The notes under the pieces are model-generated. The model did not search any database. It was not told the DNA's origin and saw only the letters and a program-made list of their open reading frames with translations. A stretch of DNA of 64,000 nt, taken from positions 1-64,000 of the IMG/VR virus record IMGVR_UViG_3300044680_000280; one strand, given 5' to 3'. Made by a program: the position numbers and the translations under genes. This document shows, one piece after another, positions 1 to 64,000 of this stretch (within the stretch, counting starts at the first letter, position 1; each line of letters opens with the position of its first letter).

Positions 1-159
1 ACGACCGCATTCCGAAAACTCAAGTCGTCTCTCGATGGAGTCCTGAAGGAAAGCATTAATCACGAAGTTCGGGACGAAGCTTTCCGCTCCTCCGTGAGCA
101 TGTCCTCGAAAGGTGACGATATGCTCGTCACCTGCGAGATCATTTTCCCTGACACTTGA
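1..159 (+). CDS. partial hypothetical protein (5' truncated by window edge)
   Basis: Frame +1 is open from base 1 (TTAFRKLKSSLDGV...IIFPDT) to TGA at 157-159; not in the ORF track. Confidence 0.4.
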   Translation, partial: TTAFRKLKSSLDGVLKESINHEVRDEAFRSSVSMSSKGDDMLVTCEIIFPDT

Positions 160-304
160 TCCGGTTCAGACGCCGAGCGACAGCACGAGCCAACGTTTCC
201 TTGTTCCTGTAGGCAGGCTTCGATAAGTCCACGCCAACGAATTTGGCGAGGCGCTCGATATTGGTGCGTATCGCCATAGAAATGTCGTCGGCATCAATGA
301 CCAT
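140..304 (-). CDS. small hypothetical protein, 54 aa
   Basis: Manual translation MVIDADDISMAIRTNIERLAKFVGVDLSKPAYRNKETLARAVARRLNRIKCQGK; purine-rich AAAGGGGC just before the ATG; below the ORF-track cutoff. Confidence 0.4.
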   Translation of the reverse strand: MVIDADDISMAIRTNIERLAKFVGVDLSKPAYRNKETLARAVARRLNRIKCQGK

Positions 305-373
305 GCCCCTTTACTACGTCACGAACTAGAAACAATCAAGACACACTTCAACGCTTTGTCGTGACTCTCTGCG

Positions 374-1171
374 TCATTGATTGAAACGCTTGGACTCCTC
401 GGTCTTGGCCGGAGATGTGTAGTATTCGAGAAGTGTGTACACGGTGGCTACCTTGTCTCCCTTACCGTGTAGGACTGCGGCCGCATCCCAGGGTCGCATT
501 CCTCGGGCGCATTCGTCGATGGCCACCAGAGCGCCGCGAAGGTCGAACATCTGGGCACCCTCGAAGTTCCCCTGGGCGATGAGCTCCGCGACCTTCTTGG
601 GCAGGGACAGGTCTCCCGTCCTCGTGCCGATGAGGAGGTCCGGTTCGATCTTGTCGATTTCCGTCTCAGAAAGATGAGCGTCCTTGGCCTCCGGCATGTC
701 GATGCGAACGGTCTTGATGACCCAACCGCCCTCCGCTCGAATGGCGTCGCCCTCGTTGGGAAACCGCGTATCGGGAACGAGGACGTGTTCGAAATCGGCA
801 GTGTCTTTGAAGAGTCGTCGGACCCAATAGTCGGACTGGGCCTTGCGAACGTACTCGGTGCCGATGAACTGCATGAGCTCTCTGGGAGAGTGGGCGATCA
901 TTCCCGCGGGCTTGAGGTCGAGACCGGTTGCCTCTCGCATTCCGTCGAGGTAGTCGTCCATAACGATCACGCGCCCGTCGGTGAAGGGGGCTTCCTTGAC
1001 GGCGGGATCGTACATCTCGTCGTGAGTGAGTCCGAACACGTCGGCGGCAATCTTCTTCAGGGCACCCGCGAAGTGGGCGATCTGAAAGTTCGGGTTCGCC
1101 TCCCGCACGAATCGAGCGAAAGTATCTTTTCCGTGGTATTTTTTACCTGAAATTCCATATAGTTCTCGCAT
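374..1171 (-). CDS. deoxynucleoside monophosphate kinase
   Basis: N-terminal P-loop GISGKKYHGKDT, FAGALK, SPRELMQFIGTE and VPDTRFPNE motifs typical of phage dNMP kinases. Confidence 0.85.
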   Translation of the reverse strand: MRELYGISGKKYHGKDTFARFVREANPNFQIAHFAGALKKIAADVFGLTHDEMYDPAVKEAPFTDGRVIVMDDYLDGMREATGLDLKPAGMIAHSPRELMQFIGTEYVRKAQSDYWVRRLFKDTADFEHVLVPDTRFPNEGDAIRAEGGWVIKTVRIDMPEAKDAHLSETEIDKIEPDLLIGTRTGDLSLPKKVAELIAQGNFEGAQMFDLRGALVAIDECARGMRPWDAAAVLHGKGDKVATVYTLLEYYTSPAKTEESKRFNQ

Positions 1172-1182
1172 GTTACGCTCCT

Positions 1183-1410
1183 TTAGGCACCTTTCCTAAG
1201 TGTTTTGATCTCAGACCTAAGCTCTTTGACTTCGGCTTCCAACTCGCGGACCCGACGTTCTGCTGCATCAGCTCGAGCCTCAGCATCGTTTGCTCGCCCC
1301 TGCAAAGTGAGCGTACTCTGACTATACGAACTTCTTGCGCGAACTAGCTCTTCTTCTCGCCTCATGAGCTCTTGTTCTAATTCACGTACTCGTGTGGACT
1401 CCGCACTCAT
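1183..1410 (-). CDS. coiled-coil hypothetical protein
   Basis: 75-aa heptad-rich ORF preceded by the CGGTGTA element. Confidence 0.65.
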   Translation of the reverse strand: MSAESTRVRELEQELMRREEELVRARSSYSQSTLTLQGRANDAEARADAAERRVRELEAEVKELRSEIKTLRKGA

Positions 1411-1420
1411 GGCGGCGCCC

Positions 1421-1427
1421 TACACCG
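1421..1427 (-). promoter_or_regulatory. CGGTGTA upstream element
   Basis: 10 nt before ATG 1410, in a divergent intergenic region. Confidence 0.65.
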
Positions 1428-1465
1428 ATTAAATTTTATCCGATTGGAAAACACTACTTGAGATC

Positions 1466-1723
1466 ATGCGATTTTTACCGATCCTCAAGTTTTTGATCGC
1501 TGCCGTGACGTCCGTTTGCATCGGAGCTGGATACCGTGCATATCAGCTCCGAGATGGCAGTTCCCTGGATGAGGACATCGTGATGTACCTCGTCTGGACG
1601 GGAGGCATCTCGTTCGCCGTCCTCGTCCTCGTCTATCTAGCGTCGTACCGCTCCGAACAGCGCTACCGAATCATGGTGGACAGCCTCTACTCATCTCGTC
1701 CGCCGCCCCTAAAACTCAAGTGA
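1466..1723 (+). CDS. small membrane protein (2 TM)
   Basis: Two hydrophobic stretches (FLIAAVTSVCIGAGY; IVMYLVWTGGISFAVLVLVYLA). Confidence 0.6.
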   Translation: MRFLPILKFLIAAVTSVCIGAGYRAYQLRDGSSLDEDIVMYLVWTGGISFAVLVLVYLASYRSEQRYRIMVDSLYSSRPPPLKLK

Positions 1724-2351
1724 GCTTATTGAGAGATCGAGTGATGTTCGCCTGAGCCATCGATTCGTAGTTTGCCCGAAATACGTCCGTCTCGTAGATG
1801 TAGGGCCTCTTCAGAAAGTCGATGAGTACCTTGGCACGACCTGCTCGGAACACGTTCTCTGGGACGAACGAATACTCGTATCGAACTCCCTTTTCATATT
1901 CATCAAAAATGGCTTCATTCTCCCCCAAGATCGAAAGATCGACGTCAACCAGGAAGAGATATCGTTCGTGCATTCCCCCAAGCTCCGCGGAATGCCTCGT
2001 GTACGGGATCATATCCATTACATCAGCGATAAACCGCTCTTTGAGGTCCATTCGCCGACCCCAACGTTGAAATTCAAGGGCGCTCTTCACCTCGTTGTCC
2101 GTTCGACCGGGAACGTAGACGAGGTCATGCCAGAAGATTGCCATATCGACCCAGGGCTTTACCTCTGAGGGCACGTGCTTGTCCGAAACCTCGAGACACG
2201 CTTTGATGTGCGAGAGAGAATGGTACATACGTGACGACGCGTCATACGACGGCACAAGCTCTTCCAAAAAGGCCTTTTCCGAAGGTAGCGTCTTCGCCCC
2301 CAAAGACTTTGTGAGGGTCATCCACCGCTTTTCAAGCTCCTCAACCAGCAT
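1716..2351 (-). CDS. HD-superfamily metal-dependent phosphohydrolase
   Basis: YHSLSHI...AIFWHDLVY...DNEVKSA...FLVDVDLSILG...VRYEY motifs; start trimmed to ATG 2351. Confidence 0.8.
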   Translation of the reverse strand: MLVEELEKRWMTLTKSLGAKTLPSEKAFLEELVPSYDASSRMYHSLSHIKACLEVSDKHVPSEVKPWVDMAIFWHDLVYVPGRTDNEVKSALEFQRWGRRMDLKERFIADVMDMIPYTRHSAELGGMHERYLFLVDVDLSILGENEAIFDEYEKGVRYEYSFVPENVFRAGRAKVLIDFLKRPYIYETDVFRANYESMAQANITRSLNKLT

Positions 2352-2703
2352 CGTCGTTCTCCTCGGCAAAAACCTGAGACGCCAGCTTGTCCATATGCTC
2401 GTCAACGAGCTTCTTCATGTGAGCTTCGATGGTCTCAAGAGCAGAACGAAGGGGTGCGACGAACTCGGAACTCATGTGAATCTTCTCGAATCCGGACAAT
2501 GAATTGACGTAAACCTGAGCCGCAAAGCAAAGTTCCCGAAGCTTTTCGACCTCGCCAAACTGCCCCACGGATTTGCCGAATTTGTCGACGTCCTCGGGCG
2601 TCGGGTCGACGGTGACCCTCAAGTTCACCGTCACCAGTGCCGGGGTCACGTCGAGAACGATCTTCGGCTCCTCGGGTACCCTGAAACGTGGCTCGCTGGG
2701 CAT
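2341..2703 (-). CDS. hypothetical protein
   Basis: ORF with ATG 2703 lying 10 nt after the CGGTGTA element. Confidence 0.6.
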   Translation of the reverse strand: MPSEPRFRVPEEPKIVLDVTPALVTVNLRVTVDPTPEDVDKFGKSVGQFGEVEKLRELCFAAQVYVNSLSGFEKIHMSSEFVAPLRSALETIEAHMKKLVDEHMDKLASQVFAEENDDAG

Positions 2704-2712
2704 ACCCAAAGG

Positions 2713-3981
2713 TTACACCGAGCGGCGGAGAACGGCCCGAACGGCTTCCCTGGCGGTACGATCGGACGCGACTTTGACGTCAGGCATGATGAGATTCAGC
2801 CAGTGTTTGACGATGGGCTGCACTGTAGCTGGACCGTACCCGACCAGCAAACCCATCACCTCGCAGAATGATTCTTCAACGTTCTTTCCACCGTAACCCG
2901 TGATGGGATGCTTGACGGTAACGAACTTGACCCCATCAGCAAGAAGCTTCTCGAAGTCTTCCCTCGTATTGAATTCAACTCCGCCCGATCGCGCTTGCCC
3001 GTGAGCTATGACGTCAACTTGAAGGGCTAAGAGTGGGTCCACGTCCACGAGTTTTTCTACGAGTTCATGAGCCCAAGCGCCTTCTGGCCAGACCTTCAAA
3101 AGCTTGTCAACGTCAAGAGGTTCGGCATCGTCGCTAATTGCTTTTGACCAGAACGTGCGGTCCGCCTCGCTCAGGTACACCTTGTAGATGTGGTGCCCCA
3201 TTTCATGGGCAATAACGTGAGCCACGATATTTGGATTCTTGTGATCAAAGAACCCGCCCATAGCGATTTCAATATGATCCCCCTCATACCTACCGCCCTC
3301 GCCCATGGTAACATATGCATTCAGTCGAATGGGCAGCATATGCTGTAGAAGCCAGGGAAATACCTGTTTTGCACGGCGTCGAAAAACCCTAAGTCCTTCC
3401 TTGAAACGTTCCAAGAAGCCGTCTTCGTCATTCTCATACCCGACGACTGAAACATGAAAGCCCTCCATCTCGACTTTCTCAGTGTCCCGGGTTTTCACCG
3501 TGTAGTTAGGGGTGCCCGTGACTCGTTCTCGGTATTCCACGAACTCCTTCATCTCTTTCCAAAAGAGCCGTGCCTTCTCCTTTACCTTGGCTGCCCACTT
3601 GTCCTTCTCCATTTCGAAGCTGGCAAACAACGACTCCTGAGACTGAGGATTGTACTTGCTATCCGGGTACCCAAGAGGGAGATTGAGTTCAATTGAAAAA
3701 TCCCACCCGGTCTTCCGAAGCTTGTCACCGTACCACTTACGGTCCGATTCAGAGACCTTGTCATCATACTTGAAGTCGTGATTGAGAAAGGTCTCGAAAA
3801 CGATATGGTCGAAGTTCTTACGAAAGGCTTTGACACCGTCCCGAACCTTGTCCGCATCCTTGTAGCTTTTGATGCGAGGAATGTTCTTCATGAGTGTGAG
3901 AAAGTCCTTACGCAGGTTCTCAATCCACTCGAGGTCCAACGTGATGTCCTTCGCCACTCGGCGATCATAGCTGTACGTCAT
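2713..3981 (-). CDS. zincin (HExxH) metallopeptidase, anthrax-lethal-factor-like, with YDRR leader
   Basis: VIAHEMGHHIY plus downstream GYGGKNVEESFCE; N-terminus MTYSYDRRVAK; C-terminus KVASDRTAREAVRAVLRRSV. Confidence 0.7.
   Translation of the reverse strand: MTYSYDRRVAKDITLDLEWIENLRKDFLTLMKNIPRIKSYKDADKVRDGVKAFRKNFDHIVFETFLNHDFKYDDKVSESDRKWYGDKLRKTGWDFSIELNLPLGYPDSKYNPQSQESLFASFEMEKDKWAAKVKEKARLFWKEMKEFVEYRERVTGTPNYTVKTRDTEKVEMEGFHVSVVGYENDEDGFLERFKEGLRVFRRRAKQVFPWLLQHMLPIRLNAYVTMGEGGRYEGDHIEIAMGGFFDHKNPNIVAHVIAHEMGHHIYKVYLSEADRTFWSKAISDDAEPLDVDKLLKVWPEGAWAHELVEKLVDVDPLLALQVDVIAHGQARSGGVEFNTREDFEKLLADGVKFVTVKHPITGYGGKNVEESFCEVMGLLVGYGPATVQPIVKHWLNLIMPDVKVASDRTAREAVRAVLRRSV
2714..2720 (-). 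promoter_or_regulatory. CGGTGTA upstream element
   Basis: 10 nt before ATG 2703; overlaps the upstream TAA. Confidence 0.6.
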
Positions 3982-4310
3982 ACCGCCTCGTCAAGGAGTA
4001 GGTCGTCCGAACCACGCTCGTCGGACTCGTCAACAAGAAAACCGCCGTGCATCCCCTCATGAACTTCTCGGTGGCAGCGGCAGCATAAAAGCACGCACTT
4101 TTCGAGCTCGGGGCGGATACGTTCCCAGGAAGTCATTCGGTCCGAAATCGTGAAGTCTTTCTCGAGCGGATTCACATGGTGAAAGTCAAACGCGGCGGGC
4201 GTCCCATCATAGGTACATATCCTACACCGACCGCCAAGGTGGGCTACCGCCATCGCCCGTAAATCAGTCCGGCGTTTGTGCGCCGCTCGCCTCTTCTCCC
4301 AAGCTCCCAC
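3978..4310 (-). CDS. HNH endonuclease family protein
   Basis: GGRCRICTY...FDFHHVNP...ELEKCVLLCCRCHREVH; probable GTG start at 4310 (the ORF track extends to 4394). Confidence 0.8.
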   Translation of the reverse strand: MGAWEKRRAAHKRRTDLRAMAVAHLGGRCRICTYDGTPAAFDFHHVNPLEKDFTISDRMTSWERIRPELEKCVLLCCRCHREVHEGMHGGFLVDESDERGSDDLLLDEAV

Positions 4311-4317
4311 GAGGAGG

Positions 4318-4324
4318 CGGTGTA
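4318..4324 (+). promoter_or_regulatory. CGGTGTA upstream element (plus strand)
   Basis: 11 nt before the rnhB ATG; orientation flips with the gene. Confidence 0.65.
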
Positions 4325-4335
4325 ACAAGAGGACT

Positions 4336-5046
4336 ATGGCGGATCTTGACCCACGGAAGGTCGCGGAATATAAGGCTCGAGCCGAAGAGCTCATCCGTGA
4401 ACGGTCCCCGGATTACCTGATCGGCGTGGATGAGGTCGGCTACGGACCAATCGCAGGGCCGGTCGTAATCGGCGCCGTGGGCGTGCCCGTCGATTGGACG
4501 CCACCCACGGGCCTTACTGACTCCAAAAACCTCTCCAGAAGGCAAATAATAACCTTGGCGGGGGCGTTCTACGACGAGGTCCTCTCACGGGGGATTGGGA
4601 TCAAGTACGCCCTTTTCTGGGGCGACTCCGAAGAGATCGACAGAGACGGACTCGGAAAGGTCCGTAAGGGACTTCTTCAGTCCGGGGTGGAGTACATCCG
4701 GAGCACGTATCTCGAAACGGAGCCTTTCACCACTCTAGCTATCGTCGACGGCAATCTCAACATTCCGAATGCGGTCAGCATCCCGAAAGCCGATCTTGTG
4801 TGCCCCGTGGTGTCCATGGCCGCCGTCCTTGCCAAGTGCGCCCGTGACACATGGATGATCAACGTCGCGGCCAAAAAGTACCCGGGGTACGGTTTTGAGG
4901 AATCTGTCGGATACGACACACTCGAGCACCGCAAGGCGATCAAGGCTCTAGGTCCGTGTCCGATCCATCGGATGAGCACCCGGACCTTGAAAGAACGAGA
5001 CGTCTGGTCTCAACTCCCCAATCTAGGGAGAGGGGGAAAGTCATGA
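4336..5046 (+). CDS. rnhB: ribonuclease HII
   Basis: IGVDEVGYGPIAGPVV, DSK, VDGN, KAD...SMAAVLAKCARD, GY.T.EH...GPCPIHRMS. Confidence 0.93.
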   Translation: MADLDPRKVAEYKARAEELIRERSPDYLIGVDEVGYGPIAGPVVIGAVGVPVDWTPPTGLTDSKNLSRRQIITLAGAFYDEVLSRGIGIKYALFWGDSEEIDRDGLGKVRKGLLQSGVEYIRSTYLETEPFTTLAIVDGNLNIPNAVSIPKADLVCPVVSMAAVLAKCARDTWMINVAAKKYPGYGFEESVGYDTLEHRKAIKALGPCPIHRMSTRTLKERDVWSQLPNLGRGGKS

Positions 5047-5900
5047 AATCCTTGATCAAGTGGGTCGGTGGGAAGACACAGCTCCTGCCCGAGCTGCTCC
5101 GTGTTTTTCCCAAATCCATTGAGAACTACTACGAACCGTTCCTCGGGGGAGGTGCTGTCTTCTTCGCTCTGGCTTCCTCCAAAGAACACCCGTTCGTAAT
5201 GGCACACCTGAACGATCTCAATGAAGAACTGGTCAACACGTACACTCAAGTCGCACATGACCACGAACGATTGTGCCTCCTGCTCACCCAGTGGAAAGAG
5301 ATGTACCTGAAGGATCCAAAGACCTTCTACTACGACGTTCGAAAGGACGACCCCAAGACGATGCTCCCGCTCGACCGGGCGGCTCGGTTCATCTTCCTCA
5401 ACAAGACGGGTTTCAACGGGCTCTACCGCGTAAACAAGTCGGGCGGGTTCAATGTCCCGTGGGGCAAACACGAGAACCCGACCTTGTTTGATCAGGACAA
5501 CATCGAGGCATGCTCCCGCGTTCTACGAAAGGCCAAAATCACCTCGGGGGACTATACAAGGATTTTGGACCGGGCGGGCATCGGAGATCTCGTCTACTTC
5601 GATCCTCCGTACGTGCCCCTCAACCCAACCTCAAACTTCACATCGTACACCTCGGACGGGTTCACTATCGAGAATCAGAAGCAGCTCGCCAGCACCTTCA
5701 GGGAGCTCTCAGACCGAGGCGTTCACGTCGTGCTGTCCAACTCGGATACCGAAGTCATCCGAGATTTGTACAAGGAGTTCGCCATTTTGACGATTTTCGC
5801 CCGTCGAGCGGTCAACAGCAAGGGGAGCGGCCGAGGACCCGTGAACGAAGTTCTGGTCTTGTCGAAAACGGCATCCGAAACTTTTGAGGGGACGATCTAA
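5043..5900 (+). CDS. dam: DNA adenine methyltransferase (Dam/D12 class)
   Basis: KWVGGKTQL, YYEPFLGGGAV, NKTGFNGLYRVN, VYFDPPY; ATGA overlap with rnhB. Confidence 0.93.
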   Translation: MKSLIKWVGGKTQLLPELLRVFPKSIENYYEPFLGGGAVFFALASSKEHPFVMAHLNDLNEELVNTYTQVAHDHERLCLLLTQWKEMYLKDPKTFYYDVRKDDPKTMLPLDRAARFIFLNKTGFNGLYRVNKSGGFNVPWGKHENPTLFDQDNIEACSRVLRKAKITSGDYTRILDRAGIGDLVYFDPPYVPLNPTSNFTSYTSDGFTIENQKQLASTFRELSDRGVHVVLSNSDTEVIRDLYKEFAILTIFARRAVNSKGSGRGPVNEVLVLSKTASETFEGTI

Positions 5901-5901
5901 G

Positions 5902-6138
5902 ATGGGTAACGAAGAGAAGGGCACTTTTGGTGCCTCATGCGATGGCTCGGTTCTGTTAGCCGAGCCTCAGTACGACGTGGACGGCACCATCCTCGACAAC
6001 GGCATCCAACTAATAGGAAACGCGACTAGGCAGTCGAACGGACTCTATACGTCTCTTGCCAATGTGAACGGCTCTTTATGTACCGTTGAGTTCAAACTGA
6101 CAACAGCGATTAGACCTTCGGTGGTTTCGGAAACTTGA
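5902..6138 (+). CDS. hypothetical protein
   Basis: ATG 1 nt after the dam stop codon. Confidence 0.5.
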   Translation: MGNEEKGTFGASCDGSVLLAEPQYDVDGTILDNGIQLIGNATRQSNGLYTSLANVNGSLCTVEFKLTTAIRPSVVSET

Positions 6139-6478
6139 GCAGAGCATTCCGGGTGAGTAGGTCATAGAGAACGGGCTCAAGGAAACTGACCACCATCTCC
6201 TCTCGGAACCATCGAGTCTCGAGCAAGTTGCCTCCCAGTACCGAATACTTTATGTCCCCGGAGTGTGGGGAGAAGCACACGTGCAGTAGCTCGTGCAGAA
6301 GTTTCATCTTCATAAAGTTGTCGTCTGGGCCCCAGGTGACCTCAATGCAATTGTTGTCCGAGTCGTAGAGAGCGTCGGCCACATTGCCGTCATCATCCTT
6401 GAGGACCCACTTGACGACGTAAACCCGGAGTTCGCCGCGTTGGGTCTGTAGCTTCACCCATATACGACGACCCCTCAT
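6110..6478 (-). CDS. small HExxH zincin-like protein
   Basis: LLHELLHVCF followed by EEMVV; start trimmed to ATG 6478. Confidence 0.6.
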   Translation of the reverse strand: MRGRRIWVKLQTQRGELRVYVVKWVLKDDDGNVADALYDSDNNCIEVTWGPDDNFMKMKLLHELLHVCFSPHSGDIKYSVLGGNLLETRWFREEMVVSFLEPVLYDLLTRNALLKFPKPPKV

Positions 6479-6486
6479 GACGGCCC

Positions 6487-6669
6487 CTAGGACGTTCGCT
6501 TGTTGTGTAGGGCCAGGATAATGACGGAGAGCAGAGAAATGCTCGCGGCGGTAAAAGTCACTATTGATAGCGTGTGCTCGGATGCGTGTGCCGCCACAGC
6601 TACGCCGATCGCAACCACGTTCCCTAGGTTTAGTCCCCCACAAAGCCCGGCTACCTCTCGTCGGTCCAT
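6487..6669 (-). CDS. small membrane protein
   Basis: 60 aa with two hydrophobic segments. Confidence 0.5.
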   Translation of the reverse strand: MDRREVAGLCGGLNLGNVVAIGVAVAAHASEHTLSIVTFTAASISLLSVIILALHNKRTS

Positions 6670-6692
6670 GTCCCTAAGCTTAGCACCAAAGG

Positions 6693-8117
6693 TTATCGGT
6701 CGGTAAGATCTTCCAATGGCTGAGGTGGAACACCGTGTAGCTGATTGGGAGCCTCCTCGTCGACCCAGAGAGAGGTCAACATCGATTTCCCGCGTTTTTT
6801 ATCCATGTAGTACATGGCTTGTTGGGGAACTTCGAAAGCTGCTCTGATACGTTGGCTGTAAGGCCCGTACCCAATGAGCGACCCATTGACTACGGCTCTA
6901 CCATAGTCAAGTAGGGAGTGATGGTGCCCTATGTTGTGGACGTCGGCCCTTTTGACAAGGTCCCACATTGGTAGGGACTTGAGCAACGGAATGCCGAGTC
7001 CACCGACCCCACCCATGTACTTCACATCGTCACCGTGGTGGAAGTGAAGAGTCCAATCGTAGACCTGAACGTACTGGTGTGGGGAGTTGGTGATTTCGAA
7101 GTGAATCCGTTTCTCATTGCGGAACTCATCCGCCAGGGAGTGGTACATGAGCCACTCAAAACTATTTGCAAATCCAGAGGAGATTCGAGGCTTTGCAGTC
7201 GTCCTTCCGTGATTACCGTAAGAACACGGAACCTCGATATGGGCAAAGTCGAGGCGATTCAGAAGGGTCCAAATCCCATCACGAATTCTAGGGAGTAGCC
7301 ATCGAATCGTTTCCGTGGGCGAGAGGGCATTCGTTTCAACCAGTTCCTCGTGAATGTAGCCGGTCATTAAATCGCCACCAAGCCAGAGCACCAGATCGTT
7401 GATGGTGAGTCGCTTGCTCGCACGATGGTGCTCGATGTTCCAAATGATTCCATCAAACAAGCGGCGAATTCTATGATCGGCGATATCGAGGTTATACTCG
7501 TTACGATAGGCAACGCTCTCCGGTTCAACCGGCTCTTCAACGTGCCAATCGGAACATAGGGCTACGGCTGTCATTTCTCTCACACCCGAGTTCTTCTCTC
7601 GAGGCATGATACGGGGCGGCGCCTTGAAGCTATGTACAACGTCGATGAACGACTGTCGAGCGCGGGCCTCACGTAGCTGGTCGACGAGCTGTCGGATCTG
7701 CCTCTTGTCCCGAGAGATTTCTTCTTGCTGTTCCCTTCGCTCCACCGGGTCGAAGTCGGGCTCGTCATCATCGCCCTCGTAGGCCTTCTTTTCTTCTTTA
7801 TCATCGAGGAGCTCTTCCTCGGAAGGGCTGAGTTCCTTGCAGTAGGAGGAGGGGGCGTTCAGCTTGTTTCGCTGAAACGCGGCTCTCAGTGCCCCTTGGG
7901 TGACCGGGTGGTCAACGTTGTCCTGGATCTCCTTCAGGGCTTCCCTGAATTGGTAGATGGGGTACTTCGACAAGATGAGTTTGGCAACACGAAGATCACT
8001 CTCACTCCATACTAAGGACATTGGCGCTCCGTCTTGGGGTTTGGTCACGTGCGCGTGAGCGCGCACGTACGTAGATGAAACTGTCGTATTGATTAGAGGT
8101 TCATCGACGAATTTCAC
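6693..8117 (-). CDS. calcineurin-like metallophosphoesterase with N-terminal helical/coiled-coil region
   Basis: SDWH, GGDLMTG, GNHG, HHGD and GHHH metal-binding motifs. Confidence 0.8.
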   Translation of the reverse strand: MKFVDEPLINTTVSSTYVRAHAHVTKPQDGAPMSLVWSESDLRVAKLILSKYPIYQFREALKEIQDNVDHPVTQGALRAAFQRNKLNAPSSYCKELSPSEEELLDDKEEKKAYEGDDDEPDFDPVERREQQEEISRDKRQIRQLVDQLREARARQSFIDVVHSFKAPPRIMPREKNSGVREMTAVALCSDWHVEEPVEPESVAYRNEYNLDIADHRIRRLFDGIIWNIEHHRASKRLTINDLVLWLGGDLMTGYIHEELVETNALSPTETIRWLLPRIRDGIWTLLNRLDFAHIEVPCSYGNHGRTTAKPRISSGFANSFEWLMYHSLADEFRNEKRIHFEITNSPHQYVQVYDWTLHFHHGDDVKYMGGVGGLGIPLLKSLPMWDLVKRADVHNIGHHHSLLDYGRAVVNGSLIGYGPYSQRIRAAFEVPQQAMYYMDKKRGKSMLTSLWVDEEAPNQLHGVPPQPLEDLTDR

Positions 8118-8123
8118 ACTCCC

Positions 8124-8162
8124 AAATGAAAAAGGGCTCGTCGGATGTTCCGACGAGCCCTT
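8124..8162 (-). terminator. intrinsic terminator downstream of the glycosyltransferase
   Basis: Perfect 14-bp inverted repeat aagggctcgtcgga-tgt-tccgacgagccctt (8132-8162), running into a T tract on the minus strand. Confidence 0.75.
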
Positions 8163-8168
8163 ACACCG
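8162..8168 (-). promoter_or_regulatory. CGGTGTA upstream element
   Basis: 44 nt before GTG 8117. Confidence 0.55.
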
Positions 8169-8190
8169 ACCCGAAATCGTAATCGTCAGA

Positions 8191-9270
8191 TTACGTGGGG
8201 TTACTGTCCAGATATTTCAGCCATTTGCAGAGACCCTCGGAAACGTACTTTTCGAGGGCGCAGAGACCCTCGGCGGCGCTGCCGGTGTCCCAGAGGAGAG
8301 CCGAGCCGACTCGAGCGATGTCATCGGCATCGTCCGGATCTGCCTGCCATGATTCGGGAACCCATTCGATGGCGGGACCTACGACGGCCGGAACTCCTTC
8401 GGAAACCGCGTCGGCCGTCACTATGTTAAAAGTTTCTGTGAATGAGGCTTGAACGACGAGGTCCATATGGGAGACGGTCAGTCGGAACTGGCTCCACTCT
8501 TCCCATGGAACCTGAACAATCTTCGCCCAGCGAAGATTGTTGAACATGTTGTTTAGCGCAAGCATGATGCTCTTGCTCTGAGGGTTCTCCGTGCGACCCG
8601 AATTCACGTAAAATTCGAGGTCGGAACCGCGTCGATTCGCCATCATGAGAGCGGCAGCGGCCGAGGTCGTGTGATTCTTCAACAGACGATGGGCGCCGAA
8701 GCAGCCGATGCGAAGGCTCCGATGATCATGGCTGACACCGGGCTTGCGGTTCTCGCGATCGACGTTGTAGAGATTCGGCAAGAGCAAGCATCGGCTCTTG
8801 TACGTACGATCGATGAACTGCTTGAGACGCAGCGTATTTGCCGAGACGGTGAGATTGAGTTGGACTTCTTGCAGGAGGAGCATATCCCGGAGAATCTTGA
8901 TGGCGCCCGGCTCGACTTGGAGGAAGCCGATCTGACTGTGGCAACGGACGACGAAGTGGACGCTGGGGAACTCCGTGAGAAGCGTGGACATGTCCGGAGC
9001 TTTGATCCAGAAGGCCTCGACGATCGCGTGAGTTGGCATGTACTTCTGGAGTGCCTTGCGAACGGAGTCGATGTTCCAGACGGGCGCGATATCGCATCGG
9101 ACCCCCGCCTTGCGGAGGACCTTGGCCGTGTGAAGGGCGTTGACACCGAGACCGCGATGGCACTTGCCGCCTTCGCTGTTGTAATCCTCGTAGTCTCCAC
9201 CGTAGGACTTGAAGTCGCGGTAGAAGATGACGACGTGAGCCGTTTCCTTGGTGGGGGTGAGGTAGTGCAT
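8191..9270 (-). CDS. GT-B glycosyltransferase (GT4-like)
   Basis: DLVVQASFTETFNIVTADAVSEGVPAVV matches the GT4 ExF...E/DA...G.P.V signature; GCFGAHRLLKN nucleotide-sugar loop. Confidence 0.8.
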   Translation of the reverse strand: MHYLTPTKETAHVVIFYRDFKSYGGDYEDYNSEGGKCHRGLGVNALHTAKVLRKAGVRCDIAPVWNIDSVRKALQKYMPTHAIVEAFWIKAPDMSTLLTEFPSVHFVVRCHSQIGFLQVEPGAIKILRDMLLLQEVQLNLTVSANTLRLKQFIDRTYKSRCLLLPNLYNVDRENRKPGVSHDHRSLRIGCFGAHRLLKNHTTSAAAALMMANRRGSDLEFYVNSGRTENPQSKSIMLALNNMFNNLRWAKIVQVPWEEWSQFRLTVSHMDLVVQASFTETFNIVTADAVSEGVPAVVGPAIEWVPESWQADPDDADDIARVGSALLWDTGSAAEGLCALEKYVSEGLCKWLKYLDSNPT

Positions 9271-9309
9271 CCTGATTTCCTGGGTTGTGGTTGGGGTTCG
9301 TTCTTAGAG

Positions 9310-9316
9310 TACACCG
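9310..9316 (-). promoter_or_regulatory. CGGTGTA upstream element
   Basis: 39 nt before ATG 9270. Confidence 0.6.
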
Positions 9317-9369
9317 TTCTCGACGCATCAAGACGAGGTTCTGTTACGTACCCTCAAAACTAAAGTGAA

Positions 9370-10104
9370 CTATCCGTGGAGTTTCTGAAACCGACTCGCA
9401 ACCTTCACGGTCAGCGGATCCAAAGAGGCTGTTTTCTCCAGGGTTCCATTGTCGAGGTAGGCGGCTTCCATTCCCGGATCAAGGCAATTAAATCGGATCA
9501 TGTCGGCCTCGAGTCCTACCTCTTCCGCAGTGGCTTCGAGTGCCTTGAGGAACTCCCCTTGAAGGAGCTTCGTTCTTGATCGTTTTTGCCTTGGGAGTTC
9601 GGGACCCTCAGATCGAACCTGAGACAACTTGGAAGACATGATTCTATTGGCGTTGAACCCTCGGATATCACTCATATTGAGCTTGAATCCGCCCAGGTAT
9701 TCGTTCACCATGTCCGCCGTCACGCGACCCGTGTCGTGTGCAAAGAGCTCGTCGTCCACATCCTCGACCGCTTCGTAGGCATCCGCCAAAGCTCTGACGA
9801 TCGATGCGTTGGTGATGGGCTTGCGTTTCCCCTTGGCTCGGAAGTACGCCTCTCGATCATCGAGCTGGACGTTCTTCTTCCGCCAAGAGAAGACGGGGTC
9901 CTCGCTCGTCTCAGCCATGAGTCCGACCGCCAACGCGGTGAGAAAACGATTGGGATCGCTCGAGCGTAGGTCTCGCTTGACTTTGGCTTGAAGCGCTTCC
10001 ATGGAGGATCGGACACGGCTCAGTCGTCGACTGCGAGACCGAAGCTGTCGCTCCTCACTGACAAGCCCTTTCGACCGGGCGCGGGCAACAACAAGGAACC
10101 TCAT
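9370..10104 (-). CDS. type IB topoisomerase-like protein, catalytically degenerate
   Basis: KVKRDLRSSDP...TALAVGLM, VTADMVNEYLGGF, SDIRGFNAN and LEATAEEVG resemble the Topo IB core; the catalytic His/Tyr positions read L/C. Confidence 0.6.
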   Translation of the reverse strand: MRFLVVARARSKGLVSEERQLRSRSRRLSRVRSSMEALQAKVKRDLRSSDPNRFLTALAVGLMAETSEDPVFSWRKKNVQLDDREAYFRAKGKRKPITNASIVRALADAYEAVEDVDDELFAHDTGRVTADMVNEYLGGFKLNMSDIRGFNANRIMSSKLSQVRSEGPELPRQKRSRTKLLQGEFLKALEATAEEVGLEADMIRFNCLDPGMEAAYLDNGTLEKTASLDPLTVKVASRFQKLHG

Positions 10105-11495
10105 TCGGGCTCTTCTGTGGGTACGGGTTCAGGCGCCTCGGGAGCTTTACCCGTCTTGACAACACTCTTGAGCCACTCGGACGGTTCTGGTTTTAGATGA
10201 CCAAGAATGTAGGTGGTCATCATCTCTGCAAAATACTCCATGTGGTTCTTACGGGCATAGTTCGTGGGGACCCAATCATGTAGATGGGTTTTGTAGTCAC
10301 TCCGTCCTTCGCCACTCTTTATGAGGGAGGACAACTCTACGTAAACCGTATGCCTTTCTTCCTCAACCTTTTTGAGTTCCGCCTCTTTGGCTTCGTCTTT
10401 ACCAGCATAGGTAAGGGAATCGACGGATTCAGGCACAATTAAGGGTCCAGGGCCTCGTCGGTAGATTTGCTGACGCTTGATATAAGCCTCTGGGGCGTCA
10501 ATGACCTCCACGTTGACAGTGCGACTATCCGCCTTACCAACGATGCGACCCTTCACATGGTACTGCACACCATTGACCCACGTATCGTATTCAAATACCT
10601 GTCCCTTGCGTGGCAATGGCTTTCGCTTGTTTTGCTCCTCACTCAGTCGGGAATACGCTTCATTCAGAGCCTTCATTTTTCGGTTCAGAATGTCAACCTT
10701 GTTGCTTTTACCGGTCGACTTCTGACGAACAGCCCACATGTGCTTACTGATGATTGCTGAGTTATTAATTCCACCTGGCACCACCTTATCGTGGCAGTAG
10801 TGTCCAAGCTCATGAATGACCGTATGGATAAGTTTAGGATCCTCGTAGGACTTCGGTGCAAACTGAATGGTAGGAGGCACACTACCCATTGTGTAAAGTG
10901 CGCCGGCATGGGAAGCACCTCGCCCGCTTAGTACAGACGAAATATCGTGAACGATGGGGACACCAGCAGCGGCGTACATACGCTCCGCTTCCTCGAGCAA
11001 AGCACCCAGCTTGTCCACGTGTTCTTCGTGCTGCTTCAGATAAATCACCTTGAATCGACCAAACTTCTTCTCGAGAACTACGGACGCCGCATAGCGCTCA
11101 ACGACTCGTTCGGCAGCCGTCTTCTTCTCTTCTTCTTCGGGGTCGGGCGGGTCGGGGTCGTGCCAGATCTTGTAGAGACCCATGATCTTGTTCTTTTTGC
11201 GGCCTTGTGGGACTGGACGAATCTCAATCATCGGGTGTCCACGATCATCGGCCCAAATGCGCTCGATGATGCCGTGCTTGTTCTTGTACTTCCCGAATAC
11301 AATTTCGTCCCCGGGGGCGAAGAACCCCCTGGCGATCAAAACTCGTGCGGCAACTCTGGCTGAGATTGCGTCGGTCGGAGCGACGTCGTCGTAGATTACG
11401 TCCTCAAGACCGTCCTCCCCCGAGCATGCGCTCATGGGTTGGCTACGGCACCACTCGAGGGCGGCGATGCCCCACTCAGGATCAATATCGTTCAT
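10101..11495 (-). CDS. multidomain protein: small beta-barrel module plus HExxH metallopeptidase
   Basis: VIHELGHYCH and NYARKNHMEYFAE; internal motifs RVAARVLIA and KKTAAERVVERYAAS; ATG 11495 overlaps the upstream stop. Confidence 0.7.
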   Translation of the reverse strand: MNDIDPEWGIAALEWCRSQPMSACSGEDGLEDVIYDDVAPTDAISARVAARVLIARGFFAPGDEIVFGKYKNKHGIIERIWADDRGHPMIEIRPVPQGRKKNKIMGLYKIWHDPDPPDPEEEEKKTAAERVVERYAASVVLEKKFGRFKVIYLKQHEEHVDKLGALLEEAERMYAAAGVPIVHDISSVLSGRGASHAGALYTMGSVPPTIQFAPKSYEDPKLIHTVIHELGHYCHDKVVPGGINNSAIISKHMWAVRQKSTGKSNKVDILNRKMKALNEAYSRLSEEQNKRKPLPRKGQVFEYDTWVNGVQYHVKGRIVGKADSRTVNVEVIDAPEAYIKRQQIYRRGPGPLIVPESVDSLTYAGKDEAKEAELKKVEEERHTVYVELSSLIKSGEGRSDYKTHLHDWVPTNYARKNHMEYFAEMMTTYILGHLKPEPSEWLKSVVKTGKAPEAPEPVPTEEPE

Positions 11496-12913
11496 CCTTG
11501 ATTCCATAGGGTGGTGGCTTCAGCACAATCGACATCAGGACAGAGATAAATGGCGTAGGCTGCCAAATCGTGAAGCCAGAACTTGCCCTCATCATGATTG
11601 TCGTACAGGTGGCACACAGCATCCCCGCCCGGCTTCTCCTTGATGGTAATAGCTAGCCTGGCATCCTTACCACATTTGAAGCACTTCGTAGTGGGGTCAA
11701 ACTCGGCCTGGTACGTCAGCCCCGTACCAGCGGGACCGTACCCGACATCCAAACCGCCATGCTCGGCGGCATAGCGGGCAGCAACTTTGAGGGTGAGCTT
11801 ACTCATAGTGGCTTTCTTTCGGATCAAGATGCGGTCACCACCACTATTCATCAATGCAATTTCAGGGTCCCCAAGACGGTTGGGGTGTTGGGCATAAAGA
11901 GAAACGGGGCGGTCTCCAATGATGAGCTTAACAGTAACAGTCCTATCCCCTGTCCGTTGATATACGTCGGCTACGGTAGCGCTCGAGTGAGCTGGAATGT
12001 TTAGTCCCCGAGAACCCTTCTCAACGAGCACACGATCTCTAGGCTTGAGAGAGAAGTCACCACGAATCTTGTTTGGGTCCTCATCCTGCTCAAAATGCTT
12101 TTCGTACTTTTTCTTTCGGAGTAGGATTTGGTAGGAGGTGGGCACGGGTTTCCCTGGCCGCAGGCGAATTCCAATCTTAGCTGTTTCGATCGCATCGTCC
12201 TTCGTCGGGGCGTCATTGACTATGACTCGATCATCATTGAGAATGACCTGCCACTTACCATCGGTCAGCCAAACCCGCACATCATGATCCAGAATGGAGC
12301 CCTGGTATAATTGCGGATTTATTTCTCGCAGGTCCACATCCTTCTTGGGTCGCTTCTCAACGTAATTTCTAGCCTCTTCCGTAGAGATTGGGTCCATCTG
12401 ATGATTTGAGTGCACGACGAATAGGTCGACATCCTCAAGTCCGACAATCATCGAGCACCCTAGTCCAAAACAGCAAGCGGAGTCTTCCATGACCCCGGAT
12501 TGATGAGGTGGCCCGTTCGGGTCAAAGGGCACCTTTGGATTCAAATGGTGAAATCGGACGCCCATTGCGTCCAAACGAGCGAGGAAGAGATCGTCTCCGT
12601 ACCGTTTTCCCCTGAGTTTATTCCCTATTTCAATGACTTCCGTGATGTTGTGCCCCCAAGACGCTCCGTGAGTTCGTTCCGCCTTGGCTGAGTAAGTCCC
12701 GCCCGTAATCCTTCCCGTTCGCAGAATACGACTCAACTCCTCCCCATCAAAAATGCGATACATTTTCACCGGAGACTCAAACGTACCGACGATTTGATCT
12801 GTCATCGATGGGAATTGCTGACGAGCTTTATTCGTGGCGTCACGATCTATCGTAATTTTGATAGCATTCGCTGACTTCCACCTGCTCAAAACTCGAAATT
12901 CGATGCGATCCAC
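11492..12913 (-). CDS. multidomain hypothetical protein with RV-x-x-R leader and C-terminal Cys-rich module
   Basis: Probable GTG start 12913 (MDRIEFRVLSRWKSA); internal MSKLTLKVAARYAA; C-terminal CFKC...CPDVDC. Confidence 0.65.
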   Translation of the reverse strand: MDRIEFRVLSRWKSANAIKITIDRDATNKARQQFPSMTDQIVGTFESPVKMYRIFDGEELSRILRTGRITGGTYSAKAERTHGASWGHNITEVIEIGNKLRGKRYGDDLFLARLDAMGVRFHHLNPKVPFDPNGPPHQSGVMEDSACCFGLGCSMIVGLEDVDLFVVHSNHQMDPISTEEARNYVEKRPKKDVDLREINPQLYQGSILDHDVRVWLTDGKWQVILNDDRVIVNDAPTKDDAIETAKIGIRLRPGKPVPTSYQILLRKKKYEKHFEQDEDPNKIRGDFSLKPRDRVLVEKGSRGLNIPAHSSATVADVYQRTGDRTVTVKLIIGDRPVSLYAQHPNRLGDPEIALMNSGGDRILIRKKATMSKLTLKVAARYAAEHGGLDVGYGPAGTGLTYQAEFDPTTKCFKCGKDARLAITIKEKPGGDAVCHLYDNHDEGKFWLHDLAAYAIYLCPDVDCAEATTLWNQG

Positions 12914-12924
12914 ACCTACCCAAC

Positions 12925-13638
12925 CTATCGAAAGAGCACCGTTCCAGGGGGGAGAATAAGGGTAATGAGCCAATCAACGGCAGCTTCTCGATCGGCAAAC
13001 TGCGGAAAGAAACGGGAGATACTCCCTACGTTAACTGTCTGCTCATCGAAGAGACGCACCGGGCACCCCGACTCGCACTGCCATGATGGTATCGTTTCCT
13101 TCCCATCGGCATCAGCGTGCCCCCTCCAGGCACCCGTACGAGTCGTTGCAGTGCCCTTCTGGGAGAACTGAGACGAGCTACCCCCTGGACCGTTCGGGTA
13201 TCCCCTGTGACCGTCCACTCTAGTATAACCCGGCTTGCATTCTGGGGAGTGAACAAAGATTATATTTGGTGGCCATCTACCAAGGGGAGACGGTCCAGCA
13301 AATTCGGACTCCGTGCGGAAGTGACCAAGTTGTCCCCCATTCATAATGCCTGAAAACTTGTCGGACGTACGCACCGTCATCTTCACCGGCTCGTTGTGTC
13401 TGATCCTACATGCGTCGATTTGAAGTGCCCCGGTACCAGTCAATATGGCCTGATCGATGACCGTAGGCGACGTGAGAGTCTTCCTACAAAGCAAAATGCA
13501 TTCAGTCGTGGGCCCAGGCTTCAACAGATGGATAGTATCATGAATATGGTGACCGTCCTTCCGCACTTGAATCGCACTGTCTTCGTCGCAATTGTAGACG
13601 AAAAAGTAAGCACCAGCGGAGAGGTCTAAGGGAGCCAT
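12925..13638 (-). CDS. DNA methyltransferase-related fragment lacking catalytic motifs
   Basis: GTGALQIDACRI, GRWPPNII and SISRFF resemble the central segment of phage N4/N6 MTases; no DPPY and no FxGxG. Confidence 0.6.
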   Translation of the reverse strand: MAPLDLSAGAYFFVYNCDEDSAIQVRKDGHHIHDTIHLLKPGPTTECILLCRKTLTSPTVIDQAILTGTGALQIDACRIRHNEPVKMTVRTSDKFSGIMNGGQLGHFRTESEFAGPSPLGRWPPNIIFVHSPECKPGYTRVDGHRGYPNGPGGSSSQFSQKGTATTRTGAWRGHADADGKETIPSWQCESGCPVRLFDEQTVNVGSISRFFPQFADREAAVDWLITLILPPGTVLFR

Positions 13639-15240
13639 TCAGAGCATACCCTGTAACATCATTGCCATCTGTTCCTTAGACCTGCGTTCCATGGCTTCAT
13701 GAGTCTGATCATAATTGTAGGGCACAACCAAACCTGGAAGCAGAGGGGAGTTGCCCAGTGAGAGGGTAGTTTCTATTTCGACGATTTGGATTTTCGGGAT
13801 ACTGTAGGAATCACCCCTACACTCAAGTACAAGACTACCACTATTAAACGCTCGGACACGCATGCTGTCTGTAATTGAGTCCCGAAAAGCGAAGTATAAC
13901 CCAGCTTTATGCTTCGTCAGAACGGTTGCAACGAAGTTGCCGAAATGATCGGAAATGTTGGCGCCGCCGGTGACCTGAACCACAAATCTCACTGGTCCCG
14001 CGAACGTGAGTAGCTCCAACGTTCCATCGATACCACCGTCCGCGCTCTTCTTTCCGCTATGACGACCTTTGATTTGGCGTACCACCCATCGCTCGAGAGC
14101 ATGCGGGTCAGACTTGGCCAAGTAACGGGCGTCCTCGATGTCCGAGGGGTATACATTTTTTTCACAGCACGTGCCGAACTCTTTGTAGATCCTCTCAAAA
14201 GCGACTTTTGCGGATTTGTGGGTGAGTTCGAAGCCTAACCATTGACGTCGGAGTCTTTGTGCCGCAATGGCAGTCGTGCCACTTCCCAGAAAGGGGTCCA
14301 ACACGAGATCTCCGGGATTGGAAAACATTTCGATCAAACGAGATATCAATCCCACAGGTTTCTGGCCTACGTAATTGGGGACCCTCTCCCTCGAGAAATA
14401 TGACACGTACGGTATGTCAGTCCACAGATCCTGTACCACCACCCCCTTGTGCTCATCCAAGAACCGTTTAATTCTGACTACACCTTTAGGTCGTTTTGGA
14501 TCCTGAAGTCGACCAAGTCGATCAAGCTCCTCCATTCTCTCTTTAGAGAATCTCCATTGCCGAAAAACTCCCTTCCATTCGTAGGAGTACCCACCTCCAT
14601 CGAGGCCATTGGCGGTAGGGTTATCTAAAGAGTACAATCGACCGTTATCATCCTTGTGTCGGTAGTGCCTCTTGATCCTTGCTTTCAGGCCTTCAGGAAG
14701 GTACTGGTTATAGGTGTAGGAATGAGACTTTGAGTAGATAAGGATCGTATCGTGCATTGCCCCAGGTCGATGTCCGTCACTGTGACCATTCGACCGTTTC
14801 CATACGATCTCAGAAACGAAATGGTCCGCTCCGAAAATAGCATCCAAAACCTCGCGCAAACGATGTGAGTACGTGGGACTACAATGGACCGCGATCGTAC
14901 CAGTGGACGTGAGCACGCGATGACACTGGATCAATCTAGGCCCCATCCGAAAGATATAGGCCAAAGAGTCCGGATCGGCGCATTGACGTATGTGTTCGTA
15001 ATAGCTCCACAAGCGAATTTCAACCGGGCTCTTGTTGACTTTCTCTTCGAATTCGCGGTAGTCCCTCATATCCGATTCCGACCACGACCACGTGTCTTGG
15101 TACGCTTTCTCGTGGGCTTCGCTATCATCGATGAGGTTGTGCCTTTTCCCTTTTCCGAATGGGGGATCCGCATAAATGAACTGGATAGTTAACGCATCCA
15201 ACTCTTCTAACAGAAGTAAGTTGTCACCTGTTTTGATCAT
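13639..15240 (-). CDS. N4/N6 DNA methyltransferase fused to a Mrr-like restriction-endonuclease-fold domain
   Basis: IYADPPF, GQKPVGLISRLI, VLDPFLGSGTT; C-terminal SADGGIDG...VVQVTGG. Confidence 0.85.
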   Translation of the reverse strand: MIKTGDNLLLLEELDALTIQFIYADPPFGKGKRHNLIDDSEAHEKAYQDTWSWSESDMRDYREFEEKVNKSPVEIRLWSYYEHIRQCADPDSLAYIFRMGPRLIQCHRVLTSTGTIAVHCSPTYSHRLREVLDAIFGADHFVSEIVWKRSNGHSDGHRPGAMHDTILIYSKSHSYTYNQYLPEGLKARIKRHYRHKDDNGRLYSLDNPTANGLDGGGYSYEWKGVFRQWRFSKERMEELDRLGRLQDPKRPKGVVRIKRFLDEHKGVVVQDLWTDIPYVSYFSRERVPNYVGQKPVGLISRLIEMFSNPGDLVLDPFLGSGTTAIAAQRLRRQWLGFELTHKSAKVAFERIYKEFGTCCEKNVYPSDIEDARYLAKSDPHALERWVVRQIKGRHSGKKSADGGIDGTLELLTFAGPVRFVVQVTGGANISDHFGNFVATVLTKHKAGLYFAFRDSITDSMRVRAFNSGSLVLECRGDSYSIPKIQIVEIETTLSLGNSPLLPGLVVPYNYDQTHEAMERRSKEQMAMMLQGML

Positions 15241-16238
15241 AAGTTGTTCCCATACACCGACGGTGCCCGCTCGAATTCTTCAATGAGGTACTCAATCACG
15301 GCGTAGGGATTACCCGTGTTGGGGTGCAGGGTAATGTTGAAGCCGGCCGCCTTCGTATGCCCGCCGCCCCCGTATAACTTGGCGAGCGCCGAACAATTGT
15401 ACGTTGTGCGACTCCGTGTAGAAACAACCATCTTGGTGACCCGACCTTGATCGGTATCCTCCTCGAAGAAGCTAAATCCTGCCGCAAGGTCAGCGTCCGA
15501 ACCGATATACTCCGCTACGCTGCTTGACTTCGTGGACCCCTCGAAGATTGCGACGCGAGTTCCCCGACTCGTAGTAAAGCGACGGGCCCCTTTCACCGTT
15601 TTTTCCGTGGATTGGTCATCTTTTTCAATGAGTACCTCCCCCACCCACTGAAATTGGGCTCGCCAGTTCTCACTAATGTCAGAAAGGTACATCTTCGACC
15701 AACGTTCCCACGGCATGAAAGACAGAACCTCTTTTTGAGCTCGAGCTTCCTCCCAAAATGGCGATTGCCGTTGCCAGGTATCGTAGACTCCAGCCAACAT
15801 GGCAAAGCGTTCGGCGAACAAGGACAGCCGATCAAATGAAGCCACGTGAATACAGGGGTCATCACGACGATAACCCCTCAAAACTTTCCAAACTTCACGG
15901 AAGGCGAGCGTTGCCCCACACACTCCTGGGTTTTCCAACTCATCAGCAAACACTCCCCGGTTCCCGAACTTGGCAACCGTCTCCTTTGCCGACTTGTGGT
16001 GGTCGAGCACGATGGCGCCCGCGTCAACGAACTCCTGTGCCCGTTCAGGTGGAGGAGAAAAGTCGACGAACAGCATCCCGGGTTCCGCTTTCATATTGCG
16101 GTACTCGTCGTTACCGTATTGGTGAAAGAGAATCTCTGCCGTAGGAATGGCGTCGTGGATCAAAATCGCAGAGGCCTTGCCATCTGCACAGTTGTCGTGA
16201 CTGATGACAACTTTGATACCGCTGAGGTCTAGGGTCAT
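15237..16238 (-). CDS. DHH/DHHA1 phosphoesterase (NrnB/oligoribonuclease-like)
   Basis: SHDNCADG, VDFS, VLDHHKS, GGGHTKAAGF. Confidence 0.85.
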   Translation of the reverse strand: MTLDLSGIKVVISHDNCADGKASAILIHDAIPTAEILFHQYGNDEYRNMKAEPGMLFVDFSPPPERAQEFVDAGAIVLDHHKSAKETVAKFGNRGVFADELENPGVCGATLAFREVWKVLRGYRRDDPCIHVASFDRLSLFAERFAMLAGVYDTWQRQSPFWEEARAQKEVLSFMPWERWSKMYLSDISENWRAQFQWVGEVLIEKDDQSTEKTVKGARRFTTSRGTRVAIFEGSTKSSSVAEYIGSDADLAAGFSFFEEDTDQGRVTKMVVSTRSRTTYNCSALAKLYGGGGHTKAAGFNITLHPNTGNPYAVIEYLIEEFERAPSVYGNNL

Positions 16239-16248
16239 ACCCCCTATC

Positions 16249-16255
16249 TACACCG
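16249..16255 (-). promoter_or_regulatory. CGGTGTA upstream element
   Basis: 10 nt before ATG 16238. Confidence 0.6.
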
Positions 16256-16263
16256 ACCTGGCC

Positions 16264-16851
16264 TCAATCCCGACGACGAAAGGCCTTCCAAACCTCGACA
16301 ACGTCACTCCCGAACATCTTCGACGGAGTTCGAAGTGTAAGCCACTGCTCCGTGAAGAGACCGCCTGCCGAATACAATGCGAGCGGTTGAATACTCTGAT
16401 GGCTGACGATATCGCCACTTTCCGTAACCTGCTCTTGCTCTATGCGATCGGCGTAGTAGAATCCAGCCGACAATCCGTACTGAATTGAGGGGTTTTTGTC
16501 AAACAGGTTACGGTAGATCTCGTACCGCTCCTCGGGGTAGTTGCACGGTTCAATCGAAAACAGGCTGATAAACGTGTTCGGTTTGAATGGGAGGTCCGTG
16601 TTCAGGTTGATTTTGCGATAATCGCCCTGAATGGTGTTTGCGCCGCGAGGCTCCAAGTCGATGCCTACGTACTTTGACCAGCTCCCATACTTCCAGAACT
16701 CCCCCAGACCGCAACCCAAGTCTACAACCTCAAGCCTATCCGGCCAGGATAGATTGCGGAACCACTTGAAAGCCGTGCTGTGACTCTCGCGAACCGAGTA
16801 CTCTTCCAGGTACTCGGCATAGGCTTTGAAAAAGTCACTATCGTATGCCAT
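16264..16851 (-). CDS. class I SAM-dependent methyltransferase-like protein
   Basis: VVDLGCGLGE and YVGIDL motifs I/II. Confidence 0.65.
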   Translation of the reverse strand: MAYDSDFFKAYAEYLEEYSVRESHSTAFKWFRNLSWPDRLEVVDLGCGLGEFWKYGSWSKYVGIDLEPRGANTIQGDYRKINLNTDLPFKPNTFISLFSIEPCNYPEERYEIYRNLFDKNPSIQYGLSAGFYYADRIEQEQVTESGDIVSHQSIQPLALYSAGGLFTEQWLTLRTPSKMFGSDVVEVWKAFRRRD

Positions 16852-16854
16852 GAT

Positions 16855-17601
16855 TCAGTTACTCCTCGGGATGAAATGGGACTGCTTTGCCCGAATCCCA
16901 TCGAACAGCTCATTTCTCAACTTCACGTCCACGATGGAGTCAATCTTGGCCCGGTTGACGCTATACCAACGGAGGAGCTCCTCGCGCGTCTTCATGGCAT
17001 CGAGATCTGCCATGAACTGCTGAAAGAGGTCGGTCTCTCCGAACTCTTTGGGTGGAGCCTTGTACTTCTCCGCTTCGGAGCTCGTTGCGGATTCGGGTAC
17101 TTCCTCGAGCTTCGACACAAGAACTGTGACATCAGCCGCGAGATCGAGACCTCGAAGAACGGCGTCACGTGAGGTGGCAGCGAGTTCTTTCTGCCCCAGA
17201 AATGTATGATTCATGTAGGCTCGAAGCGCGTCGAATGTCAGCATGAACGCCTCGAACTGAGCCTGGGTCTGAAGACCGGGCATCTGTTGGCGCAACTGTT
17301 GGAACATGAGCTGGTTCATACCCGAAACCTGGGGTGATGGGGGAACCGGCTGAGGTGGAACCGGCTGAGGGGGAACCGGCTGAGGGGGAACCGCCGCCTG
17401 CGGAGAATCGAGCTCGTCAAAGTTGACGACGTCCTTGAGTGCCTCCTTCACGACGCCCACGAGCTCGGGGTTCTCCGTGCCTGCCATGCGAAGGATCTCC
17501 GCTGCGGCCTGCTCGGCGGCTTTACGGAATGCTTCCTCACCGAACTTCTCTCGAATGGGGTTTAATCGGTTAATGATTGCATCAACGATCGGATGGGTCA
17601 T
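16855..17601 (-). CDS. hypothetical protein with Pro/Gln repeat linker
   Basis: 248-aa ORF containing (PVPPQ)n. Confidence 0.7.
   Translation of the reverse strand: MTHPIVDAIINRLNPIREKFGEEAFRKAAEQAAAEILRMAGTENPELVGVVKEALKDVVNFDELDSPQAAVPPQPVPPQPVPPQPVPPSPQVSGMNQLMFQQLRQQMPGLQTQAQFEAFMLTFDALRAYMNHTFLGQKELAATSRDAVLRGLDLAADVTVLVSKLEEVPESATSSEAEKYKAPPKEFGETDLFQQFMADLDAMKTREELLRWYSVNRAKIDSIVDVKLRNELFDGIRAKQSHFIPRSN
17342..17393. repeat. 15-bp coding tandem repeat (about 3.5 copies)
   Basis: ggaaccggctgagg(t/g) repeated; encodes PVPPQ. Confidence 0.85.
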
Positions 17602-17610
17602 GTTGGAACC

Positions 17611-17895
17611 TCAAGAGGGCTTGCCCCCGGCTTTGGACACCATCCTCGCTTGAACGGCGTCGGCGATACGTTCAGCCTGACTTACACCAGCAGCTCGTAG
17701 GTAAAGCTGCAACATTCCCTTGTAGAGCTGAGATCCCTGCACTTTGCTCGTAACGATCTTCCAACAGGCCTTGCAGTAGGTCGTTGTGTCGGGCGCAGGT
17801 TTACCAGTAGCTGAAGCAACCAGCAACTTCTCCTCAGACGTAAGAGTGAGGGTTTGGAAAGCTTCCTTGTCCCGGTGGCAAACGCAGCACTTCAT
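17611..17895 (-). CDS. small zinc-binding hypothetical protein
   Basis: CCVC...CKAC. Confidence 0.6.
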   Translation of the reverse strand: MKCCVCHRDKEAFQTLTLTSEEKLLVASATGKPAPDTTTYCKACWKIVTSKVQGSQLYKGMLQLYLRAAGVSQAERIADAVQARMVSKAGGKPS

Positions 17896-18524
17896 GTGTT
17901 TTCAACGTAGTCTTTAAAGATGGCCATGTCTGCCCCGTCCAAGTCATATTCCCCGTTGGATATCTTTTCCCCCACGAGAACCGCCACACTGAGGGGCATG
18001 ATGATGGTCGTGATTCCGTGCTTGCGTATCGCACGATTCACTCGACTGTGAAACTCCTCGGTCACATCCCTTTTATTGACGATTTCTGACTCAAGAATTC
18101 GATGGGGATGGCAATTGTAGGGATCCCCCGTGGAGTACGTAACTCGACATTGAAAAGGCCGTGCATTGTAAACCGTGCATTTCTTAGTCCCCTCATCGAG
18201 CAAGGGGCACGGAATCATACTGAGCAGCCAAACTTCGTAGGACGCATCCCTCACCTTGCTCGCGTGTTCCTCAAAGGTAGCCTTTAGGCTGGGCGTCCAG
18301 CGTCCCCTGGATACGAGGTTTTTATATAGAAGCATGCCCTCGACCACGGTCAAATGGACGGGGTGGTAGCAGCAATTCGAACACCCAGAACGACAAGACA
18401 CAGTGAGGCCCTCGTCGTGAGCCGTGTTGCGTACTAACGCCTCAAAGTTGGATGCTACCTCAATCTCGGCCGAATACACTTGAGAAAGACTGATCTCAGC
18501 AATGACTGGGAGTTTGCGGGACAT
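17892..18524 (-). CDS. YkgJ/FliB-like Cys-cluster (Fe-S or Zn) protein
   Basis: CRSGCSNCC...CPLLD...CTVYNARPFQCR. Confidence 0.8.
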   Translation of the reverse strand: MSRKLPVIAEISLSQVYSAEIEVASNFEALVRNTAHDEGLTVSCRSGCSNCCYHPVHLTVVEGMLLYKNLVSRGRWTPSLKATFEEHASKVRDASYEVWLLSMIPCPLLDEGTKKCTVYNARPFQCRVTYSTGDPYNCHPHRILESEIVNKRDVTEEFHSRVNRAIRKHGITTIIMPLSVAVLVGEKISNGEYDLDGADMAIFKDYVENT

Positions 18525-19030
18525 CAGGTATCCTCGTCATCTTTGAGCAAATGATCGAATACCGTTTTCACTTCGGCAACTTTCACCCTACCGAACCTTG
18601 AGGAGGCGGCCCTAATGGAGACGTTCCTGAAGTTCTTTGGCACAATGACGCTCGTGCTGCCCCTCGTGTAAGTAAGAACAATTCGGTCAAGATGCCGCAA
18701 CCTTAGCTTGGGATTCAGGTAGAGAGTTCCGCCGCTCCTCTCAGGTTCACCAAGGAGCCAATCCTGAAAGATTCGAAGCGGTACGGGTGTCTCAAGAAGA
18801 TTTGTAGGATGGGCCACAGAAGTAAGGTCACCCCACTTATAGGAGCGATGGGGCAACACGATAAAGGGCCACTGTTCAAACGGGTTGAACTCAACCTTGT
18901 ACTTTGGATCATCCGATTGGACAATCAACACAGTGTCATCCTTGTCCAAGAGGAGAGTGCTATCGTCCGAGTTGACCTGGACTACGACATACCAGGTCCC
19001 ATCACACGTTACGATGTCACCGCGGTTCAT
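18524..19030 (-). CDS. hypothetical protein
   Basis: Start trimmed to ATG 19030 (TGATG coupling with the upstream gene). Confidence 0.6.
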   Translation of the reverse strand: MNRGDIVTCDGTWYVVVQVNSDDSTLLLDKDDTVLIVQSDDPKYKVEFNPFEQWPFIVLPHRSYKWGDLTSVAHPTNLLETPVPLRIFQDWLLGEPERSGGTLYLNPKLRLRHLDRIVLTYTRGSTSVIVPKNFRNVSIRAASSRFGRVKVAEVKTVFDHLLKDDEDT

Positions 19031-19656
19031 CAGTTGGCCGGAAGAACGCCCGCGTCTCGAAGGATCTCGTCCGTATTGTTGAGCTGGGGAACTCCGTTTC
19101 GCAGCACTTCTGCCGTGGCGGTCGCACGGACACGGTAGTATCCACGACCTTTGGACGGTACCCGCTCGAAGGTCTCGCTGAATGAGGAAAGCAGATACGC
19201 AATGTACGCTCTCGGATTGCTCGAATTGGGAAGCCAATCTCGAACCTTCAGGTCCTCGTAGATACTGAGGGCGTTCATAATGTTCGTCCCCATTACCGTA
19301 ACCATGGCGTCGCGAATCTTCGGACGCCTTCCGTCCGCCACTTCACGGCGACCAACGGCGGCTCGATTGTTATTCGGGGGCTTGGAAGGCTTTGAGGAGG
19401 GGGCCGAGACTGTACGAGCGGTTGGAACAGCCTCGCTAACGACGGGCCGCCTAGAGGGCTCTGGCTCTGTACCGAAGATCGAATCGAACTTCTCAATCTT
19501 CAATCTAAGATGGTCCAGTTGGGCTGACTCATCCGCATATAGGGCGTCCAGCTCATCCTTTTGCTTTTGAATCTCCGAGAGCTTGTCCTGATGTCCCTGC
19601 AATTCTCTTTCGAGACGGCTCCGTAGCTCTTCTTCAATTTTGAGGGTTAGGGACAT
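19030..19656 (-). CDS. coiled-coil protein with probable C-terminal winged-helix-like domain
   Basis: N-terminal heptads; IRDAMVTVM...IYEDLKVRDW...FERVPSKGRGYYRV. Confidence 0.6.
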   Translation of the reverse strand: MSLTLKIEEELRSRLERELQGHQDKLSEIQKQKDELDALYADESAQLDHLRLKIEKFDSIFGTEPEPSRRPVVSEAVPTARTVSAPSSKPSKPPNNNRAAVGRREVADGRRPKIRDAMVTVMGTNIMNALSIYEDLKVRDWLPNSSNPRAYIAYLLSSFSETFERVPSKGRGYYRVRATATAEVLRNGVPQLNNTDEILRDAGVLPAN

Positions 19657-19691
19657 ACCACATCTCCATTTTAACTTGGGGGTACACTTAC

Positions 19692-20231
19692 CTATACACC
19701 GCCCAACAGAGTTTGAAGTACCCGAAGATGCCTTTTATCAAGGTTGCCCGCCTTGATATTCGTGAAATTGCAGGCTTTCACCTGGTAACAAGTAGCTTCT
19801 ACCCCCGGTCCAGCCTTCAAACCATCGCAATTTTCACACCTAGATGTCCCGAAGTTCAACCGAAACCTGAATTGGGCCGCCTCATGCTGAACCTCGCGGT
19901 AGTGCCTAATGAGCTCTTCCGCTGCCCTGTATACCCTCGTGGCGTCTCCTGTTTTGAAAGACTCTAATAGGTTTTCGGCTAGGTCTTCTTGGTCGGGAAC
20001 TCCCGTTGAAGGTCCACCGGACAGATGATCCCCTGTCTTCGTAGATACTGTTCGACCCGTCCCTCCGCGTTCGCCGCCATCAGTCCCGACAACCTCGGAT
20101 CCTTCGTCTTCTCGGCGAGATCGATTGCCGACCTCATGAGGCTCTGCCATTCGTCGTGGGTTTTGGCCGCTCGAATGGTGGATTTTTTGCCGGGAAGGGA
20201 CTTCAGACGAGGGCGGTTGACCATGACTCAC
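19692..20231 (-). CDS. Cys-rich hypothetical protein (the 5' half overlaps another ORF in the -1 frame)
   Basis: C-terminal CENC...C...C; the N-terminal half looks off-frame. Confidence 0.4.
   Translation of the reverse strand: MSHGQPPSSEVPSRQKIHHSSGQNPRRMAEPHEVGNRSRREDEGSEVVGTDGGERGGTGRTVSTKTGDHLSGGPSTGVPDQEDLAENLLESFKTGDATRVYRAAEELIRHYREVQHEAAQFRFRLNFGTSRCENCDGLKAGPGVEATCYQVKACNFTNIKAGNLDKRHLRVLQTLLGGV
19695..19701 (-). promoter_or_regulatory. CGGTGTA upstream element
   Basis: 38 nt before ATG 19656; overlaps the upstream TAG. Confidence 0.55.
19979..20224 (-). CDS. hypothetical protein, 81 aa
   Basis: Mostly G/C third codon positions in this frame; helical-looking sequence. Confidence 0.55.
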   Translation of the reverse strand: MVNRPRLKSLPGKKSTIRAAKTHDEWQSLMRSAIDLAEKTKDPRLSGLMAANAEGRVEQYLRRQGIICPVDLQREFPTKKT

Positions 20232-20620
20232 GATTCCTCTTTAGATTGAGCCTCTGCTTGTGCTTTCAGCATGAGACCACGAGAGATAGCATAAAGAGCA
20301 TCGTATTCGAAGCAGTATTGCTTCTCGAGCTCCTGGGCTTCCTCAAGGGGGTCCGATGGTTCGGATTTCGTGTGGTGATTGATAACGAACTTGGGCTTGT
20401 AAGCACCCTTGATCTCCATCACCATTCGCAGAAATACCGCCCGTTGTCGCCGAACCTGGTAGTCGAGATTGTCGAGCTCTTCTAGTACTTGAACGACGGC
20501 AGTTTGCGTGTCATCGATGGCGGGACGAAGACCTTTGAGAGAACCCACGGCCTTTGCGAGCTCGGGTGTCTTTGCGAGCTCCCTTGCTTGAGCTCGTCGC
20601 ATCTTTCTGCCTAAACTCAT
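20228..20620 (-). CDS. coiled-coil hypothetical protein
   Basis: GGAG SD before ATG 20620. Confidence 0.6.
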   Translation of the reverse strand: MSLGRKMRRAQARELAKTPELAKAVGSLKGLRPAIDDTQTAVVQVLEELDNLDYQVRRQRAVFLRMVMEIKGAYKPKFVINHHTKSEPSDPLEEAQELEKQYCFEYDALYAISRGLMLKAQAEAQSKEES

Positions 20621-20647
20621 CTGTAATCTCCATTTCAACTGCAAATG

Positions 20648-21085
20648 TCAGTCGTCGTCTACACAATCCTCAGTCCGTTTGGGCTGGGGAGTTGGTGGGT
20701 TCCCAGCGAAGGTATCGTAAAACGGATAGGACCCTTTGGTCCTAGACCGATTGAGATAGGCCTGTTCCATATCCACGAGTTCTTGCGTCGGCAGTCTGGT
20801 CACATTACACGCGAGATACTGGAGGTACGGATCAGATGTAACTCGCTTCAGATCTTTTGCCGCCCGCCAATCGTGCTCCAGAGAATAAATGATCTGGTAG
20901 GCGCTCATCGTATCGAGCAGACAGATTCCGGGACGTGCGTCGTCTCCTGGAAATGGGCCCCGTTCGACCCAAACGTTGTTTTTCGTATCCCTGTCGCACT
21001 TCGTGCATTCCCCATGTAGACCGCACCCACACGGGGAAGCCTGACATCGAGAGCACGGAGGTGTGAGGTCGTTACTGTTTCCCAT
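20648..21085 (-). CDS. Cys-rich hypothetical protein
   Basis: CSRC...CGCG...CTKC at the N-terminus. Confidence 0.55.
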   Translation of the reverse strand: MGNSNDLTPPCSRCQASPCGCGLHGECTKCDRDTKNNVWVERGPFPGDDARPGICLLDTMSAYQIIYSLEHDWRAAKDLKRVTSDPYLQYLACNVTRLPTQELVDMEQAYLNRSRTKGSYPFYDTFAGNPPTPQPKRTEDCVDDD

Positions 21086-21086
21086 G

Positions 21087-21344
21087 CTACAGACTTTTCA
21101 AAAGGAACAACTGACTGGTCTCGTGTCCAGCCTCGCATTTTACGGTCACCCGAGAGAAATGGGCGGGTTTACGGCGACGCCGTGTGTGCTTCACATGCGC
21201 AATTGAGGACTCACAAATGAGGCATTTCTCGGGAATATGTGAGATAACTTCCGAGTAGACCTCAATAGGAATAGACTTAGCGATCTCCGCATCCGAAAGA
21301 TCGTCGGAGTCCTCATCAGGTATCGCTAGCGGTTTGAGTGCCAT
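21087..21344 (-). CDS. zinc-ribbon hypothetical protein
   Basis: CLIC...CEAGH; start trimmed to ATG 21344. Confidence 0.55.
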   Translation of the reverse strand: MALKPLAIPDEDSDDLSDAEIAKSIPIEVYSEVISHIPEKCLICESSIAHVKHTRRRRKPAHFSRVTVKCEAGHETSQLFLLKSL

Positions 21345-21541
21345 TTTTCCAATACCCGGTCGAAGCAATACTTGAAGCAAGTGTCCCACCCCCCACCATG
21401 AGAGGCGGTAGAATTGCCATTTTTCGTGTACTCAATCGCCTGACGAATGGCCCTCTCCGACTCCCAAACAGCAATCCAACTAAGGGCATCGCTAAGTGTC
21501 GGTTCCCGGCACGCACGAGCGACAGCTTCGTCGATCTTCAT
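21326..21541 (-). CDS. small hypothetical protein
   Basis: ATGA overlap with the DUF1848-like stop; MKIDEAVARAC... Confidence 0.55.
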   Translation of the reverse strand: MKIDEAVARACREPTLSDALSWIAVWESERAIRQAIEYTKNGNSTASHGGGWDTCFKYCFDRVLEKWHSNR

Positions 21542-22371
21542 GGTATCACCACAAGACCCTTCGTGGAGTTCGACTTCTTCGGGGACAAGGACTTGTCCGA
21601 GGCATAACAGTAGCCACAAGATAGGGTGCACGATTCGTTGAAAGTGAACGGGTCGACCATGATGGCACAGCCACATGATTCGGATTGGGGTTTTGGCTCA
21701 CCCTCGCAGGGAACACATACGCCAGCGGATAGATTTTGCTGGGCCCCCAGGCCATCCAGGGAGTCCTTGTAAACGTTGCAGAGGCGAACCCTTATACGGT
21801 AGGCATCCGCAATCTGAGCCAATTCTCGCATGATTTGGAGACATTCCGTGGCGCTTCGGGTCTCTGGAATCATGTCGTTTGGTTGTAAAAAGGACAAATA
21901 GACGGAGTTCGTCTTCCCTGTCATCCGAGAGGCAATGGACTCGAAACGTTGGTACAAGCTTCGAACCGAGCTTAGAATCGGAACGGGCGAGAACCGCCAT
22001 GAAAGGTTCTCTCTGCCCACAAGATCCGAGAGGTTCGAAGCCCACTGCGTCGCGGTTTCGATGTTGGGCGCTCCCCGTTCCACTTCCTCCCAACCCGTAA
22101 TCGTCACGTGAACCTTGACCTTGTAGGCGGACAGTAAAGCGTAATCGGCGACCAAGTTCTTCGGGACTTTGGTCCAAAAAACCAGGCTGTGCGTTTCTTC
22201 TGGCGCTAAAGACCACCAGTCGGGAACGCCCGTGCGAACGTCGAATGCTTGCATTTTCCCAGAGAGCAGACTCGCCCGAAACCAATCCCATTTAGCTCCC
22301 GGGACATCGGTCCACCGCGAAAGGCTGTAAGGTACAACCTCAGCTCTACCAGAACGAAGAATCGGGGTCAT
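21538..22371 (-). CDS. DUF1848-like (radical-SAM-related) protein
   Basis: SLSRWTDVP, VFWTKVP, WRFSPV, CGC...DPF..NESCTLSCGYCYA. Confidence 0.75.
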   Translation of the reverse strand: MTPILRSGRAEVVPYSLSRWTDVPGAKWDWFRASLLSGKMQAFDVRTGVPDWWSLAPEETHSLVFWTKVPKNLVADYALLSAYKVKVHVTITGWEEVERGAPNIETATQWASNLSDLVGRENLSWRFSPVPILSSVRSLYQRFESIASRMTGKTNSVYLSFLQPNDMIPETRSATECLQIMRELAQIADAYRIRVRLCNVYKDSLDGLGAQQNLSAGVCVPCEGEPKPQSESCGCAIMVDPFTFNESCTLSCGYCYASDKSLSPKKSNSTKGLVVIP

Positions 22372-23249
22372 CCCTCAGAAGATACACCAGCGGCGTCTTC
22401 GAGGGCTTCCCTAATCGTATCCGGATCCAAATCTTTGAGTGCTTTCGCCGAAATGGCGGCGATGAGAGCCTGAAAAACCTCATCCTGAGTGGGGGGCCGG
22501 TCGTCTTTCGACGCGAGGCGCTCCATGAGCTTTGAGACCAGCTCGACCGAGTGGTGACCGATCTCCCCAAACTCGTGTAGAGTGGGTAGGTGCTGTAGGT
22601 GCTTCGTGACCGCTTTGACCGCGATCTTCTTTGCGGTAGAGCTAACGAACGAGCTCATCACGCCCTTCGTGATGGCAACGGCGCCCGCTCCAAGACCGAA
22701 CCCCGCCCCTAAGGCCCCTGAAACTGCCGCAACCGTACAGTGGATGGCCACTTCCCGTATGGCGTGCTTTTGCTTCTTGGAGACTTCCTTGCCGGTCATC
22801 CAAGCATGGATGCCCTCGCCCGCCTCCTTGAACTCCTTGACCTCATGTTTGGCTACATTGTAGGCACTCTCGACGTATTTCATCGGGGCGCTCAGAATCG
22901 ACTTGTGCGCCTTGAGTAGAGTTTCTCGACGATGATCCTCATCATCAACGAATTTTTTGACGGTCGACGGGGTCTTGTGGAGGAACTCCTGGGCCTTCGA
23001 GGACAGACTCTTTGCCAGGTCCTTCCAAGTCAACTTAGGCCCGGCACCGTGTTCGTGCTCATCGTGCTCGACACCGTGACCTCCGTCCGTCTTCTTTTCA
23101 GAAATCTCCCCCGGCTTCTTGACCGTATGATTTTTCGGGTCCGCCTTGGGATGTTCGTGCAGGTAGTCCTTCAGCGCCTTTGGAGTCGGAAACTCGAAGG
23201 CGAGCTGGTAACGAGCCGCCACACGCAGACTCAACACGTCCCTACGCAT
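22368..23249 (-). CDS. hypothetical protein with RVAARY leader
   Basis: MRRDVLSLRVAARYQLA; Gly/Ala hydrophobic segment VAAVSGALGAGFGLGAGAVA. Confidence 0.75.
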   Translation of the reverse strand: MRRDVLSLRVAARYQLAFEFPTPKALKDYLHEHPKADPKNHTVKKPGEISEKKTDGGHGVEHDEHEHGAGPKLTWKDLAKSLSSKAQEFLHKTPSTVKKFVDDEDHRRETLLKAHKSILSAPMKYVESAYNVAKHEVKEFKEAGEGIHAWMTGKEVSKKQKHAIREVAIHCTVAAVSGALGAGFGLGAGAVAITKGVMSSFVSSTAKKIAVKAVTKHLQHLPTLHEFGEIGHHSVELVSKLMERLASKDDRPPTQDEVFQALIAAISAKALKDLDPDTIREALEDAAGVSSEG

Positions 23250-23250
23250 T

Positions 23251-24465
23251 TCAGACCTTGGTGTACTTTTTAGCGAAATGCATGAGGTGGTCGTTGACGA
23301 ACTCTTCAGTGTCGATGTTCCTGTAATCGGACGACCACATGGAACGGGCCTCTCCGAAGTTGTTCACCTTAGGGCCGGCCGAGTAGTAAATGGCCTGCGG
23401 CTTGAACCAGAATCGGAAGTCTCCGTGGGGCGACACGGCGTACGGGATTTTCAGGTGATCGGTAACCCTCCAGCCCTTGGCCTTAAGTGATGCGAAAATC
23501 GCGTCCTGAGCCTGCTTGAAGGTCTTCTTTGCTTTGACCCGAGGCTTCTTCTCCCTCAGGGGATACGCGTCTACCTTCGGTCCTGGCTTCAGTCCCACTT
23601 GACGCATATAGTCCAAATTGATGATATCAGGTAGCTCATCGCAAAGGTCGAAGATGTCCTTGAAAACGTTCGTAACCTCGTGAGACTCAGAGGCGACCCG
23701 AGCGAAAAGCTGGCGCTGACCCTGAAGAAGCCTCTCGAGCTCGGTCAGATAGGTGCGAACCGAGTGAAGAGCTTCCTTGACCTCTTCACCCTCGAGCGTG
23801 GTGGCGTGTGAGAATCCTCGTAGCGCATGCCCCTCGATCTCTTTTGCTCGATGTTGCTCTTTGGCGGGAAGGTCGTTGACGAAGGGTTCTAGGCTCATGA
23901 TGAGATCACGAAACGTATCCGTGGCCTGAGGACCGGTCCTAATGTTCCAGGTCTTTGCCTTTTTCCCTTTTTTCTTATCCTCTAGCTGAAGCGTAACAAT
24001 GGCTTGTTTGGCAATCCGCTCGGGATCCATACTATGCTCGTCCCGAAGTTCGCGAAGGTCACCGACAAGACGATAGTACGTCGACGTAAACGAGGCTTCA
24101 CGTCCCATCGCCAATCGCACGGCGGCAACCGCTTCGGGGTCCTTATCGGGGAATCGAGACGAAGCCTCTGGGGCTGGGGGCGACAAATCGTCCGTCTTCA
24201 AGAGCTCGTTTTGGACTTGGTCGGCTTCCTTTTTTCCGCCCGGCTTGTCACCCTTGTTCTTCATCGACCAAGCAAGTGCCCACGGGTTATCGATCTCATC
24301 GTGTTTTTTCATCTTTTTGACGGTATTCTCCCACCCAGGAGGGGCTACCGCGAGGTGTTCGTCAAGAAGCGGATCTTGCGCCATGGGCCCGGGACGGCTG
24401 ATTGACGCCTCTTCCTCTTGAGTTTGGGCGATTCGTTGAGCAACACGAAGAGCTAGCTTGTCCAT
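23251..24465 (-). CDS. modular hypothetical protein with RVAQR leader
   Basis: MDKLALRVAQRIAQ; internal RLAMGREAS, RIAKQA, RVAS. Confidence 0.75.
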   Translation of the reverse strand: MDKLALRVAQRIAQTQEEEASISRPGPMAQDPLLDEHLAVAPPGWENTVKKMKKHDEIDNPWALAWSMKNKGDKPGGKKEADQVQNELLKTDDLSPPAPEASSRFPDKDPEAVAAVRLAMGREASFTSTYYRLVGDLRELRDEHSMDPERIAKQAIVTLQLEDKKKGKKAKTWNIRTGPQATDTFRDLIMSLEPFVNDLPAKEQHRAKEIEGHALRGFSHATTLEGEEVKEALHSVRTYLTELERLLQGQRQLFARVASESHEVTNVFKDIFDLCDELPDIINLDYMRQVGLKPGPKVDAYPLREKKPRVKAKKTFKQAQDAIFASLKAKGWRVTDHLKIPYAVSPHGDFRFWFKPQAIYYSAGPKVNNFGEARSMWSSDYRNIDTEEFVNDHLMHFAKKYTKV

Positions 24466-24469
24466 GGGT

Positions 24470-24475
24470 TACACC
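24470..24475 (-). promoter_or_regulatory. GGTGTA upstream element
   Basis: 4 nt before ATG 24465. Confidence 0.45.
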
Positions 24476-24493
24476 ACCCAATCAATAAGTGGA

Positions 24494-25213
24494 CTAGAGA
24501 AGTAACCCGGCCTCATCCAGAGCCATATACACGGCTTTCAAAATCTTGGCCTTACTTTGAGGGTTCATGTAGTCCCGAACCTTCTTCCAAGTTTCACTGA
24601 GGTCCACGACGGCTTCTACGAATTGGTGAGGTCTCCCCTTGTACTGCTTTCGCAGGAGGTAGCGGTTCGCGATGTCGAGGCATTGCGAAACAATCTGCTG
24701 CATGTACGCCCGCACCTCATGGGCTTGGTTGAAGTATGCGTTGCGCTCTTCTGGGCTCTCCTTAGGGTCCACAATCTCGTGGGGGAGAAAGCGACCTTCG
24801 GCCGCATGGGTTAACTCGTGAATGAGCACCTTGAAAATATCCGCTGAGACTAGGGGCTGATTTTCAGGATCCGCAAAGTCCCCGAATGTTTTCGAGCCGT
24901 TAATGTGCACCCATATTTCTCGTTTGACAACCGAGTACATCCCACCCACGGTAAAGGAAGTCGACTTGCTAAGAGTGCTTTCGAATAGAACCGGAATGGT
25001 GATGAAGTCGCCCCCGATTACCCAGACGCTGGTTTCCTGATTGTCGAAGATTTTGGCATGGCGACCGACAACCTGTTCCGACGGGAAATGAGCCGTGTAT
25101 TTTGTGATGTAGTGGGCTATACGGTCGGAATCTCTCTTAATCGCCCCGTGGTCGAGAGGAATTGGCCGGGCTTGAATAAACCTGGCAGCGACTCGGAGCG
25201 TGAGAACGTCCAC
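24494..25213 (-). CDS. HExxH metallopeptidase-like protein with RVAARF leader
   Basis: GTG start MDVLTLRVAARFIQA; LIHELTHAAE; YFNQAHEVRAY. Confidence 0.7.
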   Translation of the reverse strand: MDVLTLRVAARFIQARPIPLDHGAIKRDSDRIAHYITKYTAHFPSEQVVGRHAKIFDNQETSVWVIGGDFITIPVLFESTLSKSTSFTVGGMYSVVKREIWVHINGSKTFGDFADPENQPLVSADIFKVLIHELTHAAEGRFLPHEIVDPKESPEERNAYFNQAHEVRAYMQQIVSQCLDIANRYLLRKQYKGRPHQFVEAVVDLSETWKKVRDYMNPQSKAKILKAVYMALDEAGLLL

Positions 25214-25236
25214 AAGAACGCTACCCTATAGAAGGG

Positions 25237-26523
25237 CTAACCGTGAGTCAACAAACGTTCGGTGCGGGTGACGACGGCTTCCCCCCTCGCGCAAATGGAC
25301 TCAGCGGTAATCCGCAATCCGGTCGCATCCCCTTCGCTGGGAAGGTTGTACGCATAAGGTGCGAGGGTCTCCTCCACGATGGATCGCAACGACCGTGCGC
25401 CCGTCGGCCGCTTCTTTGCCTCCCGGCCGATCGCCAACAACGCTTCGTTGTCGAACTCGAGCGCAATGTCATCCATAGCGAACAGGGCCTTGTATTGCTT
25501 CACGATTGCGTTTTCCGGTTCCGTGAGGACTCGAACCATATCCTCCTCGCTAAGCTCGTACGTTGAGGTGAGGATCGGCAGACGCCCTAAAAGCTCTGGG
25601 ATGTAACCGAACTCAAGGACGTCGTCCGGAACAACCGTTCGGTATGCTTCGTCTAAGGAGAGCCTCTTTTTTTCGTTGGATTGGGAACCGAAACCCAGTC
25701 GGGACGCCTTGTTTACACGACGGTCAACGATTTCCTCGATGCCAGCAAAAGACCCAGCAAAGACGAATAAGATGTTCGTTGTGTCGATGACGTCGACATT
25801 GGAGCGAACTGTTCCGTCGGCGCCCACAGTCGTCACGGACGCGTTCTTTCCCATTCCTCGGGTGACGGGCACCTTGCACCCCTCAATGATGCGTAGGAGC
25901 CCCTGCTGGACGCCCTCGCCCGTGATGTCTCGATAACCCGACGCGGAACGCCCGCTCTTGCGAGCTATCTTGTCCGCCTCGTCACAAAGAATGATCCCCC
26001 ACTCGGCGCGGGCCACGTCTCCGCTCGCGTCCTGAATGAGACCCCGAAGCATGTCGTCGGCGTCATCCCCGACGTACCCCTGTTGCGTCAAACGAGAGCA
26101 GTCCTGGACGTAGAACGGAACCTTGAGGAGTCGGCTAATGGCGCGAAACGTTTCGGTCTTGCCGGATCCTGTCGGTCCGAGAACGAGCATGTTCGATTTT
26201 TGGATCGCTACACCCCCGGACTTGAGCATCTTCGATGCTTCGCGCCTCTTGAAGTGGTGGTAAACTGCCGTTGCGACGGTCGTCTTGAGCCGATCCTGGG
26301 AGATGATGTGCCGATCAAGGTACGCCTTGATTTCCTTAGGTTTACCCAGGGCAACCTCGCCCCTCTTTTCCCTCGTGATTTCCTTCAAAAAGATCTCCGA
26401 GGACCCCTTAGCACAATCGGCACAAATGTAGGTGCCTTCCTCTTGTCCCTTGATGAGCCGTCCGTCGGGGACCTCGTTCTTTGCGTGGAGGCAGAAAGAA
26501 CAATGCTGGTCGGTGGTGGGCAT
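25237..26523 (-). CDS. clpX: ATP-dependent Clp protease ATP-binding subunit ClpX
   Basis: C4 zinc finger CSFC...CADC, GPTGSGKT, LTQQGYVGDD, DEADKIARKS, GEGVQQGLL, LGF loop, PELLGRLP, TGARSLRSI. Confidence 0.95.
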   Translation of the reverse strand: MPTTDQHCSFCLHAKNEVPDGRLIKGQEEGTYICADCAKGSSEIFLKEITREKRGEVALGKPKEIKAYLDRHIISQDRLKTTVATAVYHHFKRREASKMLKSGGVAIQKSNMLVLGPTGSGKTETFRAISRLLKVPFYVQDCSRLTQQGYVGDDADDMLRGLIQDASGDVARAEWGIILCDEADKIARKSGRSASGYRDITGEGVQQGLLRIIEGCKVPVTRGMGKNASVTTVGADGTVRSNVDVIDTTNILFVFAGSFAGIEEIVDRRVNKASRLGFGSQSNEKKRLSLDEAYRTVVPDDVLEFGYIPELLGRLPILTSTYELSEEDMVRVLTEPENAIVKQYKALFAMDDIALEFDNEALLAIGREAKKRPTGARSLRSIVEETLAPYAYNLPSEGDATGLRITAESICARGEAVVTRTERLLTHG

Positions 26524-26534
26524 CTCTTCTTACT

Positions 26535-26541
26535 TACACCG
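26535..26541 (-). promoter_or_regulatory. CGGTGTA upstream element
   Basis: 11 nt before the clpX ATG. Confidence 0.6.
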
Positions 26542-26570
26542 GAAAGACGACCAATCGTTGACCTATCGCC

Positions 26571-26855
26571 TCACTCGATGCCCTCGCCCGCAAGAGCCTT
26601 GCTCTTGATCTCGCTCGCGAGCTGCTTTTTCAGAGCCTCAACCTCCTCCGAAACCATCACTGACTTAGCTAGGTGTTTAGCTCTGTACTCTTCTCCATCC
26701 ATGATGGCCCGAAAGTAAGCCTTGGCGATGATGGTCTCGAAGGAATCGTCGGGGAGTTTGGCAACGAGACGCGCCGCCGCCTGGCGAACCTCGGGTCCGC
26801 TCAGGATGGTGAGCCGCTCGGCAACTCGGGCTGCAACTCGATCGGCGATGCTCAC
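26571..26855 (-). CDS. small protein with RVAARVAER leader
   Basis: GTG 26855 overlaps the nitrilase TGA; MSIADRVAARVAERL. Confidence 0.6.
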   Translation of the reverse strand: MSIADRVAARVAERLTILSGPEVRQAAARLVAKLPDDSFETIIAKAYFRAIMDGEEYRAKHLAKSVMVSEEVEALKKQLASEIKSKALAGEGIE

Positions 26856-27625
26856 TTCTTCAGCTCCGCGTACACGATGCAATCTTCGGACCATTTGAGT
26901 CCGTCACAATGAACTTTACCACTTTTTTCGATGACGCAAACGCCACCCTCACCAAAATCGTTGTTTGCTTCCTTTCCCCACACGTTGGAGACAGCGAGTG
27001 CCGTTTGATTCTCTTCCACAAAGTCCATCCATCCGTTGGCAGGCACACCCCCGTCACCCCAGGCACTAACCATTAGAACCAGATCCGCATCCCCAGGTTC
27101 ATAAAAGCTGTTCCATTTGTCGTCTTTTTTGTCCCTTACGTCACGGCAAATAAGCAGACCAATCTTCCACTGTTCCCCATCTATTGTCGTGCGAATTACG
27201 GGAGGGTTGCTTTGGCCCCGACCGGCCCAAATGTAATCGTTACCAAAAGGGCAAATCTTTCGATAACTTTCATGGTATCCGTCCGGACCAATGAAGACCT
27301 GCGAATTGTAGAGCTTGTTGGTACCCAAATCGACCTCAACGAAGCCGAAAGTAATGGTCACCTGAAGATTGCGAGAGATTGACAATGCTCGACCCATCAT
27401 TGTACACGGGCTTACCCCGTTCCAATCGTCTAACCACTGGGGACTCTCTGCGAACGGGCGAGCCTCCTCCTCTGACATGAAAGAGTACCCGGTAGTCGCC
27501 AACTCAGGAGCGCATATTACTTTTGCCCCGTTCCTCGCTGCCTCAACAATCAGTGCGGACAACCGCTCGATGTTGCCCTTCTTATCCTTGAACGTAGGCT
27601 TGAATTGTATTACGGCGACACGCAT
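26852..27625 (-). CDS. carbon-nitrogen hydrolase (nitrilase superfamily)
   Basis: MRVAVIQF, PELATTGY (E), YRK (K), LICRD (C): intact catalytic triad. Confidence 0.9.
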   Translation of the reverse strand: MRVAVIQFKPTFKDKKGNIERLSALIVEAARNGAKVICAPELATTGYSFMSEEEARPFAESPQWLDDWNGVSPCTMMGRALSISRNLQVTITFGFVEVDLGTNKLYNSQVFIGPDGYHESYRKICPFGNDYIWAGRGQSNPPVIRTTIDGEQWKIGLLICRDVRDKKDDKWNSFYEPGDADLVLMVSAWGDGGVPANGWMDFVEENQTALAVSNVWGKEANNDFGEGGVCVIEKSGKVHCDGLKWSEDCIVYAELKK

Positions 27626-28584
27626 TTGGAGGCCCACCTTTTTTCCCACCTAGAGTCCCTGTTGCCATCCCTTATCTCTTTGAACGTTTTACCATAGACT
27701 TTTTGGAAACGTCCGACCTCCAGGAACATAGGACCTAACTTTTTTCTCTCTTTCATGTACTCCATTTGGGTCATATGCTGAATAGCATCTCTCAAGGTAG
27801 CTTCATCTACGGGGACCACTCCACGGCGGTGACCATCTCGAATCTCCTGGAATGTCTTGCCGTACAGGTCTACAAACAGCGCAGCCTTTGGAAATTGAAG
27901 ACCCCAATCTCTTTTCTTGACTTCGTACTCATCTACTTTGAGTCCCTGGATGAGATGACGCAGCTCATTCTCGGATGCCCATTCTCCACGCCTAGCCAAA
28001 TGGGGGTACCAACGAACGGCGGACCCTTTCTTACCTAACACACCCATTTGAGTTCGAAGTGTCTGATCATTCCTATGCTTTTCTCTCATGATTGCCGAAT
28101 GTCGCACCCCATGCTGAACCGCTGCTAGTGGGTTCTTTCGATAGTACTCCCTCATAACGAATGATTGGTGTTCTCTTACACTGGGATCGGACAACCGCCT
28201 CTTTTGTGCTTTAGAAATCTTTATTTTGTACGACGAGGTTCGTTCATACCCGGCCTCACCGCCGCTTGTACAGTTGTACCCAACGCCAGAAGTGGTACTG
28301 TTCAACTTCTCCACCCACTTAGATTCCCCTAGGCACAACGCTTCTTGATCGGAGCATTGTTCTAACTCTTCGATCGTAAAGGCACCCGGGCCGTACTTAC
28401 GAATAGCTCGGTGAAAGGGTACTTGAGACCCCCCACGCGAAGCCGCTTTGTGACGGTTCCAACGAGTCTTGAGGGTGCACACTGTCTGTCCAATGTAAAC
28501 CTTCCCGTTCACCGTATTGGTAACCAGGTAGACTACTCCGTAAGGTCGATTGGGTGACACTTCCACTTCCACATCCAGGTACAA
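27610..28584 (-). mobile_element. free-standing GIY-YIG homing endonuclease gene
   Basis: VYLVTNTVNGKVYIGQT, RWNRH, GYNCTSGGE; NUMOD-like KIKISKAQK; duplicated C-terminal YGKTFxEIRDG. Confidence 0.85.
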
Positions 28585-28597
28585 CCCATAGAAAGAA

Positions 28598-28981
28598 CTA
28601 CGCGAATTGAGCTTGCCAGCCCTCCGTTCGGGGGCCCTGGTACTTGCGGTGGTGCCGCGCCATCGGAACCTGGTGCATTGCCGTCCCAGGTACCCTTCCG
28701 TTCTTTCCGCTCACCTCTCGAAGTAGGTACGTTCCAGGACTTGCGCTGATGTTTGAGCGCCCTTCTCTAAGGAGGCGGTCAAGTACGGGAAACGGGTTGA
28801 TGACGTCGGATTGGAACCTTACGAACGATTTGCCACCGATCTGAATGATGTCAAGCGTATCGAGCCTTCGGAAACGACTCCGCAACTCGTCAGCAATATG
28901 TAGGACGAGAGCGGCCAGTTGATGGGGTGTCTCACCTGGTCGTAATTGGACAGCGAAAAACGTATTGACCTCGGGCTCCAT
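28598..28981 (-). CDS. hypothetical protein
   Basis: 127-aa ORF immediately after folA. Confidence 0.55.
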   Translation of the reverse strand: MEPEVNTFFAVQLRPGETPHQLAALVLHIADELRSRFRRLDTLDIIQIGGKSFVRFQSDVINPFPVLDRLLREGRSNISASPGTYLLREVSGKNGRVPGTAMHQVPMARHHRKYQGPRTEGWQAQFA

Positions 28982-28984
28982 GGC

Positions 28985-29524
28985 TCATGTAAGACGCTCG
29001 TATCTCCGATGTATGAGTCGAGGGTCTTCCTCGTTAGTTGTTTCTGACACCAACTGAAATCCGTCAAGAAGATTAGGCGGGAAAGTTGTGACGATACTCC
29101 CCTTTTCAAGATTCTCCTTAGCCACCTCGGGGACCAAGGTCAAATCAATTTCGTCGATGCCTTCCCTGTGATCTTCGAGCGCCATGCGGTATACTTCACC
29201 GCCACCGGCTATCCAAACGTCTCCGGTTTCCCCCTCGAGCGGAACGATCGCGGAACGCATCGCTTTAACGAAGTCCTGGAAGTACTCGCACGAACCCGCG
29301 GGGTGCTTCGACTGAGGTTTGATCTGACGGGTGATGACGACCGTGCGCCTCCCCGGTAACGGCTTCGGAAGAGACTCCCACGTGAGCCGCCCCATGACCA
29401 GAACGCCGCCCATAGTGATCTTTTTGAACCGTTTGAAGTCAGCCTTGTAGTGCCAAGGCATATCACCGTCGACTCCAATCACACCATTCGGATCCGTCGC
29501 AGCGATGACTCTGATTGTACCCAT
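28985..29524 (-). CDS. folA: dihydrofolate reductase
   Basis: GVIGVDGDMPWH...DFKRFKKIT..G.LVMGRLTWESL..PLPGRR, WIAGGGEVY. Confidence 0.93.
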   Translation of the reverse strand: MGTIRVIAATDPNGVIGVDGDMPWHYKADFKRFKKITMGGVLVMGRLTWESLPKPLPGRRTVVITRQIKPQSKHPAGSCEYFQDFVKAMRSAIVPLEGETGDVWIAGGGEVYRMALEDHREGIDEIDLTLVPEVAKENLEKGSIVTTFPPNLLDGFQLVSETTNEEDPRLIHRRYERLT

Positions 29525-29535
29525 AATGGTCTACC

Positions 29536-29542
29536 TACACCG
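29536..29542 (-). promoter_or_regulatory. CGGTGTA upstream element
   Basis: 11 nt before the folA ATG. Confidence 0.6.
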
Positions 29543-29543
29543 G

Positions 29544-30500
29544 TTAGACTGCCACCTTAAACGAAATCGCAGGATAAGGATCATACCCCTCGAGCACGAA
29601 GTGGCTCATGACCTCGTCTGTCGTGAGCTTCGGATCCATGAGGGCCTCAATGTCCTGGAGATCTCGAAGGGTCGGATCGATAACGAGACGGGGAAGCGGT
29701 TTCGGCTCCCGAGCGATCTGTTGCATGAGACCTGGAATATGATCGAACTCGGCTTTGCTACCGTCGGGCTTCATCGTGTACACGTGCGCGTCAACGAGAG
29801 TGTGGCCGAAGATTCCAGGCTCAATGCCGCTGAACTGAGAAAAGAGGCTGAGAAGTAGGGCGTAGCTTGCGATGTTGTATGGCACCCCAAGTGCGACGTC
29901 GCATGATCTCTGCGTAAGGTGCAAACAGAGCCGCTGCTTGTCCCCGTATTCGGTGTCCCCATTTTTCATACTGTTGAACTTGACCCACGGATCGTTCTGC
30001 ACGTTGAACATGAAAAGGCAATGACACGGAGGGAGCTTGCTCGTCTGAGCATTGCCGGGTGCCCATGCAGACACCACCATGCGACGGCTCATGGGGTTTC
30101 GCTTCAGTTCTTCCAACACCCAGCGGATCTGGTCGTTGAACTCTCCAATCGGTTCCGACCCCTCGGACGCCAAAGTGACGTCTTTTCCGTGTATGGGAAA
30201 ATGCCTCCAGAAATTTCCATACGCGCTTGGAACTTTCCCGCTCTCGTCGGCCCACGCATCCCAGAACTTGCAGCCGTGCCGCTTGAGGATGTCAATGTTT
30301 GTTTGCCCAGAAAGGAACCATAACATCTCAATGACGATGTTCTTCCAGCTCACGGCCTTCGTAGTGAGCAAGGGAAATCCGTTCCTCAAGTCGACTTCGT
30401 AGTAGTACCCGAAAGTCGATATGGTGTCTACGCCCGTACGATTTTCCTTACGGGTGCCCTCGTGCAGAACGTGACGAACGAGGTCGAGGTATTGCTTCAT
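29544..30500 (-). CDS. thyA: thymidylate synthase
   Basis: NRTGVDT, FPLLTTK, EMLWFLSG, RRMVVSAW, LPPCH, QRSCDVALGVPYNIASY. Confidence 0.96.
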   Translation of the reverse strand: MKQYLDLVRHVLHEGTRKENRTGVDTISTFGYYYEVDLRNGFPLLTTKAVSWKNIVIEMLWFLSGQTNIDILKRHGCKFWDAWADESGKVPSAYGNFWRHFPIHGKDVTLASEGSEPIGEFNDQIRWVLEELKRNPMSRRMVVSAWAPGNAQTSKLPPCHCLFMFNVQNDPWVKFNSMKNGDTEYGDKQRLCLHLTQRSCDVALGVPYNIASYALLLSLFSQFSGIEPGIFGHTLVDAHVYTMKPDGSKAEFDHIPGLMQQIAREPKPLPRLVIDPTLRDLQDIEALMDPKLTTDEVMSHFVLEGYDPYPAISFKVAV

Positions 30501-30508
30501 GACCCCCT

Positions 30509-31333
30509 CTACACCTCTGAGAGACCGTGCTTGATCATCTTCCGAACGAAATCCGCTTGGCGAAGTTCCCTAACGCACAAGGTCGGGTCTGCCGGGTATG
30601 ACTCTGCTATAGCCTGACATGAGTCACACACATTGATGTACGGTCTCTCGTACGTTGCTGGCTGATAACAGATTCCACACTTCGTGAGGAGTTCGGCCGC
30701 CATCTTGAGGTCATCTTTCAAGTTCTGAATTTGACGATGCGCCGAGAGGTCGTAGTGCCGCGTCCCCGAGAAGTTTTTGACCCGTTCAATAACGTGAGCC
30801 CAGTCACGTACTCGGTACTGCTCCTCAACCGGTATATTTCGTGTGTGAAAAGTCGGCCACACCATTGCGAGACCGTGCGGGTGATGTTCGTGCCAAGTGT
30901 AAACGTTCGACGGTTTGTCATCTAGGCAGATATCGGCGTCCACGAGATACTTGGCCGCCGTGTGAACTACGTGCTCATGCCGTTTGAACCCGAAGTGCTT
31001 CTCGAGCCACGCGTCTCGCTCGTAAACCCAATGCCGCGAATCGAATGGGGAGGTCACGACAAACAGATCGACGTGTCTGCGTAGCTCCTCGACGGCCTCC
31101 TGTGACCCGGCACGAATGGGTAGGGACCAGCAAAAGCCTTGAGACCCCGCGATTTCAAAGAGAATCTTGTTCTCCTCGGGGGTGAAGATATCGAACACGT
31201 CCCAAGACGTGCCAGGATGGTCGAAAAGGTCGATTTCCTTGTGGAGAACCTTTCGGGCAATATCGAGAATCGCCATTCGGTACTCATTAAGTACCTCATC
31301 CACGTCAATCCACATTCGTTTGCGGGGCTTCAC
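30509..31333 (-). CDS. 5'(3')-deoxyribonucleotidase (NT5C, HAD) with C-terminal Cys module
   Basis: IDVDEVL, VVTSP, LDDKPSN; C-terminal CGIC...CDSC. Confidence 0.85.
   Translation of the reverse strand: MKPRKRMWIDVDEVLNEYRMAILDIARKVLHKEIDLFDHPGTSWDVFDIFTPEENKILFEIAGSQGFCWSLPIRAGSQEAVEELRRHVDLFVVTSPFDSRHWVYERDAWLEKHFGFKRHEHVVHTAAKYLVDADICLDDKPSNVYTWHEHHPHGLAMVWPTFHTRNIPVEEQYRVRDWAHVIERVKNFSGTRHYDLSAHRQIQNLKDDLKMAAELLTKCGICYQPATYERPYINVCDSCQAIAESYPADPTLCVRELRQADFVRKMIKHGLSEV
30510..30515 (-). promoter_or_regulatory. GGTGTA upstream element
   Basis: 9 nt before the thyA ATG; overlaps the upstream TAG. Confidence 0.55.
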
Positions 31334-31343
31334 ACCCTATTCC

Positions 31344-31350
31344 TACACCG
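31344..31350 (-). promoter_or_regulatory. CGGTGTA upstream element
   Basis: 10 nt before GTG 31333. Confidence 0.6.
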
Positions 31351-31355
31351 GGAAT

Positions 31356-31685
31356 CTATCGCAAACGTTCTGGAATGTCCCCAAGGATACTCGATGGGAT
31401 GAGGTCCCAATCACCTTTGGGTATAGCACGAACGTCCACCAGTAGGTAAGCGTACCCTTCCGTAAAATCGGGGGGAAGCTCTTTTCCCTCGGCCGGACGA
31501 ATCAGACGCTTCTCAACGAGGTCCGTTAGAATCGCTTCCGTTTCCTTCAGATTCATCCCCAACCACAAGGAAATCTCCCCCAAAAGGGCCGGTCGGTGGC
31601 GATCCCTCAAGTACGACAGGGTTCTCAGCGCCAATTGGGACCAAAACGTCGGATTGAAGCTGCGGGGCACCGGTCGTATGGACAT
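31356..31685 (-). CDS. winged-helix-like hypothetical protein
   Basis: LGEISLWLGMNLKETEAILTDLVEKRLIR; start inferred at ATG 31685. Confidence 0.5.
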   Translation of the reverse strand: MSIRPVPRSFNPTFWSQLALRTLSYLRDRHRPALLGEISLWLGMNLKETEAILTDLVEKRLIRPAEGKELPPDFTEGYAYLLVDVRAIPKGDWDLIPSSILGDIPERLR

Positions 31686-31911
31686 CCTGTAACAACCCCC
31701 CATAAAGAGAATCCTTTGGAAGCGGGGTGTGATCGTCCAGTATGTTGTACCGAATGAGCCTAACCCCGTTGGCACTGAGCTTGTTCTTGAACGCGTCAAT
31801 GTCGTCGACGAATCCGTTGAAGGCGGTTTGTCCTCTCTCAAGTACCTCTCCCATCTCAGGAAGGGGTACTTCACCAGGGGACCAGACGACGAAGCTGTAG
31901 AACCGTTTCAT
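31513..31911 (-). CDS. hypothetical protein
   Basis: ATGA coupling to the upstream gene; its 3' end overlaps the next ORF. Confidence 0.5.
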   Translation of the reverse strand: MKRFYSFVVWSPGEVPLPEMGEVLERGQTAFNGFVDDIDAFKNKLSANGVRLIRYNILDDHTPLPKDSLYGGLLQDVHTTGAPQLQSDVLVPIGAENPVVLEGSPPTGPFGGDFLVVGDESEGNGSDSNGPR

Positions 31912-33050
31912 CGTACTACTTCCGCGGCAAACACTGGAGTTGGCATATCCGTAAGAATGGTAGGCGTGGCCAAATCCGCACGCAGGTGGAGGTCATAATC
32001 CAACTGCGCCACAATCTCCCATCGATCGTGAATCTCTCGACTTGCGAGGCTGGTGTTTCTTACATCAAGTCGTCCGACCACTCCATTGAATCTCGTGACT
32101 GGCACTCCCTCGATGGGAATGGTCGTGATTCCCGTGTGCATCCCCCGTCGTAGGACCATCGACTCCTCAGGGGACGCAACCCAGATACCAGAGGGCAACT
32201 TGTCTCTTGAGCTCTGCGCAACGGCTGGCTTCAGGTCATGCATGAGGGAGCTGACGGTCAGGGCGATGTCTCGTGCCCATTGAGCAGCAATCGTGGACCT
32301 GTGGGACCCAGCGATGTTGAACAGCAGATTACGAGCTTTCGCATCTTGAAGGCCCAACTTGACCCTGGCGAACGACTGAAAACTCAAGTACGACGTCATT
32401 CCCGTGGTATCACCTTCCAAGGAAAGAAGATCTATAAATCGACGTAGACCACCGCTCACGAATGTGGGAATGAGACTAGGGAGAGCGGTTCGGAGTTCAT
32501 CGACGATGAACGACCGCCCCTTGCGGGTTGTGGCAAGTAGGCGTCGATCCCCGAGTGCCTTGTCCTCATCGGTTTGGGCAAGACGAGAAGACAAGTCCCT
32601 GAGCAGAATCTCCTCTCTCTTTTTCTCGAACTTCCAACTGATGACAAGCGCCTCAACCTTGGGATTGATCCGTGGAAGCGGCTTCACCATCCTTCCACTC
32701 TCACGAGGGACATCAGGCGGCTGCCATATATCCTCTTCCGTGAGGGTGGCAATGGCTTTTCCTGTCTCTCGATCAATCAGCAGGACCTTATCTCCGATTT
32801 GCAGGTATTCGTCGGCTAGGTACCGTGCTACCTCCTGGAGATCCTCAACCGAGCCCTCCTGAAGCTCTGTGAGAGGCTCCAGTAGCTCGCGGGCGAGGTT
32901 AGTGGAAGCTTCCTCGCCCGACTGTCCAGCGTACTTTTCGAAGATCGATCGGAGAGCCCGGTTTCGCTGAACCTCGAACCTTGCGCCCAGCAACTGTTTG
33001 GACTTGGGAGAGGCCAGACTCGTTACATTGGGTAGGGTGAGGTCAGCCAT
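31908..33050 (-). CDS. hypothetical protein, 380 aa
   Basis: Long ORF directly downstream of the AAA ATPase; no recognised motif. Confidence 0.7.
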   Translation of the reverse strand: MADLTLPNVTSLASPKSKQLLGARFEVQRNRALRSIFEKYAGQSGEEASTNLARELLEPLTELQEGSVEDLQEVARYLADEYLQIGDKVLLIDRETGKAIATLTEEDIWQPPDVPRESGRMVKPLPRINPKVEALVISWKFEKKREEILLRDLSSRLAQTDEDKALGDRRLLATTRKGRSFIVDELRTALPSLIPTFVSGGLRRFIDLLSLEGDTTGMTSYLSFQSFARVKLGLQDAKARNLLFNIAGSHRSTIAAQWARDIALTVSSLMHDLKPAVAQSSRDKLPSGIWVASPEESMVLRRGMHTGITTIPIEGVPVTRFNGVVGRLDVRNTSLASREIHDRWEIVAQLDYDLHLRADLATPTILTDMPTPVFAAEVVR

Positions 33051-33065
33051 AGGACACTCCCGGTT

Positions 33066-34670
33066 TCAAACGATTTTCAGGGCGGCGGGCGGCGGTGCGT
33101 TTTTCCGAGTGGGAGGGGCCGCGTAGCGTGCCCGAATCCCGTCGTCGGCTTTGTCGTCGTAACCGACCCATTCGATGAGTCCTTTGACCTCGTCGACCAT
33201 CGTATTTGCGAGGCGCGGCTTCCGCTCGAGCGTCAAGTGTAGAACGTCGAAGCTGAGAGCTGAAAACTTCTTGTTGAAGCTTTCAGTCATCGCCGCCTTG
33301 ATGGCCTGTTCGATCTCTCGACCGACCATCATGTTAGCGGCTTCCGCCAAAGCGTCAAGATCGAATCGTCGCGGGTCCTGCTTGTTCTTCGCCAAGTGAA
33401 TCTTGAGGATTTCGATGCGATCCTTCTTTGAGGGGAGGTCGAAGAAGAATCGCTCATCCAGTCGGTTGATAAATTCGATGGGCAAAGACGCGAGGGAGTT
33501 CGCCGTCAGAGCGAGGCAGATGGGGGCCGTCGTTTCTTGCAGCCACGTCGAAAGGATACCGATCATACGGCTCGTCGTACCGCTATCGGTGTGATCGCTC
33601 GACTTGCCGCCAGCAAGGCTCTTTTCCGCCTCGTCAATCCAGACGATGCACGGGGAAACCTGCTCGATCATGCGGATAGCCTGGTAAACATTGGCTTCCG
33701 AAGCTCCCTGTTGAGACGAGCGTAGCTTACCCGTTTCGAGTTGGACAACGGGGAGACCCCAGGCAGTGCCCATCGCCTTGACGCTGAGGGACTTACCGCA
33801 ACCCCAGACGCCGACGTTGAGAATTCCCTTTGGCGGGGTAAGGCCGAACTGTTTCCCCTCCGGAGACCACGCGGATGCCGTGCTGACGGCCCAATCCTTG
33901 AATCTCTGAACGCCGCCGAGCTGGTCGAATGTAAAATTGCTCGTGTCGACGTACTGAAGGAGTCCGGTTTGCTTGATCGCACGCTGGCGATAGGTCGTAA
34001 TGATGTGCGGTTCGATTCGAAACCGTTTGGCCGGGTCCGGATCCTTCTTCGTGGTGACAACCGACTGGGAAATGGCGGCTGTGATCTCCCACGAGGTCAT
34101 GCCTCGGAAGATCGAGATGTCGTCGGGAACGGGAACCTTGGTGCTCCCCATCGTCTTGTTGAGGTTGGCACACGTCTCCTGGATGAGGGTTTGAATCTCC
34201 TCGTCGGTCAGTCCCGTATCGTGAACGATCTCCATGTACCGAGAAAGCTTCTCAGGAATCGACCGGCGGGGACCGACGAAGATGAGGACCTTCACCGTAT
34301 GGATATCGTTGTGCAGGCAGTGCACGATGTTGAGGATGCGCCGGGTAACGTGCTCGTCCTTGAAGAGCCGCTCGGGGTCCAGGAAGACGTAGAAGCTCTG
34401 ATCGTTGTGCAGGTCTTCTCTGTAGATGCCTTCGAGAACCGAGTTGATTTCGAGCTTCTCCTTATTTACGGTGTGCTTGTGCGCCTCCCAGTCGGCGATG
34501 ACGTCACTGATCTGGTGGAGACCCGTCGTGAAGTTGTAAACCCACGTTCGGGGAAGCCACTTCTTGTTCACCGTCGTCGATAGGTTCATGAGAAATCGAT
34601 CCTCCTCGTCCGTGACGAAGTAGATCAACCGGGAAAGGGACTTGAGGTGCTTATCGAATTCGGGCGTCAT
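33066..34670 (-). CDS. Ycf46-like AAA+ ATPase
   Basis: Degenerate N-terminal AAA-like region, then GVWGCGKSL, WIDEAEK, TAN...LPIEFINRLDERFFFDLP; start set at ATG 34670. Confidence 0.85.
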   Translation of the reverse strand: MTPEFDKHLKSLSRLIYFVTDEEDRFLMNLSTTVNKKWLPRTWVYNFTTGLHQISDVIADWEAHKHTVNKEKLEINSVLEGIYREDLHNDQSFYVFLDPERLFKDEHVTRRILNIVHCLHNDIHTVKVLIFVGPRRSIPEKLSRYMEIVHDTGLTDEEIQTLIQETCANLNKTMGSTKVPVPDDISIFRGMTSWEITAAISQSVVTTKKDPDPAKRFRIEPHIITTYRQRAIKQTGLLQYVDTSNFTFDQLGGVQRFKDWAVSTASAWSPEGKQFGLTPPKGILNVGVWGCGKSLSVKAMGTAWGLPVVQLETGKLRSSQQGASEANVYQAIRMIEQVSPCIVWIDEAEKSLAGGKSSDHTDSGTTSRMIGILSTWLQETTAPICLALTANSLASLPIEFINRLDERFFFDLPSKKDRIEILKIHLAKNKQDPRRFDLDALAEAANMMVGREIEQAIKAAMTESFNKKFSALSFDVLHLTLERKPRLANTMVDEVKGLIEWVGYDDKADDGIRARYAAPPTRKNAPPPAALKIV

Positions 34671-34680
34671 GAGATACCCA

Positions 34681-34686
34681 TACACC
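34681..34686 (-). promoter_or_regulatory. GGTGTA upstream element
   Basis: 10 nt before ATG 34670. Confidence 0.55.
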
Positions 34687-34726
34687 ACAAAAGCGAAACG
34701 GCGCAGCCTAATTTAGGTGCGCCGCT
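34686..34726 (-). terminator. putative terminator hairpin upstream of the AAA gene
   Basis: cggcgca-g-cctaa-t-ttagg-tgcgccg stem followed by TTTCGCTTTT on the minus strand. Confidence 0.5.
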
Positions 34727-34732
34727 CACGGC

Positions 34733-34756
34733 TTGGGACTGGGACCCCAGTCCCAA
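34733..34756. other. perfect 10-bp hairpin
   Basis: ttgggactgg-gacc-ccagtcccaa. Confidence 0.7.
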
Positions 34757-34778
34757 TTGAGGGGTGATTGAGGTGGTG

Positions 34779-35102
34779 TTAGCCGACCTGGTAGATGATC
34801 TCGATGTCGCCCTCGGACGTGACGTTCCGGCTGTGGATCGAGGCGCCCTTTTGCTGAAGCGTCCAGAGATACGACTTCTCGGCGTAGTGCTGCTTGAGCG
34901 TATCGAAGTCGCTGTCGTGGAAGCTCATGTCGTCGCCTTCGATCTGGCCCGTGGTCAAATCGAGGATACCGGTCGAGCGGCCGACGGTGATCTCGTACTT
35001 GGTCTTCGAGTGTTCACGGACATGCGCTCCGCAGGAGGCGAAAGCCTGTACGGCAATCGAACGATCGGTGATGGTGGATTCGGTGGTTACTCGCTTGGAC
35101 AT
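34779..35102 (-). CDS. DUF1257 (Ycf35)-like protein
   Basis: MSKRVTTESTITD...LKQHYAEK...QQKG...EGDIEI resembles DUF1257; context next to the Ycf46-like ATPase. Confidence 0.65.
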   Translation of the reverse strand: MSKRVTTESTITDRSIAVQAFASCGAHVREHSKTKYEITVGRSTGILDLTTGQIEGDDMSFHDSDFDTLKQHYAEKSYLWTLQQKGASIHSRNVTSEGDIEIIYQVG

Positions 35103-35141
35103 GGTTCCCTCTTTCGATGATTCTAACGTGGTTTCGGTATT

Positions 35142-35324
35142 TCAGCCAGCCGAGGTGGTTTCCGTTTGGGGATCGCACTCCGGTCCGGTGTCCTCGTCGC
35201 TCAACTGGCGACCGAGACTGTTCGTGATGGTATACACCGTCGAACAAAGATGTTCCTGGCGATCGACAACTTCGGTGACGACTCGTCCGGCAGGCTTCTT
35301 CTTGATGGTAGCTTTGACAATCAT
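35142..35324 (-). CDS. DUF2997-like protein
   Basis: 60 aa: TIKKKPAGRVVTEV...C...LG; GGAG SD; context. Confidence 0.65.
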   Translation of the reverse strand: MIVKATIKKKPAGRVVTEVVDRQEHLCSTVYTITNSLGRQLSDEDTGPECDPQTETTSAG

Positions 35325-35363
35325 TGGGGTCTCCTAATCGGTTCCGTAGCCGCTCTAGGTTTT

Positions 35364-35939
35364 CTATACACCGGGAGTCGAGCGGAATCGTACTTTTGAT
35401 CCAGGACTCACGACCTTTTCGTTGGTCTTCTCCGGTTCAGCTACCTCCCAAGCGTCCTTCTTTTCCTGGGGGAGAACATTTCCCACCATACGGGGTCCCT
35501 GATCCGGAGTATTCAACGTTGGCAAACGGATGAGCTGAGAACGTTCGAGCTTTAGTGGATGAGCTGGGACTGGGAACGGTTCAGCTACGCCTTTCGTTTC
35601 AGTCTGAATAGAAGCGGGCTTGACCGCTTCCTTGTCGTTCAGATCTCGAGGATCCACCCACGAGGAGGTCCAAACCTCGGGCGCCGGACCAGGATCGATC
35701 ATGAGGAACTTCTTCCCCGAAATAGTCTCGTAGCGTGAATCGCTAGGGTCCAGCCTCGGTGGATTGGCGAAAAGGTTCTCGTACCAGGAACCAACACGCT
35801 TTTCGAACTTGCTTTGACCAACTCGACTCCTCGTGCACTCCGTCTGCATGCATCGATCGCAGAAGGTCATCTTGAACTGGTCAAGAGGAACGTTCTGATC
35901 ATTACACACCTTGAGAAGGTCACTTCTATTCGAGGGCAT
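35364..35939 (-). CDS. hypothetical protein with N-terminal Cys motif
   Basis: CDRCMQTEC. Confidence 0.65.
   Translation of the reverse strand: MPSNRSDLLKVCNDQNVPLDQFKMTFCDRCMQTECTRSRVGQSKFEKRVGSWYENLFANPPRLDPSDSRYETISGKKFLMIDPGPAPEVWTSSWVDPRDLNDKEAVKPASIQTETKGVAEPFPVPAHPLKLERSQLIRLPTLNTPDQGPRMVGNVLPQEKKDAWEVAEPEKTNEKVVSPGSKVRFRSTPGV
35367..35373 (-). promoter_or_regulatory. CGGTGTA upstream element
   Basis: 42 nt before ATG 35324. Confidence 0.55.
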
Positions 35940-35959
35940 CGTTCCCTAACATAGCAATT

Positions 35960-38812
35960 TCATAAACACTTTGGGCTTAAGTTCTGCTCGTAAAGGTGTT
36001 GGGCGAAGCGCTCTGGATTGACCCGAATGTTCAAGCTAGCTGGAATAAGAACCTCTCCCGTACCAGCCAAAGTCAGACTGAGGACCTTATTTCCTGGAGC
36101 CTCCGCATCGTAGAGCTTTCCACAGATGCCAAGTAGATCGTCCAAGGTTTTCTGTGTGGCGTACACGATCTGTTGGTGAAATACGTCTCCTGATGTTGAG
36201 GCTGGCGGCGGTGTTGAGGCTGGCGGCGGTGTTGAAGCCCTAGAAGGAGTGACTGAGACAGGTGCTGGGGTCTCGGACATTGGTGAGGCGGAAGGAACGC
36301 TGGCAGCAATGATTTCCGCAACAACTTCAGGTTGTTTTTCTGTTGTTTCCACCGCCTCGTACCCGGGTCGAAAGAGTCCCTCGAGCCAAGGGGGAACCTT
36401 ATGATATACCCGTTCCCCAACGAGGACTTCGAGCCCCTTGATCTTGTCCCCTTCCTTGTAAGGGCGTCCGTGAGTGAGCATTCCGTAGTCATATTCACCG
36501 CCCCAACTATCTCCGATTAACGGTTCGACGATGAGGGGCACCTTCCACTTGGGAGAGTGCGGCGGAACTGCCATCATCTTAGGGGAGGCCATCACACGAG
36601 TGATAACATCGAGTGCCTGCTGTACTCTAGAGTGTTTGATCTCGAAGACTATTTCGTCATGTACGGAGAGTAGCAGGCGAACCGAGTCATCCCCGTTCTG
36701 CCTCAACCACCCTAACCTGAAAAATTCCCTACAGAGGAGAACGAGGCTGATCTTCATGATGTCGGCGCCCGTTCCCTGAATAGGGAAGTTCGTCGACTTT
36801 CGTTCGCACCCAGCAACGACTTTTTTATCCATCGAGTCGATGTCAGGAATGGCGATCCATCGACCCAATGCTGTCCAGACGCCCTTGTCCCGCTTGACCT
36901 TCTGGTGCTGACCTTTGATCCAAGAGGCGAATGTCGGAACCGCTTTATCGAACGCCCCTTTTCTCCGTGTCGCCTCAAGCTTGTCGCAACCCGTTGCACG
37001 CATGATCGATGCAGGACCGCCCCCGTAAAGTAGGGCGAAGTTGGCAATTTTGCCCATCTTACGAAGTTCTTTTTTGCGGTCTTTATTGGCTTCGTCGTAG
37101 TCGGGAAAGAATGCCCTAGCTGTAATGGTGTGTAGGTCTCCGTCTCCCTCCAAAAACTCTTTGATCCAAACCTGCTCTCCGGACACGTTAGCGGCGATGC
37201 GGAGCTCTTCTCCCGCATAGTCCGCTTTGACCATTGTGTACCCCTCCCGAGCCTCAAAGCAGGTTCGCAGGGCGGAAGTCGCTGGAATGCCGTGAATGGG
37301 TATACCGGAAAAGCCTTGCGAAGGATCGCCCGCGGGAGCGCTAAAACGACCCGTTGCGGCGCCCGTCTGCTTGAACTGAAACCGCATCTCCGAATTGTCG
37401 TCGATGTTCCTCGACATGTTGCGAAGGTAGGTTGAGTCCATCTTCTCGTATCCGCGCCACTCAACGATCCAGAGAAGGATTTCAGGAAGATTGGCGTGCT
37501 CAGCTACGAGGCGCTCCAACGTGTCCGCATCCGTCTTGTACTGATTGCTCTTTTCGTTGCGGGGAGGTTTGCCCTCAGGCCAGTCCGCACTGGGCGGTAC
37601 CGTGATATCCAAACCGCTCTTACTAAATAGGAATTCGCCAAGAGCCTTAGAGCTGGATGGATCAAAACTCACGAGACCCTTGGAGGCAGCGACCTCCTTG
37701 ATCTTGGCAAGAATCTTGTCCTTCTCGGCAGTATTCGCCTCCAGAAGCTTTAGGATCTTGTCCTTGTTGACCCGAACCCTAGGTCGCTCCATCCAACGAA
37801 CAGCGTTCGAACACTGCTTCTCGACTCGATACGTTCGATTGTACTTCGTGCTGCAAAGCCCCATGACGTCTTCGTGCTTGTCCGACTTCCTGGGTTTTCG
37901 GCAGAGAAGATACGTACAGATGGCGTCCGAACAGGCGTACTTGACGCAACCGGGCTCATCGGGATAGACGTTTTGGAACTTGATTTTGGAACCCTTGACG
38001 GGAAAGAGATCCTGAATCTCAATCATCTCGTAGGGGTTGCCCTTGTCGTCCCGCAGGAGTTCGAAAGCCTTCCACTTGAGACTGAGCCTCTTGTCGTCCG
38101 AATAGTATGTGTAGAAAGCGAGGTTGCCGTCCTCGAAGCTGTCGGGGTGCCACCAATCGATGCCCGTGACCGGAAAGAGGAATTCCTGGTCGAACTTCGC
38201 ATTCCAGAAGTAAATGACAGGCTTCGGAGGCGCTGCCACTTCCTTGAAGGATAGAGGATCCTTCAGAAGCACGTCAGGCGTCTTCGGGACTGGCTGAGAG
38301 GCTTTGCAGAGCCGTGTGATCGCCGCCTCCGCCTTCTCAACGGGTAGATTGATCTCACACGGGCGACCGTCCGTGACGTGCCTTATCGGAGCGTAGTAGC
38401 CCGTCAACCCATCGTACGTGAGACAGAAACCAACGATCTTATGTTTCGTGTAAGGTTTGTCATTCGCATCGTAATAGATGCGGTTATCGAGCCCCTCGGT
38501 TTCCAAGTCGAGGGCACACTCCCCAGCCGCAATCGCACTATCGACAATGCTTTCAAGTTCCTCGATCGTTTTAACGAGGTTGAACTTGTGGTTATCCATC
38601 CAAGGGCGATGAATGTTCGTCGGACTGCTAGAGCTAGCCTTTAGTTCTAACGCGGCACGATAGTCGTCAGGGTCAACCTCAACGACCGAAACGTCGTTCT
38701 TCGGCGCGGGGGTTGGAGCCGGCGAAGCAGCGGCGACAGTCTCAGTCTGGACTTGGGGAATTTCCTCGTCGTCCAACGAGATCAGGTCGTCAATTTCAAT
38801 CTCATCCGGCAT
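35960..38812 (-). CDS. polA: family A DNA polymerase with 3'-5' exonuclease domain
   Basis: ALDLETEG, WNAKFDQ, YACSDA (exo I-III); ATGRFS, KADYAGEELR, RKMGKIANFALLYGG, NFPIQGTGADIMK, SVHDEIVFE. Confidence 0.95.
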   Translation of the reverse strand: MPDEIEIDDLISLDDEEIPQVQTETVAAASPAPTPAPKNDVSVVEVDPDDYRAALELKASSSSPTNIHRPWMDNHKFNLVKTIEELESIVDSAIAAGECALDLETEGLDNRIYYDANDKPYTKHKIVGFCLTYDGLTGYYAPIRHVTDGRPCEINLPVEKAEAAITRLCKASQPVPKTPDVLLKDPLSFKEVAAPPKPVIYFWNAKFDQEFLFPVTGIDWWHPDSFEDGNLAFYTYYSDDKRLSLKWKAFELLRDDKGNPYEMIEIQDLFPVKGSKIKFQNVYPDEPGCVKYACSDAICTYLLCRKPRKSDKHEDVMGLCSTKYNRTYRVEKQCSNAVRWMERPRVRVNKDKILKLLEANTAEKDKILAKIKEVAASKGLVSFDPSSSKALGEFLFSKSGLDITVPPSADWPEGKPPRNEKSNQYKTDADTLERLVAEHANLPEILLWIVEWRGYEKMDSTYLRNMSRNIDDNSEMRFQFKQTGAATGRFSAPAGDPSQGFSGIPIHGIPATSALRTCFEAREGYTMVKADYAGEELRIAANVSGEQVWIKEFLEGDGDLHTITARAFFPDYDEANKDRKKELRKMGKIANFALLYGGGPASIMRATGCDKLEATRRKGAFDKAVPTFASWIKGQHQKVKRDKGVWTALGRWIAIPDIDSMDKKVVAGCERKSTNFPIQGTGADIMKISLVLLCREFFRLGWLRQNGDDSVRLLLSVHDEIVFEIKHSRVQQALDVITRVMASPKMMAVPPHSPKWKVPLIVEPLIGDSWGGEYDYGMLTHGRPYKEGDKIKGLEVLVGERVYHKVPPWLEGLFRPGYEAVETTEKQPEVVAEIIAASVPSASPMSETPAPVSVTPSRASTPPPASTPPPASTSGDVFHQQIVYATQKTLDDLLGICGKLYDAEAPGNKVLSLTLAGTGEVLIPASLNIRVNPERFAQHLYEQNLSPKCL
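36194..36238. repeat. 18-bp coding tandem repeat (2.5 copies)
   Basis: tgttgaggctggcggcgg repeated; encodes PPPAST in the polA C-terminal linker. Confidence 0.8.
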
Positions 38813-39242
38813 CGGTCACCTCTTGAACGATAATTACATACACCCCCTCCCGCCAAAGCTTGATAATATCGTTGCCAAGCTGGCGAACTTTCTCATCCTC
38901 CGAGATCTCGGGCTCGTAACACCAGGGGAGCCTCTTCGCGACAGGAAAACACGTCTTTTTGTCAAAGAAAACGCAGTTTTTCCGTTGGTAACAGCGTGTG
39001 GCCTCTTCTGGCAGTTTTTTGAGGGCCCCCCACGGCGGTAACCCGAGTGTCTTGAACAGAGGGCTGGACCACCCGTAGAGGCAATGATCCATGACCTCTT
39101 GGGACACGACCGTCAGAAGGGAACACACCGATGACCCCTGCAAAGGGCGCCACTCCTCTTCCCAGACGCCGTCGAGCTCGTAGATAAGGAAAAGCTCGAG
39201 CGGTCCCATCTCCGATGTATTGACCCTCAACCGTCTGGACAC
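38802..39242 (-). CDS. hypothetical protein in the replication operon
   Basis: 146 aa with Cys cluster CYQRKNC...TC...WC. Confidence 0.65.
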   Translation of the reverse strand: MSRRLRVNTSEMGPLELFLIYELDGVWEEEWRPLQGSSVCSLLTVVSQEVMDHCLYGWSSPLFKTLGLPPWGALKKLPEEATRCYQRKNCVFFDKKTCFPVAKRLPWCYEPEISEDEKVRQLGNDIIKLWREGVYVIIVQEVTDAG

Positions 39243-39907
39243 GGTATGTCCCCCTCGCGAGCTGCTTCTTTCTCCGTGATCTTGTTACGTATACGCTGGA
39301 GGATCGACTCGGCTTTGCTGTAGGAAACGAGTTTCTTCATGACTTGAAAGTGCAGTCGATCGAGCACAACACATAACTTCAAAAACCCGGTCATGTCGAA
39401 AGCAGCACGGTACTTTCGTAGTCGGCTCTCACACAACCTGAAGTCGGATTCAAATTGTTCGAGTTCAACATTGACCGTCTCCTCCCCAGCGCTCGGACTC
39501 GAATGGTCCGCAGGACGAGGCGGAGGTGTGATACCAAAATGCTCCTCAATACCACGTAGAATAGCCCCGAACTTGGCGTCTTCCTGTCCCTCGAATTTCT
39601 TCCAGAGTCCAATGCAATCCCACCGCTCATTGCAGGCAAAACACCATACGTGACTAGGACTCTGCGGATCCTGTGGGTATACTCGAGCGGACGGGCGGCG
39701 ATCTTGACCGTGAAAAGGGCAGGAGATTTGCTCTTCACCCTCGGTATAACGAAGAGCTACCCCGTTCTTGGAAAGGACGTCGTAGACCGAGACTCGGCGA
39801 TGGATCTCGGCGATCCTCTCTTGGATCCAGACTCGCCAAGCTTCCCGAGACTGTACCTCCCTCTCAAATCGTACCGCCTCACGGGCCAAGGATTGTGGCA
39901 ATTTCAT
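39227..39907 (-). CDS. CHC2 zinc-finger (primase N-terminal domain) protein
   Basis: SCPFHGQDRRPS...WCFAC; no TOPRIM motifs. Confidence 0.8.
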   Translation of the reverse strand: MKLPQSLAREAVRFEREVQSREAWRVWIQERIAEIHRRVSVYDVLSKNGVALRYTEGEEQISCPFHGQDRRPSARVYPQDPQSPSHVWCFACNERWDCIGLWKKFEGQEDAKFGAILRGIEEHFGITPPPRPADHSSPSAGEETVNVELEQFESDFRLCESRLRKYRAAFDMTGFLKLCVVLDRLHFQVMKKLVSYSKAESILQRIRNKITEKEAAREGDIPCPDG

Positions 39908-41351
39908 CTCCCTCTTGTACGTTCATCCCGCAGTCGGAATCCGTGTCGAGATTTCTCATACGACGGCACAGAAATTCGACTTGCGCGTTGAACGGTTCGA
40001 ACTGAGGATTGTCCCGGTTTTTGGGATTGCAGAACTTCGTTTGCCCCTCTCGACGAAGAGCGTCATCAAGGTAGGTTGCCGTGACAACGTCCGCCGACCG
40101 CTCCGCCTCGTTGGCGTATGCAAGAGCGTTCATGCGGTAGATACCTTCGTTCTTCTCTGCTTCGATCTTACCTTGACGGTTGATCTGAAACAGCATGAGA
40201 ACGGGGATTCCGTTACCGTGATCGAAGTGGAGAGCGAATCGTTTGGCATCTCGAATGACGGAGTTCAGCTCGATCGTGTAGTTGTTGTTCTTTTTCTTCT
40301 TGCGGGGTTCCATCAAACCGCCGTGGTCCAAAACAACGAAGCCGATTTCTGTCTGCTTGTTGAGGAGCTCAGCCTTGAATCGTGCGTCGTCCATCGAAAC
40401 GTCGTCGTCTGGCTCCCAGACATGGAACTCGCAGTACTCAGGATTCGTCGTGAAATCCTCAATGACTAGCTGGTAAAAAGCCTCCTCCTCTGGAGAAAGC
40501 TCCCCGTCTCTCACCTTGCGGTAGTCGAGAGGTTTTGGGAACCCGAGAAGGGGCCATCGAGCGTGAGCCGAATGGATCGTGTAGAGAAGTCTTCGAATAT
40601 GGGAGTACTTCATTTCGAAGGAGGCATAGAAAACGTTCGTACGGTACCTTGTGACGAGGTTGTAGCACCAGTTCATGGCAAAAGTGGACTTCAATTCCCC
40701 CGCGTACGCCGCATGCAGGTGGAGTTCCCCCTTCTTCAATCCGTGGCAGACGACGTCAATCTTTTCGAGGCCGGTCGCCTTACCCCACGACTTGTCTTTA
40801 TTCAATTTGGCGGTAATGTACTCGTTCCAAACCTCTTGACCGTCTCTTCGAATGTCCCCGTCGTGTCGGTCGCTCCGCTCGGGAAGGATCAACTGCAAAG
40901 CCTTCTCTTGGAAGTAGAGCAGGCCATCCCGAACACCTTGCTTCTTGACTTTCTCTCGCCCCTCCTCAATCATCAAGCCCTTGGTGATGATCTCCCCACA
41001 GATCTTGACCAGGGCCTCCGCTTTGAACCTGTTCTGATTCTCGAGTAGGTGAGTAAGGAGGCTGGCGAATCCAGTACGAACGTAGTGCTTAGCCGACTCG
41101 ATGTCCTTCAATCGCTCGAAGGCTTCCGTGTCATTTGTACCGGAGGGTCCAAAATAGTCCCGAACCGTCACTAAGGTCGGAAGCTCAAAGTGCGTAATGA
41201 AGTACGTCGAAATGTACTTGAAGATCGCCTCGTCCTCGGGCTGAGTCCACTCAATTTTGGAGTCCCGAAGTCTCGTGTAGTTGTGGATGAGCATCTCTTG
41301 GGTGACGCCCTCTGAACCCATATCCAGAACTGATCGAAGTAAGCGCTTCAT
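39879..41351 (-). CDS. dnaB: DnaB-like replicative helicase
   Basis: AYAGELKSTF Walker A, SFEM, VVLDH, FQINR, AERSADVV, KNRD. Confidence 0.85.
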   Translation of the reverse strand: MKRLLRSVLDMGSEGVTQEMLIHNYTRLRDSKIEWTQPEDEAIFKYISTYFITHFELPTLVTVRDYFGPSGTNDTEAFERLKDIESAKHYVRTGFASLLTHLLENQNRFKAEALVKICGEIITKGLMIEEGREKVKKQGVRDGLLYFQEKALQLILPERSDRHDGDIRRDGQEVWNEYITAKLNKDKSWGKATGLEKIDVVCHGLKKGELHLHAAYAGELKSTFAMNWCYNLVTRYRTNVFYASFEMKYSHIRRLLYTIHSAHARWPLLGFPKPLDYRKVRDGELSPEEEAFYQLVIEDFTTNPEYCEFHVWEPDDDVSMDDARFKAELLNKQTEIGFVVLDHGGLMEPRKKKKNNNYTIELNSVIRDAKRFALHFDHGNGIPVLMLFQINRQGKIEAEKNEGIYRMNALAYANEAERSADVVTATYLDDALRREGQTKFCNPKNRDNPQFEPFNAQVEFLCRRMRNLDTDSDCGMNVQEGDEIATILGP

Positions 41352-42257
41352 TTAGTGCCTCCATTTTTTATTGGGGCTGTTTCGCCTGCCGTACTTCGTC
41401 TTCTTTGGCTTGTGCTCCAACACCATGAGGGACTCTTCCACTGAGAGGTCTGATGAAACCACCTCGTCCTCATCAGATGTGACCATCATGTCGGGCTCCT
41501 CTTCAATAGAACCCGTAATCGGATCGGACTCCCCTGACTGCATAACGGTCACGGGCGACGAAACATACTCTTTATCGTCGCCCGTAGTAAGGTCGAACTC
41601 CTCAAAATGATCGTGAATGTACCCAGCGGTTTCCTCACTGTAGGAGTAATTTCCCTGAAGCGTGCCGTCAATCATGACGGCAGTGTACGGGTTGTCAGGT
41701 TCCTCAACGAGCCAGGTCGGTTTGTTGTTGACCTCACGAATCATGAGAGCTTCTTTCAAGTAGCCGGCCGCCGCGATATTTTTGTGGCCGAGCTTCCCAA
41801 GACGAACAATGACGAGGTCTGGATCCTCAAGCAGGTCATAGAGAGAGTCGTAGAACTGATGCTTCCCGTCCTCTCTTTCCGATCTTGACTTGAGTATGGC
41901 GGACTCCTTTCCGAGTCGAACATTGAGAATCCGCTCATCCGTGACGATACGGAACCTGAAGTTCAGCCCCTTGTAGAATAGGGTCCACTTCAAATGTGGC
42001 AGAAGAGTGCGCCAGGACGACTTGACGAACATGTTCTGCTTGGTCAGATCAACGGAGGGCCTCCGACGGACCGCACCAAGGACATAAAATGGGCTGCTCT
42101 TCACATTCTCGGCCGCTAGAATCTCAGGACCCAGGTGAGTCCTGAACATACGGCGCTTACCGCAAACGCAAAGCTGCACATGCAGGTCATCGATATCGAT
42201 GACCCCTTTTCCGCCGCATATCTCGCAAAGGGGCTCGTCCTCAAAGAATGTGGGCAT
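41352..42257 (-). CDS. DnaC/IstB-like helicase-loader homologue with degenerate ATPase motifs
   Basis: CEICGGKG...CVC zinc motif; PDLVIVRLG at the Walker B position; R...KPTW; no GxxGxGKT. Confidence 0.55.
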   Translation of the reverse strand: MPTFFEDEPLCEICGGKGVIDIDDLHVQLCVCGKRRMFRTHLGPEILAAENVKSSPFYVLGAVRRRPSVDLTKQNMFVKSSWRTLLPHLKWTLFYKGLNFRFRIVTDERILNVRLGKESAILKSRSEREDGKHQFYDSLYDLLEDPDLVIVRLGKLGHKNIAAAGYLKEALMIREVNNKPTWLVEEPDNPYTAVMIDGTLQGNYSYSEETAGYIHDHFEEFDLTTGDDKEYVSSPVTVMQSGESDPITGSIEEEPDMMVTSDEDEVVSSDLSVEESLMVLEHKPKKTKYGRRNSPNKKWRH

Positions 42258-42266
42258 TAGGACTCC

Positions 42267-43985
42267 TTACTTGTCTTGCTTCATGCGAGAAACCAGGTCT
42301 CGAATCGAAGATTTCTCCTTCTGAAAGTCGAGGGCCCCGACGGCTGTCTCCCCGATTACGGAATCCACGAACTCTTTCTTACTACGAAGCAGTTCGAGTA
42401 CGTGGTGGTCGATCGTACGTTTCTGCTTGACCGTTCGACCGGGACGTACGGCAACAAGATGGTACACCACTACGTTCTGGTGCACAGATCCGATTCGAAT
42501 GGGTCGGCCCAACAGTTGAATGTAGTTGCCCCAAGACCACGGGGCGTCCATGAATACCATTGAGGAGGCGGCCTGGAGATTGATCGCTTCGGAACCAGCG
42601 TCAGATATGAATATGACATTCGTCCCACTATTCGTATCCTGAAAGGTCTCCCTCGAGCGCTTTCTAGCGGCGTCGTTCTCGGCGCCAGTAATTCGGACGC
42701 TCTTGATCTTGGCATCCTTGAGCAGCGCGGATAGCCTGGTGATGAACTTCTCGAATCGAGAGTAGATGATGACCTTCTCCCCATCGAGCTCATTTGCCAG
42801 CAAGTCAAGAAGAGTCGACTCTTTGGCGCTCGTGATGTTCTCCTCGTACTTGATAAGGCTCAGAGAATTGACGATCTCTTGGCAATAGATAAGAGACGCC
42901 ATGGCCTTCGTTTCCTGGTAGTCTTTGATCTCCCCGTCTCCGAGCGTGAGAATACCGGATAGAGCCTCCTCGTACTTCATGTTCTCACCCGGACCGAGCT
43001 CACATACAATCTCTTTCGTCACAAGCTGGGGGAGCTCATTTGAAACTGCGTGCTTCGGACGTCCAAGAAAAAAGGGGTCGATGGTGGCGCGGAACTGGTC
43101 TAGGTTCTTGTACCCAACGATGATCGGAACCTTTCTGCGTGACCCGGGAATCGCCTGGAGCTTGGTGACGCAGTAGTCCTTCATGAACTGCGATACGTTG
43201 GTGAAGAGCCTCGGTTGAATGACCTTGTAGATGGCAAATCCCTCGATGAGGTTGTTCTTCAAGAGAGTCGCGGTCAATCCGTAGACCCTCTTGCCCTTCT
43301 TCGAGAGGAAAGAACACGTCTGCCAGGTCTTGGTCCTGGAATTTTTGAAGGCGGTCGCCTCGTCAAAAATTACGACGGGCCGCTCGAGCTTGGACGTTAC
43401 ACTATCGAGGAGACCGGGGACAACGGGCTTGTTCGGGTCCGGTCTACCTTTCTCATCCACTGGCTGGAAGCCTCCGGCATCCCAATCGCGAATGAGAATG
43501 GCATAATTGATGAGCAAGACGACCTTTTCAGCGTTCGCCCCGGTGGGCGCCTGGGCGAAGTCCTCGTACGCCTTTTTGCGATCTTCAGGCTTGCCAGCCG
43601 CAACAATGGGACGAACGCCGACCATGAACCTTTCGATCTCCGTCGCCCATTGCCAGAGGGCGCTCTTTGGGGTCACGACGATGACCTTGTTATCGTGTTC
43701 TTTTTCCCAGAGATAGGCGAGCGCCCCGATGAGCTGGATCGTTTTTCCCAAACCCGTGCCATCACCAAGGACCATCCGATCCATCACAAGTAGATGGTAG
43801 ACGCCGATATACTGGTAGTACCGAAAGGTAAAGGGGACCATCTTCCCGTCGACCTCGATCTCCTGACGTAACATCGAGATGGGCTTCAACTTGAGATCCG
43901 TAGATGCCCGGATTTTCAGAAGAGATTGCCTACGGCGCTCCATCTCTTGGAGCCACGGGGAGGCGTCGATTTTCTTGGCGGCCAT
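42267..43985 (-). CDS. SNF2-family helicase
   Basis: LGDGTGLGKT, FDEATAFKN, GLTATLLKN, KVIIYS, SDAGSEAINLQ, QLLGRPIRIG. Confidence 0.92.
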   Translation of the reverse strand: MAAKKIDASPWLQEMERRRQSLLKIRASTDLKLKPISMLRQEIEVDGKMVPFTFRYYQYIGVYHLLVMDRMVLGDGTGLGKTIQLIGALAYLWEKEHDNKVIVVTPKSALWQWATEIERFMVGVRPIVAAGKPEDRKKAYEDFAQAPTGANAEKVVLLINYAILIRDWDAGGFQPVDEKGRPDPNKPVVPGLLDSVTSKLERPVVIFDEATAFKNSRTKTWQTCSFLSKKGKRVYGLTATLLKNNLIEGFAIYKVIQPRLFTNVSQFMKDYCVTKLQAIPGSRRKVPIIVGYKNLDQFRATIDPFFLGRPKHAVSNELPQLVTKEIVCELGPGENMKYEEALSGILTLGDGEIKDYQETKAMASLIYCQEIVNSLSLIKYEENITSAKESTLLDLLANELDGEKVIIYSRFEKFITRLSALLKDAKIKSVRITGAENDAARKRSRETFQDTNSGTNVIFISDAGSEAINLQAASSMVFMDAPWSWGNYIQLLGRPIRIGSVHQNVVVYHLVAVRPGRTVKQKRTIDHHVLELLRSKKEFVDSVIGETAVGALDFQKEKSSIRDLVSRMKQDK

Positions 43986-43996
43986 CGGAAGCCACC

Positions 43997-44003
43997 TACA
44001 CCG
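43997..44003 (-). promoter_or_regulatory. CGGTGTA upstream element
   Basis: 11 nt before the SNF2 ATG. Confidence 0.6.
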
Positions 44004-44009
44004 AGATCG

Positions 44010-45323
44010 TCACCCCAGAACGGGTAAAAGGAGATCCATCTGTTCCTTGGGGAGCTTCCCGATGGCGTAGAAAGACACCATCTCAGCGAAGTTCTCCTCA
44101 GGGCCGCCCCGCTTGGCGTACGAGGTGATGAAGTCCAGAAAACCAGTCGATGCCAATGGCGTCCCTTTTAACTCAAAGAACGTAGTCACGGGCATCGTGT
44201 AGACGCTAATACGCCCGTCTGGACGAGGCGTGGGATCCTGAAGCTTCACGGATTTTCGTCTGAAATCTCGGTCCGTCACCTTGAGTTCTACGCCCTTGTA
44301 TAGAAGGGTGTCTCCCCTCTCAGGATAATCTTTGAAGCTCGGGCCACTGACTTTGGAGTGGACGCTGATCGTATTGTAGATCTTGACGATCTCGCTTTTT
44401 TTGGAAGACAGAAACTTTTCGCAAAGTCGGTGCGTGAGCTCGTGACAGACCACTCGAACCGTGTCCGTAGTCATTTTGGCATCGGCTCGGACGAACATCT
44501 CATCCTTAGAGGGGAGGTAGAACGCAGCGATCCTCTCCCCAGACAGGCGGTTCGTAATAAGGACGTCGCCATAACAGACTTTCCCCAAACCAATCCCTTC
44601 CATTTTGAGGGCGGCTTCCTCACACAGACGAGCCTTCTCTTCCATCAACTTCGTGTCAAACCCACCCGTATTGACCACGACGAAGGGTCCAGCCTTGAAT
44701 CTAGTAACCACGTCCCCCGTATCCGAGTGGCTCTTCCCCGAAGTCAGGGCTTCCATAAATAACTTTTCGTGCTTACGGAAGAGTTCCAGATGCTCCAGAT
44801 AAAGTTCAGTGCGTTCAACGTACATGTCCTCAACTGTCTTACCCCTCGGGAGACGGATGTTTCGGGCCCAAAATTTGGACGCGACCTCGATGGACTTTCG
44901 CAATTTGGGCGAAAGGACCATCTGTTGTAGGATGGCAAGGCAAAGAAGACGTGCGGTGTCCTTCAAACGGTCGAACCCATGCTGCTGCATGTGTATCGAG
45001 ATGGCGGCCCCCTTGTCGCTCCACTGCCTGGAGGATGGGTCACGGCCATCCCTTTGAGCTTGGAGTTGCTCGATTCTTTCACGAACTGCTTTGTAAGCCT
45101 CGTGGCCAGCCTCTGGTTTGAGCTCTTCTCGAGTTTTTACAATCTCAGCATGAAGGCGCAGGTACTCCTTGGCATCGGCTTCTTTCTCTGCGTATTTCGC
45201 CACGCCGATCCTGAAGAGGAGGAGAAGCTCCTTCGGGTCGCCGATGGAGTCCCCACGCTTAGTCCGTTCTGCTACACGGATTGCGAGTTGATATCGCTCG
45301 GCGACTCGAAGCGAAACGTCCAT
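44010..45323 (-). CDS. HExxH metallopeptidase (lethal-factor-like) with doubled RVAER leader
   Basis: MDVSLRVAERYQLAIRVAERTKR; VCHELTHRL; SYAKRGGPEENFAEMV. Confidence 0.75.
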   Translation of the reverse strand: MDVSLRVAERYQLAIRVAERTKRGDSIGDPKELLLLFRIGVAKYAEKEADAKEYLRLHAEIVKTREELKPEAGHEAYKAVRERIEQLQAQRDGRDPSSRQWSDKGAAISIHMQQHGFDRLKDTARLLCLAILQQMVLSPKLRKSIEVASKFWARNIRLPRGKTVEDMYVERTELYLEHLELFRKHEKLFMEALTSGKSHSDTGDVVTRFKAGPFVVVNTGGFDTKLMEEKARLCEEAALKMEGIGLGKVCYGDVLITNRLSGERIAAFYLPSKDEMFVRADAKMTTDTVRVVCHELTHRLCEKFLSSKKSEIVKIYNTISVHSKVSGPSFKDYPERGDTLLYKGVELKVTDRDFRRKSVKLQDPTPRPDGRISVYTMPVTTFFELKGTPLASTGFLDFITSYAKRGGPEENFAEMVSFYAIGKLPKEQMDLLLPVLG

Positions 45324-45844
45324 CAGTGACCCGAGTGCCAGCCCTTCAAAACTGTCAGGCCCGCGTGGGCATCTGCAAGAGCCGATTGCGCAATCGCAAG
45401 GGTTGCCTGGGGGGCGGGAGCGGCGAGGTGGACGACTCCAGCGACGGGCGCGGTCACGTTTCCACCGAACTGATCCACGATGGCGATCACCTGTCCGACC
45501 GCGGTTGTAACATCGCCCATAAGCGCCGTAAAGTCGGGGCTCGGGGTCTGCGCCGTCGCGGCCGCCTGAAGGGCCGCGTTGAGGGCTGCTACCGCGTGGT
45601 TGACCGCTGTAAGAGCCGTCTCATAGTCAGCGGTGACGGCGGTGACGTTGGCGGCAGGAATGAGGGGTTGAACGGTGCTCCAGGCAACCGAGACGTCCGC
45701 GAGAACAGTCTCCTCGACCGACTCGAAAGCCGAAACGACTTCCGCTGGGTTTGATTGGAACTGATCCCACCAGTTGGTAAGAGTGGCACAGCCGGTCCCA
45801 AGGACGCTGAGCCCGATGACAGTGGCAATGAGAATGTTTTTCAT
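45323..45844 (-). CDS. putative lipoprotein
   Basis: MKNILIATVIGLSVLGTGC signal peptide with a weak lipobox; Ala-rich amphipathic body. Confidence 0.6.
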   Translation of the reverse strand: MKNILIATVIGLSVLGTGCATLTNWWDQFQSNPAEVVSAFESVEETVLADVSVAWSTVQPLIPAANVTAVTADYETALTAVNHAVAALNAALQAAATAQTPSPDFTALMGDVTTAVGQVIAIVDQFGGNVTAPVAGVVHLAAPAPQATLAIAQSALADAHAGLTVLKGWHSGH

Positions 45845-46116
45845 GGTTCCTTCTCCGTGTGCAATAGAAAGTTTCGTGTTCCTCCGGTGTGGTGGGTCCA
45901 AGTCCCCTCACCGGTGTACCCAATGTTGTACTTTGCGAGTATCTTCTCGATCTCGGCAGCAACAGCCTTTTCTCCTGGTTCCTCAACCCATCCGTGAGAC
46001 TTGCCCTTACGGATGACCTCACTCGCAATCCAAGCTGCGTCCTCCTCGGCGGAGTCATAGTGAAGGTTGGCTCGCCTCTCAAAAGAGGAGCGTCGGTCGT
46101 AAAAGTAATCACTCAT
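45841..46116 (-). CDS. small protein with YDRR leader
   Basis: MSDYFYDRRSSFERRA; ATGA-coupled on both sides. Confidence 0.65.
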   Translation of the reverse strand: MSDYFYDRRSSFERRANLHYDSAEEDAAWIASEVIRKGKSHGWVEEPGEKAVAAEIEKILAKYNIGYTGEGTWTHHTGGTRNFLLHTEKEP

Positions 46117-46562
46117 TGTGGTGGTGGACTGGATGGCTTTCGAGGACCAAAAGCGCCAGCGGGTACGGAGGGGGTAGAGTTTATCACCTTCGATACCACC
46201 TTCTGAACAAGTGGGTTATTCGACTCGGCGGCAACTCCGAACCATTCCTTAACACGAGCAAAGACCCACCCACAACCGACTCCACAAGCAGCCCCGTACA
46301 TGAGCTTAGCACTCAAGATATTTGACACGGGCATGGGCCAGGGAAACTTCTTGCAAACGACTGCAAGCAGCATTCCAGCTCCTACAGGGCCAAACGGCAA
46401 AAGTACCGTTTGCCATATCCAACCCTGAGAAAAGGACTTCGTTGCGGGCATGTGCTCAACGATGGAACGAAAGAACTGGGTAAGAAGATAGACGGACATG
46501 CAGAACAGAATCGTCTGCCAATTCGCAAATACCTCAATACCGTCTCTGAGTTCAGGAGCCAC
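46113..46562 (-). CDS. holin-like membrane protein (about 3 TM)
   Basis: Three hydrophobic segments and a charged, Pro-rich C-terminus. Confidence 0.5.
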   Translation of the reverse strand: MAPELRDGIEVFANWQTILFCMSVYLLTQFFRSIVEHMPATKSFSQGWIWQTVLLPFGPVGAGMLLAVVCKKFPWPMPVSNILSAKLMYGAACGVGCGWVFARVKEWFGVAAESNNPLVQKVVSKVINSTPSVPAGAFGPRKPSSPPPQ

Positions 46563-46586
46563 AAATAGGGGCCACCATAAAAGGAA

Positions 46587-46781
46587 TCAGCTCTGAGGAC
46601 GTAAAGGGATATACCCTCGTTCCCACTGGTCGAGTCGACTCAATCTATCTTGAAGTCGAGAGATCTGCTCAGTGGAAAGAACGTTTCCGATCATCACACC
46701 ACGAATTTGCTCCCGCATGCGAGCGGCTGCCTTGGAACGAACATCAGCAGGAATGTCGAGATATGTCAGGTGACCAATCAC
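46587..46781 (-). CDS. small hypothetical protein
   Basis: ATGA coupling to the 1450-aa gene. Confidence 0.55.
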   Translation of the reverse strand: MIGHLTYLDIPADVRSKAAARMREQIRGVMIGNVLSTEQISRLQDRLSRLDQWERGYIPLRPQS

Positions 46782-49700
46782 GAGTCCCTCCTCGACAGGG
46801 TGATCGTTGCGGGATTGGTGTCAAGGCGAACATTGTCGTTCAGGACAGGATGTCCTTCGATACGGTAGAGGTCCGCTGCCGAGTATCCCTCGTTCGCGCC
46901 GTTCGTTCCGATGTAAACGAACGCCGGGTGGGGATTGTTGTCCGTCAACTGCTGAACGTTCGTCAAAACGAGTAGCATGAGCTCGTCGCCAGCACTGACC
47001 TCGTTTCCTCCAACGGAGGTTACCGCGTTGCGAACGAGCATCGCGCGACCAGCTAGTACGTTCGAGTGGCTGGCTGGAGCCGTTACGGAAGTGTATTCTG
47101 CTGCCACTTCCCCGCCCGGGTGTGCCCCATTCATGGTAAAGAGAGATCCCCCTCGATTGACGCGGAAATTCACGAGGAGGTTGTAGCTGACTGGTTCCCC
47201 GTCGACCTGAGCCACCAAATCACCGGCAGTGCCAGACGCCACGGAAGCTGTATCGAGAGGAACCTCGATTTGTTCGTATTGGGTGTTCGAGGTAAGGTTC
47301 GAACGAGAAGACGCCTCTCCGTGAGCTCCAAGATAGAGGAGCGGTGCAAAGGTGCCATTACCCAAACTACCGCCTCGGAAGTCCTTGTCGCGCCACAGGG
47401 CGCCCAAGGGAAGCCTTTCGGTAGCTCCTAGGTACTGTGTCCCGACCTCGGTCGTGTCGTCCGCTAGGGCGCCGACGAGAGTCGTGGGACGCGCCTGACC
47501 TGAGGTCGAGGGCGGGTACTGGGAGGGGTTCTCGTAACCAACATTACGGAAGTCCATCGAAGTTGCAGAAGCAACGTCCCCAGAAAATCGACCCGTACCC
47601 ATCGTGGTGACGAACCCAACAGACGCGAGGACCTCGAGAGCCTTCTGGTTCGGTCGAGTCAGTGCGGTCTCCGTGAGCTCCGTGGAATCGACCTGGTAAG
47701 CGCTAGCGGTCTGAATCGGGCCTAGGTACTGAGGAATGTCGACGTAGTTTGTTTGGCTGCCCCACGGATCGCCCTGGTAGGGGGTCCTGGAATAGTTGAC
47801 CAAAACGGTGTCGGTTGGCGTTGCAGGGCCTGGGAGAACGCTCGTCGGACCCGAAATACTGACCCCGATGTTCGAGGCTCGTGTCACGGTGTTACCAGCC
47901 TGTGACGTCTGACGCGACCTGGAAAGAACGAAACGAGGCTCCTGGGTGATGTCGAACGTCCCTCGGTCGAAGCCGAAGACGCTAGCCTCGATGACGTAGT
48001 TCCCGCTGGAGAAGCTCGTAATCGGGTTGACCGTGGAACGTGTGATATCGATGCAATCGGCGTTCAAAACGAAGGTTGAGTCGCCGTCCGCATCAATTTC
48101 GATCCAGAACGTCGCCGTGCTGACATTTTGGCGAAGAAGGTTCGTTGCGGTCGTACCCGTTTTGGGAGTACGATCCGTGCCGTTATAGGCGGAACCGTTG
48201 AGCTTGTAATCACCCGCTTCGTAAACGGCGAAGAGCCGAGCGATCCCGTAGAAGGGCGGAAGCTGTAGACCTTGACGGTTCAGATTGCGTGTATCCGAGA
48301 AGAACTGCATGCCCGCGCCCGTTAGGCTGCCAGGCAGGGAAACCGCCGTGTTGTATGTTGCGACGGGGAACGGAGAGGACCCACTGAAGTTGGCCGTGGT
48401 GAACACAGCCCACGTGAGGCTTCCGGAGGCAGCATAAGAGACGTAATTGCTATCTCCCGTTGCGGGTGATGCGTACTCACCCGAAAGGAACATGAAGTTG
48501 ATACCCTCGGAAAACGTCGTTGACGCCGCGTTGACGGGCAGAATCGGAACGTCGACTTCACCCCAGTTGGGGACCATCGAACGTGGGAGGGTGACATAAA
48601 TGTTCTTCGTGTTCAAGTAGCCTGTTGAGCTGAAATCGGTTGAGCACGAAAAGAGTCCGAGAGGGTCCGTCGTAGTCCACTTGGACGTGACACCGTCCGC
48701 CGCCTTGGTGGGCATCAATCCTTGAGCGAGGGTAACCGTATAGCTAAGAGAGGAGCCTGTCGGAACAGAACGGTCAAGAACGACGTGTCCGCTGTCCGTG
48801 TAAGAAACGATGGTGTAACGCCCGGGTTGTGAACCGTTCGTGATTTGAAGGGCATATCCGACTTGACCGCTTGTAAATGCCGCAGCAGTCGTATCCGCAA
48901 AGGTCGTCGACCCGTTGGCCGTACCCGTCGAACTTGTGACAACTGGCGATGGAGGAGTGAGCGCGGGGTTGTAGGAGCTTGCGACGTTCGCTGCCGTACC
49001 ATCGAGCGTGATGAAGGACGTCGGCCAAATGATCTGACGGAACGGCGCGATGATAGCGGTTTTGCTTCCCAGATCCGCGTAAAATGTGGCCGTAACGGGA
49101 AGATTTCGCTTGTATAGGGCGTTCGTTGTATTTCCGCCTCGGTAACGACTCCAGAGAGGGGCCCAACCAATCTTGGCCGGAAAATTCGTTGAGGGAACGC
49201 CCGCGGTGTTGACAAGGAGTTCGGACGCGGGGGAGACGAAAGTCATACTTTGAATGCTGTTCGGCCGACGGGCAAGTCCACGTCCGGGTCCGTACTGCAC
49301 GTGCAACGTGACGTAGATCTGATTTGCCGTTGCGGGGAAGCCCCCACCAAGTGTGACGACAAGGTTCGTATTTGGAGCCCCGCCCCCGGTTACCGTGTAC
49401 AAACTCGTCGGAACGTTCTCTTGTTGACCATCGATTCGAAGGGTAACGGCTGAGCTCAAGCTGTCATTGACCCAACGGATTTGATCGGTATCCGAACCAG
49501 GGACCGACGTTTGAAGAGCAGCAATCGGGAAAGTGAAAGAGTCCCCGGCACTGAACATGCTGGATGTTGCCTGGACCGTCTGGGTTGCCGTGACTGACAG
49601 GGAGTAGCCAGTATTGCTCACCGTGGCGGGAGGGACAGATCCAGTCGGCTGAATAACGGTTTCGATCTTTTGAATGACGGCAGCGTCTGAGAAAATCTGT

Positions 49701-51130
49701 CGGAATCCATCGGGAGCATCGAGTTCCGTGATGCCAAGTCCGGCTGTGTTCTGCGAGATCTTGTCTTGATAAACGACGTAAGGCCCTTGAGGACCCGCAC
49801 CCGTGCGCTTCCAGGTCGAACGGAGTGTGCCTCGAAGGAGTTTATCGAGGTTCGTGTCAAGCAGAGCCTGGTAATCGAACCCGTTGGGGTTGACCACGTG
49901 ACGAAGATCGAGAAGGTCCGTGAAGGCGATTTGGTCCGAAAAAAGTCCGTCGGGGCGAGTTGAAATGACCGAGATGGTCGACCCTGACGCGTGGGCGTCC
50001 GCCCGCGTGCCATTGACGCCTCGAACGAGACCGCTGATCGTAGTCCCCGTGATGGCGGAATACGTCAAAAGCTCGTCGCCGATTTGAATCAGAACGGCGG
50101 TCGCAGGAGTTGCGGGTAGCGGGATGTTCGTGGCGCTGACCAATGTCGCCATCGTGGCAGTCGAGGAGATGGTAGCGGAGAGAGTCGGAACCGTTGAAAA
50201 TGTCGCGATACCCGTACGATCCACAGCGAGAGGATTGCGATTGAATCCACCGTTCAGATTCTGAGAGGGGTCACCATTCCAGTTCACCGAGTTTCGACGG
50301 AAAACACCCGCAAGCGGAATCGCGTAGGTGTAGCCGTCCACCGTACCGAGAGCGTTCTGGGTGCCGTCGCCAGCTCGCCAAAGACCCGGGTCTCCTAGCG
50401 TAGAACGCATGTTCGTGAACGTATAGTTCGTCGCGGATGAGGCGGCACCCTGACCGAAAACCACCGTCGGGTCGAATCCATCGGGATTCGTCGTGAGACC
50501 AACGAGCCCCTTAGCAACCCGAATACGGTACTGAACCTGCACTCGTTCCGTCGTCTCGAAACCGAGTTCCGGATCGATGAGATCGTCGGCGAGGTAGGAG
50601 TACCCTCCCTCCACATTGCCGTATTTGTAAACGGCAGAGCTAGAAGGTTTGTTCGTTGCACTGGGATTGGGGGCGAGCTGCGCAAGCCAAACTTCGAGAA
50701 AAACGAAGTCCACGCGAGAGTCGCCGCTGTTCGAGGGTGGGGGATCCATCGCGATGACGTTGTACGTGTCCACGTCGTCTGGAGATCCAGGAGGAGTGCC
50801 CGTGCGGGTGCCCGTGACCGGAATCAACCAACCGTTAACCACGGCCCATTCGACGGCCTGAACCTCTCCTGTTCGCTGACGGCCAAAACGCCACCAATTG
50901 CTATACGTGGAATTCGTGATGAAAGAAGTCGGGTTGTTCATCTCGTTGCCGAGCCAACCTGAGACCGTGTCACGAAGAACGATCTTTCGGCGCCAACCGG
51001 TCGCGAGATCTTGCAGCAAAGTGAGCTCGGAATCGAGCGGTGGTTTACCTTGCTGCCAAATGACATCCAGGTATTGGGTGGACGACGGGTCCAACACTCG
51101 GGAAACACCTGAACCGTAGTAAAGAGTCAT
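46778..51130 (-). CDS. large virion structural protein (baseplate/tail), paralogue of 54306-57371
   Basis: 1450 aa, S/T/G-rich; N-terminal QQGKPPLDSEL resembles phage baseplate/tail N-termini. Confidence 0.75.
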   Translation of the reverse strand: MTLYYGSGVSRVLDPSSTQYLDVIWQQGKPPLDSELTLLQDLATGWRRKIVLRDTVSGWLGNEMNNPTSFITNSTYSNWWRFGRQRTGEVQAVEWAVVNGWLIPVTGTRTGTPPGSPDDVDTYNVIAMDPPPSNSGDSRVDFVFLEVWLAQLAPNPSATNKPSSSAVYKYGNVEGGYSYLADDLIDPELGFETTERVQVQYRIRVAKGLVGLTTNPDGFDPTVVFGQGAASSATNYTFTNMRSTLGDPGLWRAGDGTQNALGTVDGYTYAIPLAGVFRRNSVNWNGDPSQNLNGGFNRNPLAVDRTGIATFSTVPTLSATISSTATMATLVSATNIPLPATPATAVLIQIGDELLTYSAITGTTISGLVRGVNGTRADAHASGSTISVISTRPDGLFSDQIAFTDLLDLRHVVNPNGFDYQALLDTNLDKLLRGTLRSTWKRTGAGPQGPYVVYQDKISQNTAGLGITELDAPDGFRQIFSDAAVIQKIETVIQPTGSVPPATVSNTGYSLSVTATQTVQATSSMFSAGDSFTFPIAALQTSVPGSDTDQIRWVNDSLSSAVTLRIDGQQENVPTSLYTVTGGGAPNTNLVVTLGGGFPATANQIYVTLHVQYGPGRGLARRPNSIQSMTFVSPASELLVNTAGVPSTNFPAKIGWAPLWSRYRGGNTTNALYKRNLPVTATFYADLGSKTAIIAPFRQIIWPTSFITLDGTAANVASSYNPALTPPSPVVTSSTGTANGSTTFADTTAAAFTSGQVGYALQITNGSQPGRYTIVSYTDSGHVVLDRSVPTGSSLSYTVTLAQGLMPTKAADGVTSKWTTTDPLGLFSCSTDFSSTGYLNTKNIYVTLPRSMVPNWGEVDVPILPVNAASTTFSEGINFMFLSGEYASPATGDSNYVSYAASGSLTWAVFTTANFSGSSPFPVATYNTAVSLPGSLTGAGMQFFSDTRNLNRQGLQLPPFYGIARLFAVYEAGDYKLNGSAYNGTDRTPKTGTTATNLLRQNVSTATFWIEIDADGDSTFVLNADCIDITRSTVNPITSFSSGNYVIEASVFGFDRGTFDITQEPRFVLSRSRQTSQAGNTVTRASNIGVSISGPTSVLPGPATPTDTVLVNYSRTPYQGDPWGSQTNYVDIPQYLGPIQTASAYQVDSTELTETALTRPNQKALEVLASVGFVTTMGTGRFSGDVASATSMDFRNVGYENPSQYPPSTSGQARPTTLVGALADDTTEVGTQYLGATERLPLGALWRDKDFRGGSLGNGTFAPLLYLGAHGEASSRSNLTSNTQYEQIEVPLDTASVASGTAGDLVAQVDGEPVSYNLLVNFRVNRGGSLFTMNGAHPGGEVAAEYTSVTAPASHSNVLAGRAMLVRNAVTSVGGNEVSAGDELMLLVLTNVQQLTDNNPHPAFVYIGTNGANEGYSAADLYRIEGHPVLNDNVRLDTNPATITLSRRDS

Positions 51131-51166
51131 TTACATTCCTCGCACTTGTCGGGGTTATCAGTAAGT

Positions 51167-51173
51167 TACACCG
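51167..51173 (-). promoter_or_regulatory. CGGTGTA upstream element
   Basis: 36 nt before ATG 51130. Confidence 0.55.
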
Positions 51174-51176
51174 GAG

Positions 51177-51845
51177 CTAAAAGATCAAAGCCCACGACCC
51201 AACGAAGAGTTTCGAGGGGGTATTGTTGGTAATTTGCACCGAAAAGTTCATTCCCTGGTCGGCGGATGGGATGCTGAAGTCCATGGAGTCGGAGATTGGT
51301 AGATAGGTCACTCCGTTATTGAAGCTCACCTGAGCCGTTGTGTTTCCAGGAGAGGTTGGAATTTCATTGTACATTCTCGAATACCGCCCACCGGACGGAT
51401 CGGAATCGATGTACGAAAAGACTTCCCACGTAAAAACCCCGTTCGTAGGCGCTTCCGTAAGAGTGGCAGTCGAGGTAAGGGTACCGCCGGGATTGATCCA
51501 AATCGAGCCCCGATCCCCCAACCCTCCCGACGTAACGGTAACGCCCGTCGTAGAAAGCATATCGTTGAATGTGATGTAGGGGTAGCCTGCAAACGCACTG
51601 AGCAGACCCGTGTACTTTTTGGCGAGTAGGTCCCCCAAGTTTTGAGGAATTGACGGTTGAAGAGTTACAGGATCGATGAGAGCCGCGTTGTTTGGGACTC
51701 TCACAACGAAAGCTCCATTCACGAGTGTCTGGCCGCTCGGAGAATTGTCGACGGCAATGATCGGCGCCCCCTCGAATGGAGGCGATGATGGTGGGGCCAC
51801 CGTCGCAACGGTCGAAAATAGGTCTATGAGGTAGTGGGAGCTCAT
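51177..51845 (-). CDS. putative virion structural protein
   Basis: S/T/P/G-rich beta-type sequence within the tail cluster. Confidence 0.6.
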   Translation of the reverse strand: MSSHYLIDLFSTVATVAPPSSPPFEGAPIIAVDNSPSGQTLVNGAFVVRVPNNAALIDPVTLQPSIPQNLGDLLAKKYTGLLSAFAGYPYITFNDMLSTTGVTVTSGGLGDRGSIWINPGGTLTSTATLTEAPTNGVFTWEVFSYIDSDPSGGRYSRMYNEIPTSPGNTTAQVSFNNGVTYLPISDSMDFSIPSADQGMNFSVQITNNTPSKLFVGSWALIF

Positions 51846-51903
51846 GTATACTCACTCGGGGTTGCAGGTGACGGACTGCACTCCGTTTCGTAGATTTTTA
51901 AGC

Positions 51904-51910
51904 TACACCG
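51904..51910 (-). promoter_or_regulatory. CGGTGTA upstream element
   Basis: 58 nt before ATG 51845. Confidence 0.55.
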
Positions 51911-51912
51911 GA

Positions 51913-54306
51913 TCAAGTTACAACCTGATCGGGATTCGAAGACACGTATGAGAACCTAAGTGGGGCAACCGTTGGGTAGGTCGTGCTGGGAGACGCCGCG
52001 GCCATGAAAGGCGAACACGCCAGCAGCGGGGAGGAGGTTCCAGCCGGGTTCGGAATAACGGCCTGGGATTGATACCACGTGATGGCATTGTACGAATACA
52101 GAATCACGTTCGGTCCACCGAATCCAGCGACCGCACTGGCAATCCACGTGCCGTCAATCGAACCTAGGGCCACCGACGAGGCGGTTCCCTGGGTCATGCT
52201 GAGATTCAACGTGGACTGGAGACTCATGTGAATGGCGTCCGTAGACGTGTAGAATCGCCACAGACTGGAACCCTCGTCAAATGTGACAAGGAGCCATTCT
52301 TGTTTTGCGCTGCTCCAAATGAGGTCATTTGGATACTCGTTTGCACTATCGGCCAGACCGACGAGTGAGATAGGGTTCCAGGTGAAACCGTTGTTTGTCG
52401 AATAAAGCAATTCTGGTGAAGTGCTTTGAATGAGCGCGGCTACTATGGTCCCATTGTATCTGAGGATCCACCCAGGAACCGGGAGGTTCGGTGCCGTTGC
52501 TGTATAGGTGCCCGTGGCCAGATACCCGAGCGATGCGTGACTGCCACTGCTGCAAGAAACCGCAGCAACAACCGCGCCCGAACCCGCTCCAACGAGCTTT
52601 GCACCATTAACGTTGGTAACCGCAGTTGTCGAGTAGAGACCAGAACTCGTAAACCCGCTAGGAGCCCCCAAGTAGGAATAAAAATTTGTGGAGTCCACGG
52701 CGGCGACCCAAACGTTACCGCTTGTGTCCACAGCAATACTGGTCGGAGGACTCGAGGCGCCCGCGAAAGCGACACCGAAGGCAGCCAAGTTGTAGTCCAA
52801 ACCTGTACCGTAAAAGACCGTGAATGTCGTGGAGGGACCAGGGTCGTAACCAGCAATCAACCAACTCTGAGCGGACAGACCACCTGACGAGGTGGGCATG
52901 TCATTCCAGATCATGGCAAAAGGTCCTGAGTTACCCGTATTGAAACTGTTGCAGTATCCGAGGGTACCGATGTTTGAAAAAGGAGTTCCCGCGAACGCGC
53001 CCAGGGGCTGCCAGTTCTTGATCCCGTTTGTACGATCCGAATTGTCCCACGAAAGAACCGTGCCGTTGTAGTTGAGATACCCGGATGCCCCAGAGAATGA
53101 CGGAAGAGCCTTACTATTGAGCTGGACGACAGTTCCAGCTATGGATCCCCCAGCACCGGTACCGATCACGTCTCCAGTCAGAGTGATTGTACCCAGATTA
53201 GCTGGTGGAAGTTGATTCGATACATAATTCGAGCCCCCTGCCAAGTTAAGGGATCCAGCAGTCCATGCGGATCCGTTCCAATACGCCGTGTTGCCAGTTG
53301 CCGCAGACGATTGCGTAAGCTGGGAAAGTGGAATTGCAATGTTCGTGTTCGTAACGGAAGTAACACGACCTTTTGCATCGATAGTGATGGCAGGTACAGA
53401 AGTGGCGGAACCGTGAGACCCGGCCGTTGTGATCGAAGCCAGCGTGATAGGAATGTTACCACCTGACAGGGCTCCAATCGTCGCGTCACCGCTGAACCCG
53501 ACGGCCGTCAGATCAAGTGAGCCACTCGCACTGTACCAGAATCCCGTGCCACTGACAGAACTAGCCGTAAGACCCGTACCGCTTGGAGTACTCCAAACGA
53601 AGCCAGTTCCGTTGTACTCTAGATACCCAGTGGCTAGTGGGAGAATCGTCTTGTTGTCAAGCGCACTGACCAGGGTCGCAATGGTTCCTGCTGCGCCCGA
53701 CCCAGACGCATCCCCAGTCAGTGTGATGGTGGGAAGATTGCTGGAGGTCGGAGTAACGGCAGTCGTCGAAACGGATGTAATCAAGCCCTTGGCATTGACC
53801 GTAAAGACCGGAACGGCATTTCCGCCTCCGAAGGTTCCGACATTCGAATTCACGGTCGAAAGAATGAGATCCCCATTCGATATGGAACCATCTCCCCCGA
53901 GAGAGAAGTATGCGACGGTTGACCCCGCATGATTCATTCCAAGTAGCTGATCCGCCGTACCCAAGGACCATTGGAAAGCGGAACCCGTGTACTTGAGGAA
54001 GCCTATTCCGAGAGCAGGAATCGAGACCGTACGGATACCGACAACGATCAGGTCACCGGGGGTCCCGGTGGGGGTAACGTCACCTGAAAAGGCCGTCGGA
54101 ACAAGTTCGGTGCCCGCAGCATTCTCGATGTAGACCTCGCCAGGGGGGATCGCGCCAGGGGCAACCGGATTTCCCTGAATGTTTGTGACCAAACCCTCGC
54201 CTCCCCCGCCTGCGGGAACGAGAAGCGCTGAAGCCGGAACGCTACCAGCAGGTAGCCTACCGGGACCAACGTTTACGGCTGAATTGGGATCGATATTCGA
54301 AGGCAT
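51913..54306 (-). CDS. tail fibre / receptor-binding protein
   Basis: Repeats TITLTGD.SG.G..G.I and TVNAKGLITSV / TIDAKGRVTSV; beta-propeller-like C-terminus. Confidence 0.75.
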   Translation of the reverse strand: MPSNIDPNSAVNVGPGRLPAGSVPASALLVPAGGGGEGLVTNIQGNPVAPGAIPPGEVYIENAAGTELVPTAFSGDVTPTGTPGDLIVVGIRTVSIPALGIGFLKYTGSAFQWSLGTADQLLGMNHAGSTVAYFSLGGDGSISNGDLILSTVNSNVGTFGGGNAVPVFTVNAKGLITSVSTTAVTPTSSNLPTITLTGDASGSGAAGTIATLVSALDNKTILPLATGYLEYNGTGFVWSTPSGTGLTASSVSGTGFWYSASGSLDLTAVGFSGDATIGALSGGNIPITLASITTAGSHGSATSVPAITIDAKGRVTSVTNTNIAIPLSQLTQSSAATGNTAYWNGSAWTAGSLNLAGGSNYVSNQLPPANLGTITLTGDVIGTGAGGSIAGTVVQLNSKALPSFSGASGYLNYNGTVLSWDNSDRTNGIKNWQPLGAFAGTPFSNIGTLGYCNSFNTGNSGPFAMIWNDMPTSSGGLSAQSWLIAGYDPGPSTTFTVFYGTGLDYNLAAFGVAFAGASSPPTSIAVDTSGNVWVAAVDSTNFYSYLGAPSGFTSSGLYSTTAVTNVNGAKLVGAGSGAVVAAVSCSSGSHASLGYLATGTYTATAPNLPVPGWILRYNGTIVAALIQSTSPELLYSTNNGFTWNPISLVGLADSANEYPNDLIWSSAKQEWLLVTFDEGSSLWRFYTSTDAIHMSLQSTLNLSMTQGTASSVALGSIDGTWIASAVAGFGGPNVILYSYNAITWYQSQAVIPNPAGTSSPLLACSPFMAAASPSTTYPTVAPLRFSYVSSNPDQVVT

Positions 54307-57300
54307 TAGGTATTCCGGCGATTGAGTAGGTTGCCTTTGATTCGGAACATACTGGCAGTGGTCGTGTTGACGGTCAGACTCTCGAAGAACACGCCATTGA
54401 CCGCGTCAAAGACGGCCCATCGAATGAGTAGCACAAGAATGAGTTGACCCTTATGACCGTAAGAGCTTGTGCTCGAGAGTTCAGCCAACATCGGCTGAAT
54501 GACCTTGTGCACCGTAGGATCGGAAAGATTCTGAGCATAGGCGTTCGGCACGTATCCAGCGCCAACGGTTTTGAAGAACGAACGACCCTCAATATCCACG
54601 TCCGCAGAAGCCGCCCGCATAAAGCTCACAAGTTCGGGGTCTGGCATGTACGGAACGAATGACGGAAGCTTCAAAAATCCCGTCGTTGCATTGAAGTCGG
54701 AAACAGAAATGGCAGCTCGACCGTTCAATTGTTGCTCACCCGCGTACGGAAGTGCAGACGACGTATTGTAGATTCCGCCAGTCTGGACATAAGCATTGGG
54801 GAAAGGATAACCGTAATCCTCAGAAGCGGGTCCTGATGTAATCACGTAGAGGCTCGGAGAGATGTGCCTGGGAATGACCGACAACGAGGTGATCGACCCC
54901 CCCGAGTAACCATCGAAGCGCCCCGCTTGAGGGGCACGAGCCTGGTACCAGACGTTCATGCGAAGATTACTCGTGCCCGTCTGGGGCATCGGACGAAGCG
55001 CCTGATACGTAACCTGAAGGGTGTCCCCCGAGGATGTGTAGTCGGCCGAGTTCGTGAACTGCCACCTGCGTCCGCTTTGATCGTATGAGGGCAGAACAAC
55101 GGTTCCTGCGATGGTCGTACCGTTTCTCTTGACATTCGATATCAATTGTGCCCGTTCTGGCAGACGGAACGTTGTACCGGCCACTTGCCACGTGATGGAC
55201 CCACTGTTCGCGTCAGGGTACACACCAGACGCGTTCGTAACCACAACAGAGGTGGGGCTCAGAACTTGAATGATCGGGAAGGCCCCATTATTTCCAGCAT
55301 TTGCGGCACCGGACAACGTGATGGTATTCCCCACGTCATTTGGAGTCCGATCCGTGAGTCCCGTCAAAGTCAGACTCGGAGTTGTAAACGCAGAGATAGA
55401 AGCCGTCGTACCCTTCGTATCCGTCGAGGCATCGAACACGTTGGTCGTGATCGACACGGTCGTGTACTCGAGCTGAACTTCTCGATGCGTCGAATCGATG
55501 TTCGTGTTGGCGAGGGCCGAAAAGTAAATGGGAGACGTATTGGGAAGGGATGACGGGTTGTCGACCTCAAAGCTCGTAGGACCGAAAGTGTTCGTTGCGG
55601 TTTTCGTGAGGCCACCCGACGGGTACGCAACAAGGATATCGAGGTACAGGGTTTCCGTCGTGATTCCAAGCCCTGTTAGAGCGTCGAGCCCAAAGTATAT
55701 TGGTGAAACCGGATTCGTACCGAGACCCGTAACACTGTTCAGGTGACTCAAAACGTTGGCAGTCTTGGACCCGTTACCGTCGAAGTCTCCGATGAAGTGA
55801 GCTCCAACGATATCGATTGCGATAACGCTTCCTGGAGCGAAAGAGGCCCAGTTGAACGAGGAGTAGGGGTAAACGGCGAGCGTCGTGAAGTTGACCTCGA
55901 TACCCGAGGAGTTCGCCCAACCCCCACCAGGTTTGGGCACGGGAATAGTGAGAACTTCGTAGACCGGTCGATCCGAAAAGGTTCGGCGAACCGCATCAAA
56001 ATTCCCAATGTTTGGGGCACTAGGGTCCGACGGAGTGGGACCAATTTGGTCCGCCCAAAGGAATGTATGTCCGTTTTGACCGCCCCCAAATGAACCCGTA
56101 TTGGTCCACTCGGTTGTGAGGGCGTTGTCGAGAAGATACGTGAAATTCTTCTCGAGGAGTTCCTGATAGTTCCAACCGAACGGGGAGACTCCGAGTCGGA
56201 GGTCCGCCACGTCCGTTGGGACAATGAGATCCGAGTTCAACCCGTCAGGACGATCCGAGAGTAGCGTTGCCAAGGTGGACGGATTCGTCGTGCCCGTGTA
56301 GTTCCCGGTCAAAGTTATTGAATTCGTAGTGAGGGACTGAACCGTGTAGTTCACCCCAACTTGGGAAGCAAATGTGATAGAGAAGCCCGGTTGGAGAGTG
56401 CCGATGGTATCCAGAGTTGTCGTAACCGTGGGGCTGCTGTTAGTAACCCCGTAAAACCCAGAAAGGACTTCACCAGGTGAATTAATACCGCCGTTCTGAT
56501 TGCTTGTCGCAATGAACCCGCCCGAATTGCGTCGGAAGATGGCCATGAGCGGAATGGCGTACATGTACCCATCGACCGTACCGAGCGAATTCGCAGGATT
56601 ACCGTCACCCGCAACCCAAAGTCCCGGGTCTCCGTTCGAGGCCTGGTTGACATAGTTGAACGATGTAACCGTTCCGTCGGGTGCCGATGGGCTCGTAGGA
56701 ACCGAATTCGCAAACACGTTCGTGGTGTCGTCCAGCGCGTAAGGGTACGAAAATACGTTGACGCCAGAAATGACTCGAAGTCGGTATTGTACCTGAACTC
56801 GTTTGGTCGACTCTTGCCCGAGAGTGGCGTTGAGAATATCGTCCGCGTAATTCAGAACGGAATCGTTTGCTGGATCGTTCTTGACGTTTCCGTTGCCCCA
56901 AATGTTACCGAGGGGGCTCTTCCCCGCCGTGCTTGGAGACGGGTAGAGAAGGAATCTCCAAACCTCGAGAACGACGACATCCGTGCGAGTACCGCTTCCA
57001 GGCGGTGCGGGAAGGACGAGCTGATTGGTACTGATGAGACCCGTATTAGCAACGTCGAGGAGCCACCCGTTGACGAAAGCTTTGAGGCCCTGGGGAATCT
57101 GAATCGTGTTGGACGTAACGGTCGGAATGAAGATGCCCGACGTGGGATTCGAGGAGCCGACGAAGTCGTCGGCGATCCATCCCGACGGCATCGAGTTGCG
57201 TAGATTGTTTTCGTCACCACCGTTATCGATGTCCTGCTGAAGGTTCAGCTCCACATCGAGTACAGGCTTGCCCGCCTGGAAAACAACCGTTTCCCAGTTC

Positions 57301-57371
57301 CTTCCCGTCGGATCAAGAAATCCGGAGACAGCGGAACCGTAATTCTTAGTGGGGTCTGTGGGGCTGGTCAT
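54306..57371 (-). CDS. large virion structural protein (baseplate/tail), paralogue of 46778-51130
   Basis: 1021 aa; FQAGKPVLDVEL, RVQVQYRLRV, GDPGLW.AGDG...GTVDGY.YAIPL...RRNS shared with its paralogue. Confidence 0.75.
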   Translation of the reverse strand: MTSPTDPTKNYGSAVSGFLDPTGRNWETVVFQAGKPVLDVELNLQQDIDNGGDENNLRNSMPSGWIADDFVGSSNPTSGIFIPTVTSNTIQIPQGLKAFVNGWLLDVANTGLISTNQLVLPAPPGSGTRTDVVVLEVWRFLLYPSPSTAGKSPLGNIWGNGNVKNDPANDSVLNYADDILNATLGQESTKRVQVQYRLRVISGVNVFSYPYALDDTTNVFANSVPTSPSAPDGTVTSFNYVNQASNGDPGLWVAGDGNPANSLGTVDGYMYAIPLMAIFRRNSGGFIATSNQNGGINSPGEVLSGFYGVTNSSPTVTTTLDTIGTLQPGFSITFASQVGVNYTVQSLTTNSITLTGNYTGTTNPSTLATLLSDRPDGLNSDLIVPTDVADLRLGVSPFGWNYQELLEKNFTYLLDNALTTEWTNTGSFGGGQNGHTFLWADQIGPTPSDPSAPNIGNFDAVRRTFSDRPVYEVLTIPVPKPGGGWANSSGIEVNFTTLAVYPYSSFNWASFAPGSVIAIDIVGAHFIGDFDGNGSKTANVLSHLNSVTGLGTNPVSPIYFGLDALTGLGITTETLYLDILVAYPSGGLTKTATNTFGPTSFEVDNPSSLPNTSPIYFSALANTNIDSTHREVQLEYTTVSITTNVFDASTDTKGTTASISAFTTPSLTLTGLTDRTPNDVGNTITLSGAANAGNNGAFPIIQVLSPTSVVVTNASGVYPDANSGSITWQVAGTTFRLPERAQLISNVKRNGTTIAGTVVLPSYDQSGRRWQFTNSADYTSSGDTLQVTYQALRPMPQTGTSNLRMNVWYQARAPQAGRFDGYSGGSITSLSVIPRHISPSLYVITSGPASEDYGYPFPNAYVQTGGIYNTSSALPYAGEQQLNGRAAISVSDFNATTGFLKLPSFVPYMPDPELVSFMRAASADVDIEGRSFFKTVGAGYVPNAYAQNLSDPTVHKVIQPMLAELSSTSSYGHKGQLILVLLIRWAVFDAVNGVFFESLTVNTTTASMFRIKGNLLNRRNT

Positions 57372-57378
57372 CGTGCTC

Positions 57379-58023
57379 TCAGAAGGTCAGGCGCCAAACG
57401 ATCGTCATCGTGCTCGTTGCGGGCTTGTTTACGACCGGAAACGTCAAGTAATTGATAAGGGTCTCGAAATCCGTAAGATCAACCGTCGGATCGTACGTCC
57501 CGTTGGGGGGCGTGACGGGGTTTCGAATCGACAAGTTGGAACTCACATTTCCGCCAATGAGTCCCATCTCAACGAGGGGGCCGACCGCTTCCGACTCCGA
57601 AAAGGTCGTCGTGAAATCGACAACGTGCGTTGGATAAGCGGCAGGTACACCGTTCGCGTCCACAAAGTTCGTAGTAGCGAATGTTTTGCGGCTGAGCTCG
57701 GACCAAAGAGCTCGTTGGGTGTTCGTTGGTGCGGGAGGGCTCTGAAGGTTCCACCCGGCCGCGCCCGTACCGACGGCCAGACAGAAAGCCCCGTTCGGTG
57801 GCTCGGCATTGTCCTTCATGAGACGAGCGATGAGGATCGAAGCATCGAGGACGACAAGGTTGTACCTTCTCGCATCTTGAACGTCGCCCGTAGCGGCGTC
57901 CTTGAGGGTGATGAAGACTTCTCCCTTGATCTTGTACCGTGCATCCTCTTCGTAGCGGGAACTGAACGCCGTCTTCAGCGTACCGCCCACTCGTCGAAAT
58001 CTCTCGATCATCCTCATGTCCAT
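57379..58023 (-). CDS. baseplate/tail-collar-like structural protein
   Basis: FTTTFSESEAVG.LVEMGL...TFPVVNK....TIVWRLTF; GGAG SD before ATG 58023. Confidence 0.65.
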   Translation of the reverse strand: MDMRMIERFRRVGGTLKTAFSSRYEEDARYKIKGEVFITLKDAATGDVQDARRYNLVVLDASILIARLMKDNAEPPNGAFCLAVGTGAAGWNLQSPPAPTNTQRALWSELSRKTFATTNFVDANGVPAAYPTHVVDFTTTFSESEAVGPLVEMGLIGGNVSSNLSIRNPVTPPNGTYDPTVDLTDFETLINYLTFPVVNKPATSTMTIVWRLTF

Positions 58024-58066
58024 CTCTCCGTTGGTATCACTCGATGTTGAGTCATAAGAAGAACCC

Positions 58067-60040
58067 TCAAGGGGCCGAGGCTGAGGAACCAGCCATAAGC
58101 TGAGCCTTGAGAATAAGAATCTGACTGGCAATCCCAGGAAGGTTCGATGGGTTCAAAAGGTCAGCACAAATGAATACGTAGGGCGGGGTTGGGAACGGCT
58201 GGTTGGCCCGAGCCTCCACATACGAACCCGACGCCATTTCAGCGCTCGCAGGGTGCACAAGAGAGCTGAAGGCGGAAATTGAGGAATCCGCCTCGACTTG
58301 GGCGTCCCCACTGATACCCGTCAAGATGTTGGACTCAGCCGTGACAGCCGCTTCCGCATCATAACCGAACCCGCTCCTCATACCTGCGTCTCCATTCAGA
58401 TCCGCCCCTACACTAGTCAGAGCTCTAGCGTTGGCATTAATCTGAGAACCGCCAAAAATTCGGGAGCTTGCCGCCTCTTTTGACCCCCCACTTTTGAACA
58501 TGACCCACTGAGGATCGTTCAAAAGCGAGACGTAAAGGGGGTTCCAGATCTGTTTGATACAGAGTGAGCAGCTCGTGTCGTTCACAAGCGGAACGACATC
58601 GTTCTGGTACTCTCCCGAGTTACTGAGCTCAATTTGAACCTCGAAGTTTCTCGGAAACGGAGCCCACAGCACCGTGTTTTTGGCCAGAGTATCAGTCATC
58701 GCCAAGGCGCCCGCGCTGGATGACCCTATGTATATCGATGAGAGGGTCAACTGCATATCGTCTAGGATCGATGCAATGATGTACGTACCGTACGCGGTTG
58801 GAGTGCCCCCACTGAATGTAATCGTTTGACCTGGAACGAATGAATTGAAGTCGGATCCCGTCACAACGGCTGAACCGTTCGTGAGGGTCACGGTGGAGGT
58901 ACGGACCAGAGAAAAAAGAGGTCCGAGTACGGTACTAGAAGCCGTGCTTGGGGCGTACGTGTACAGAACAGGAGGATCTACAGTCTGGGGGAACTCATAC
59001 GTATCGAATGCATACGTGCAGACCGAAATGTCCTCAACTTGAATCGTCGAATTGGAAACCGGGTAATCAAGTGCTGGCGAGAAAAAGACCTGCCCGTCGG
59101 GTATGCCAAGTGGACCACCCGGCATAAAGTTCGAAAAAGGTATGACGAGAGGTCGAGAGTCCGGCAAACCCAAACGATCAAAGGGTTGTACCCAGTCGTC
59201 AACCCAGTGAAACGTAACCGTGCTTGGGACGATCGGGAGAGACCCGGCCGTGGTGATGCCAGTTACCGTCACCTGATACGTATTTTGCGTAATGAGAGGA
59301 GTACTTGAGCTGAGAACAAGAGCGACCGACGTCGGATTCAACAACTGCTCTGGAGTAGCGGAAATGATTGTAAGAGGACCATCGAACAGGTTTTGAACCG
59401 AGTAATTCGTAACAGTACTGAGTCCCGAAGCACTCATCGTAGTGCCAAACACGAGTCGAACCTTCGTCGGGGACACTGCAATTGCAGTCATCGTCGAGGA
59501 TGGTGCTGTCCCCACGAAAGAAGCCGATTGCAAGGATAGGTCGAGAGTCTGACCCTCACTGCTAAACGCCTGAGCAACAGTGACCGTGTATGAAATACCG
59601 CTCTGAGTGCTGGTGGTGAGCTCTACAGAAAAATCGAGTAGACCCGAGACCCCAGTAACGGTGAGACCTGGTATCGAATAATTCGACGCGTCAATGAGTG
59701 GGGCGAACTCTGACTCGAGCTCGGCGTTGAACCGAACCTCAATGAGGGTGGGACTCAACGAAACGGCAGTGAGGACCCCGAAAGGAGGGTAATCCTCGGC
59801 ATTTTTAATGGCAGTTGCGACGACATTCGAAGAAGAGTAGGCGGCCCCCTCAACGGGATGGTCCAGTCCAACCGAAAGAGCCTCACCAATGGGTACCGTG
59901 TCCGTTGGCAAATTCGCAAAAGTGTGGACAATCGATTGCGCATTAAAAGTCGAGTCACCTACGAAGATGCCGCCTTCAGAGGGGATCGCCTCAACGGTAG
60001 AGGTGGCATTGACGGTTGCGGTTACGGGATGGTCCGACAT
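58067..60040 (-). CDS. Ig-like repeat virion protein
   Basis: Repeated AVS.SPT.(I/V)...F...(NY)S(I/V)..LT beta-sandwich-like units. Confidence 0.6.
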   Translation of the reverse strand: MSDHPVTATVNATSTVEAIPSEGGIFVGDSTFNAQSIVHTFANLPTDTVPIGEALSVGLDHPVEGAAYSSSNVVATAIKNAEDYPPFGVLTAVSLSPTLIEVRFNAELESEFAPLIDASNYSIPGLTVTGVSGLLDFSVELTTSTQSGISYTVTVAQAFSSEGQTLDLSLQSASFVGTAPSSTMTAIAVSPTKVRLVFGTTMSASGLSTVTNYSVQNLFDGPLTIISATPEQLLNPTSVALVLSSSTPLITQNTYQVTVTGITTAGSLPIVPSTVTFHWVDDWVQPFDRLGLPDSRPLVIPFSNFMPGGPLGIPDGQVFFSPALDYPVSNSTIQVEDISVCTYAFDTYEFPQTVDPPVLYTYAPSTASSTVLGPLFSLVRTSTVTLTNGSAVVTGSDFNSFVPGQTITFSGGTPTAYGTYIIASILDDMQLTLSSIYIGSSSAGALAMTDTLAKNTVLWAPFPRNFEVQIELSNSGEYQNDVVPLVNDTSCSLCIKQIWNPLYVSLLNDPQWVMFKSGGSKEAASSRIFGGSQINANARALTSVGADLNGDAGMRSGFGYDAEAAVTAESNILTGISGDAQVEADSSISAFSSLVHPASAEMASGSYVEARANQPFPTPPYVFICADLLNPSNLPGIASQILILKAQLMAGSSASAP

Positions 60041-60052
60041 ATCTCACTAACC

Positions 60053-63000
60053 TCAACTATCGATAAAGACACTGAACGTGCCCTTTGTGGGGTCCCGGAG
60101 AAGCCTGTACTGGTGGCTGTTTCCGTCCAAAAAGTCGAACCTGCGACCCCCGACAACCTGACCCGAGTTTTGGTCAAAAACGAGGACGTAACGCTCACCT
60201 GAAGGTAGTGTTACGAAGCCCAAGGCGAGGGACACACCAGAAGAGGTGATGCCAAATCGAACCTGGGTGTCTCCCAGGCCAAACGTGGCATCAGCTAGTA
60301 GTTTGAGAGTGTACGTGACCTGGGTAATAAGCCCGGTAGAGTTGAGGAGAGGCGTTCGGTTCGAATACGACGTTCGTGTGCTGCCAGTTGTTCCATAAGT
60401 GAGAGTCCCAGAGAACGTTGTCTTCGTGACGAAAGACGGGTCATCCGCCTCAAAACTCCATGGGGAAGCAGAGGTCGTGTCATCCTCAGGAAGAGTCGAC
60501 GCGTCGTAAGTCAGGCAAACCTCATTCTGGAGGGTGATGGTGTCGAAGCTCTTCACATGATCCTTGAAGGGAGCGATCAGACCGGTAACTCCAGTATCGT
60601 GCTCAATCACTTGCAAACTGTTGTAAAGAACGTCGTTGGGTACAACCAGGGTAGTCTTGTACTCCGAATTGTTCAGGGTAAAAGCTTGAGAATTGAGGAC
60701 CTCACCTGGAGTGTTGAGACCCGCTACGGGAACGTTGACAACCGTCGGGCGTCGAACCTCGAAAGTTTGGGTCTGAGGTACAAGCGGAGTCCCTTCGTTG
60801 AGCAACGTAAACGCAATGAGTCCTGGATTCTCGAGAAAGTCAGGCGCTATTTCTGGCGGAATGCCCGTCGAACTACTCCAAAAGTCCGTGTGCGTATGGG
60901 GGATGTTCGTGAAAAGGTGCTCGGGCGACGCAATGACGTTTCGCTGATTCAAGTTCTGGTGCGGAGGGACGATCCTTGTAGCAGAAGGGGAGCTCGTGAT
61001 TCCGTACCTAACGAAATTCCACGCCGTCTGAGATATGTTGGTCGGATCAAAGGCTCCAAACACAATCGACGGTAAGGCTCCGTTAATGACCCGTGGAACT
61101 CCCAAGAGGCTCTGGGGAACATTGGAGTACCCCGCACGGATAAGAGGCGTGGCGGTCGTGTCCAGGAGCACGGAAATGCCTCCTGAGGGATCTCTGACAA
61201 TACGATAACGGTGATTTTGCGTCCAGTCTACTTGAATTGCGATACGATAGTCTACCGTCGAAGGTTGGGCAGGAAAAACCGTCGTAAAAGTAAGGACGTT
61301 TTGAGCAACGGAAGCAACCGTGTAGACGCCCTTGTTGGAACCTGCATCGACGATGAGGGAATCACCAACCTGGACCTCAGCTTCTGTGAAGTTTGCTGAG
61401 AGGTCCTCGAGTGCATTGCCTACCACACGAGCTCCACTGCCCGTGGCGGACACGGGCAGGTAATAGCCCGTCAGAGAGTTGGGATCCGTACCCTTCCAAA
61501 TGCCGACGAACTTGCTAAATGAAGACAGCACCCTCCAAGCATTACAGTAGATCCAGTCGACCGTTGAAGTGGATGCCAGGGACGCGGGCGTCGTTGAACC
61601 GAAACTGATGACCCCTACGAGTCCAGCTCCGGGTGCGGAGAAGTTCGCATATGTCGTGGACCCTATGTAGACCGTATCGATGAACAAGCTCACGAGGTTT
61701 CCCGACGTGCTCTTCACCATTCTGTAGGTGTGCTCGTTTCCGTCGTTCCAATCGAAAGGGAAGGACTGAACGGCAACACCATCCGAGTGCAGAGTAACAT
61801 TTGGAACACCGCTGAACTGCGTGAGCATCACGCCAAGGGACCGTGCACCGTCATAAATGTCCGCATTGACGCCACAGAAACTTGTCGGACCGGGGTCGAC
61901 CGTAAAGGCCCGAACCAGAACACGAAACTCGAGGATGTAGTCGTTGGCAGCCCCAACGACACGGTTACTCGCCGTGGGGGGAGCCGTGTCGTCGATATAG
62001 TAGAGGAGTCCGTCCGATGAGCTGGAATCCGTGATCCTTAGGGTACGACCGTACATGGCTCCAGTCTGGGAACCCATGGAAGACCATGTGTAGGGCTGGA
62101 ACTGAGTGGGAAGAGTTCGGCCACCGTAACTGAATAGGGGCGACGACTGGTCTGGAAAGAAGCACAACTGAATGACTCGGTTACCGTCATCAATGGCCGC
62201 CATTACTGAGTTCGGCGAAATCCCATGGGTGAAGGTTCGAAGTTGCACAGAAACGTCGAGGACGACGTCCGAGGAGATCGACAAAAGTGGTTCGATGCGG
62301 TCATACCCTCGGAAATCTCCGCCTATGAGTCCGACTTGGCTCTCAACGCTTGTTGTCGTAGCGCTCGTCGAATCGATAATCAGAGACTTAGCAAGAGCGG
62401 TTGAGAGGAGAGTTTCCGTGCCCGCGTACCCTATGGGCGTCCACGGTTGAGACGCCGCCTCTGGGGTGGTCGTACCCTCATAGCTCACGAAGACAGATGG
62501 TGCTGTCTGAAGAGGGTTCGTCGGAATGATGTCGTACTTGACGAAATCCCATAGAGAGGTGTTGACCGACTCATAGGACATCGACCCAAAGAAAACGCCC
62601 TGGAGCTGATTGAACGGTGCCGTGAGCTCCTCAAGTGCAGGGAGTTGGCTCTCCAGAACTTGAAGCGTAGGCGTAACGTCTCCATCCAGGTAAACAGAGA
62701 TGTTTCCTGACGGATCCCGAAAGAGTCGGTAGCTGTGGATAACGGTCCAGTCCAACGTAGCGGGGGAGCCCGTTGGACTTCCGTTTGAAATTCCCCCACT
62801 CCAAGCTGTAATAACCGACGGGTCATTTCCACCCCCCGATACGAGGAGTCCAATCTGATTGACACCCCCGCTCGTAAGGTACCCGAGAACAATGGCTTTG
62901 GATGAATCCGAGTAACCCGCCGCAATGCCCGTGAAAACTCCTTCAGTTGTCGTAGCGATCGTGATGTAATTTCGCCATGTAGCTGCAAAGACATGCTGAA

Positions 63001-63961
63001 AAGTGAGATCGACTTGACGCGTCCAAAATAGCACCCGCCCATTTGGAAAGGGACCAGCCACAGTCTTCGTGACAGTCAGAAGGCTGTTGGCGATAGACGT
63101 TGTGCCCGTACCTGTTCGATCCCACGGGGCAATCGGATCGTTTTCGGGAAGGGCCGTCGCCCCGTAAGAAACGAAGGTCGAGGTCACTTCCCTTGAAAGG
63201 GGCGGGTATGCGATCTTGTGAAGGGGTGAATTCAGAACAAGAAGGTTCGGATCGTTCAAAACCGCAGTGTACGCCCGCTCGTAGGCACGGTACTTGAGAT
63301 CTCTTTGTTGAGGCTGAGGAAGAGTCGATTGGGAATTGCTCGGAACGTAATTGCTGGGGACGATGAGCTGATTGTTGTAGCGGTATTTGTGACCTGTACC
63401 GTCATCGGCATATCCCACGTCACGGTTCCAGGAATTCAAGCGAAACGCAGGACTATTCAACGAGCGAAAATCAACCGTAGGGTTCTCAATCCAAGAATAG
63501 GAGACTTTGACATCATCTCCCGGGTTTGGGGGATTCGTCAGAATGATCTGTCCAAGAAGCCCGTTCACCTGTTCTGGGATAACCTGAACGTTGTTGATGA
63601 GAACCGTGACATCATCGGCTCTCTCGGCAATTTGCCCGTTACGTGGGTCAAAAACCTCCCAGGAGATGTCAGTATTGTCTGGGTCCGGAAGGTAGAAGCA
63701 TGACACGAGCTTGACAGCCGTCGTGCTCAAAATCGTTGCAATGCGGTACGTGCCCGCATTAACGTTCGTCCCACTCAGAGTAACGTAGAGCCCGAGCATG
63801 GACGGGGTGATGAGGCCGCCGGGCAGCACAACCGTAACTGGGTCCAGAATGGTTGCCCCCGATCCGCTCGCCAGGGTAAGCGGAGGTCTTGATATTGGCC
63901 CATGATCGACGAAAATCGACCTAGAGGTTATAGCCGGGGTTGTTGTGACCGCGAAACTCAT
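60053..63961 (-). CDS. large virion protein with repeated lectin/concanavalin-like modules (baseplate wedge/tail)
   Basis: 1302 aa; repeated H.YR(L/I/M).R(D)P.G..SV(F/Y)(I/L)D motif and (T/L)PE...PW units. Confidence 0.65.
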   Translation of the reverse strand: MSFAVTTTPAITSRSIFVDHGPISRPPLTLASGSGATILDPVTVVLPGGLITPSMLGLYVTLSGTNVNAGTYRIATILSTTAVKLVSCFYLPDPDNTDISWEVFDPRNGQIAERADDVTVLINNVQVIPEQVNGLLGQIILTNPPNPGDDVKVSYSWIENPTVDFRSLNSPAFRLNSWNRDVGYADDGTGHKYRYNNQLIVPSNYVPSNSQSTLPQPQQRDLKYRAYERAYTAVLNDPNLLVLNSPLHKIAYPPLSREVTSTFVSYGATALPENDPIAPWDRTGTGTTSIANSLLTVTKTVAGPFPNGRVLFWTRQVDLTFQHVFAATWRNYITIATTTEGVFTGIAAGYSDSSKAIVLGYLTSGGVNQIGLLVSGGGNDPSVITAWSGGISNGSPTGSPATLDWTVIHSYRLFRDPSGNISVYLDGDVTPTLQVLESQLPALEELTAPFNQLQGVFFGSMSYESVNTSLWDFVKYDIIPTNPLQTAPSVFVSYEGTTTPEAASQPWTPIGYAGTETLLSTALAKSLIIDSTSATTTSVESQVGLIGGDFRGYDRIEPLLSISSDVVLDVSVQLRTFTHGISPNSVMAAIDDGNRVIQLCFFPDQSSPLFSYGGRTLPTQFQPYTWSSMGSQTGAMYGRTLRITDSSSSDGLLYYIDDTAPPTASNRVVGAANDYILEFRVLVRAFTVDPGPTSFCGVNADIYDGARSLGVMLTQFSGVPNVTLHSDGVAVQSFPFDWNDGNEHTYRMVKSTSGNLVSLFIDTVYIGSTTYANFSAPGAGLVGVISFGSTTPASLASTSTVDWIYCNAWRVLSSFSKFVGIWKGTDPNSLTGYYLPVSATGSGARVVGNALEDLSANFTEAEVQVGDSLIVDAGSNKGVYTVASVAQNVLTFTTVFPAQPSTVDYRIAIQVDWTQNHRYRIVRDPSGGISVLLDTTATPLIRAGYSNVPQSLLGVPRVINGALPSIVFGAFDPTNISQTAWNFVRYGITSSPSATRIVPPHQNLNQRNVIASPEHLFTNIPHTHTDFWSSSTGIPPEIAPDFLENPGLIAFTLLNEGTPLVPQTQTFEVRRPTVVNVPVAGLNTPGEVLNSQAFTLNNSEYKTTLVVPNDVLYNSLQVIEHDTGVTGLIAPFKDHVKSFDTITLQNEVCLTYDASTLPEDDTTSASPWSFEADDPSFVTKTTFSGTLTYGTTGSTRTSYSNRTPLLNSTGLITQVTYTLKLLADATFGLGDTQVRFGITSSGVSLALGFVTLPSGERYVLVFDQNSGQVVGGRRFDFLDGNSHQYRLLRDPTKGTFSVFIDS

Positions 63962-64000
63962 TGATTTGTCACATAATTTCTGGATATGTCTTTGGGACCA

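Follow-up and report, generated by a model that had tools for sequence, protein, structure and literature searches.

Here we describe a 7-base element, (C)GGTGTA, typically found 10-11 nt ahead of the start codon in about one third of the genes of an uncultivated peat megaphage of at least 454 kb and of its relatives. With a probability of roughly 0.7, we read it as a minimal phage promoter without a -35 sequence, whose mRNAs would start at the AUG or within a few bases of it. The window, the whole stretch of 64,000 nucleotides that was analysed, is part of this phage genome. Spacing was counted on a 156 kb record and on a 454 kb reconstruction (genome coverage about 95 %), with genes called by a simple purpose-written caller without benchmarking.

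We propose that a class of phage promoters devoid of a -35 element is recognised through (Y)CGGTGTA as its core. An RNA polymerase bound at the motif would initiate about 10-11 nt downstream of its final A, and in about 85 % of functional copies the ATG of the gene would be placed at this initiation point. The resulting transcript would be leaderless (+1 being the A of the AUG) or carry 1-4 extra nt, and would be translated without a Shine-Dalgarno (SD) sequence. The minority of copies located 22-58 nt upstream would give rise to a leader with an ordinary SD, and some copies would drive untranslated RNAs, namely tmRNA and tRNAs. The motif, its spacing, its conservation, its distribution over gene classes and the signatures flanking the ATG are direct observations. 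From these we infer the role in transcription start, the exact start position and the identity of the reader.

Copy number and spacing of the motif

The motif reported in the initial annotation is real, and much stronger than was visible there. The window contains 34 GGTGTA copies, 28 of them on the coding (minus) strand. Dinucleotide shuffling gives 17.0 +/- 4.0, and none of 100 shuffled sequences had as many as 34. Of the 99 copies on the 156 kb record, 32 are followed at a gap of 9-12 nt by an ATG that opens an ORF of 60 codons or more; the other hexamers of the same composition (59 permutations) all reach 5 or fewer except GTGTAG (13), which is the GGTGTA motif shifted by one base. The 454 kb reconstruction yields 144 of 371 copies with a long-ORF ATG at a gap of 9-12 nt. 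Gaps of 9, 10, 11 and 12 nt account for 9, 70, 52 and 13 copies respectively, each gap having about 1-3 copies as background, the mode being 10 and 122 of the 144 start-linked copies having a gap of 10 or 11 nt. This spacing is tighter than the SD peak of the same genome, where GGAG is spread over 5-10 nt. The positional enrichment that had been suggested as a check was found genome-wide: when all ORFs of 70 codons or more are scanned upstream of their first ATG, no hexamer ranks above GGTGTA (148 vs 9.5 expected), whose modal gap is 10. Copies within genes are not depleted (151 vs about 108 expected), thus giving no sign that the motif is avoided there, a point against the promoter reading.

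Sites in the window

All 17 coordinates of the initial annotation carry GGTGTA on the strand given, 14 of them with a preceding C; the list was incomplete, three start-associated copies having been missed (15253, 22383 and 38839). All sites are on the minus strand except the one at 4319. The ten gaps of 9-11 nt are as described. A gap of 10 nt separates CGGTGTA at 1421..1426, in a divergent intergenic region, from ATG 1410 of a 75-aa ORF (1183-1410); CGGTGTA at 2714..2719 from ATG 2703 (120 aa), the motif end providing the TAA stop codon for a 422-aa gene upstream (GGTGTAA); CGGTGTA at 16249..16254 from ATG 16238 (333 aa, DHHA1 domain); CGGTGTA at 31344..31349 from GTG 31333 (NT5C nucleotidase, 274 aa); and TGGTGTA at 34681..34686 from ATG 34670 (AAA ATPase, 534 aa). 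The gap is 11 nt for CGGTGTA at 26535..26540 (ATG 26523, ClpX-like, 428 aa), 29536..29541 (ATG 29524, dihydrofolate reductase, 179 aa), 43997..44002 (ATG 43985, helicase, 572 aa) and, on the plus strand, 4319..4324, which heads a divergent unit (ATG 4336, RNase HII, 236 aa). AGGTGTA at 30510..30515 lies 9 nt from ATG 30500 (thymidylate synthase, 318 aa) and overlaps the upstream TAG stop (GGTGTAG). Two of the missed copies are CGGTGTA at 15253..15258, 12 nt from ATG 15240 (DNA methyltransferase, 533 aa), and TGGTGTA at 22383..22388, 11 nt from ATG 22371 (277 aa). The copies at 16249, 26535, 31344 and 43997 are kept at the orthologue in the relative G002.

The six far-upstream sites, all CGGTGTA, and the single site with a 4-nt gap also hold. 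Leadered genes follow the copies at 51167..51172 (gap 36 to ATG 51130 of a 1450-aa ORF, GAGGA SD), 19695..19700 (gap 38 to ATG 19656, 208 aa, GGAGA SD), 9310..9315 (gap 39 to ATG 9270, 359 aa, AGGA-type SD ahead of the ATG), 35367..35372 (gap 42 to ATG 35324, AGGAGA SD) and 51904..51909 (48 or 58 nt, depending on the start, to a 222-aa ORF at 51177-51845); the copies at 19695 and 35367 overlap the upstream TAG stop (GGTGTATAG). The third missed copy, GGGTGTA at 38839..38844, is likewise leadered, with a gap of 26 nt to ATG 38812 of the DNA polymerase (950 aa) and an AGAGG SD. TGGTGTA at 24470..24475, 4 nt from ATG 24465 (404 aa), is atypical. The sixth far-upstream copy, at 8162..8167 and 44 nt from the start at 8117, is leadered or atypical: an intrinsic-terminator-like 14-bp hairpin with a U-run (8127..8162, minus strand, dG -30.1 kcal/mol, z -4.9) begins at the last A of the motif, and a start 10-11 nt past the motif would land in its 5′ arm.

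This is the only copy followed by a hairpin. As the initial annotation had argued, the motif is not an intrinsic terminator: it has no dyad itself and its strand flips along with the genes. Against the promoter reading, intrinsic terminators show no excess upstream of motif genes (3 of 82) over SD genes (4 of 140).

Genomic position and gene classes

Where transcription units begin, and ahead of RNA genes that are not translated, the motif is present and points to the gene, as expected of a promoter. It precedes 37 % of unit heads vs 19 % of internal genes (p = 2e-5), and 82 of 140 motif genes are operon-internal. It stands on both sides of 15 divergent gene pairs, with ATG-to-ATG distances down to 36-49 nt. 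Copies at RNA genes occur in three genomes: 45 nt ahead of the tmRNA in this phage and 15 nt ahead of it in G002, 19 nt before a G002 tRNA-Pro, and 22 and 59 nt before tRNAs of the relative G003. By chance, about 1 % of genes would have GGTGTA within 60 nt. The class comprises about 170 genes on both strands, including replication, nucleotide metabolism and many small genes. Since the motif is nearly absent from a block of giant, presumably structural, genes, the class is probably a temporal one, early or middle.

Predicted start-site geometry and promoter architecture

The signs of leaderless promoters are present: a fixed distance between element and ATG, a preference for AUG (90 % of motif genes start with ATG) and SD tetramers near the level of internal ATGs (19 % of motif genes vs 42 % of other genes vs 14 % of internal ATGs). 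The context of the predicted start site is a pyrimidine at -1 and a purine at +1. The -1 position is a pyrimidine in 85 % of motif genes compared to 60 % of SD genes (p = 1e-5), and G in 6 %. If -12/-11 is assigned to the motif's TA, the A of an ATG at a gap of 10 nt becomes +1 and the pyrimidine occupies -1. The initial annotation had concluded that a 9-11 nt gap would leave a 5′ UTR of a few nt. A start close to the ATG remains likely, but the geometry appears slightly better suited to a true leaderless start.

The same annotation had called the motif a -10-like phage promoter element. Eight independent lines of sequence evidence favor a promoter close to the start codon; the classical -10 features fail. 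In a sigma-70-type -10 (T(-12)A(-11)...T(-7)), TA fits -12/-11, but T is not conserved at the -7 equivalent, where the gap-10 class has A 29, C 5, G 17 and T 13. An extended -10 has TG at -15/-14; in the motif TG directly abuts TA (TGTA), one base out of register. Without T(-7) and with TG in the wrong register, the motif is thus unlike a standard sigma-70 -10 box. About 17 nt upstream, where a -35 element would lie, there is no information, a TTGA-like word occurring in only 6 of 140 sites. A weak A/T patch is seen 24-28 nt upstream of the motif, and the upstream regions of motif genes contain no further conserved motif besides GGTGTA.

Alternatively, the promoter could initiate within a G-run lying 2-4 nt ahead of the ATG, perhaps with a phage polymerase that escaped recognition; we consider this unlikely. 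The gap-10 spacer has the consensus A-K-G-A-T-A|G-G-G-Y (T/A in spacer positions 5-6, G in 7-9) and resembles the TATA|GGG layout of single-subunit RNA polymerase (RNAP) promoters, whose span is similar to the 17 nt from motif C to ATG. This pattern fades in the gap-11 class, however, with the -1 pyrimidine staying anchored to the ATG, and neither SD-led nor leaderless initiation works well on leaders of 3-4 nt. The approximately 454 kb, which cover about 95 % of the genome, gave no match to the single-subunit RNAP family PF00940 (its control also matching nowhere) or to two-barrel catalytic motifs.

Besides the GGTGTA class, the phage has a second, canonical-looking promoter class, TTGAAC-N17-TGTACT; a search for TTGAAC-N16/17-nGTAYT gives 45 matches vs 5 in the control. 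The gap from hexamer to start is exactly 6 nt in 14 leaderless-like cases, with C at -1 wherever the context was read, and another 19 cases, the leadered ones, combine a gap of 16-23 nt with an AGGAG-type SD. By sequence, this putative promoter class is split into leaderless and SD-led genes just as the GGTGTA class is.

Translation and RNA processing as alternatives

If the motif worked in translation, as a ribosome-binding or enhancer site of mRNAs that start further upstream (SD-like, or bound by an activator or repressor), its spacing to the start codon would likewise be fixed. The 82 operon-internal genes agree with this reading, and GGTG, which is complementary to part of the anti-SD, also occurs in the extended SD AGGAGGTGA, likewise found upstream of start codons. 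Judged by the established SD/anti-SD sequence, from which that of the host may differ, the register does not fit: pairing of GGTG with CACC would need a gap of about 3-6 nt, but GGTG stands 12-13 nt from the ATG, about 8 nt too far, and SD tetramers of the same genome peak at 5-10 nt. Moreover, unlike AGGAGGTGA, the motif has an invariant TA and a preceding C that would not pair with the anti-SD, it precedes tmRNA and tRNA genes that contain no ORF, and it sits far upstream of SD-led genes, about 13 leadered copies having gaps of 22-58 nt and about 10 of these being followed by an SD of their own. The enrichment at unit heads also speaks against a translational signal, as do the back-to-back pairs of 36-49 nt, which are too tight for a separate promoter plus leader and lack any other conserved upstream motif; a signal of this kind would also leave the -1 pyrimidine bias unexplained. 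Phage-encoded S1, IF3 and S21 were not found in the genome search. Altogether we hold this explanation to be quite improbable. The 10-nt spacer is purine-rich and C-poor; because its complementarity to the anti-SD exceeds background (mean -2.9 vs -1.4 kcal/mol in the control), it may make a weak translational contribution.

An endoribonuclease of phage or host that recognises GGUGUA and cuts about 10 nt downstream would account for the fixed AUG distance, the operon-internal copies and the tRNA and tmRNA copies, freeing leaderless mRNAs as well as tRNA and tmRNA precursors out of long polycistronic RNAs. Cleavage does not account for the motif being enriched where divergent units begin, and for the tight back-to-back pairs one would have to assume hidden promoters within the adjacent genes. 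The TTGAAC/TGTACT promoters would arrive at the same ATG-at-start geometry by initiation rather than cleavage, transcription starts usually have Y(-1)/A(+1), and no candidate nuclease is tied to the motif. We give cleavage very little weight.

Conservation among relatives

GGTGTA is also the top upstream hexamer in G002 (52 vs 4.5 expected) and G003 (30 vs 3.9), the modal gap being 10 in each. GGTGTA-N10/11-ATG is present in all 13 relatives' records of at least 83 kb (G001-G013), and the twelve largest have more copies of it than of the reversed-pattern control, with counts such as 116 vs 5, 63 vs 3, 51 vs 1 and 38 vs 0. A complete 407 kb relative with terminal repeats has 34 vs 7 in this control. 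The relatives sharing the motif have DNA polymerases 47-59 % identical and differ in GC content. Among G002 orthologues, 17 of the 29 belonging to motif genes retain the motif, compared to 4 of the 149 belonging to genes without it (odds ratio 51, p = 1e-12); the flanking sequence is unalignable. The idea that the motif is a product of chance, composition or coding, such as a conserved C-terminal peptide or the stop-codon overlap seen at several copies, is effectively refuted by the shuffles and 59 permutations, which yield nothing comparable, by the many copies in divergent or long intergenic regions without a same-strand upstream gene, and by the clade-wide hexamer enrichment and orthologue retention.

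Candidate readers of the element

A phage sigma factor or RNAP had been suggested as the reader. In about 454 kb, the searches revealed neither an RNAP catalytic domain nor sigma region 2; the sigma-related proteins found have sigma-4-type helix-turn-helix (HTH) domains only. Rpb1/Rpb2 domains gave zero matches and a DxDGD-type signature is absent in six frames of the same 454 kb. A jumbo-phage multisubunit RNAP promoter (phiKZ/AR9 type) was rejected, as beta/beta′-like genes with the DFDGD-type motif were not found in these 454 kb.

The most likely reader would be the host RNA polymerase redirected by a phage factor. As a candidate for this factor, and not as a finding, we point to the tandem sigma-4 protein g231 (G001 187892-188530), which has two sigma-4-type HTHs. 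It is not a complete sigma factor: no sigma-2 domain was found, and its fold matches isolated sigma-4 domains only. The gene lies within the motif-poor block, which speaks against this role. The g231 family has more than 700 members, is clade-wide and highly conserved, and evolves more slowly than the DNA polymerase. Tentatively, and with considerable doubt, we suggest that across this large clade of uncultivated 400-570 kb megaphages the sigma-4-only tandem-HTH proteins of the g231 family might retarget the host RNAP to a 7-bp non-TATAAT element devoid of a -35, leaving about one third of the genes leaderless. If true, phage promoter specificity would here be set by a factor of a new kind, tied to SD-independent translation on a large scale.

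Comparison with known systems

Leaderless genes of Actinobacteria and Deinococcus reportedly start predominantly with ATG and are devoid of SD (Cortes 2013 and Shell 2015, as cited in PMC7403470 and PMC8244752). Such genes have a TANNNT -10 box 6-7 nt before the ATG. The ATG predominance and SD absence are shared by the motif genes of the megaphage, as is the geometry if the TA of GGTGTA is at -12/-11. The conserved part here (CGGTG), in contrast, is upstream of the TA and not downstream, T(-7) not being conserved.

T4 late promoters (TATAAATA) are short, lack a -35, serve one temporal gene class and are read by gp55/gp33 with the host core RNAP; late mRNAs of T4 have leaders with SD. The promoters proposed here would similarly be short and confined to the -10 region, with a small phage specificity factor. 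They differ in sequence and in the SD leaders of T4; a gp55-like sigma-2 was not found here, the candidate reader having two sigma-4 domains instead.

Thermus phages offer another parallel, having two promoter classes within one phage. Middle and late transcripts of phiYS40 are largely leaderless, their -10 element keeping a constant distance to the ATG. In P23-45, early promoters have -10 and -35 elements; later promoters have no -35, rely on the -10 region and stay active once the phage protein gp39 disables sigma-4/-35 recognition (PMC7403470). Unlike those promoters, CGGTGTA is not TATAAT-like, has no T(-7) and carries its TG outside the extended -10 register. The megaphage, known from sequence alone, is also 3-5 times larger.

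Late promoters of the jumbo phages AR9 and phiKZ (AACA-N6-TA/G; TATG), found by upstream alignment, are very short and start-adjacent (PMC5312081). They are used by phage multisubunit RNAPs and give UTRs of 26-491 nt, with no leaderless transcript seen in phiKZ (PMC5312081, PMC8244752). The megaphage shares with these giant phages a very short motif adjoining the start; in contrast to them, no phage RNAP was detected here and the motif is locked to the ATG.

Position and conservation of the GGTGTA motif

The 17 GGTGTA sites that the initial annotation had listed in the window were recovered exactly as described, with their strands, a C ahead of the hexamer at 14 of 17, the three classes of gap (the number of nucleotides between the last A of the motif and the start codon) and the overlaps with stop codons. 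Three further start-linked copies, at 15253, 22383 and 38839, had been missed, and the window holds 34 copies compared with 17 ± 4 in shuffled sequences. It had also been argued that the signal lies in position and not in count, and this holds over the 454 kb of phage sequence: 144 of 371 copies are followed 9–12 nt downstream by the ATG of a reading frame of 30 codons or more, a count for which no gene model was used. Gaps of 9, 10, 11 and 12 nt account for 9, 70, 52 and 13 copies against a background of about 1–3 per gap value. Among 60 hexamers of the same composition, only GGTGTA and its one-base shift stand out.

With our own gene caller (591 genes, 90% coding), 111 default starts have the motif in the 25 nt upstream where 4.8 are expected, and 140 genes carry it at 9–12 nt once in-frame alternative starts are allowed. 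The motif also corrects the gene calls: about 48 default starts are shifted, and about 28 further copies lie upstream of small ORFs that had been missed. The logo over the 140 sites reads Y-C-GGTGTA, with 107 Cs and 29 Ts at the preceding position; upstream of the motif is a weak A/T patch at 24–28 nt and no -35-like block. Avoidance of in-gene copies is not seen (151 observed, about 108 expected), and these copies, near chance level, are probably non-functional.

The genome-wide positional enrichment that had been proposed as a check was evaluated with a rule blind to the motif, taking the first ATG of each ORF of at least 70 codons. In three genomes, this phage and the relatives G002 (63% GC, polymerase 59% identical) and G003 (53% GC, polymerase 47% identical), GGTGTA then ranks first among upstream hexamers, and its modal gap is 10 in each. 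Orthologues keep the motif for 17 of 29 motif genes compared with 4 of 149 non-motif genes (odds ratio 51, p = 1e-12), and the bases flanking the motif at orthologous genes are unalignable. The arrangement GGTGTA-N10/11-ATG was found in 13 of 13 relatives' records of at least 83 kb (G001–G013), which include a complete 407 kb genome with terminal repeats, and it exceeds the reversed control in the twelve largest. Judged from these comparisons, purifying selection acts on the element, which is a hallmark of the clade.

Transcription initiation versus ribosome binding

A number of mutually independent properties favor transcription initiation over ribosome binding as the function of GGTGTA. Its GGTG lies 12–13 nt from the ATG, whereas a Shine-Dalgarno (SD) register would need about 3–6 nt, and the SD tetramers of the phage form a distinct, broader peak 5–10 nt from the start. 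Such tetramers precede 19% of motif genes, compared with 14% of internal ATGs and 42% of other genes. Motif genes start with ATG in 90% of cases and have a pyrimidine at -1 in 85%, compared with 60% of SD genes (p = 1e-5), G being almost excluded; this pyrimidine is anchored to the ATG in the gap-11 class as in the gap-10 class. A C|ATG context is typical of transcription start sites.

The genomic distribution of the motif points the same way. It is found at 37% of divergent-unit heads compared with 19% of operon-internal genes (p = 2e-5), and in fifteen divergent gene pairs both members have a copy, with ATG-to-ATG distances of as little as 36–49 nt that leave no room for an additional promoter and leader. 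About 13 copies lie 22–58 nt upstream of genes that have their own SD, those in the window being at 51167, 19695, 9310, 35367 and 38839. The motif also stands 45 nt upstream of the tmRNA here and 15 nt upstream of it in G002, with differing flanks, and 19, 22 and 59 nt upstream of tRNAs in G002 and G003. It is dense in small genes on both strands and in replication and nucleotide-metabolism genes, and nearly absent from a block of about 150 kb of co-directional giant genes. A hairpin with a U-run lies upstream of 3 of 82 motif genes and 4 of 140 SD genes, which is no difference. No phage S1, IF3 or S21 that might act as a translational reader was found.

Geometry of the predicted promoter

With the TA of GGTGTA at -12/-11, a 10-nt gap would place +1 on the A of the ATG, and gaps of 9–12 nt fit the usual flexibility of start-site choice. 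Initiation at a G-run a few bases upstream of the ATG is a live alternative, favored by the weak consensus of the gap-10 spacer, A-K-G-A-T-A-G-G-G-Y. The same spacer may make a minor translational contribution, likewise still a viable proposal, in that it is purine-rich and has some anti-SD complementarity (-2.9 compared with -1.4 kcal/mol in controls).

GGTGTA failed the tests of a classical -10 box, having no conserved T(-7), no -35, and a TG that is one base out of the extended -10 register. These failures, together with an offset of 2 nt from the second promoter class described below when both are aligned on their common GTA, make a different specificity determinant likely.

A second putative promoter class

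A second, conventional-looking class consists of TTGAAC, 16–17 nt and nGTAYT (mostly TGTACT), with 45 matches compared with 5 in the reversed control. It is restricted to small-gene regions (about 260–406 kb of G001, the contig IMGVR_UViG_3300044680_000280), has no member in the window and does not occur in G002 or G003. At the position where sigma-70 needs A(-11), its '-10' carries a G. The distance from hexamer to start is exactly 6 nt in 14 cases, with C at -1 wherever the context was read, and 16–23 nt with a strong AGGAG-type SD in 19 cases. The former group shows that transcripts with the ATG at their very start would be made by initiation as a matter of routine in this phage, and the split between the two marks a leaderless/SD-leader bimodality as the sign of a real promoter class here. 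By its spacing and start context, the GGTGTA class behaves identically, with an offset of its own.

Another word, TTCCTTTTAT, considered for late genes, was dropped for lack of enrichment (16 compared with 11 in the reversed control). In G003 (IMGVR_UViG_3300013121_000005), TTCGTTAA recurs genome-wide about 6 nt before ATGs (TTCGTT, 20 compared with 5.2 expected; CGTTAA, 8 compared with 1.0) and may represent another start-proximal promoter class specific to that genome.

A candidate for the factor that reads the motif

The initial annotation had suggested searching for a phage sigma factor or RNA polymerase (RNAP), and the search returned only sigma-4-type HTHs. Neither the 454 kb (about 95% of the genome) nor G002 and G003 yielded an RNAP catalytic domain, a single-subunit RNAP, a sigma region 2 or a DxDGD signature, and Pfam and NCBIfam profiles (sigma region 2, Rpb1, Rpb2, T7 RNAP, ECF sigma) gave sigma-4 matches only. 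One of the proteins concerned, a 379-aa orphan (P0001; G001 395783-396922, minus strand), has a C-terminal sigma-70 region 4, is labelled 'sigma-70 family' by JGI and has no homologues in G002, G003 or a collection of 5.8 billion proteins; its N-terminus is not conserved in relatives, and it was rejected as the reader.

The protein nominated by the motif is g231 (P0002; G001 187892-188530, minus strand), a specific and very conserved DNA-binding protein of 212 aa with tandem sigma-4 HTHs. Its N-terminal peptide and its C-terminal motif are both invariant, and between them lie an acidic linker and two sigma-4.2-like HTHs. Its identity of 76% to G002 and 68% to G003 exceeds that of the polymerase (59% and 47%), and more than 728 homologues lie on contigs of 400–570 kb. 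A fold search with its AlphaFold model (pLDDT 75) matched isolated sigma-4 domains only. An invariant DNA word is thus conserved together with a DNA-binding protein that is almost invariant, which makes g231 a candidate, although it is without sigma-2 and sits in a motif-poor block, and the co-occurrence is not phylogenetically independent. We consider it possible but rather unlikely that g231 itself reads GGTGTA. Adjoining it is g230, a 90-aa sigma-4-like ORF.

Relation to known systems and significance

To our knowledge, nothing is known of how gene expression is organized in metagenomic huge phages, an obscurity owed to the fact that almost none has been cultivated. The proposal that GGTGTA is a phage-class promoter for leaderless or near-leaderless mRNAs appears right in kind from its sequence properties, its mechanism being a prediction. 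Phage promoters that have no -35 and yield leaderless mRNAs are an already known kind; what is new is the motif found here, the scale on which it occurs (about 170 genes, or roughly 30%) and the conservation that it shows across uncultivated megaphages. In Thermus phage P23-45, gp39 blocks -35-dependent promoters and the -35-less middle and late promoters stay active, a two-class logic that the present phage resembles (PMC7403470). The promoters of AR9 and phiKZ are, like the motif here, short and start-proximal, but their leaders are long and they depend on phage RNAPs (PMC5312081, PMC8244752).

A clade-wide word at a fixed distance from the ATG offers a handle, from sequence only, on transcription units and temporal classes. 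Huge phages have many genes without an identifiable SD (PMC7162821), and the motif would explain the missing SDs at many genes of such genomes, with the prediction that a large fraction of the megaphage proteome is translated from leaderless mRNAs. Were its reader identified, the motif would also be a candidate for a compact orthogonal promoter.

Genome records and gene content

The window corresponds to the reverse strand of a 156 kb virus record (G000) between bases 45151 and 109150 and is identical to the first 64 kb of the 406,734-bp IMG/VR contig G001. The two records overlap by 109 kb, G000 reaching 47 kb past the start of G001, and yield 453,746 bp of a single phage, of which JGI holds a 463.5 kb contig. 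G000, G001 and G002 are labelled 'provirus' by IMG/VR but seem to be fragments trimmed from a megaphage whose length is 454 kb or more. The sequencing runs listed for the phage are four of peat-metagenome DNA, kept as contigs, and no RNA run is among them.

Its genes include a family-A DNA polymerase, a helicase, ClpX, ThyA, DHFR and RNase HII, with about 40 tRNAs and one tmRNA, and canonical SD tetramers lie upstream of many genes; on these grounds it is a bacterial megaphage. Megablast gave no match to cultured relatives, and the best tblastn matches of the DNA polymerase are just 25–33% identical. The ClpX-like gene is uninformative as to host, its best cellular relative (Marinobacterium) being just 42% identical.

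About 38 tRNA genes and the tmRNA (G001 224741-225104, minus strand; tag ANDNGIPDLAIAA) cluster at G001 218-246 kb, interspersed with small opposite-strand genes that carry the GGTGTA motif. A tRNA(CUA) amber suppressor adjoins a tRNA with a four-base anticodon (ccta) at about 127625-127780 of G000:C1. The stop-codon recoding that this tRNA(CUA) suggested was rejected and there is no evidence for it: TAG is the stop codon of 136 of the 591 genes, and translation table 11 leaves the giant ORFs unbroken. These co-directional ORFs, from window 46778-63961 on to about 130 kb of G001, measure 1450, 797, 1021, 657, 1302, 2706, 2178 and 1965 aa; the first five were scanned and have no PHROG match, nor has the 1450-aa ORF a Pfam match.

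Unusual copies of the motif

At window 8127-8162, on the minus strand, a strong 14-bp hairpin with a U-run (dG -30 kcal/mol) begins at the final A of the 8162 motif, and a start 10–11 nt past that motif would sit within the 5′ arm. We speculate that transcripts begun there escape a terminator that halts read-through. The copy at 24470 is atypical, only 4 nt from its ATG. At about 230037 of G001, the motif forms a palindromic head-to-head arrangement, CATGGTGTATCCTTACACCATG, with two divergent ORFs 16 nt apart, the motif of each lying within the spacer of the other. Finally, an extra CGGTGTA at window 4223-4228 (minus strand), in the divergent region opposite rnhB, has just a 12-codon ORF at gap 12 and lies 241 nt upstream of a 422-aa gene (start 3981); a long leader or a small RNA may be transcribed from it.

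Follow-up and report, generated by a model that had tools for sequence, protein, structure and literature searches.

The window analysed here, a stretch of 64,000 nucleotides, comes from an uncultured huge phage of roughly 400 kb, the same genes being found on two contigs of 406,734 bp and 463,523 bp. An earlier note had described five open reading frames (ORFs) with HExxH motifs in this stretch, four of them bearing a short tag; all five are present on the minus strand and translate as described, and by their residues all five are catalytically intact. A sixth HExxH zincin (HELGH...YSKKEGEGFAE) lies outside the window, at contig positions 116037-116885, and is tagged as well, so that the proposed arsenal of four tagged proteins stands but is larger than had been thought. 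From conserved residues and predicted folds, we infer that the phage encodes at least five intact, and presumably active, zinc metalloproteases; in three of the five in the window the active site is of the anthrax-lethal-factor type.

Metalloprotease genes and their neighbours

P0001 (422 aa; 2713..3981, minus strand) carries a tag of the second form (form B), YSYDRR (3958-3975), and a gluzincin domain with HEMGH (3193-3207) and the downstream motif YGGKNVEESFCE (2860-2895). P0002 (468 aa; 10101..11507, minus strand) consists, from its N-terminus onward, of a first tag (RVAAR, 11343-11357), a small beta domain, a second tag (RVVER, 11094-11108) and a gluzincin domain with HELGH (10800-10814) and YARKNHMEYFAE (10224-10259); its start lies at 11507, while the ATG given earlier as the start, at 11495, is in frame and lies four codons further downstream. 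P0003 (437 aa; 44010..45323, minus strand) begins with a double tag, RVAER twice (45294-45308 and 45264-45278), followed by a helical-bundle domain (residues ~25-200) and a lethal-factor/PPEP-like gluzincin domain (~208-437), the latter with HELTH (44430-44444) and Y402...E410-N-F-A-E414 (EENFAE, 44082-44120). P0004 (239 aa; 24494..25213, minus strand), encoded immediately downstream of a ClpX homologue, joins a tag (RVAAR, 25181-25195) to a compact zincin domain with HELTH (24806-24820) and YFNQAHEVRA (24707-24736). The four tags are those that had been reported, and the fifth protein, the mini-zincin P0005 (122 aa from the ATG; 6110..6478, minus strand; HELLH at 6281-6295), is indeed untagged.

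The ClpX homologue, P0330 (428 aa; 25237..26523, minus strand), lies inside a cluster of tagged genes, directly upstream of P0004. It has the domains zf-C4_ClpX, AAA_2 and ClpB_D2-small, its four-Cys zinc-binding N-domain is intact, and both a GYVG pore loop and the LGF loop are present; no ClpP was found in the 406-kb record. Immediately upstream of it lies a gene for a small protein of ~95 aa with the double tag RVAAR-VAER (26571..26858, minus strand), which is kept beside ClpX in relatives. No known domain was found in this protein or in two larger tagged proteins of the minus strand, one of 404 aa (23251..24465; RVAQR at 24433-24447) and one of 293 aa (22368..23249; RVAAR at 23211-23225). 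Two further minus-strand ORFs carry tags: a 91-aa ORF (45841..46116) has the form-B tag YFYDRR at 46090-46107, while in a 493-aa ORF (11492..12973) the tag is internal, KVAAR (11774-11788), and falls where an N-terminal domain of unknown kind meets a Cys-rich C-terminal one of ~100 aa. The surroundings of the zincin genes are replication, methylase and nucleotide-metabolism genes; an SNF2 gene adjoins P0003, with methylases nearby, and no recognisable structural genes were seen next to the zincin genes. ClpX is 14-22 kb away from the genes of P0001, P0002 and P0003.

Active-site conservation and kinship of the zincins

In the family alignments made for P0003, P0001, P0002 and P0004 (93, 23, 30 and 78 homologues), both His residues and the Glu of HExxH never vary, nor do the downstream Tyr and Glu; neither motif is due to chance. 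The invariant residues are H294, E295, H298, Y402, E410 and E414 in the P0003 family (93 homologues), H232, E233, H236, Y417, E424 and E428 in that of P0002, H259, E260, H263, Y363 and E370 in that of P0001, where E374 is nearly invariant, and H132, E133, H136, Y160, N162, E166 and A169 in that of P0004. In all four proteins the third zinc ligand is probably a Glu on the downstream helix, the zinc-binding Glu being assigned via the alignment with lethal factor.

Profile-profile comparison of the P0003 family with that of P0002 gave an hhalign probability of 97.9% (E 6e-13) spanning the whole domain, and with that of P0001 a probability of 96.3% (E 1.7e-9). Judged by these alignments, P0001, P0002 and P0003 are one mutually homologous superfamily (probability 96-98%). 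Together with the tagged protein outside the window, they constitute a single gluzincin superfamily of the lethal-factor/PPEP/MtfA/Mx1 kind, in which HExxH lies on one helix and Y-x3-N-x2-E-x-F-A-E, with the Tyr and the third-ligand Glu, on a later one. This second motif is collinear, residue for residue, with lethal factor's TSYGRTNEAEFFAE in P0001 and P0002, and is one residue longer in P0003.

The zincin fold was examined with AlphaFold2 models and VIA-align for P0003 and P0002 only, the matches being lethal factor, PPEP, M1 and M30; for P0001, P0004 and P0005 the fold basis is ESM Atlas neighbours only. The P0003 model (pLDDT 92.6) aligned over residues 208-437 with the catalytic domain of lethal factor (Z 9.3-9.4) and with PPEP-2 (Z 9.0, 18% identity), and also with PPEP-3, the Mx1 structure 4l7a (Z 7.8) and the MtfA-like 3dl1 (Z 7.6), while the top match of the P0002 model was lethal factor 1yqy_A (Z 11.1 over 178 residues). 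These are moderate matches, at Z 9-11 against the aligner's typical best of Z 7-8. Among solved structures, lethal factor and PPEP-2/-3 match the two models best or near-best, as the earlier note would have predicted, although Foldseek E-values exceeded 0.04. The feature neighbours of P0001 in the ESM Atlas carry M90, ATLF and Mx1.

The relation to lethal factor (MEROPS M34/ATLF) is a superfamily-level resemblance and not membership. Pfam ATLF (PF07737) was matched by none of the five proteins at E up to 1, and lethal factor appeared in a PDB profile search at E 0.92 only. By contrast, PF15890 (Peptidase_Mx1) was matched by 56 of the 93 P0003-family members at E 0.01 or better (best E 4e-8); P0003 itself scores 14.2 bits against a curated cut-off of 25.6. 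On these profile matches the P0003 family appears to be a divergent branch of Peptidase_Mx1. No match to PF15890 was found in the P0001, P0002 and P0004 families, and no Pfam family matched those of P0001 and P0002.

The remaining two proteins are of other kinds. The assignment of all four tagged proteins to the lethal-factor/PPEP type is borne out by homology, models and the collinear motif for P0001-P0003, but not for P0004, for which the profile probability is 42% and no membership was detectable. P0004 is a zincin of a separate compact family with 329 representatives among its homologues, many of them within 700-2000-aa proteins. P0005 is an ImmA/IrrE/SprT-like mini-zincin, whose structure matched ~120-aa phage clusters in the ESM Atlas (TM 0.68-0.69), some with PF06114 or PF10263; these neighbours are zincins.

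The tag and its candidate reader

The tag is a real, short, amphipathic N-terminal motif with the consensus M-x-L-A-x-R-V-A-A-R-[FY]-L and a form-B variant, Y-x-Y-D-R-R. A position-specific scoring matrix for the tag gave 12 matches in a 156-kb contig and none in reversed sequences, and the Y-x-Y-D-R form was found 18 times across the fetched loci against 0 in the reversed-sequence null. Among homologues, 137 of 180 tag matches fall in the N-terminal 30 residues, most of the others being at junctions; the tag stands where each module begins, also at the module junctions of fusion proteins. It is common to about 13 unrelated proteins, including effector-type enzymes other than zincins (a 2H phosphoesterase and a P-loop kinase).

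A tag of this distribution could be nothing more than a conserved structural helix on ordinary housekeeping or regulatory zincins that share no programme and act, for example, in DNA-protein crosslink repair (SprT-like), repressor cleavage (ImmA-like) or virion maturation. P0005 resembles ImmA/IrrE/SprT mini-zincins, the DNA-metabolism gene setting would fit a DNA-linked role, and SprT-like and other zincins without an assigned role have been described from jumbo phages (PMC7824862). However, the fold of P0001-P0003 is neither SprT-like nor ImmA-like, and the tag occurs on unrelated folds, forms A and B are swapped at the same position among orthologues, and in the models the tag is a low-confidence helix detached from the domain. 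These features make a structural element unlikely, and we consider the housekeeping interpretation improbable.

Zincins account for ~40% of the tagged proteins in the contig, and tag-bearing fusions usually hold at least one HExxH domain, as would be expected if processing were the task of the zincins and the tag were the site that they recognise or cut, polyproteins being cut upstream of each tag and their modules released. The tags of fusion proteins do fall at domain junctions (for example at positions 8, 17 and 276; 7 and 265; 179, 436 and 455), and autoproteolysis of polyvalent proteins by their metallopeptidase (MPTase) modules was proposed by Iyer et al., citing P1 DdrB (PMC5512222). 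In the window phage, where the modules are already separate genes, the tags would have been kept as recognition handles. The tag of the stand-alone proteins nevertheless begins at the initiator Met, leaving nothing to cut off, and many multi-HExxH polyvalent homologues are wholly without a tag; we therefore regard such processing as unlikely.

The explanation that we favour, with a probability of about 60%, is that the zincins are proteases of the infected cell and that the tag is an address read by one shared partner, for which the phage ClpX is the best candidate. The zincins would most likely act inside the infected cell, where they would cut proteins of the host, tagged partners encoded by the phage, or proteins of both kinds. 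The candidacy of ClpX follows from its position amid the tagged cluster and from its zinc-binding N-domain, which is of the kind that binds a similar SspB peptide, ...PALRVVK, in E. coli. Binding of the tag might lead to timed turnover via host ClpP, to unfolding for translocation or packaging, or to adaptor-like recruitment.

In divergent relatives, too, ClpX is flanked by tagged genes and zincins, which is consistent with an association of the tag with ClpX. Of 10 huge-phage records that use the tag, 8 encode a ClpX homologue (47-56% identity), and the two in which none was seen are 68% and 92% complete. Around ClpX in 8 other phages, 12 tagged ORFs lie within 3.2 kb and 5 further out, a modest clustering (binomial P 0.026) that is confounded by the phages' shared ancestry; zincin-family genes stand beside ClpX in 5 of the 8. 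We tentatively propose that RVAxR/YxYDRR is a docking or degron signal for the phage ClpX, and that a clade of huge phages routes a dozen or more of its own enzymes via this protein, the evidence for the link being gene neighbourhood and a five-residue resemblance only. The clients would include several lethal-factor-like zincins, the 2H phosphoesterase and the P-loop kinase, and they could be destined for timed destruction via host ClpP or for unfolding and virion loading; alternatively, the proteases could be tethered to the unfoldase in an FtsH-like arrangement of separate parts. The zincin "arsenal" would then consist of the clients of a AAA+ machine encoded by the virus. The link between tag and ClpX appears to be undescribed before.

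A different possible destination for the tagged proteins is the phage head. The earlier note had supposed that the proteases are co-ejected with the DNA or themselves process the tagged cargo, and the tag could be a capsid-targeting sequence like the signal of T4 internal proteins, with the zincins packed into the head, ejected with the DNA and cleaving host defence or regulatory proteins. A packaging signal would look just like a short transferable N-terminal motif on about 13 unrelated proteins. The relatives of the zincins are modules of polyvalent proteins, for which delivery together with the DNA on infection is presumed, and the N4 virion RNA polymerase has a lethal-factor-like MPTase in a region required for encapsidation (PMC5512222); a weak match to N4-like virion RNA polymerase and "minor capsid" proteins was found in BFVD. 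On the other hand, the genes stand amid replication and DNA-modification functions and lack recognised structural neighbours, no similarity of the tag to a known capsid-targeting sequence was found, and packaging alone does not predict the clustering of tags at ClpX. No sign of packaging or of prohead-protease cleavage of tagged proteins was found in this sequence-based analysis. We consider this packaging reading rather unlikely. ClpX and packaging need not exclude each other, since particle preparations of phage G contained both ClpX and ClpP (PMC12484599).

The shared motif singles out a group of proteins to which the phage gives the same treatment, and it allows the members of this group to be listed by a simple sequence search across thousands of huge-phage genomes. 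If ClpX reads the motif, this would explain why huge phages keep ClpX without ClpP and would reveal a virus-encoded protein-addressing system; if the motif is instead a packaging signal, the proteins that an uncultured phage group injects could be identified from sequence alone. No domain is commoner in phage polyvalent proteins than the zincin peptidase module, but we know of no such module with a demonstrated substrate. The same kinds of module are encoded here by small separate genes with intact active sites, deep alignments and, for P0003, a high-confidence model, which makes the window zincins much easier to produce and assay than fusions of 2000 residues.

Comparison with known systems

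The phage proteins resemble lethal factor in the collinear signatures xIHExGH and T-x-Y-x-R-x-N-x-x-E-x-F-A-E, and the P0002 and P0003 models have the gluzincin fold in common with lethal factor and PPEP. Identity to these proteins is only 13-18%, however, and the phage domains differ in having a beta insert between the two active-site helices. They are, moreover, cytoplasmic proteins with other N-terminal domains and without a secretion or toxin-delivery domain. Mx1 proteins, in contrast with P0003, are bacterial, often lipoproteins, and lack the tag.

The T4 capsid-targeting sequence is likewise a short, transferable N-terminal peptide common to unrelated phage proteins, but has no sequence similarity to the tag. 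The SspB XB peptide, RGGRPALRVVK, which binds the ClpX N-domain (PMC3983244, PMC8808172), shares with the tag (...LALRV[A/V]xR) the core L-R-V-[V/A]; it is C-terminal, while the phage tag is N-terminal or internal.

The closest known kind is the zincin MPTase modules of phage and plasmid polyvalent proteins, of which they are a hub domain tied to lethal factor by HHpred (Iyer et al., 2017; PMC5512222). Like the zincins described here, these modules are found in phages, combine HExxH with a downstream Glu on a later helix and show profile-level kinship to lethal factor; in both cases they occur with SNF2, DNA methylase, 2H phosphoesterase and nuclease modules. Homologues of the window proteins take part in such fusions: P0004-type domains occur in 735-2068-aa proteins with SprT-like, Topoisom_I (topoisomerase IB) and 2H-phosphoesterase domains and 2-4 HExxH sites, and homologues of P0001 and P0002 are fused to Topoisom_I (topoisomerase IB) and HAD_SAK_1. 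Neither the tag, nor its two forms, nor an association with ClpX is described by Iyer et al. (PMC5512222), where ClpX, linker and encapsidation were looked for. Unlike the polyvalent fusions, the window copies are separate genes for proteins of 240-470 aa, each with a short N-terminal motif, which suggests that the window zincins are stand-alone equivalents of the MPTase modules that other phages fuse into polyvalent proteins.

Zincin genes of an uncultured huge phage

All five HExxH open reading frames translate as the earlier note had described; no breakage was found in their genes, and an alternative genetic code is unnecessary. Four of them carry the tag and lie on the minus strand of the window, namely P0001 (2713-3981), P0002 (10101-11507), P0003 (44010-45323) and P0004 (24494-25213), while the fifth, P0005 (6110-6478, minus strand), is an untagged HELLH protein of 122 aa. 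By our own estimate from residue frequencies, less than one HExxH is expected by chance in the window's coding content, and the motif is taken as real because it is conserved across homologues rather than on the strength of this frequency.

For P0003, 163 homologues were found, many on contigs of 300-570 kb, and an alignment of 93 of them leaves H294, E295, H298, R299, Y402, A403, E410, N411 and E414 invariant. The corresponding residues are H232, E233, H236, Y417, E424, A427 and E428 in P0002 (23 aligned of 28 homologues), and H259, E260, H263, H264, Y363, K366, E369, E370, F372 and C373 in P0001 (30 homologues). For P0004, clustering at 50% left 329 representative homologues, and 78 stand-alone members invariably share H132, E133, H136, Y160, N162, E166 and A169. 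At the level of sequence, the zincin active sites of P0001-P0004 are shown to be intact and conserved. A sixth HExxH zincin, the fifth that is tagged, lies outside the window on the same 156-kb contig (contig positions 116037-116885, plus strand; 283 aa; HELGH...YSKKEGEGFAE). In two other huge phages, its orthologues bear double tags and lie just upstream of ClpX (loci L084, 5734-6726, and L085, 5351-6295). A further metallopeptidase outside the window, an untagged 493-aa ORF (contig 137416-138897, minus strand), contains HEAGHALYE, a motif typical of M32 carboxypeptidases.

The window corresponds to the minus strand of the 156-kb viral contig between positions 45151 and 109150. The region's proteins recur on contigs of 463,523 bp and 406,734 bp (IMG/VR UViG_3300044680_000280), which identifies their source as an uncultured huge phage; sequencing runs linked to the clade include SRR29078102, SRR29078198 and SRR29078280, and the completeness of the 406,734-bp record is estimated by CheckV at 85%. 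Against a cultured-phage collection, megablast gave no match and tblastn of P0002 none, and the sole match of P0003 and P0004 by tblastn was an uncultured 485-kb phage. The phage has a GC content of ~54%, and nearly all genes of the window lie on its minus strand. The sole identified plus-strand gene encodes a D12-class Dam methyltransferase (4956-5900); a second methylase (N6_N4) lies at 13639-15240 on the minus strand. Genes identified in the region include those for a family A DNA polymerase, DnaB and SNF2 helicases and AAA ATPases, accompanied by methylases, a dNMP kinase, HNH and GIY-YIG nucleases, a nitrilase-like hydrolase, DUF1848 and a DHH-type protein, and no structural module is recognisable among the identified genes. 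No family could be assigned to the large ORFs at 46.8-64 kb. There, seven successive minus-strand ORFs occupy 46778-63961, and the five large ones (1450, 797, 1021, 657 and 1302 aa) have no Pfam match and marginal PHROG matches only; the GC and AT skews of this stretch are mostly opposite in sign to those of the remaining window. They could code for structural or fibre proteins, or for giant proteins of another kind.

Family relationships and predicted fold

Direct Pfam and PHROG scans of P0001-P0005 returned nothing significant, and pairwise BLAST among the five revealed no significant similarity. Profile-profile comparison matched the P0003 family to the P0002 family with 97.9% probability (E 6e-13), over the whole catalytic domain and including the beta insert between both active-site helices, and to the P0001 family with 96.3% probability (E 1.7e-9). 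At this level, and only at this level, the kinship of P0001-P0003 is detectable, and the sequence profiles show the three to be of common ancestry. When every family member was scanned against Pfam, 56 of 93 P0003 homologues matched Peptidase_Mx1 (best E 4e-8), so that the P0003 family is a divergent branch of PF15890; the same member-by-member scans matched no Pfam family consistently for P0001, P0002 or P0004. Searches of the PDB with the zincins gave noise only for single sequences and non-significant matches for family profiles. The Atlas feature neighbours of P0001 include clusters with M90, ATLF and Mx1, and those of P0004 are viral clusters together with LPD23 and M78-type zincins. The small P0005 reaches an Atlas TM of 0.68-0.69 to phage clusters of ~120 aa, partly annotated as ImmA/IrrE or SprT-like.

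P0003 was modelled with confidence by AlphaFold (pLDDT 92.6, pTM 0.83); the model comprises a low-confidence N-terminal helix (3-22), a helical bundle (~25-200) and an alpha/beta domain (208-437). Foldseek gave only weak PDB matches for the full-length model (E >0.04), with collagenase, lethal factor and M1 structures enriched among them. An exhaustive aligner was needed, and the C-terminal domain was aligned structurally with 48,161 chains. It matched the anthrax lethal factor catalytic domain (1yqy_A) with Z 9.3, a lethal-factor-like N-domain (6psn_L) with Z 9.4, PPEP-2 with Z 9.0 at 18% identity and PPEP-3 with Z 8.6, followed by the Mx1-family structure 4l7a (Z 7.8) and the MtfA-like 3dl1 (Z 7.6). 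The best match of the P0002 model (pLDDT 78, high within the catalytic domain) was lethal factor 1yqy_A, with Z 11.1 over 178 residues, ahead of M1 aminopeptidases and PPEP-3. These Z values are moderately above the aligner background only, and the assignment draws its weight from the agreement of the matches across two models. A HMMER comparison of the P0002-family profile with a lethal factor fragment placed both signatures collinearly, at an E of 0.92 that is non-significant alone: LiHElgH with FIHEFGH, and TtYsRknkvEwfAE with TSYGRTNEAEFFAE (P0002 family and lethal factor, respectively). In lethal factor, the motif tyrosine is the catalytic Tyr728 and the first glutamate of EFFAE the zinc ligand Glu735.

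The predicted models show a lethal-factor/PPEP-like fold for P0002 and P0003. The lethal-factor-like character that had been ascribed to all four tagged proteins stands for these two and extends to P0001 through its profile match; P0004 could not be linked to the lethal-factor-like superfamily, the family comparison giving 42% probability.

A transferable N-terminal tag

The tag is non-random: a scoring matrix hit the 156-kb contig 12 times but reversed sequences not once, and it returned 180 sites across all fetched homologues compared with 2 in the null. Its consensus, from 121 N-terminal homologue segments, is M-x-L-A-x-R-V-A-A-R-[FY]-L-x-A, beginning at the initiator Met. In P0001 and P0002 orthologues, the motif is either this form A or, at the equivalent position, Y-x-Y-D-R-[RTQ], and the latter type, form B, was counted 18 times compared with 0 in the null. 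Hybrids of the two forms, such as YSYDRRMAAR, suggest a shared core R-[VTM]-A in the sequences. The first 30 residues contain 137 of the 180 sites; the others fall mostly at fusion-protein junctions, with a few at the extreme C-terminus. The tag is shown to be a real, transferable N-terminal motif. P0002 and P0003 each have two copies; in the models, the tag forms a helix of low confidence that stands apart from the domains.

About 13 tagged proteins were found, five of them zincins; the others on the contig include a 2H phosphoesterase, a P-loop kinase-like protein, a 493-aa ORF and several proteins without known domains. The 2H phosphoesterase, outside the window (contig 115021-116040, plus strand), has two HxT motifs and ALRVAARY at residue 184, where the internal tag precedes a 159-aa Cys-rich C-terminal domain and marks the domain junction. 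The P-loop kinase-like open frame of 635 aa (contig ~107.8-109.7 kb, minus strand) crosses the window's low-coordinate edge and shows a tag-like N-terminal IALRVLRRVLA, the P-loop GPPAAGKG and a second tag-like site at about residue 519. Within the 493-aa ORF (window 11492-12973, minus strand), an internal tag lies at 11774-11788 with an in-frame ATG three codons upstream; from its sequence, the ORF could be a single two-domain protein or two genes, and its C-terminal part is a Cys-rich domain that probably binds zinc. Between the two tags of P0002, residues ~62-100 form a small beta domain (GDxIxFGKYKNKxG...), which recurs as the N-terminal module of the otherwise differing tagged homologues P0146, P0148, P0150 and P0151. 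In four proteins of relatives the tag stands 13-17 residues ahead of the stop with nothing after it (P0149, 627/639; P0327, 863/876; and the ORFs from 7398 in L024 and from 5976 in L039), and here the motif could be used C-terminally, or a frameshift or recent gene fission could have occurred.

ClpX as candidate tag reader and kinship with polyvalent proteins

Directly upstream of P0004 lies a phage ClpX gene (25237-26523, minus strand) encoding an intact 4-Cys zinc-binding N-domain and GYVG and LGF loops. It is flanked on one side by a small double-tagged protein and on the other by P0004 and two further tagged proteins; the 406-kb record yielded no ClpP. Of 10 huge-phage records that use the tag, 8 contain a ClpX homologue, at 47-56% identity. 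Conserved ClpX-P0004 synteny was rejected, being confined to a close clade, and the broader pattern across relatives is that ClpX adjoins some tagged gene or zincin. Within 16-kb ClpX-centred loci of eight other phages, 12 tagged ORFs are found no more than 3.2 kb from ClpX, compared with 5 farther away (binomial P 0.026; Poisson P 2.6e-4 against the background density of the 156-kb contig), the loci coming from related phages and not being fully independent. A zincin of the families described here stands beside ClpX in five of these eight loci, its type differing among the phages; in two of the five, a P0003-type zincin directly follows ClpX and an out-of-window-type zincin precedes it.

SspB is known to dock on the ClpX N-domain via the peptide RGGRPALRVVK (PMC3983244, PMC8808172), to which the tag core LALRV[A/V]xR may be compared. 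When the N-domain dimer of ClpX was modelled together with residues 1-30 of P0004, without controls, the score was 0.01, which counts neither for nor against binding. On present evidence, ClpX is the leading candidate reader of the tag. Small tagged proteins of 86-110 aa lie directly upstream of ClpX in the window (26571-26858, minus strand) and in the distant relatives L089 (6926-7186) and L091 (8626-8958); they are not obviously homologous and could occupy a recurring adaptor-like position. One ClpX, of 780 aa (L084, 6736-9078), has ~350 extra residues between N-domain and AAA+ module, possibly an intein or inserted domain.

We infer that the window's zincins are active proteases, which would act on host proteins or on tagged proteins of the phage inside infected cells, the tag serving as an address. 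Cleavage by the zincins at the tags themselves is a possible alternative, as is the earlier note's model, in which the proteases are co-ejected with the DNA.

No description of the tag emerged from literature searches with the motif strings or from term searches of the polyvalent-protein paper (PMC5512222), and two huge-phage preprints mention ArdC and unrelated proteases only. As far as these searches reach, the stand-alone tagged form, the two-form motif, the three Pfam-less families and the ClpX association are undescribed; lethal-factor-like zincin modules in phages are already known as a kind. P0004-type domains occur alone (~250 aa) or within proteins of 735-2068 aa that also hold SprT-like, topoisomerase IB and 2H-phosphoesterase domains and 2-4 HExxH sites, and in homologues of P0001 and P0002 the fusion partner is topoisomerase IB or a HAD domain of RNA-repair proteins. 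In the neighbourhood of the zincins, an SNF2 ATPase adjoining P0003, a weak PBECR2-like match beside it and two DNA methylases are loosely compatible with a polyvalent-protein setting; SNF2 as a conserved P0003 partner was rejected, since it adjoins in 3 of 49 other loci, all from close relatives. Iyer et al. described the same architecture as polyvalent proteins with a zincin metallopeptidase (MPTase) as hub domain, tied it to lethal factor via HHpred and proposed a role in polyprotein processing or attack on host proteins (PMC5512222). The window's zincins are shown to have modular relatives in polyvalent proteins, of whose modules the window copies represent the unfused form.

Follow-up and report, generated by a model that had tools for sequence, protein, structure and literature searches.

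At least eight proteins encoded in the 64-kb window analyzed here (the whole stretch of 64,000 nucleotides, which is the first part of a 406-kb IMG/VR huge-phage contig) and at least three others encoded elsewhere in the same genome share a short peptide tag, an amphipathic helix of ~12–15 residues with the consensus D-x-[LI]-x-L-[RK]-V-A-x-R-[YFW]-x-x-A. The first-pass annotation had proposed a peptide code common to otherwise unrelated proteins; this proposal is borne out, and the code reaches a whole clade of huge phages. The best-supported reading of the sequence data, to which we assign a probability of about 50%, is that the tag would direct unrelated enzymes into the head of the phage, from which they would reach the host. 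This reading is favored on indirect evidence: the carriers are of effector type, and tagged genes occur within head modules.

The instances in the window were identified by regular expression in a six-frame, greedy, longest-first, non-overlapping ORF set. The pattern [RK]-V-[AVLS]-x-R occurs 12 times within positions 9370–45323, in eight minus-strand ORFs, and all ten sites previously listed were recovered at their positions, in minus-strand ORFs; one extra match in a tail-fibre-like ORF (60053–63961) is probably due to chance. Against a baseline of 300 within-protein shuffles of 62 ORFs, the pattern RVA.R[YFWIVL] is enriched ~50-fold (7 observed, 0.14 expected, shuffle maximum 2), five proteins carry it within their first 30 residues against 0.013 expected, and a wider tag pattern is seen 10 times against 0.30 expected. 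Synonymous codons vary among the tag copies (CGT/CGA/AGA/AAG, GTG/GTT/GTC, GCN) and, therefore, the repeat appears to be selected as a peptide rather than as a DNA element. The motif often ends in x-x-Ala. The regular expression detected no copy in thyA, polA, dnaB, clpX and dam, all of which had been described as untagged, or in the other window enzymes identified by Pfam.

Most of the carriers have no significant BLASTP similarity to one another outside the tag. Their initial description as eight unrelated proteins mostly holds, except that three of them (44010–45323, 10101–11507 and 24494–25213; like all tags, tagged ORFs and clpX described below, on the minus strand) have an HExxH motif. 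The designation of carriers as proteases stands as far as these HExxH motifs and the invariant H/E/H/E columns in one family are concerned, but not in terms of domain matches: the HExxH carriers of the window have no match in Pfam, PHROG or NCBIfam, and a PDB fold search with an HExxH carrier produced no match at E ≤ 0.001. In the relative L043, weak matches to Peptidase_Mx were detected. The family with invariant columns is that of 24494–25213, a metallopeptidase-like protein encoded directly downstream of clpX (model pLDDT 85.6), in which H132, E133, H136 and E166, i.e., HExxH and the third ligand, are invariant in 11 homologues. Its N-terminal tag VDVLTLRVAARFIQA (25169–25213, GTG start), identified by regular expression, is predicted by AlphaFold to form a helix at residues 3–13 (pLDDT ~51–68) that is followed by a coil or linker (14–21) and then by a confident domain; the linker length varies among homologues, one of which has a ~70-residue insert separating the tag from the domain start. 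Proteins similar to the model are uncharacterised phage proteins; its resemblance to polyvalent-protein-associated domains and to a structural protein of Serratia phage BF is weaker. In the other two HExxH carriers, which have weak C-terminal similarity to each other (BLASTP E = 0.011), the HExxH motif alone is seen. The putative zinc metallopeptidase 10101–11507 (IHELGH) contains two tags within its N-terminal third, AISARVAARVLIA (11331–11372, copy at 11357) and TAAERVVERYAAS (11082–11123, copy at 11108). The metallopeptidase-like protein 44010–45323 (CHELTH) starts from an ATG with the tandem double tag MDVSLRVAERYQLAIRVAERTK (45252–45323, second copy at 45278), and its homologues in L043, LR745208 and L163 are N-terminally tagged as well.

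Three further carriers of the window are proteins of unknown function. The two-part protein 11492–12913, which has no family match, starts from a GTG with a weaker variant of the tag, VDRIEFRVLSRWKSA (12869–12913, profile score 11.0), and continues with a ~370-aa domain, a second tag, MSKLTLKVAARYAA (11762–11806, copy at 11788, preceded by an in-frame ATG at 11806), and a Cys-rich C-terminal domain of ~100 aa; the inter-domain copy points either to an internal start or to two tagged genes having been fused. The top profile score, 19.3, belongs to MRRDVLSLRVAARYQLA (23199–23249, ATG start) on 22368–23249, a protein with a Gly/Ala-rich hydrophobic stretch; the tag is retained by its homologues in L130, L005 and L003. 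The 404-aa protein 23251–24465, with no family or PDB match, begins at an ATG with MDKLALRVAQRIAQ (24421–24465), followed by an acidic Pro-rich linker. Finally, a 94-aa protein (26571–26855) carries the N-terminal tandem double tag VSIADRVAARVAERL (26802–26855, second copy at 26828), and its GTG start at 26855 shares the sequence GTGA with the stop of the CN_hydrolase gene (26852–27649), an arrangement of translational coupling.

The remaining carrier, 9370–10104, is a catalytically degenerate homologue of type IB topoisomerases with a C-terminal tag, DPLTVKVASRFQKL (9379–9420, copy at 9405). The protein itself scores below the Pfam threshold; L055 and L076 encode PF01028-positive proteins that are 36% identical to it (E about 1e-40). 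Alignment confirms the earlier suggestion of a dead topoisomerase: the active-site Tyr and His and the GHFGVTGW/KSGVKH segment are missing (SQYL is replaced by FNCL and VGHEAS by VGLEAD, and the segment is deleted), and the catalytic set of Tyr, Lys and His is not preserved. Members of this family have in common a C-terminal helix of the type V[AV]S[RA][FW]. The tag is N-terminal in the topoisomerases of L055, L076, L156 and L163, exclusively C-terminal in the window protein, and in LR745208 lies between the HAD-like and topoisomerase domains, with a second copy at the C-terminus.

Portal comparison places Tunturi_5 and Bacillus phage G as cultured relatives of the clade in which the peptide is found again; this portal-defined clade includes contigs of up to 529 kb, and the contigs with carriers span 35–512 kb. 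The pattern D-x3-LRVAAR[YF] is present in 24 distinct contigs, and given that half of these (12) were also retrieved by the portal searches, the peptide appears to be clade-specific; judging by their size, most of the contigs outside the portal searches could be fragments. Across the clade, the tag is a movable module, mostly N-terminal but also C-terminal (at 9405 in the window and in L153), inter-domain (at 11788 in the window and in L074, L048 and LR745208) and tandem; proteins with 2H phosphoesterase domains display the order tag, 2H, tag, second domain. It is kept on orthologues at identities down to ~30% and occurs on different Pfam families, the carriers including four HExxH families, live and dead topoisomerases IB, a DRAT-like ADP-ribosyltransferase, Acb1-like 2H phosphoesterases and a PolyA_pol nucleotidyltransferase. 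The core varies by genome: RVAARY/F in the window, RVAxRFLxA in the carriers of LR745208 and [RH][VI]LxR[YH]LxA in L163, where four consecutive genes carry it. A local variant common to all carriers of one genome points to one shared receptor, such that, as we infer from this covariation, a single receptor would serve all tags of a genome.

In L157, the start of a tagged topoisomerase gene overlaps the stop of TerL, a small tagged protein is encoded two genes upstream of TerL, and the genes for the portal, the prohead protease and a Q-rich scaffold-like protein are found nearby; in LR745208, portal and protease genes flank the tagged topoisomerase. These two divergent lineages both encode a tagged topoisomerase within the terminase-portal-protease module. 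In the closest relative, L204, the portal-protease interval encodes two such proteins, one of 205 aa with IAERVASRFAAE and one of 1347 aa with ..IRVAERAKAA..; in the phage of the window, where tag-bearing proteins are likewise encoded in the interval from the portal to the prohead protease, a 1293-aa counterpart of the latter follows the portal. Topoisomerase IB is the single family among the head-module tags; the others are a few tag-like motifs, and some of these may be part of the conserved domains of their own families. The head module of the window phage is located at 165–187 kb of the contig, >100 kb away from the tagged genes, which run in the same direction as clpX, CN_hydrolase and DUF1848, are in part translationally coupled with them, and are on the same strand and in the same block as thyA and dhfr; the module holding them looks early or middle rather than late.

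Under the head-loading reading, the tag helix, tied by a flexible linker to globular domains, would be a modular docking peptide that recruits its carriers to one common phage-specified receptor. This receptor would most likely be found in the assembling head, as the scaffold, the core or the inner capsid surface, and the tagged proteins would be enclosed in the prohead and subsequently enter the host with the DNA, similarly to the T4 internal proteins and Alt; location of the receptor in the head and injection are both inferred. The first-pass annotation also allowed for a maturation-cleavage code, and this half of the proposal finds no support, there being no conserved cleavage residue after the motif. 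A docking peptide that stays on the protein accounts better for the C-terminal and inter-domain copies than an N-terminal leader does. More tentatively, with somewhat less than even odds, we suggest that the clade to which phage G and Tunturi_5 are portal kin loads a large and changeable arsenal of separate enzymes into the head, for co-injection, through one evolvable code.

If so, the arsenal would comprise peptidases, ADP-ribosyltransferases, cyclic-nucleotide or RNA-end phosphoesterases, nucleotidyltransferases and topoisomerases, both live and dead.

The modularity of the tag and its covariation within genomes argue equally for a shared receptor outside the virion, and docking of the carriers to such a hub, be it a compartment or condensate made by the phage, the ribosome, the nucleoid, the membrane or the RNA polymerase of the host, is an unlikely competitor. 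In its favor, early-type genes surround the tagged genes in the window, and the carriers act on proteins or nucleic acids. A replication compartment would be expected to recruit DNA polymerase, helicase and primase, all of which are untagged, and the strictly conserved R-V-A-x-R-aromatic core disfavors plain membrane binding; furthermore, a non-virion hub leaves unexplained the placement of tagged genes inside head modules. The presence of clpX amid the tagged genes, a point not made in the first-pass annotation, raises another possibility, namely, that the tag serves the phage ClpX or another AAA+ unfoldase as a signal for recognition or tethering, i.e., a degron or an adaptor-type motif for the zinc-binding domain, with the carriers being remodelled, degraded or translocated. 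The phage ClpX (25237–26523; Pfam AAA_2, zf-C4_ClpX and ClpB_D2-small) is untagged, keeps its zinc-finger domain and has tagged genes on both flanks, the first gene downstream of clpX being tagged in the window and in L003, L005, L009 and L164. The tail of SspB that binds the zinc-binding domain of ClpX contains a short motif of the Leu-Arg-Val-Val-Lys type, resembling the tag core, and tandem tag copies would fit a multivalent receptor. Nevertheless, what underlies this adjacency is not independent co-occurrence but a single synteny block (CN_hydrolase, small gene, clpX, peptidase) that L003, L009 and L164 share, and in L005 the gene after clpX has only diverged tag copies. LR745208, with ~9 tags and many genes shared with the window, has no tblastn match (E < 1e-5) to the window ClpX or to the second AAA protein of the window; L163 has four consecutive tagged genes with no ClpX within 10 kb, whereas L007 and L008 have ClpX and no clear tag within 10 kb; and no ClpP was detected among the window ORFs scanned with Pfam. 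Host ClpX may serve the tags where phage ClpX was not detected. Altogether, we consider recognition by ClpX improbable, less likely than docking to a non-virion hub, and treat clpX as context of the tagged genes, with a part in the system as a candidate only.

A lower probability still, such that we regard it as a marginal option, is given to the tag being a processing signal, that is, a leader cut by the phage HExxH peptidases or the prohead protease, or else an intramolecular or regulatory helix folding back on its carrier. Several carriers are HExxH proteins themselves, the x-x-Ala ending is frequent, and the inter-domain copies could be polyprotein junctions; against this, no conserved residue or spacing after the motif defines a scissile bond, AlphaFold leaves the helix, at low pLDDT, undocked from the peptidase domain, and the occurrence of the tag at either end within the same family makes folding back unlikely. 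The motif is short and HExxH is common to three carriers, as would be the case if the similarity, void of a common function, arose by chance or by descent from one N-terminal domain; we give this hardly any credence in view of the ~50-fold enrichment over shuffles, the lack of BLASTP similarity among most carriers outside the tag and the conservation of the tag to ~30% identity on different Pfam families. Chance and common descent are contradicted by the shuffles, the Pfam diversity of the carriers and the BLASTP comparisons among them.

Several known systems resemble the tag in part. In T4, the internal proteins are defence proteins of diverse kinds with nothing but a capsid-targeting sequence (CTS) in common, which sends them into the scaffolding core of the prohead (PMC3012670). 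Here too, a short peptide is the sole feature common to diverse accessory proteins, putatively of host-directed or anti-defence type. The T4 cargo includes an ADP-ribosyltransferase, Alt, and the tagged set likewise includes one. However, the CTS is ~10 residues long, strictly N-terminal and removed by the prohead protease after Glu, whereas the present tag is Arg-rich with no conserved Glu and occurs in C-terminal, inter-domain and tandem copies as well; no conserved Glu of a gp21-type Leu/Ile-x-Glu site, nor any other fixed residue, was found after the motif. Short terminal helical segments, the tail of the HK97 maturation protease and the C-terminus of the P22 scaffolding protein, bind the interior of HK97-fold procapsids and can bring foreign cargo inside; each of these is on a single assembly protein, whereas the present tag recurs on at least a dozen accessory enzymes. 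The cargo-loading peptides of encapsulins, the shells of which have the HK97 fold, and the encapsulation peptides of microcompartments are short, often amphipathic, joined by a poorly conserved linker to unrelated enzymes at the N-terminus, the C-terminus or between domains, and bind the shell interior. The tag, as modelled, is similarly a terminal amphipathic helix with a flexible linker to its cargo; the known consensus sequences appear to differ from that of the tag, and those shells are cellular organelles, not virions, with cargo that is not sent to another cell. In the SspB-type tether, as in the tag, a short peptide of the Leu-Arg-Val type is borne on a flexible tail, and here a zinc-finger clpX is adjacent, but the tag is longer, needs an aromatic residue and persists in LR745208, which has no ClpX match. 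MuF-linked polyvalent proteins of phages contain effector domains, ADP-ribosyltransferases among them, that presumably enter the host together with the DNA (Iyer et al., as cited in PMC7824862). Their repertoire of effector domains is similar to that of the tagged carriers; the polyvalent domains are fused into one giant protein with a head-associated anchor, whereas here separate enzymes have their own small tags.

For most huge-phage genes, no role is known, nor is it known which proteins these phages carry into the cell, because almost none of the phages have been cultured. A tag that is readable from sequence and marks a functional class of proteins would directly provide a testable list of proteins that may act in host takeover and counter-defence, and its lineage-specific drift offers a covariation route to the receptor. 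If head loading is true, the tag would represent a second, independently evolved capsid-targeting system beside that of T4, and the injected "effectorome" of uncultured huge phages could be readable straight from sequence; being position-independent, it could, if head loading is confirmed, load engineered or foreign cargo into very large capsids. Should the receptor be ClpX or another hub, the tag would still define a new phage-encoded recruitment system.

Outside the 9370–45323 interval, a degenerate N-terminal copy, MTYSYDRRVAKDI (..DRRVAKDI.., 3940–3981), is present on ORF 2713–3981, the homologue of which in LR745208 starts with the canonical tag MPPQTLVDRYLSLRVAGRYLSA.

The parent contig, of which the window forms the first 64 kb, is a huge phage (406,734 bp in IMG/VR), and nearly all genes in the window are borne by the minus strand. 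Pfam searches delineate a replication and nucleotide-metabolism block that encodes a dNMP kinase, Dam-type and N6/N4 methylases, a DHH-like protein, DUF1848, a CN_hydrolase, a GIY-YIG protein, NT5C, an AAA ATPase and an SNF2 helicase, along with the replication proteins (a family A DNA polymerase, a primase zinc finger and a DnaB-like helicase) and, at 25237-26523, ClpX with a zinc finger. Very large ORFs, one with a weak tail-fibre match, occupy 46778-63961. A megablast search with 24 kb of the window yielded no match to deposited phages. A GIY-YIG homing-endonuclease-like gene (27610-28584) lies between conserved neighbours in the nucleotide-metabolism block; a second one, likewise between conserved neighbours, is found in the head module of the related uncultured phage LR745208 (L141:10114-10974).

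Scanned by regex, the ORFs contain the pattern [RK]-V-[AVLS]-x-R 12 times, spread over eight ORFs of the minus strand that lie between 9370 and 45323, and every position at which the first-pass annotation had placed a shared peptide tag is recovered. Six ORFs carry the motif at the start, with tandem double tags at 26855 and 45323, and one carries it at the end (9405); three copies are internal (11357, 11108 and 11788), the last preceded by an in-frame ATG. The strict core occurs seven times against 0.14 expected from within-protein shuffles, and within the first 30 residues it is found in five proteins against 0.013 expected, so that the tag is indeed enriched over shuffled proteins. At 26855, the start codon of the tagged gene and the stop codon of the CN_hydrolase gene upstream of it overlap (GTGA). 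A DNA or RNA element overlapping the gene starts was rejected because the codons at synonymous sites differ between the copies; this variation indicates, at the sequence level, that selection acts on the peptide. The same scan detected no tag copy in the window enzymes identified by Pfam. A lone match (..EFRVLVRAF.. at 61924), inside the 1302-aa tail-fibre-like ORF 60053-63961, lacks the flanking features of the tag and is probably due to chance.

The eight carriers have no useful match in Pfam, PHROGs or NCBIfam, and PDB sequence searches with four of them were empty. Three of the eight contain an HExxH motif. The description of the carriers as unrelated proteins largely holds: BLASTP among them, the tag aside, detects no significant similarity, the sole exception being two HExxH carriers whose C-terminal parts match weakly (E = 0.011). 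ORF 9370-10104 is homologous to type IB topoisomerases (PF01028, E about 1e-40), but in the alignment it lacks the active-site Tyr, a His and the catalytic-Lys segment and is therefore, judging by these losses, a dead copy, as had been proposed. ORF 11492-12913 represents either a fusion of two formerly separate tagged genes or a gene with an internal start (ATG 11806) yielding a second product of ~100 aa; a Met-preceded internal tag is also present in a 2H-phosphoesterase ORF of the IMG/VR locus L074 (..MASVRNDRVSALRVAARY..).

A Gly/Ala-rich hydrophobic stretch in ORF 22368-23249 (..VAAVSGALGAGFGLGAGAVAIT..) looks like a glycine-zipper membrane segment, a type that occurs in phage ejection or pore proteins. 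Directly behind the tag of this ORF is the sequence HPKADPKNH, which is resembled by part of a 545-aa protein from another IMG/VR contig (L009:12375-14012); this protein contains three ~40-residue repeats, each opening with a tag-like VVS(K/R)F followed by ..GKPADPTKNMSxEDAKKWRE...

For ORF 24494-25213, H132, E133, H136 and E166 are invariant across eleven homologues. Its AlphaFold model (pLDDT 85.6, pTM 0.83) has no match at E <= 0.001 in a PDB fold search and is weakly similar to polyvalent-protein-associated domains and to a structural protein of Serratia phage BF. Residues 3-13 are modelled as a helix with low confidence and residues 14-21 as coil, followed by a confidently predicted domain; the picture given by the model is that of a tethered helix not packed on its own protein. 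The tag is retained in 6 of the 11 family members and is diverged or lost in the rest, and in one member ~70 extra residues separate it from the invariant start of the domain. The topoisomerase family is similarly variable: most members are tagged N-terminally, the window copy lacks the N-terminal tag and has a canonical one at the C-terminus, and in LR745208 the tag is located between the HAD-like and topoisomerase domains, with an additional C-terminal copy. The tag is most aptly called a modular docking tag and by kind would be a novel version of a capsid-targeting or encapsulation peptide; a search of the phage literature found neither the motif strings nor a description of such a tag. The C-terminal and inter-domain copies, as far as their placement in the sequences goes, would fit a retained docking peptide better than a cleaved one, and in the copies compared no feature of the sequence behind the motif marks a cleavable bond, so that the maturation-cleavage half of the original proposal is unsupported, though not refuted.

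Scans of related phage contigs demonstrate that the tag is far more widespread than the first-pass annotation had seen. Among the matches listed for a first IMG/VR DNA pattern (LRVAARY), many were chance or unrelated hits, e.g., a terminase-like C-terminal motif, whereas a stricter pattern gave 28 loci, mostly true; a 14-column profile was built on 32 instances. Back-translated patterns reveal many in-frame copies, mostly N-terminal, on contigs that range in length from 35 to 512 kb. Intact type IB topoisomerases and a DRAT-like ADP-ribosyltransferase are among the carriers, as are a Peptidase_Mx-like homologue of ORF 44010-45323, 2H phosphoesterases that weakly resemble Acb1, a 2H-phosphoesterase-PolyA_pol protein, a conserved protein of 135 aa and an HNH-like protein with a C-terminal tag. 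The window phage itself encodes three more carriers at a locus outside the window, including a fourth HExxH family.

Each genome appears to use its own variant. The window tag reads RVAARY/F; in LR745208.1, a 485-kb phage that has many genes in common with the window, about nine sites read RVAxR[FYIM]LxA and match the 14-column profile only weakly because this lineage uses the shifted variant; and on the 116-kb contig L163, four consecutive genes, encoding two HExxH proteins, a DUF5662 protein and a topoisomerase IB, open with [RH][VI]LxR[YH]LxA. Such concerted change on unrelated proteins of one genome is what a single shared partner predicts, and we infer from these sequences that all carriers of a genome might bind one such partner.

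What this partner might be was approached through gene context, with the tags at loci such as L157, L163 and L204 read by eye. On the 70-kb contig L157, the large terminase gene ends inside the tagged topoisomerase gene, a tagged 135-aa gene lies two genes upstream, and portal, head-maturation protease and Q-rich scaffold-like genes then follow. In LR745208, portal and protease genes flank the tagged topoisomerase, and in L204, which among relatives of differing sequence is the closest, canonical copies occur on proteins encoded between portal and protease. The head module of the window phage (contig 165-187 kb) encodes a corresponding protein of 1293 aa, in which the motifs RVVNRW and RVAERAK occur, as well as a Q-rich scaffold-like protein (L249:18844-20268). 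By function, the carriers are similar to the injected polyvalent proteins of phages (PMC7824862) and to the T4 internal proteins and Alt, for which the capsid-targeting sequence is the only common feature (PMC3012670). Given this context and the effector-like carriers, head loading of injected effectors, i.e., the capsid-targeting half of the first-pass proposal, is the leading mechanism, with a probability of roughly 0.5: the tag would dock effectors for loading into the phage head, with subsequent injection into the host. Counted against a head partner, the tagged genes of the window phage are far from its head module and, by orientation and overlap, are co-transcribed with metabolic genes.

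Binding of the tag by the phage ClpX would accommodate the position of clpX, which is flanked by tagged genes in the window and immediately followed by a tagged gene in several relatives. Moreover, the tag core is reminiscent of the SspB tail, which binds the ClpX zinc-binding domain. However, this adjacency amounts to one conserved synteny block, ClpX is absent within 10 kb of the four tagged genes of L163, and LR745208 keeps the tag although tblastn detects there neither ClpX nor the second AAA+ protein of the window phage (33066-34688, 540 aa, matching phrog_8638). The ClpX link was accordingly downgraded to that block, and we consider it improbable. No ClpP was found among the window ORFs scanned with Pfam, and the literature searched does not describe a role for a phage ClpX. 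Under a mixed model, an unfoldase may assist cargo loading. The DUF1848 and CxxCxxCC genes (window 21538-22371 and 17892-18524) also keep synteny with the tagged cluster in the window, L163 and L164.

A tag-like helix (..ETILTRLDGLA.., ..SKVLSRLDRIA..) opens the 133-aa proteins of a family whose genes lie between those for portal and protease, one of them at L249:15801-16202; this family was considered as the ancestral tag carrier and dropped, the match being too loose. Directly after the portal gene, the window phage and L204 encode a ~1300-aa low-complexity Lys/Glu/Pro-rich protein (L249:11870-15751 and L204:11666-15709) that might belong to the prohead core or act as an internal protein; its conservation with a 358-aa L157 protein is limited to the C-terminal part.

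By portal searches, more than 100 IMG/VR contigs, reaching 529 kb in length, group into one clade, and most of the long tag-bearing contigs belong to it. The nearest cultured phages by portal are Tunturiibacter phage Tunturi_5 (PP885688.1; 36% identity), whose host belongs to Acidobacteriota (PMC11924767), and Bacillus phage G (27%). TnpB/Cas12f-like ORFs reside within two of the huge-phage genomes (L163:16106-17527 and, in LR745208, L141:16400-17683), and in LR745208 one such ORF, borne by the opposite strand, separates the terminase gene from the portal gene.
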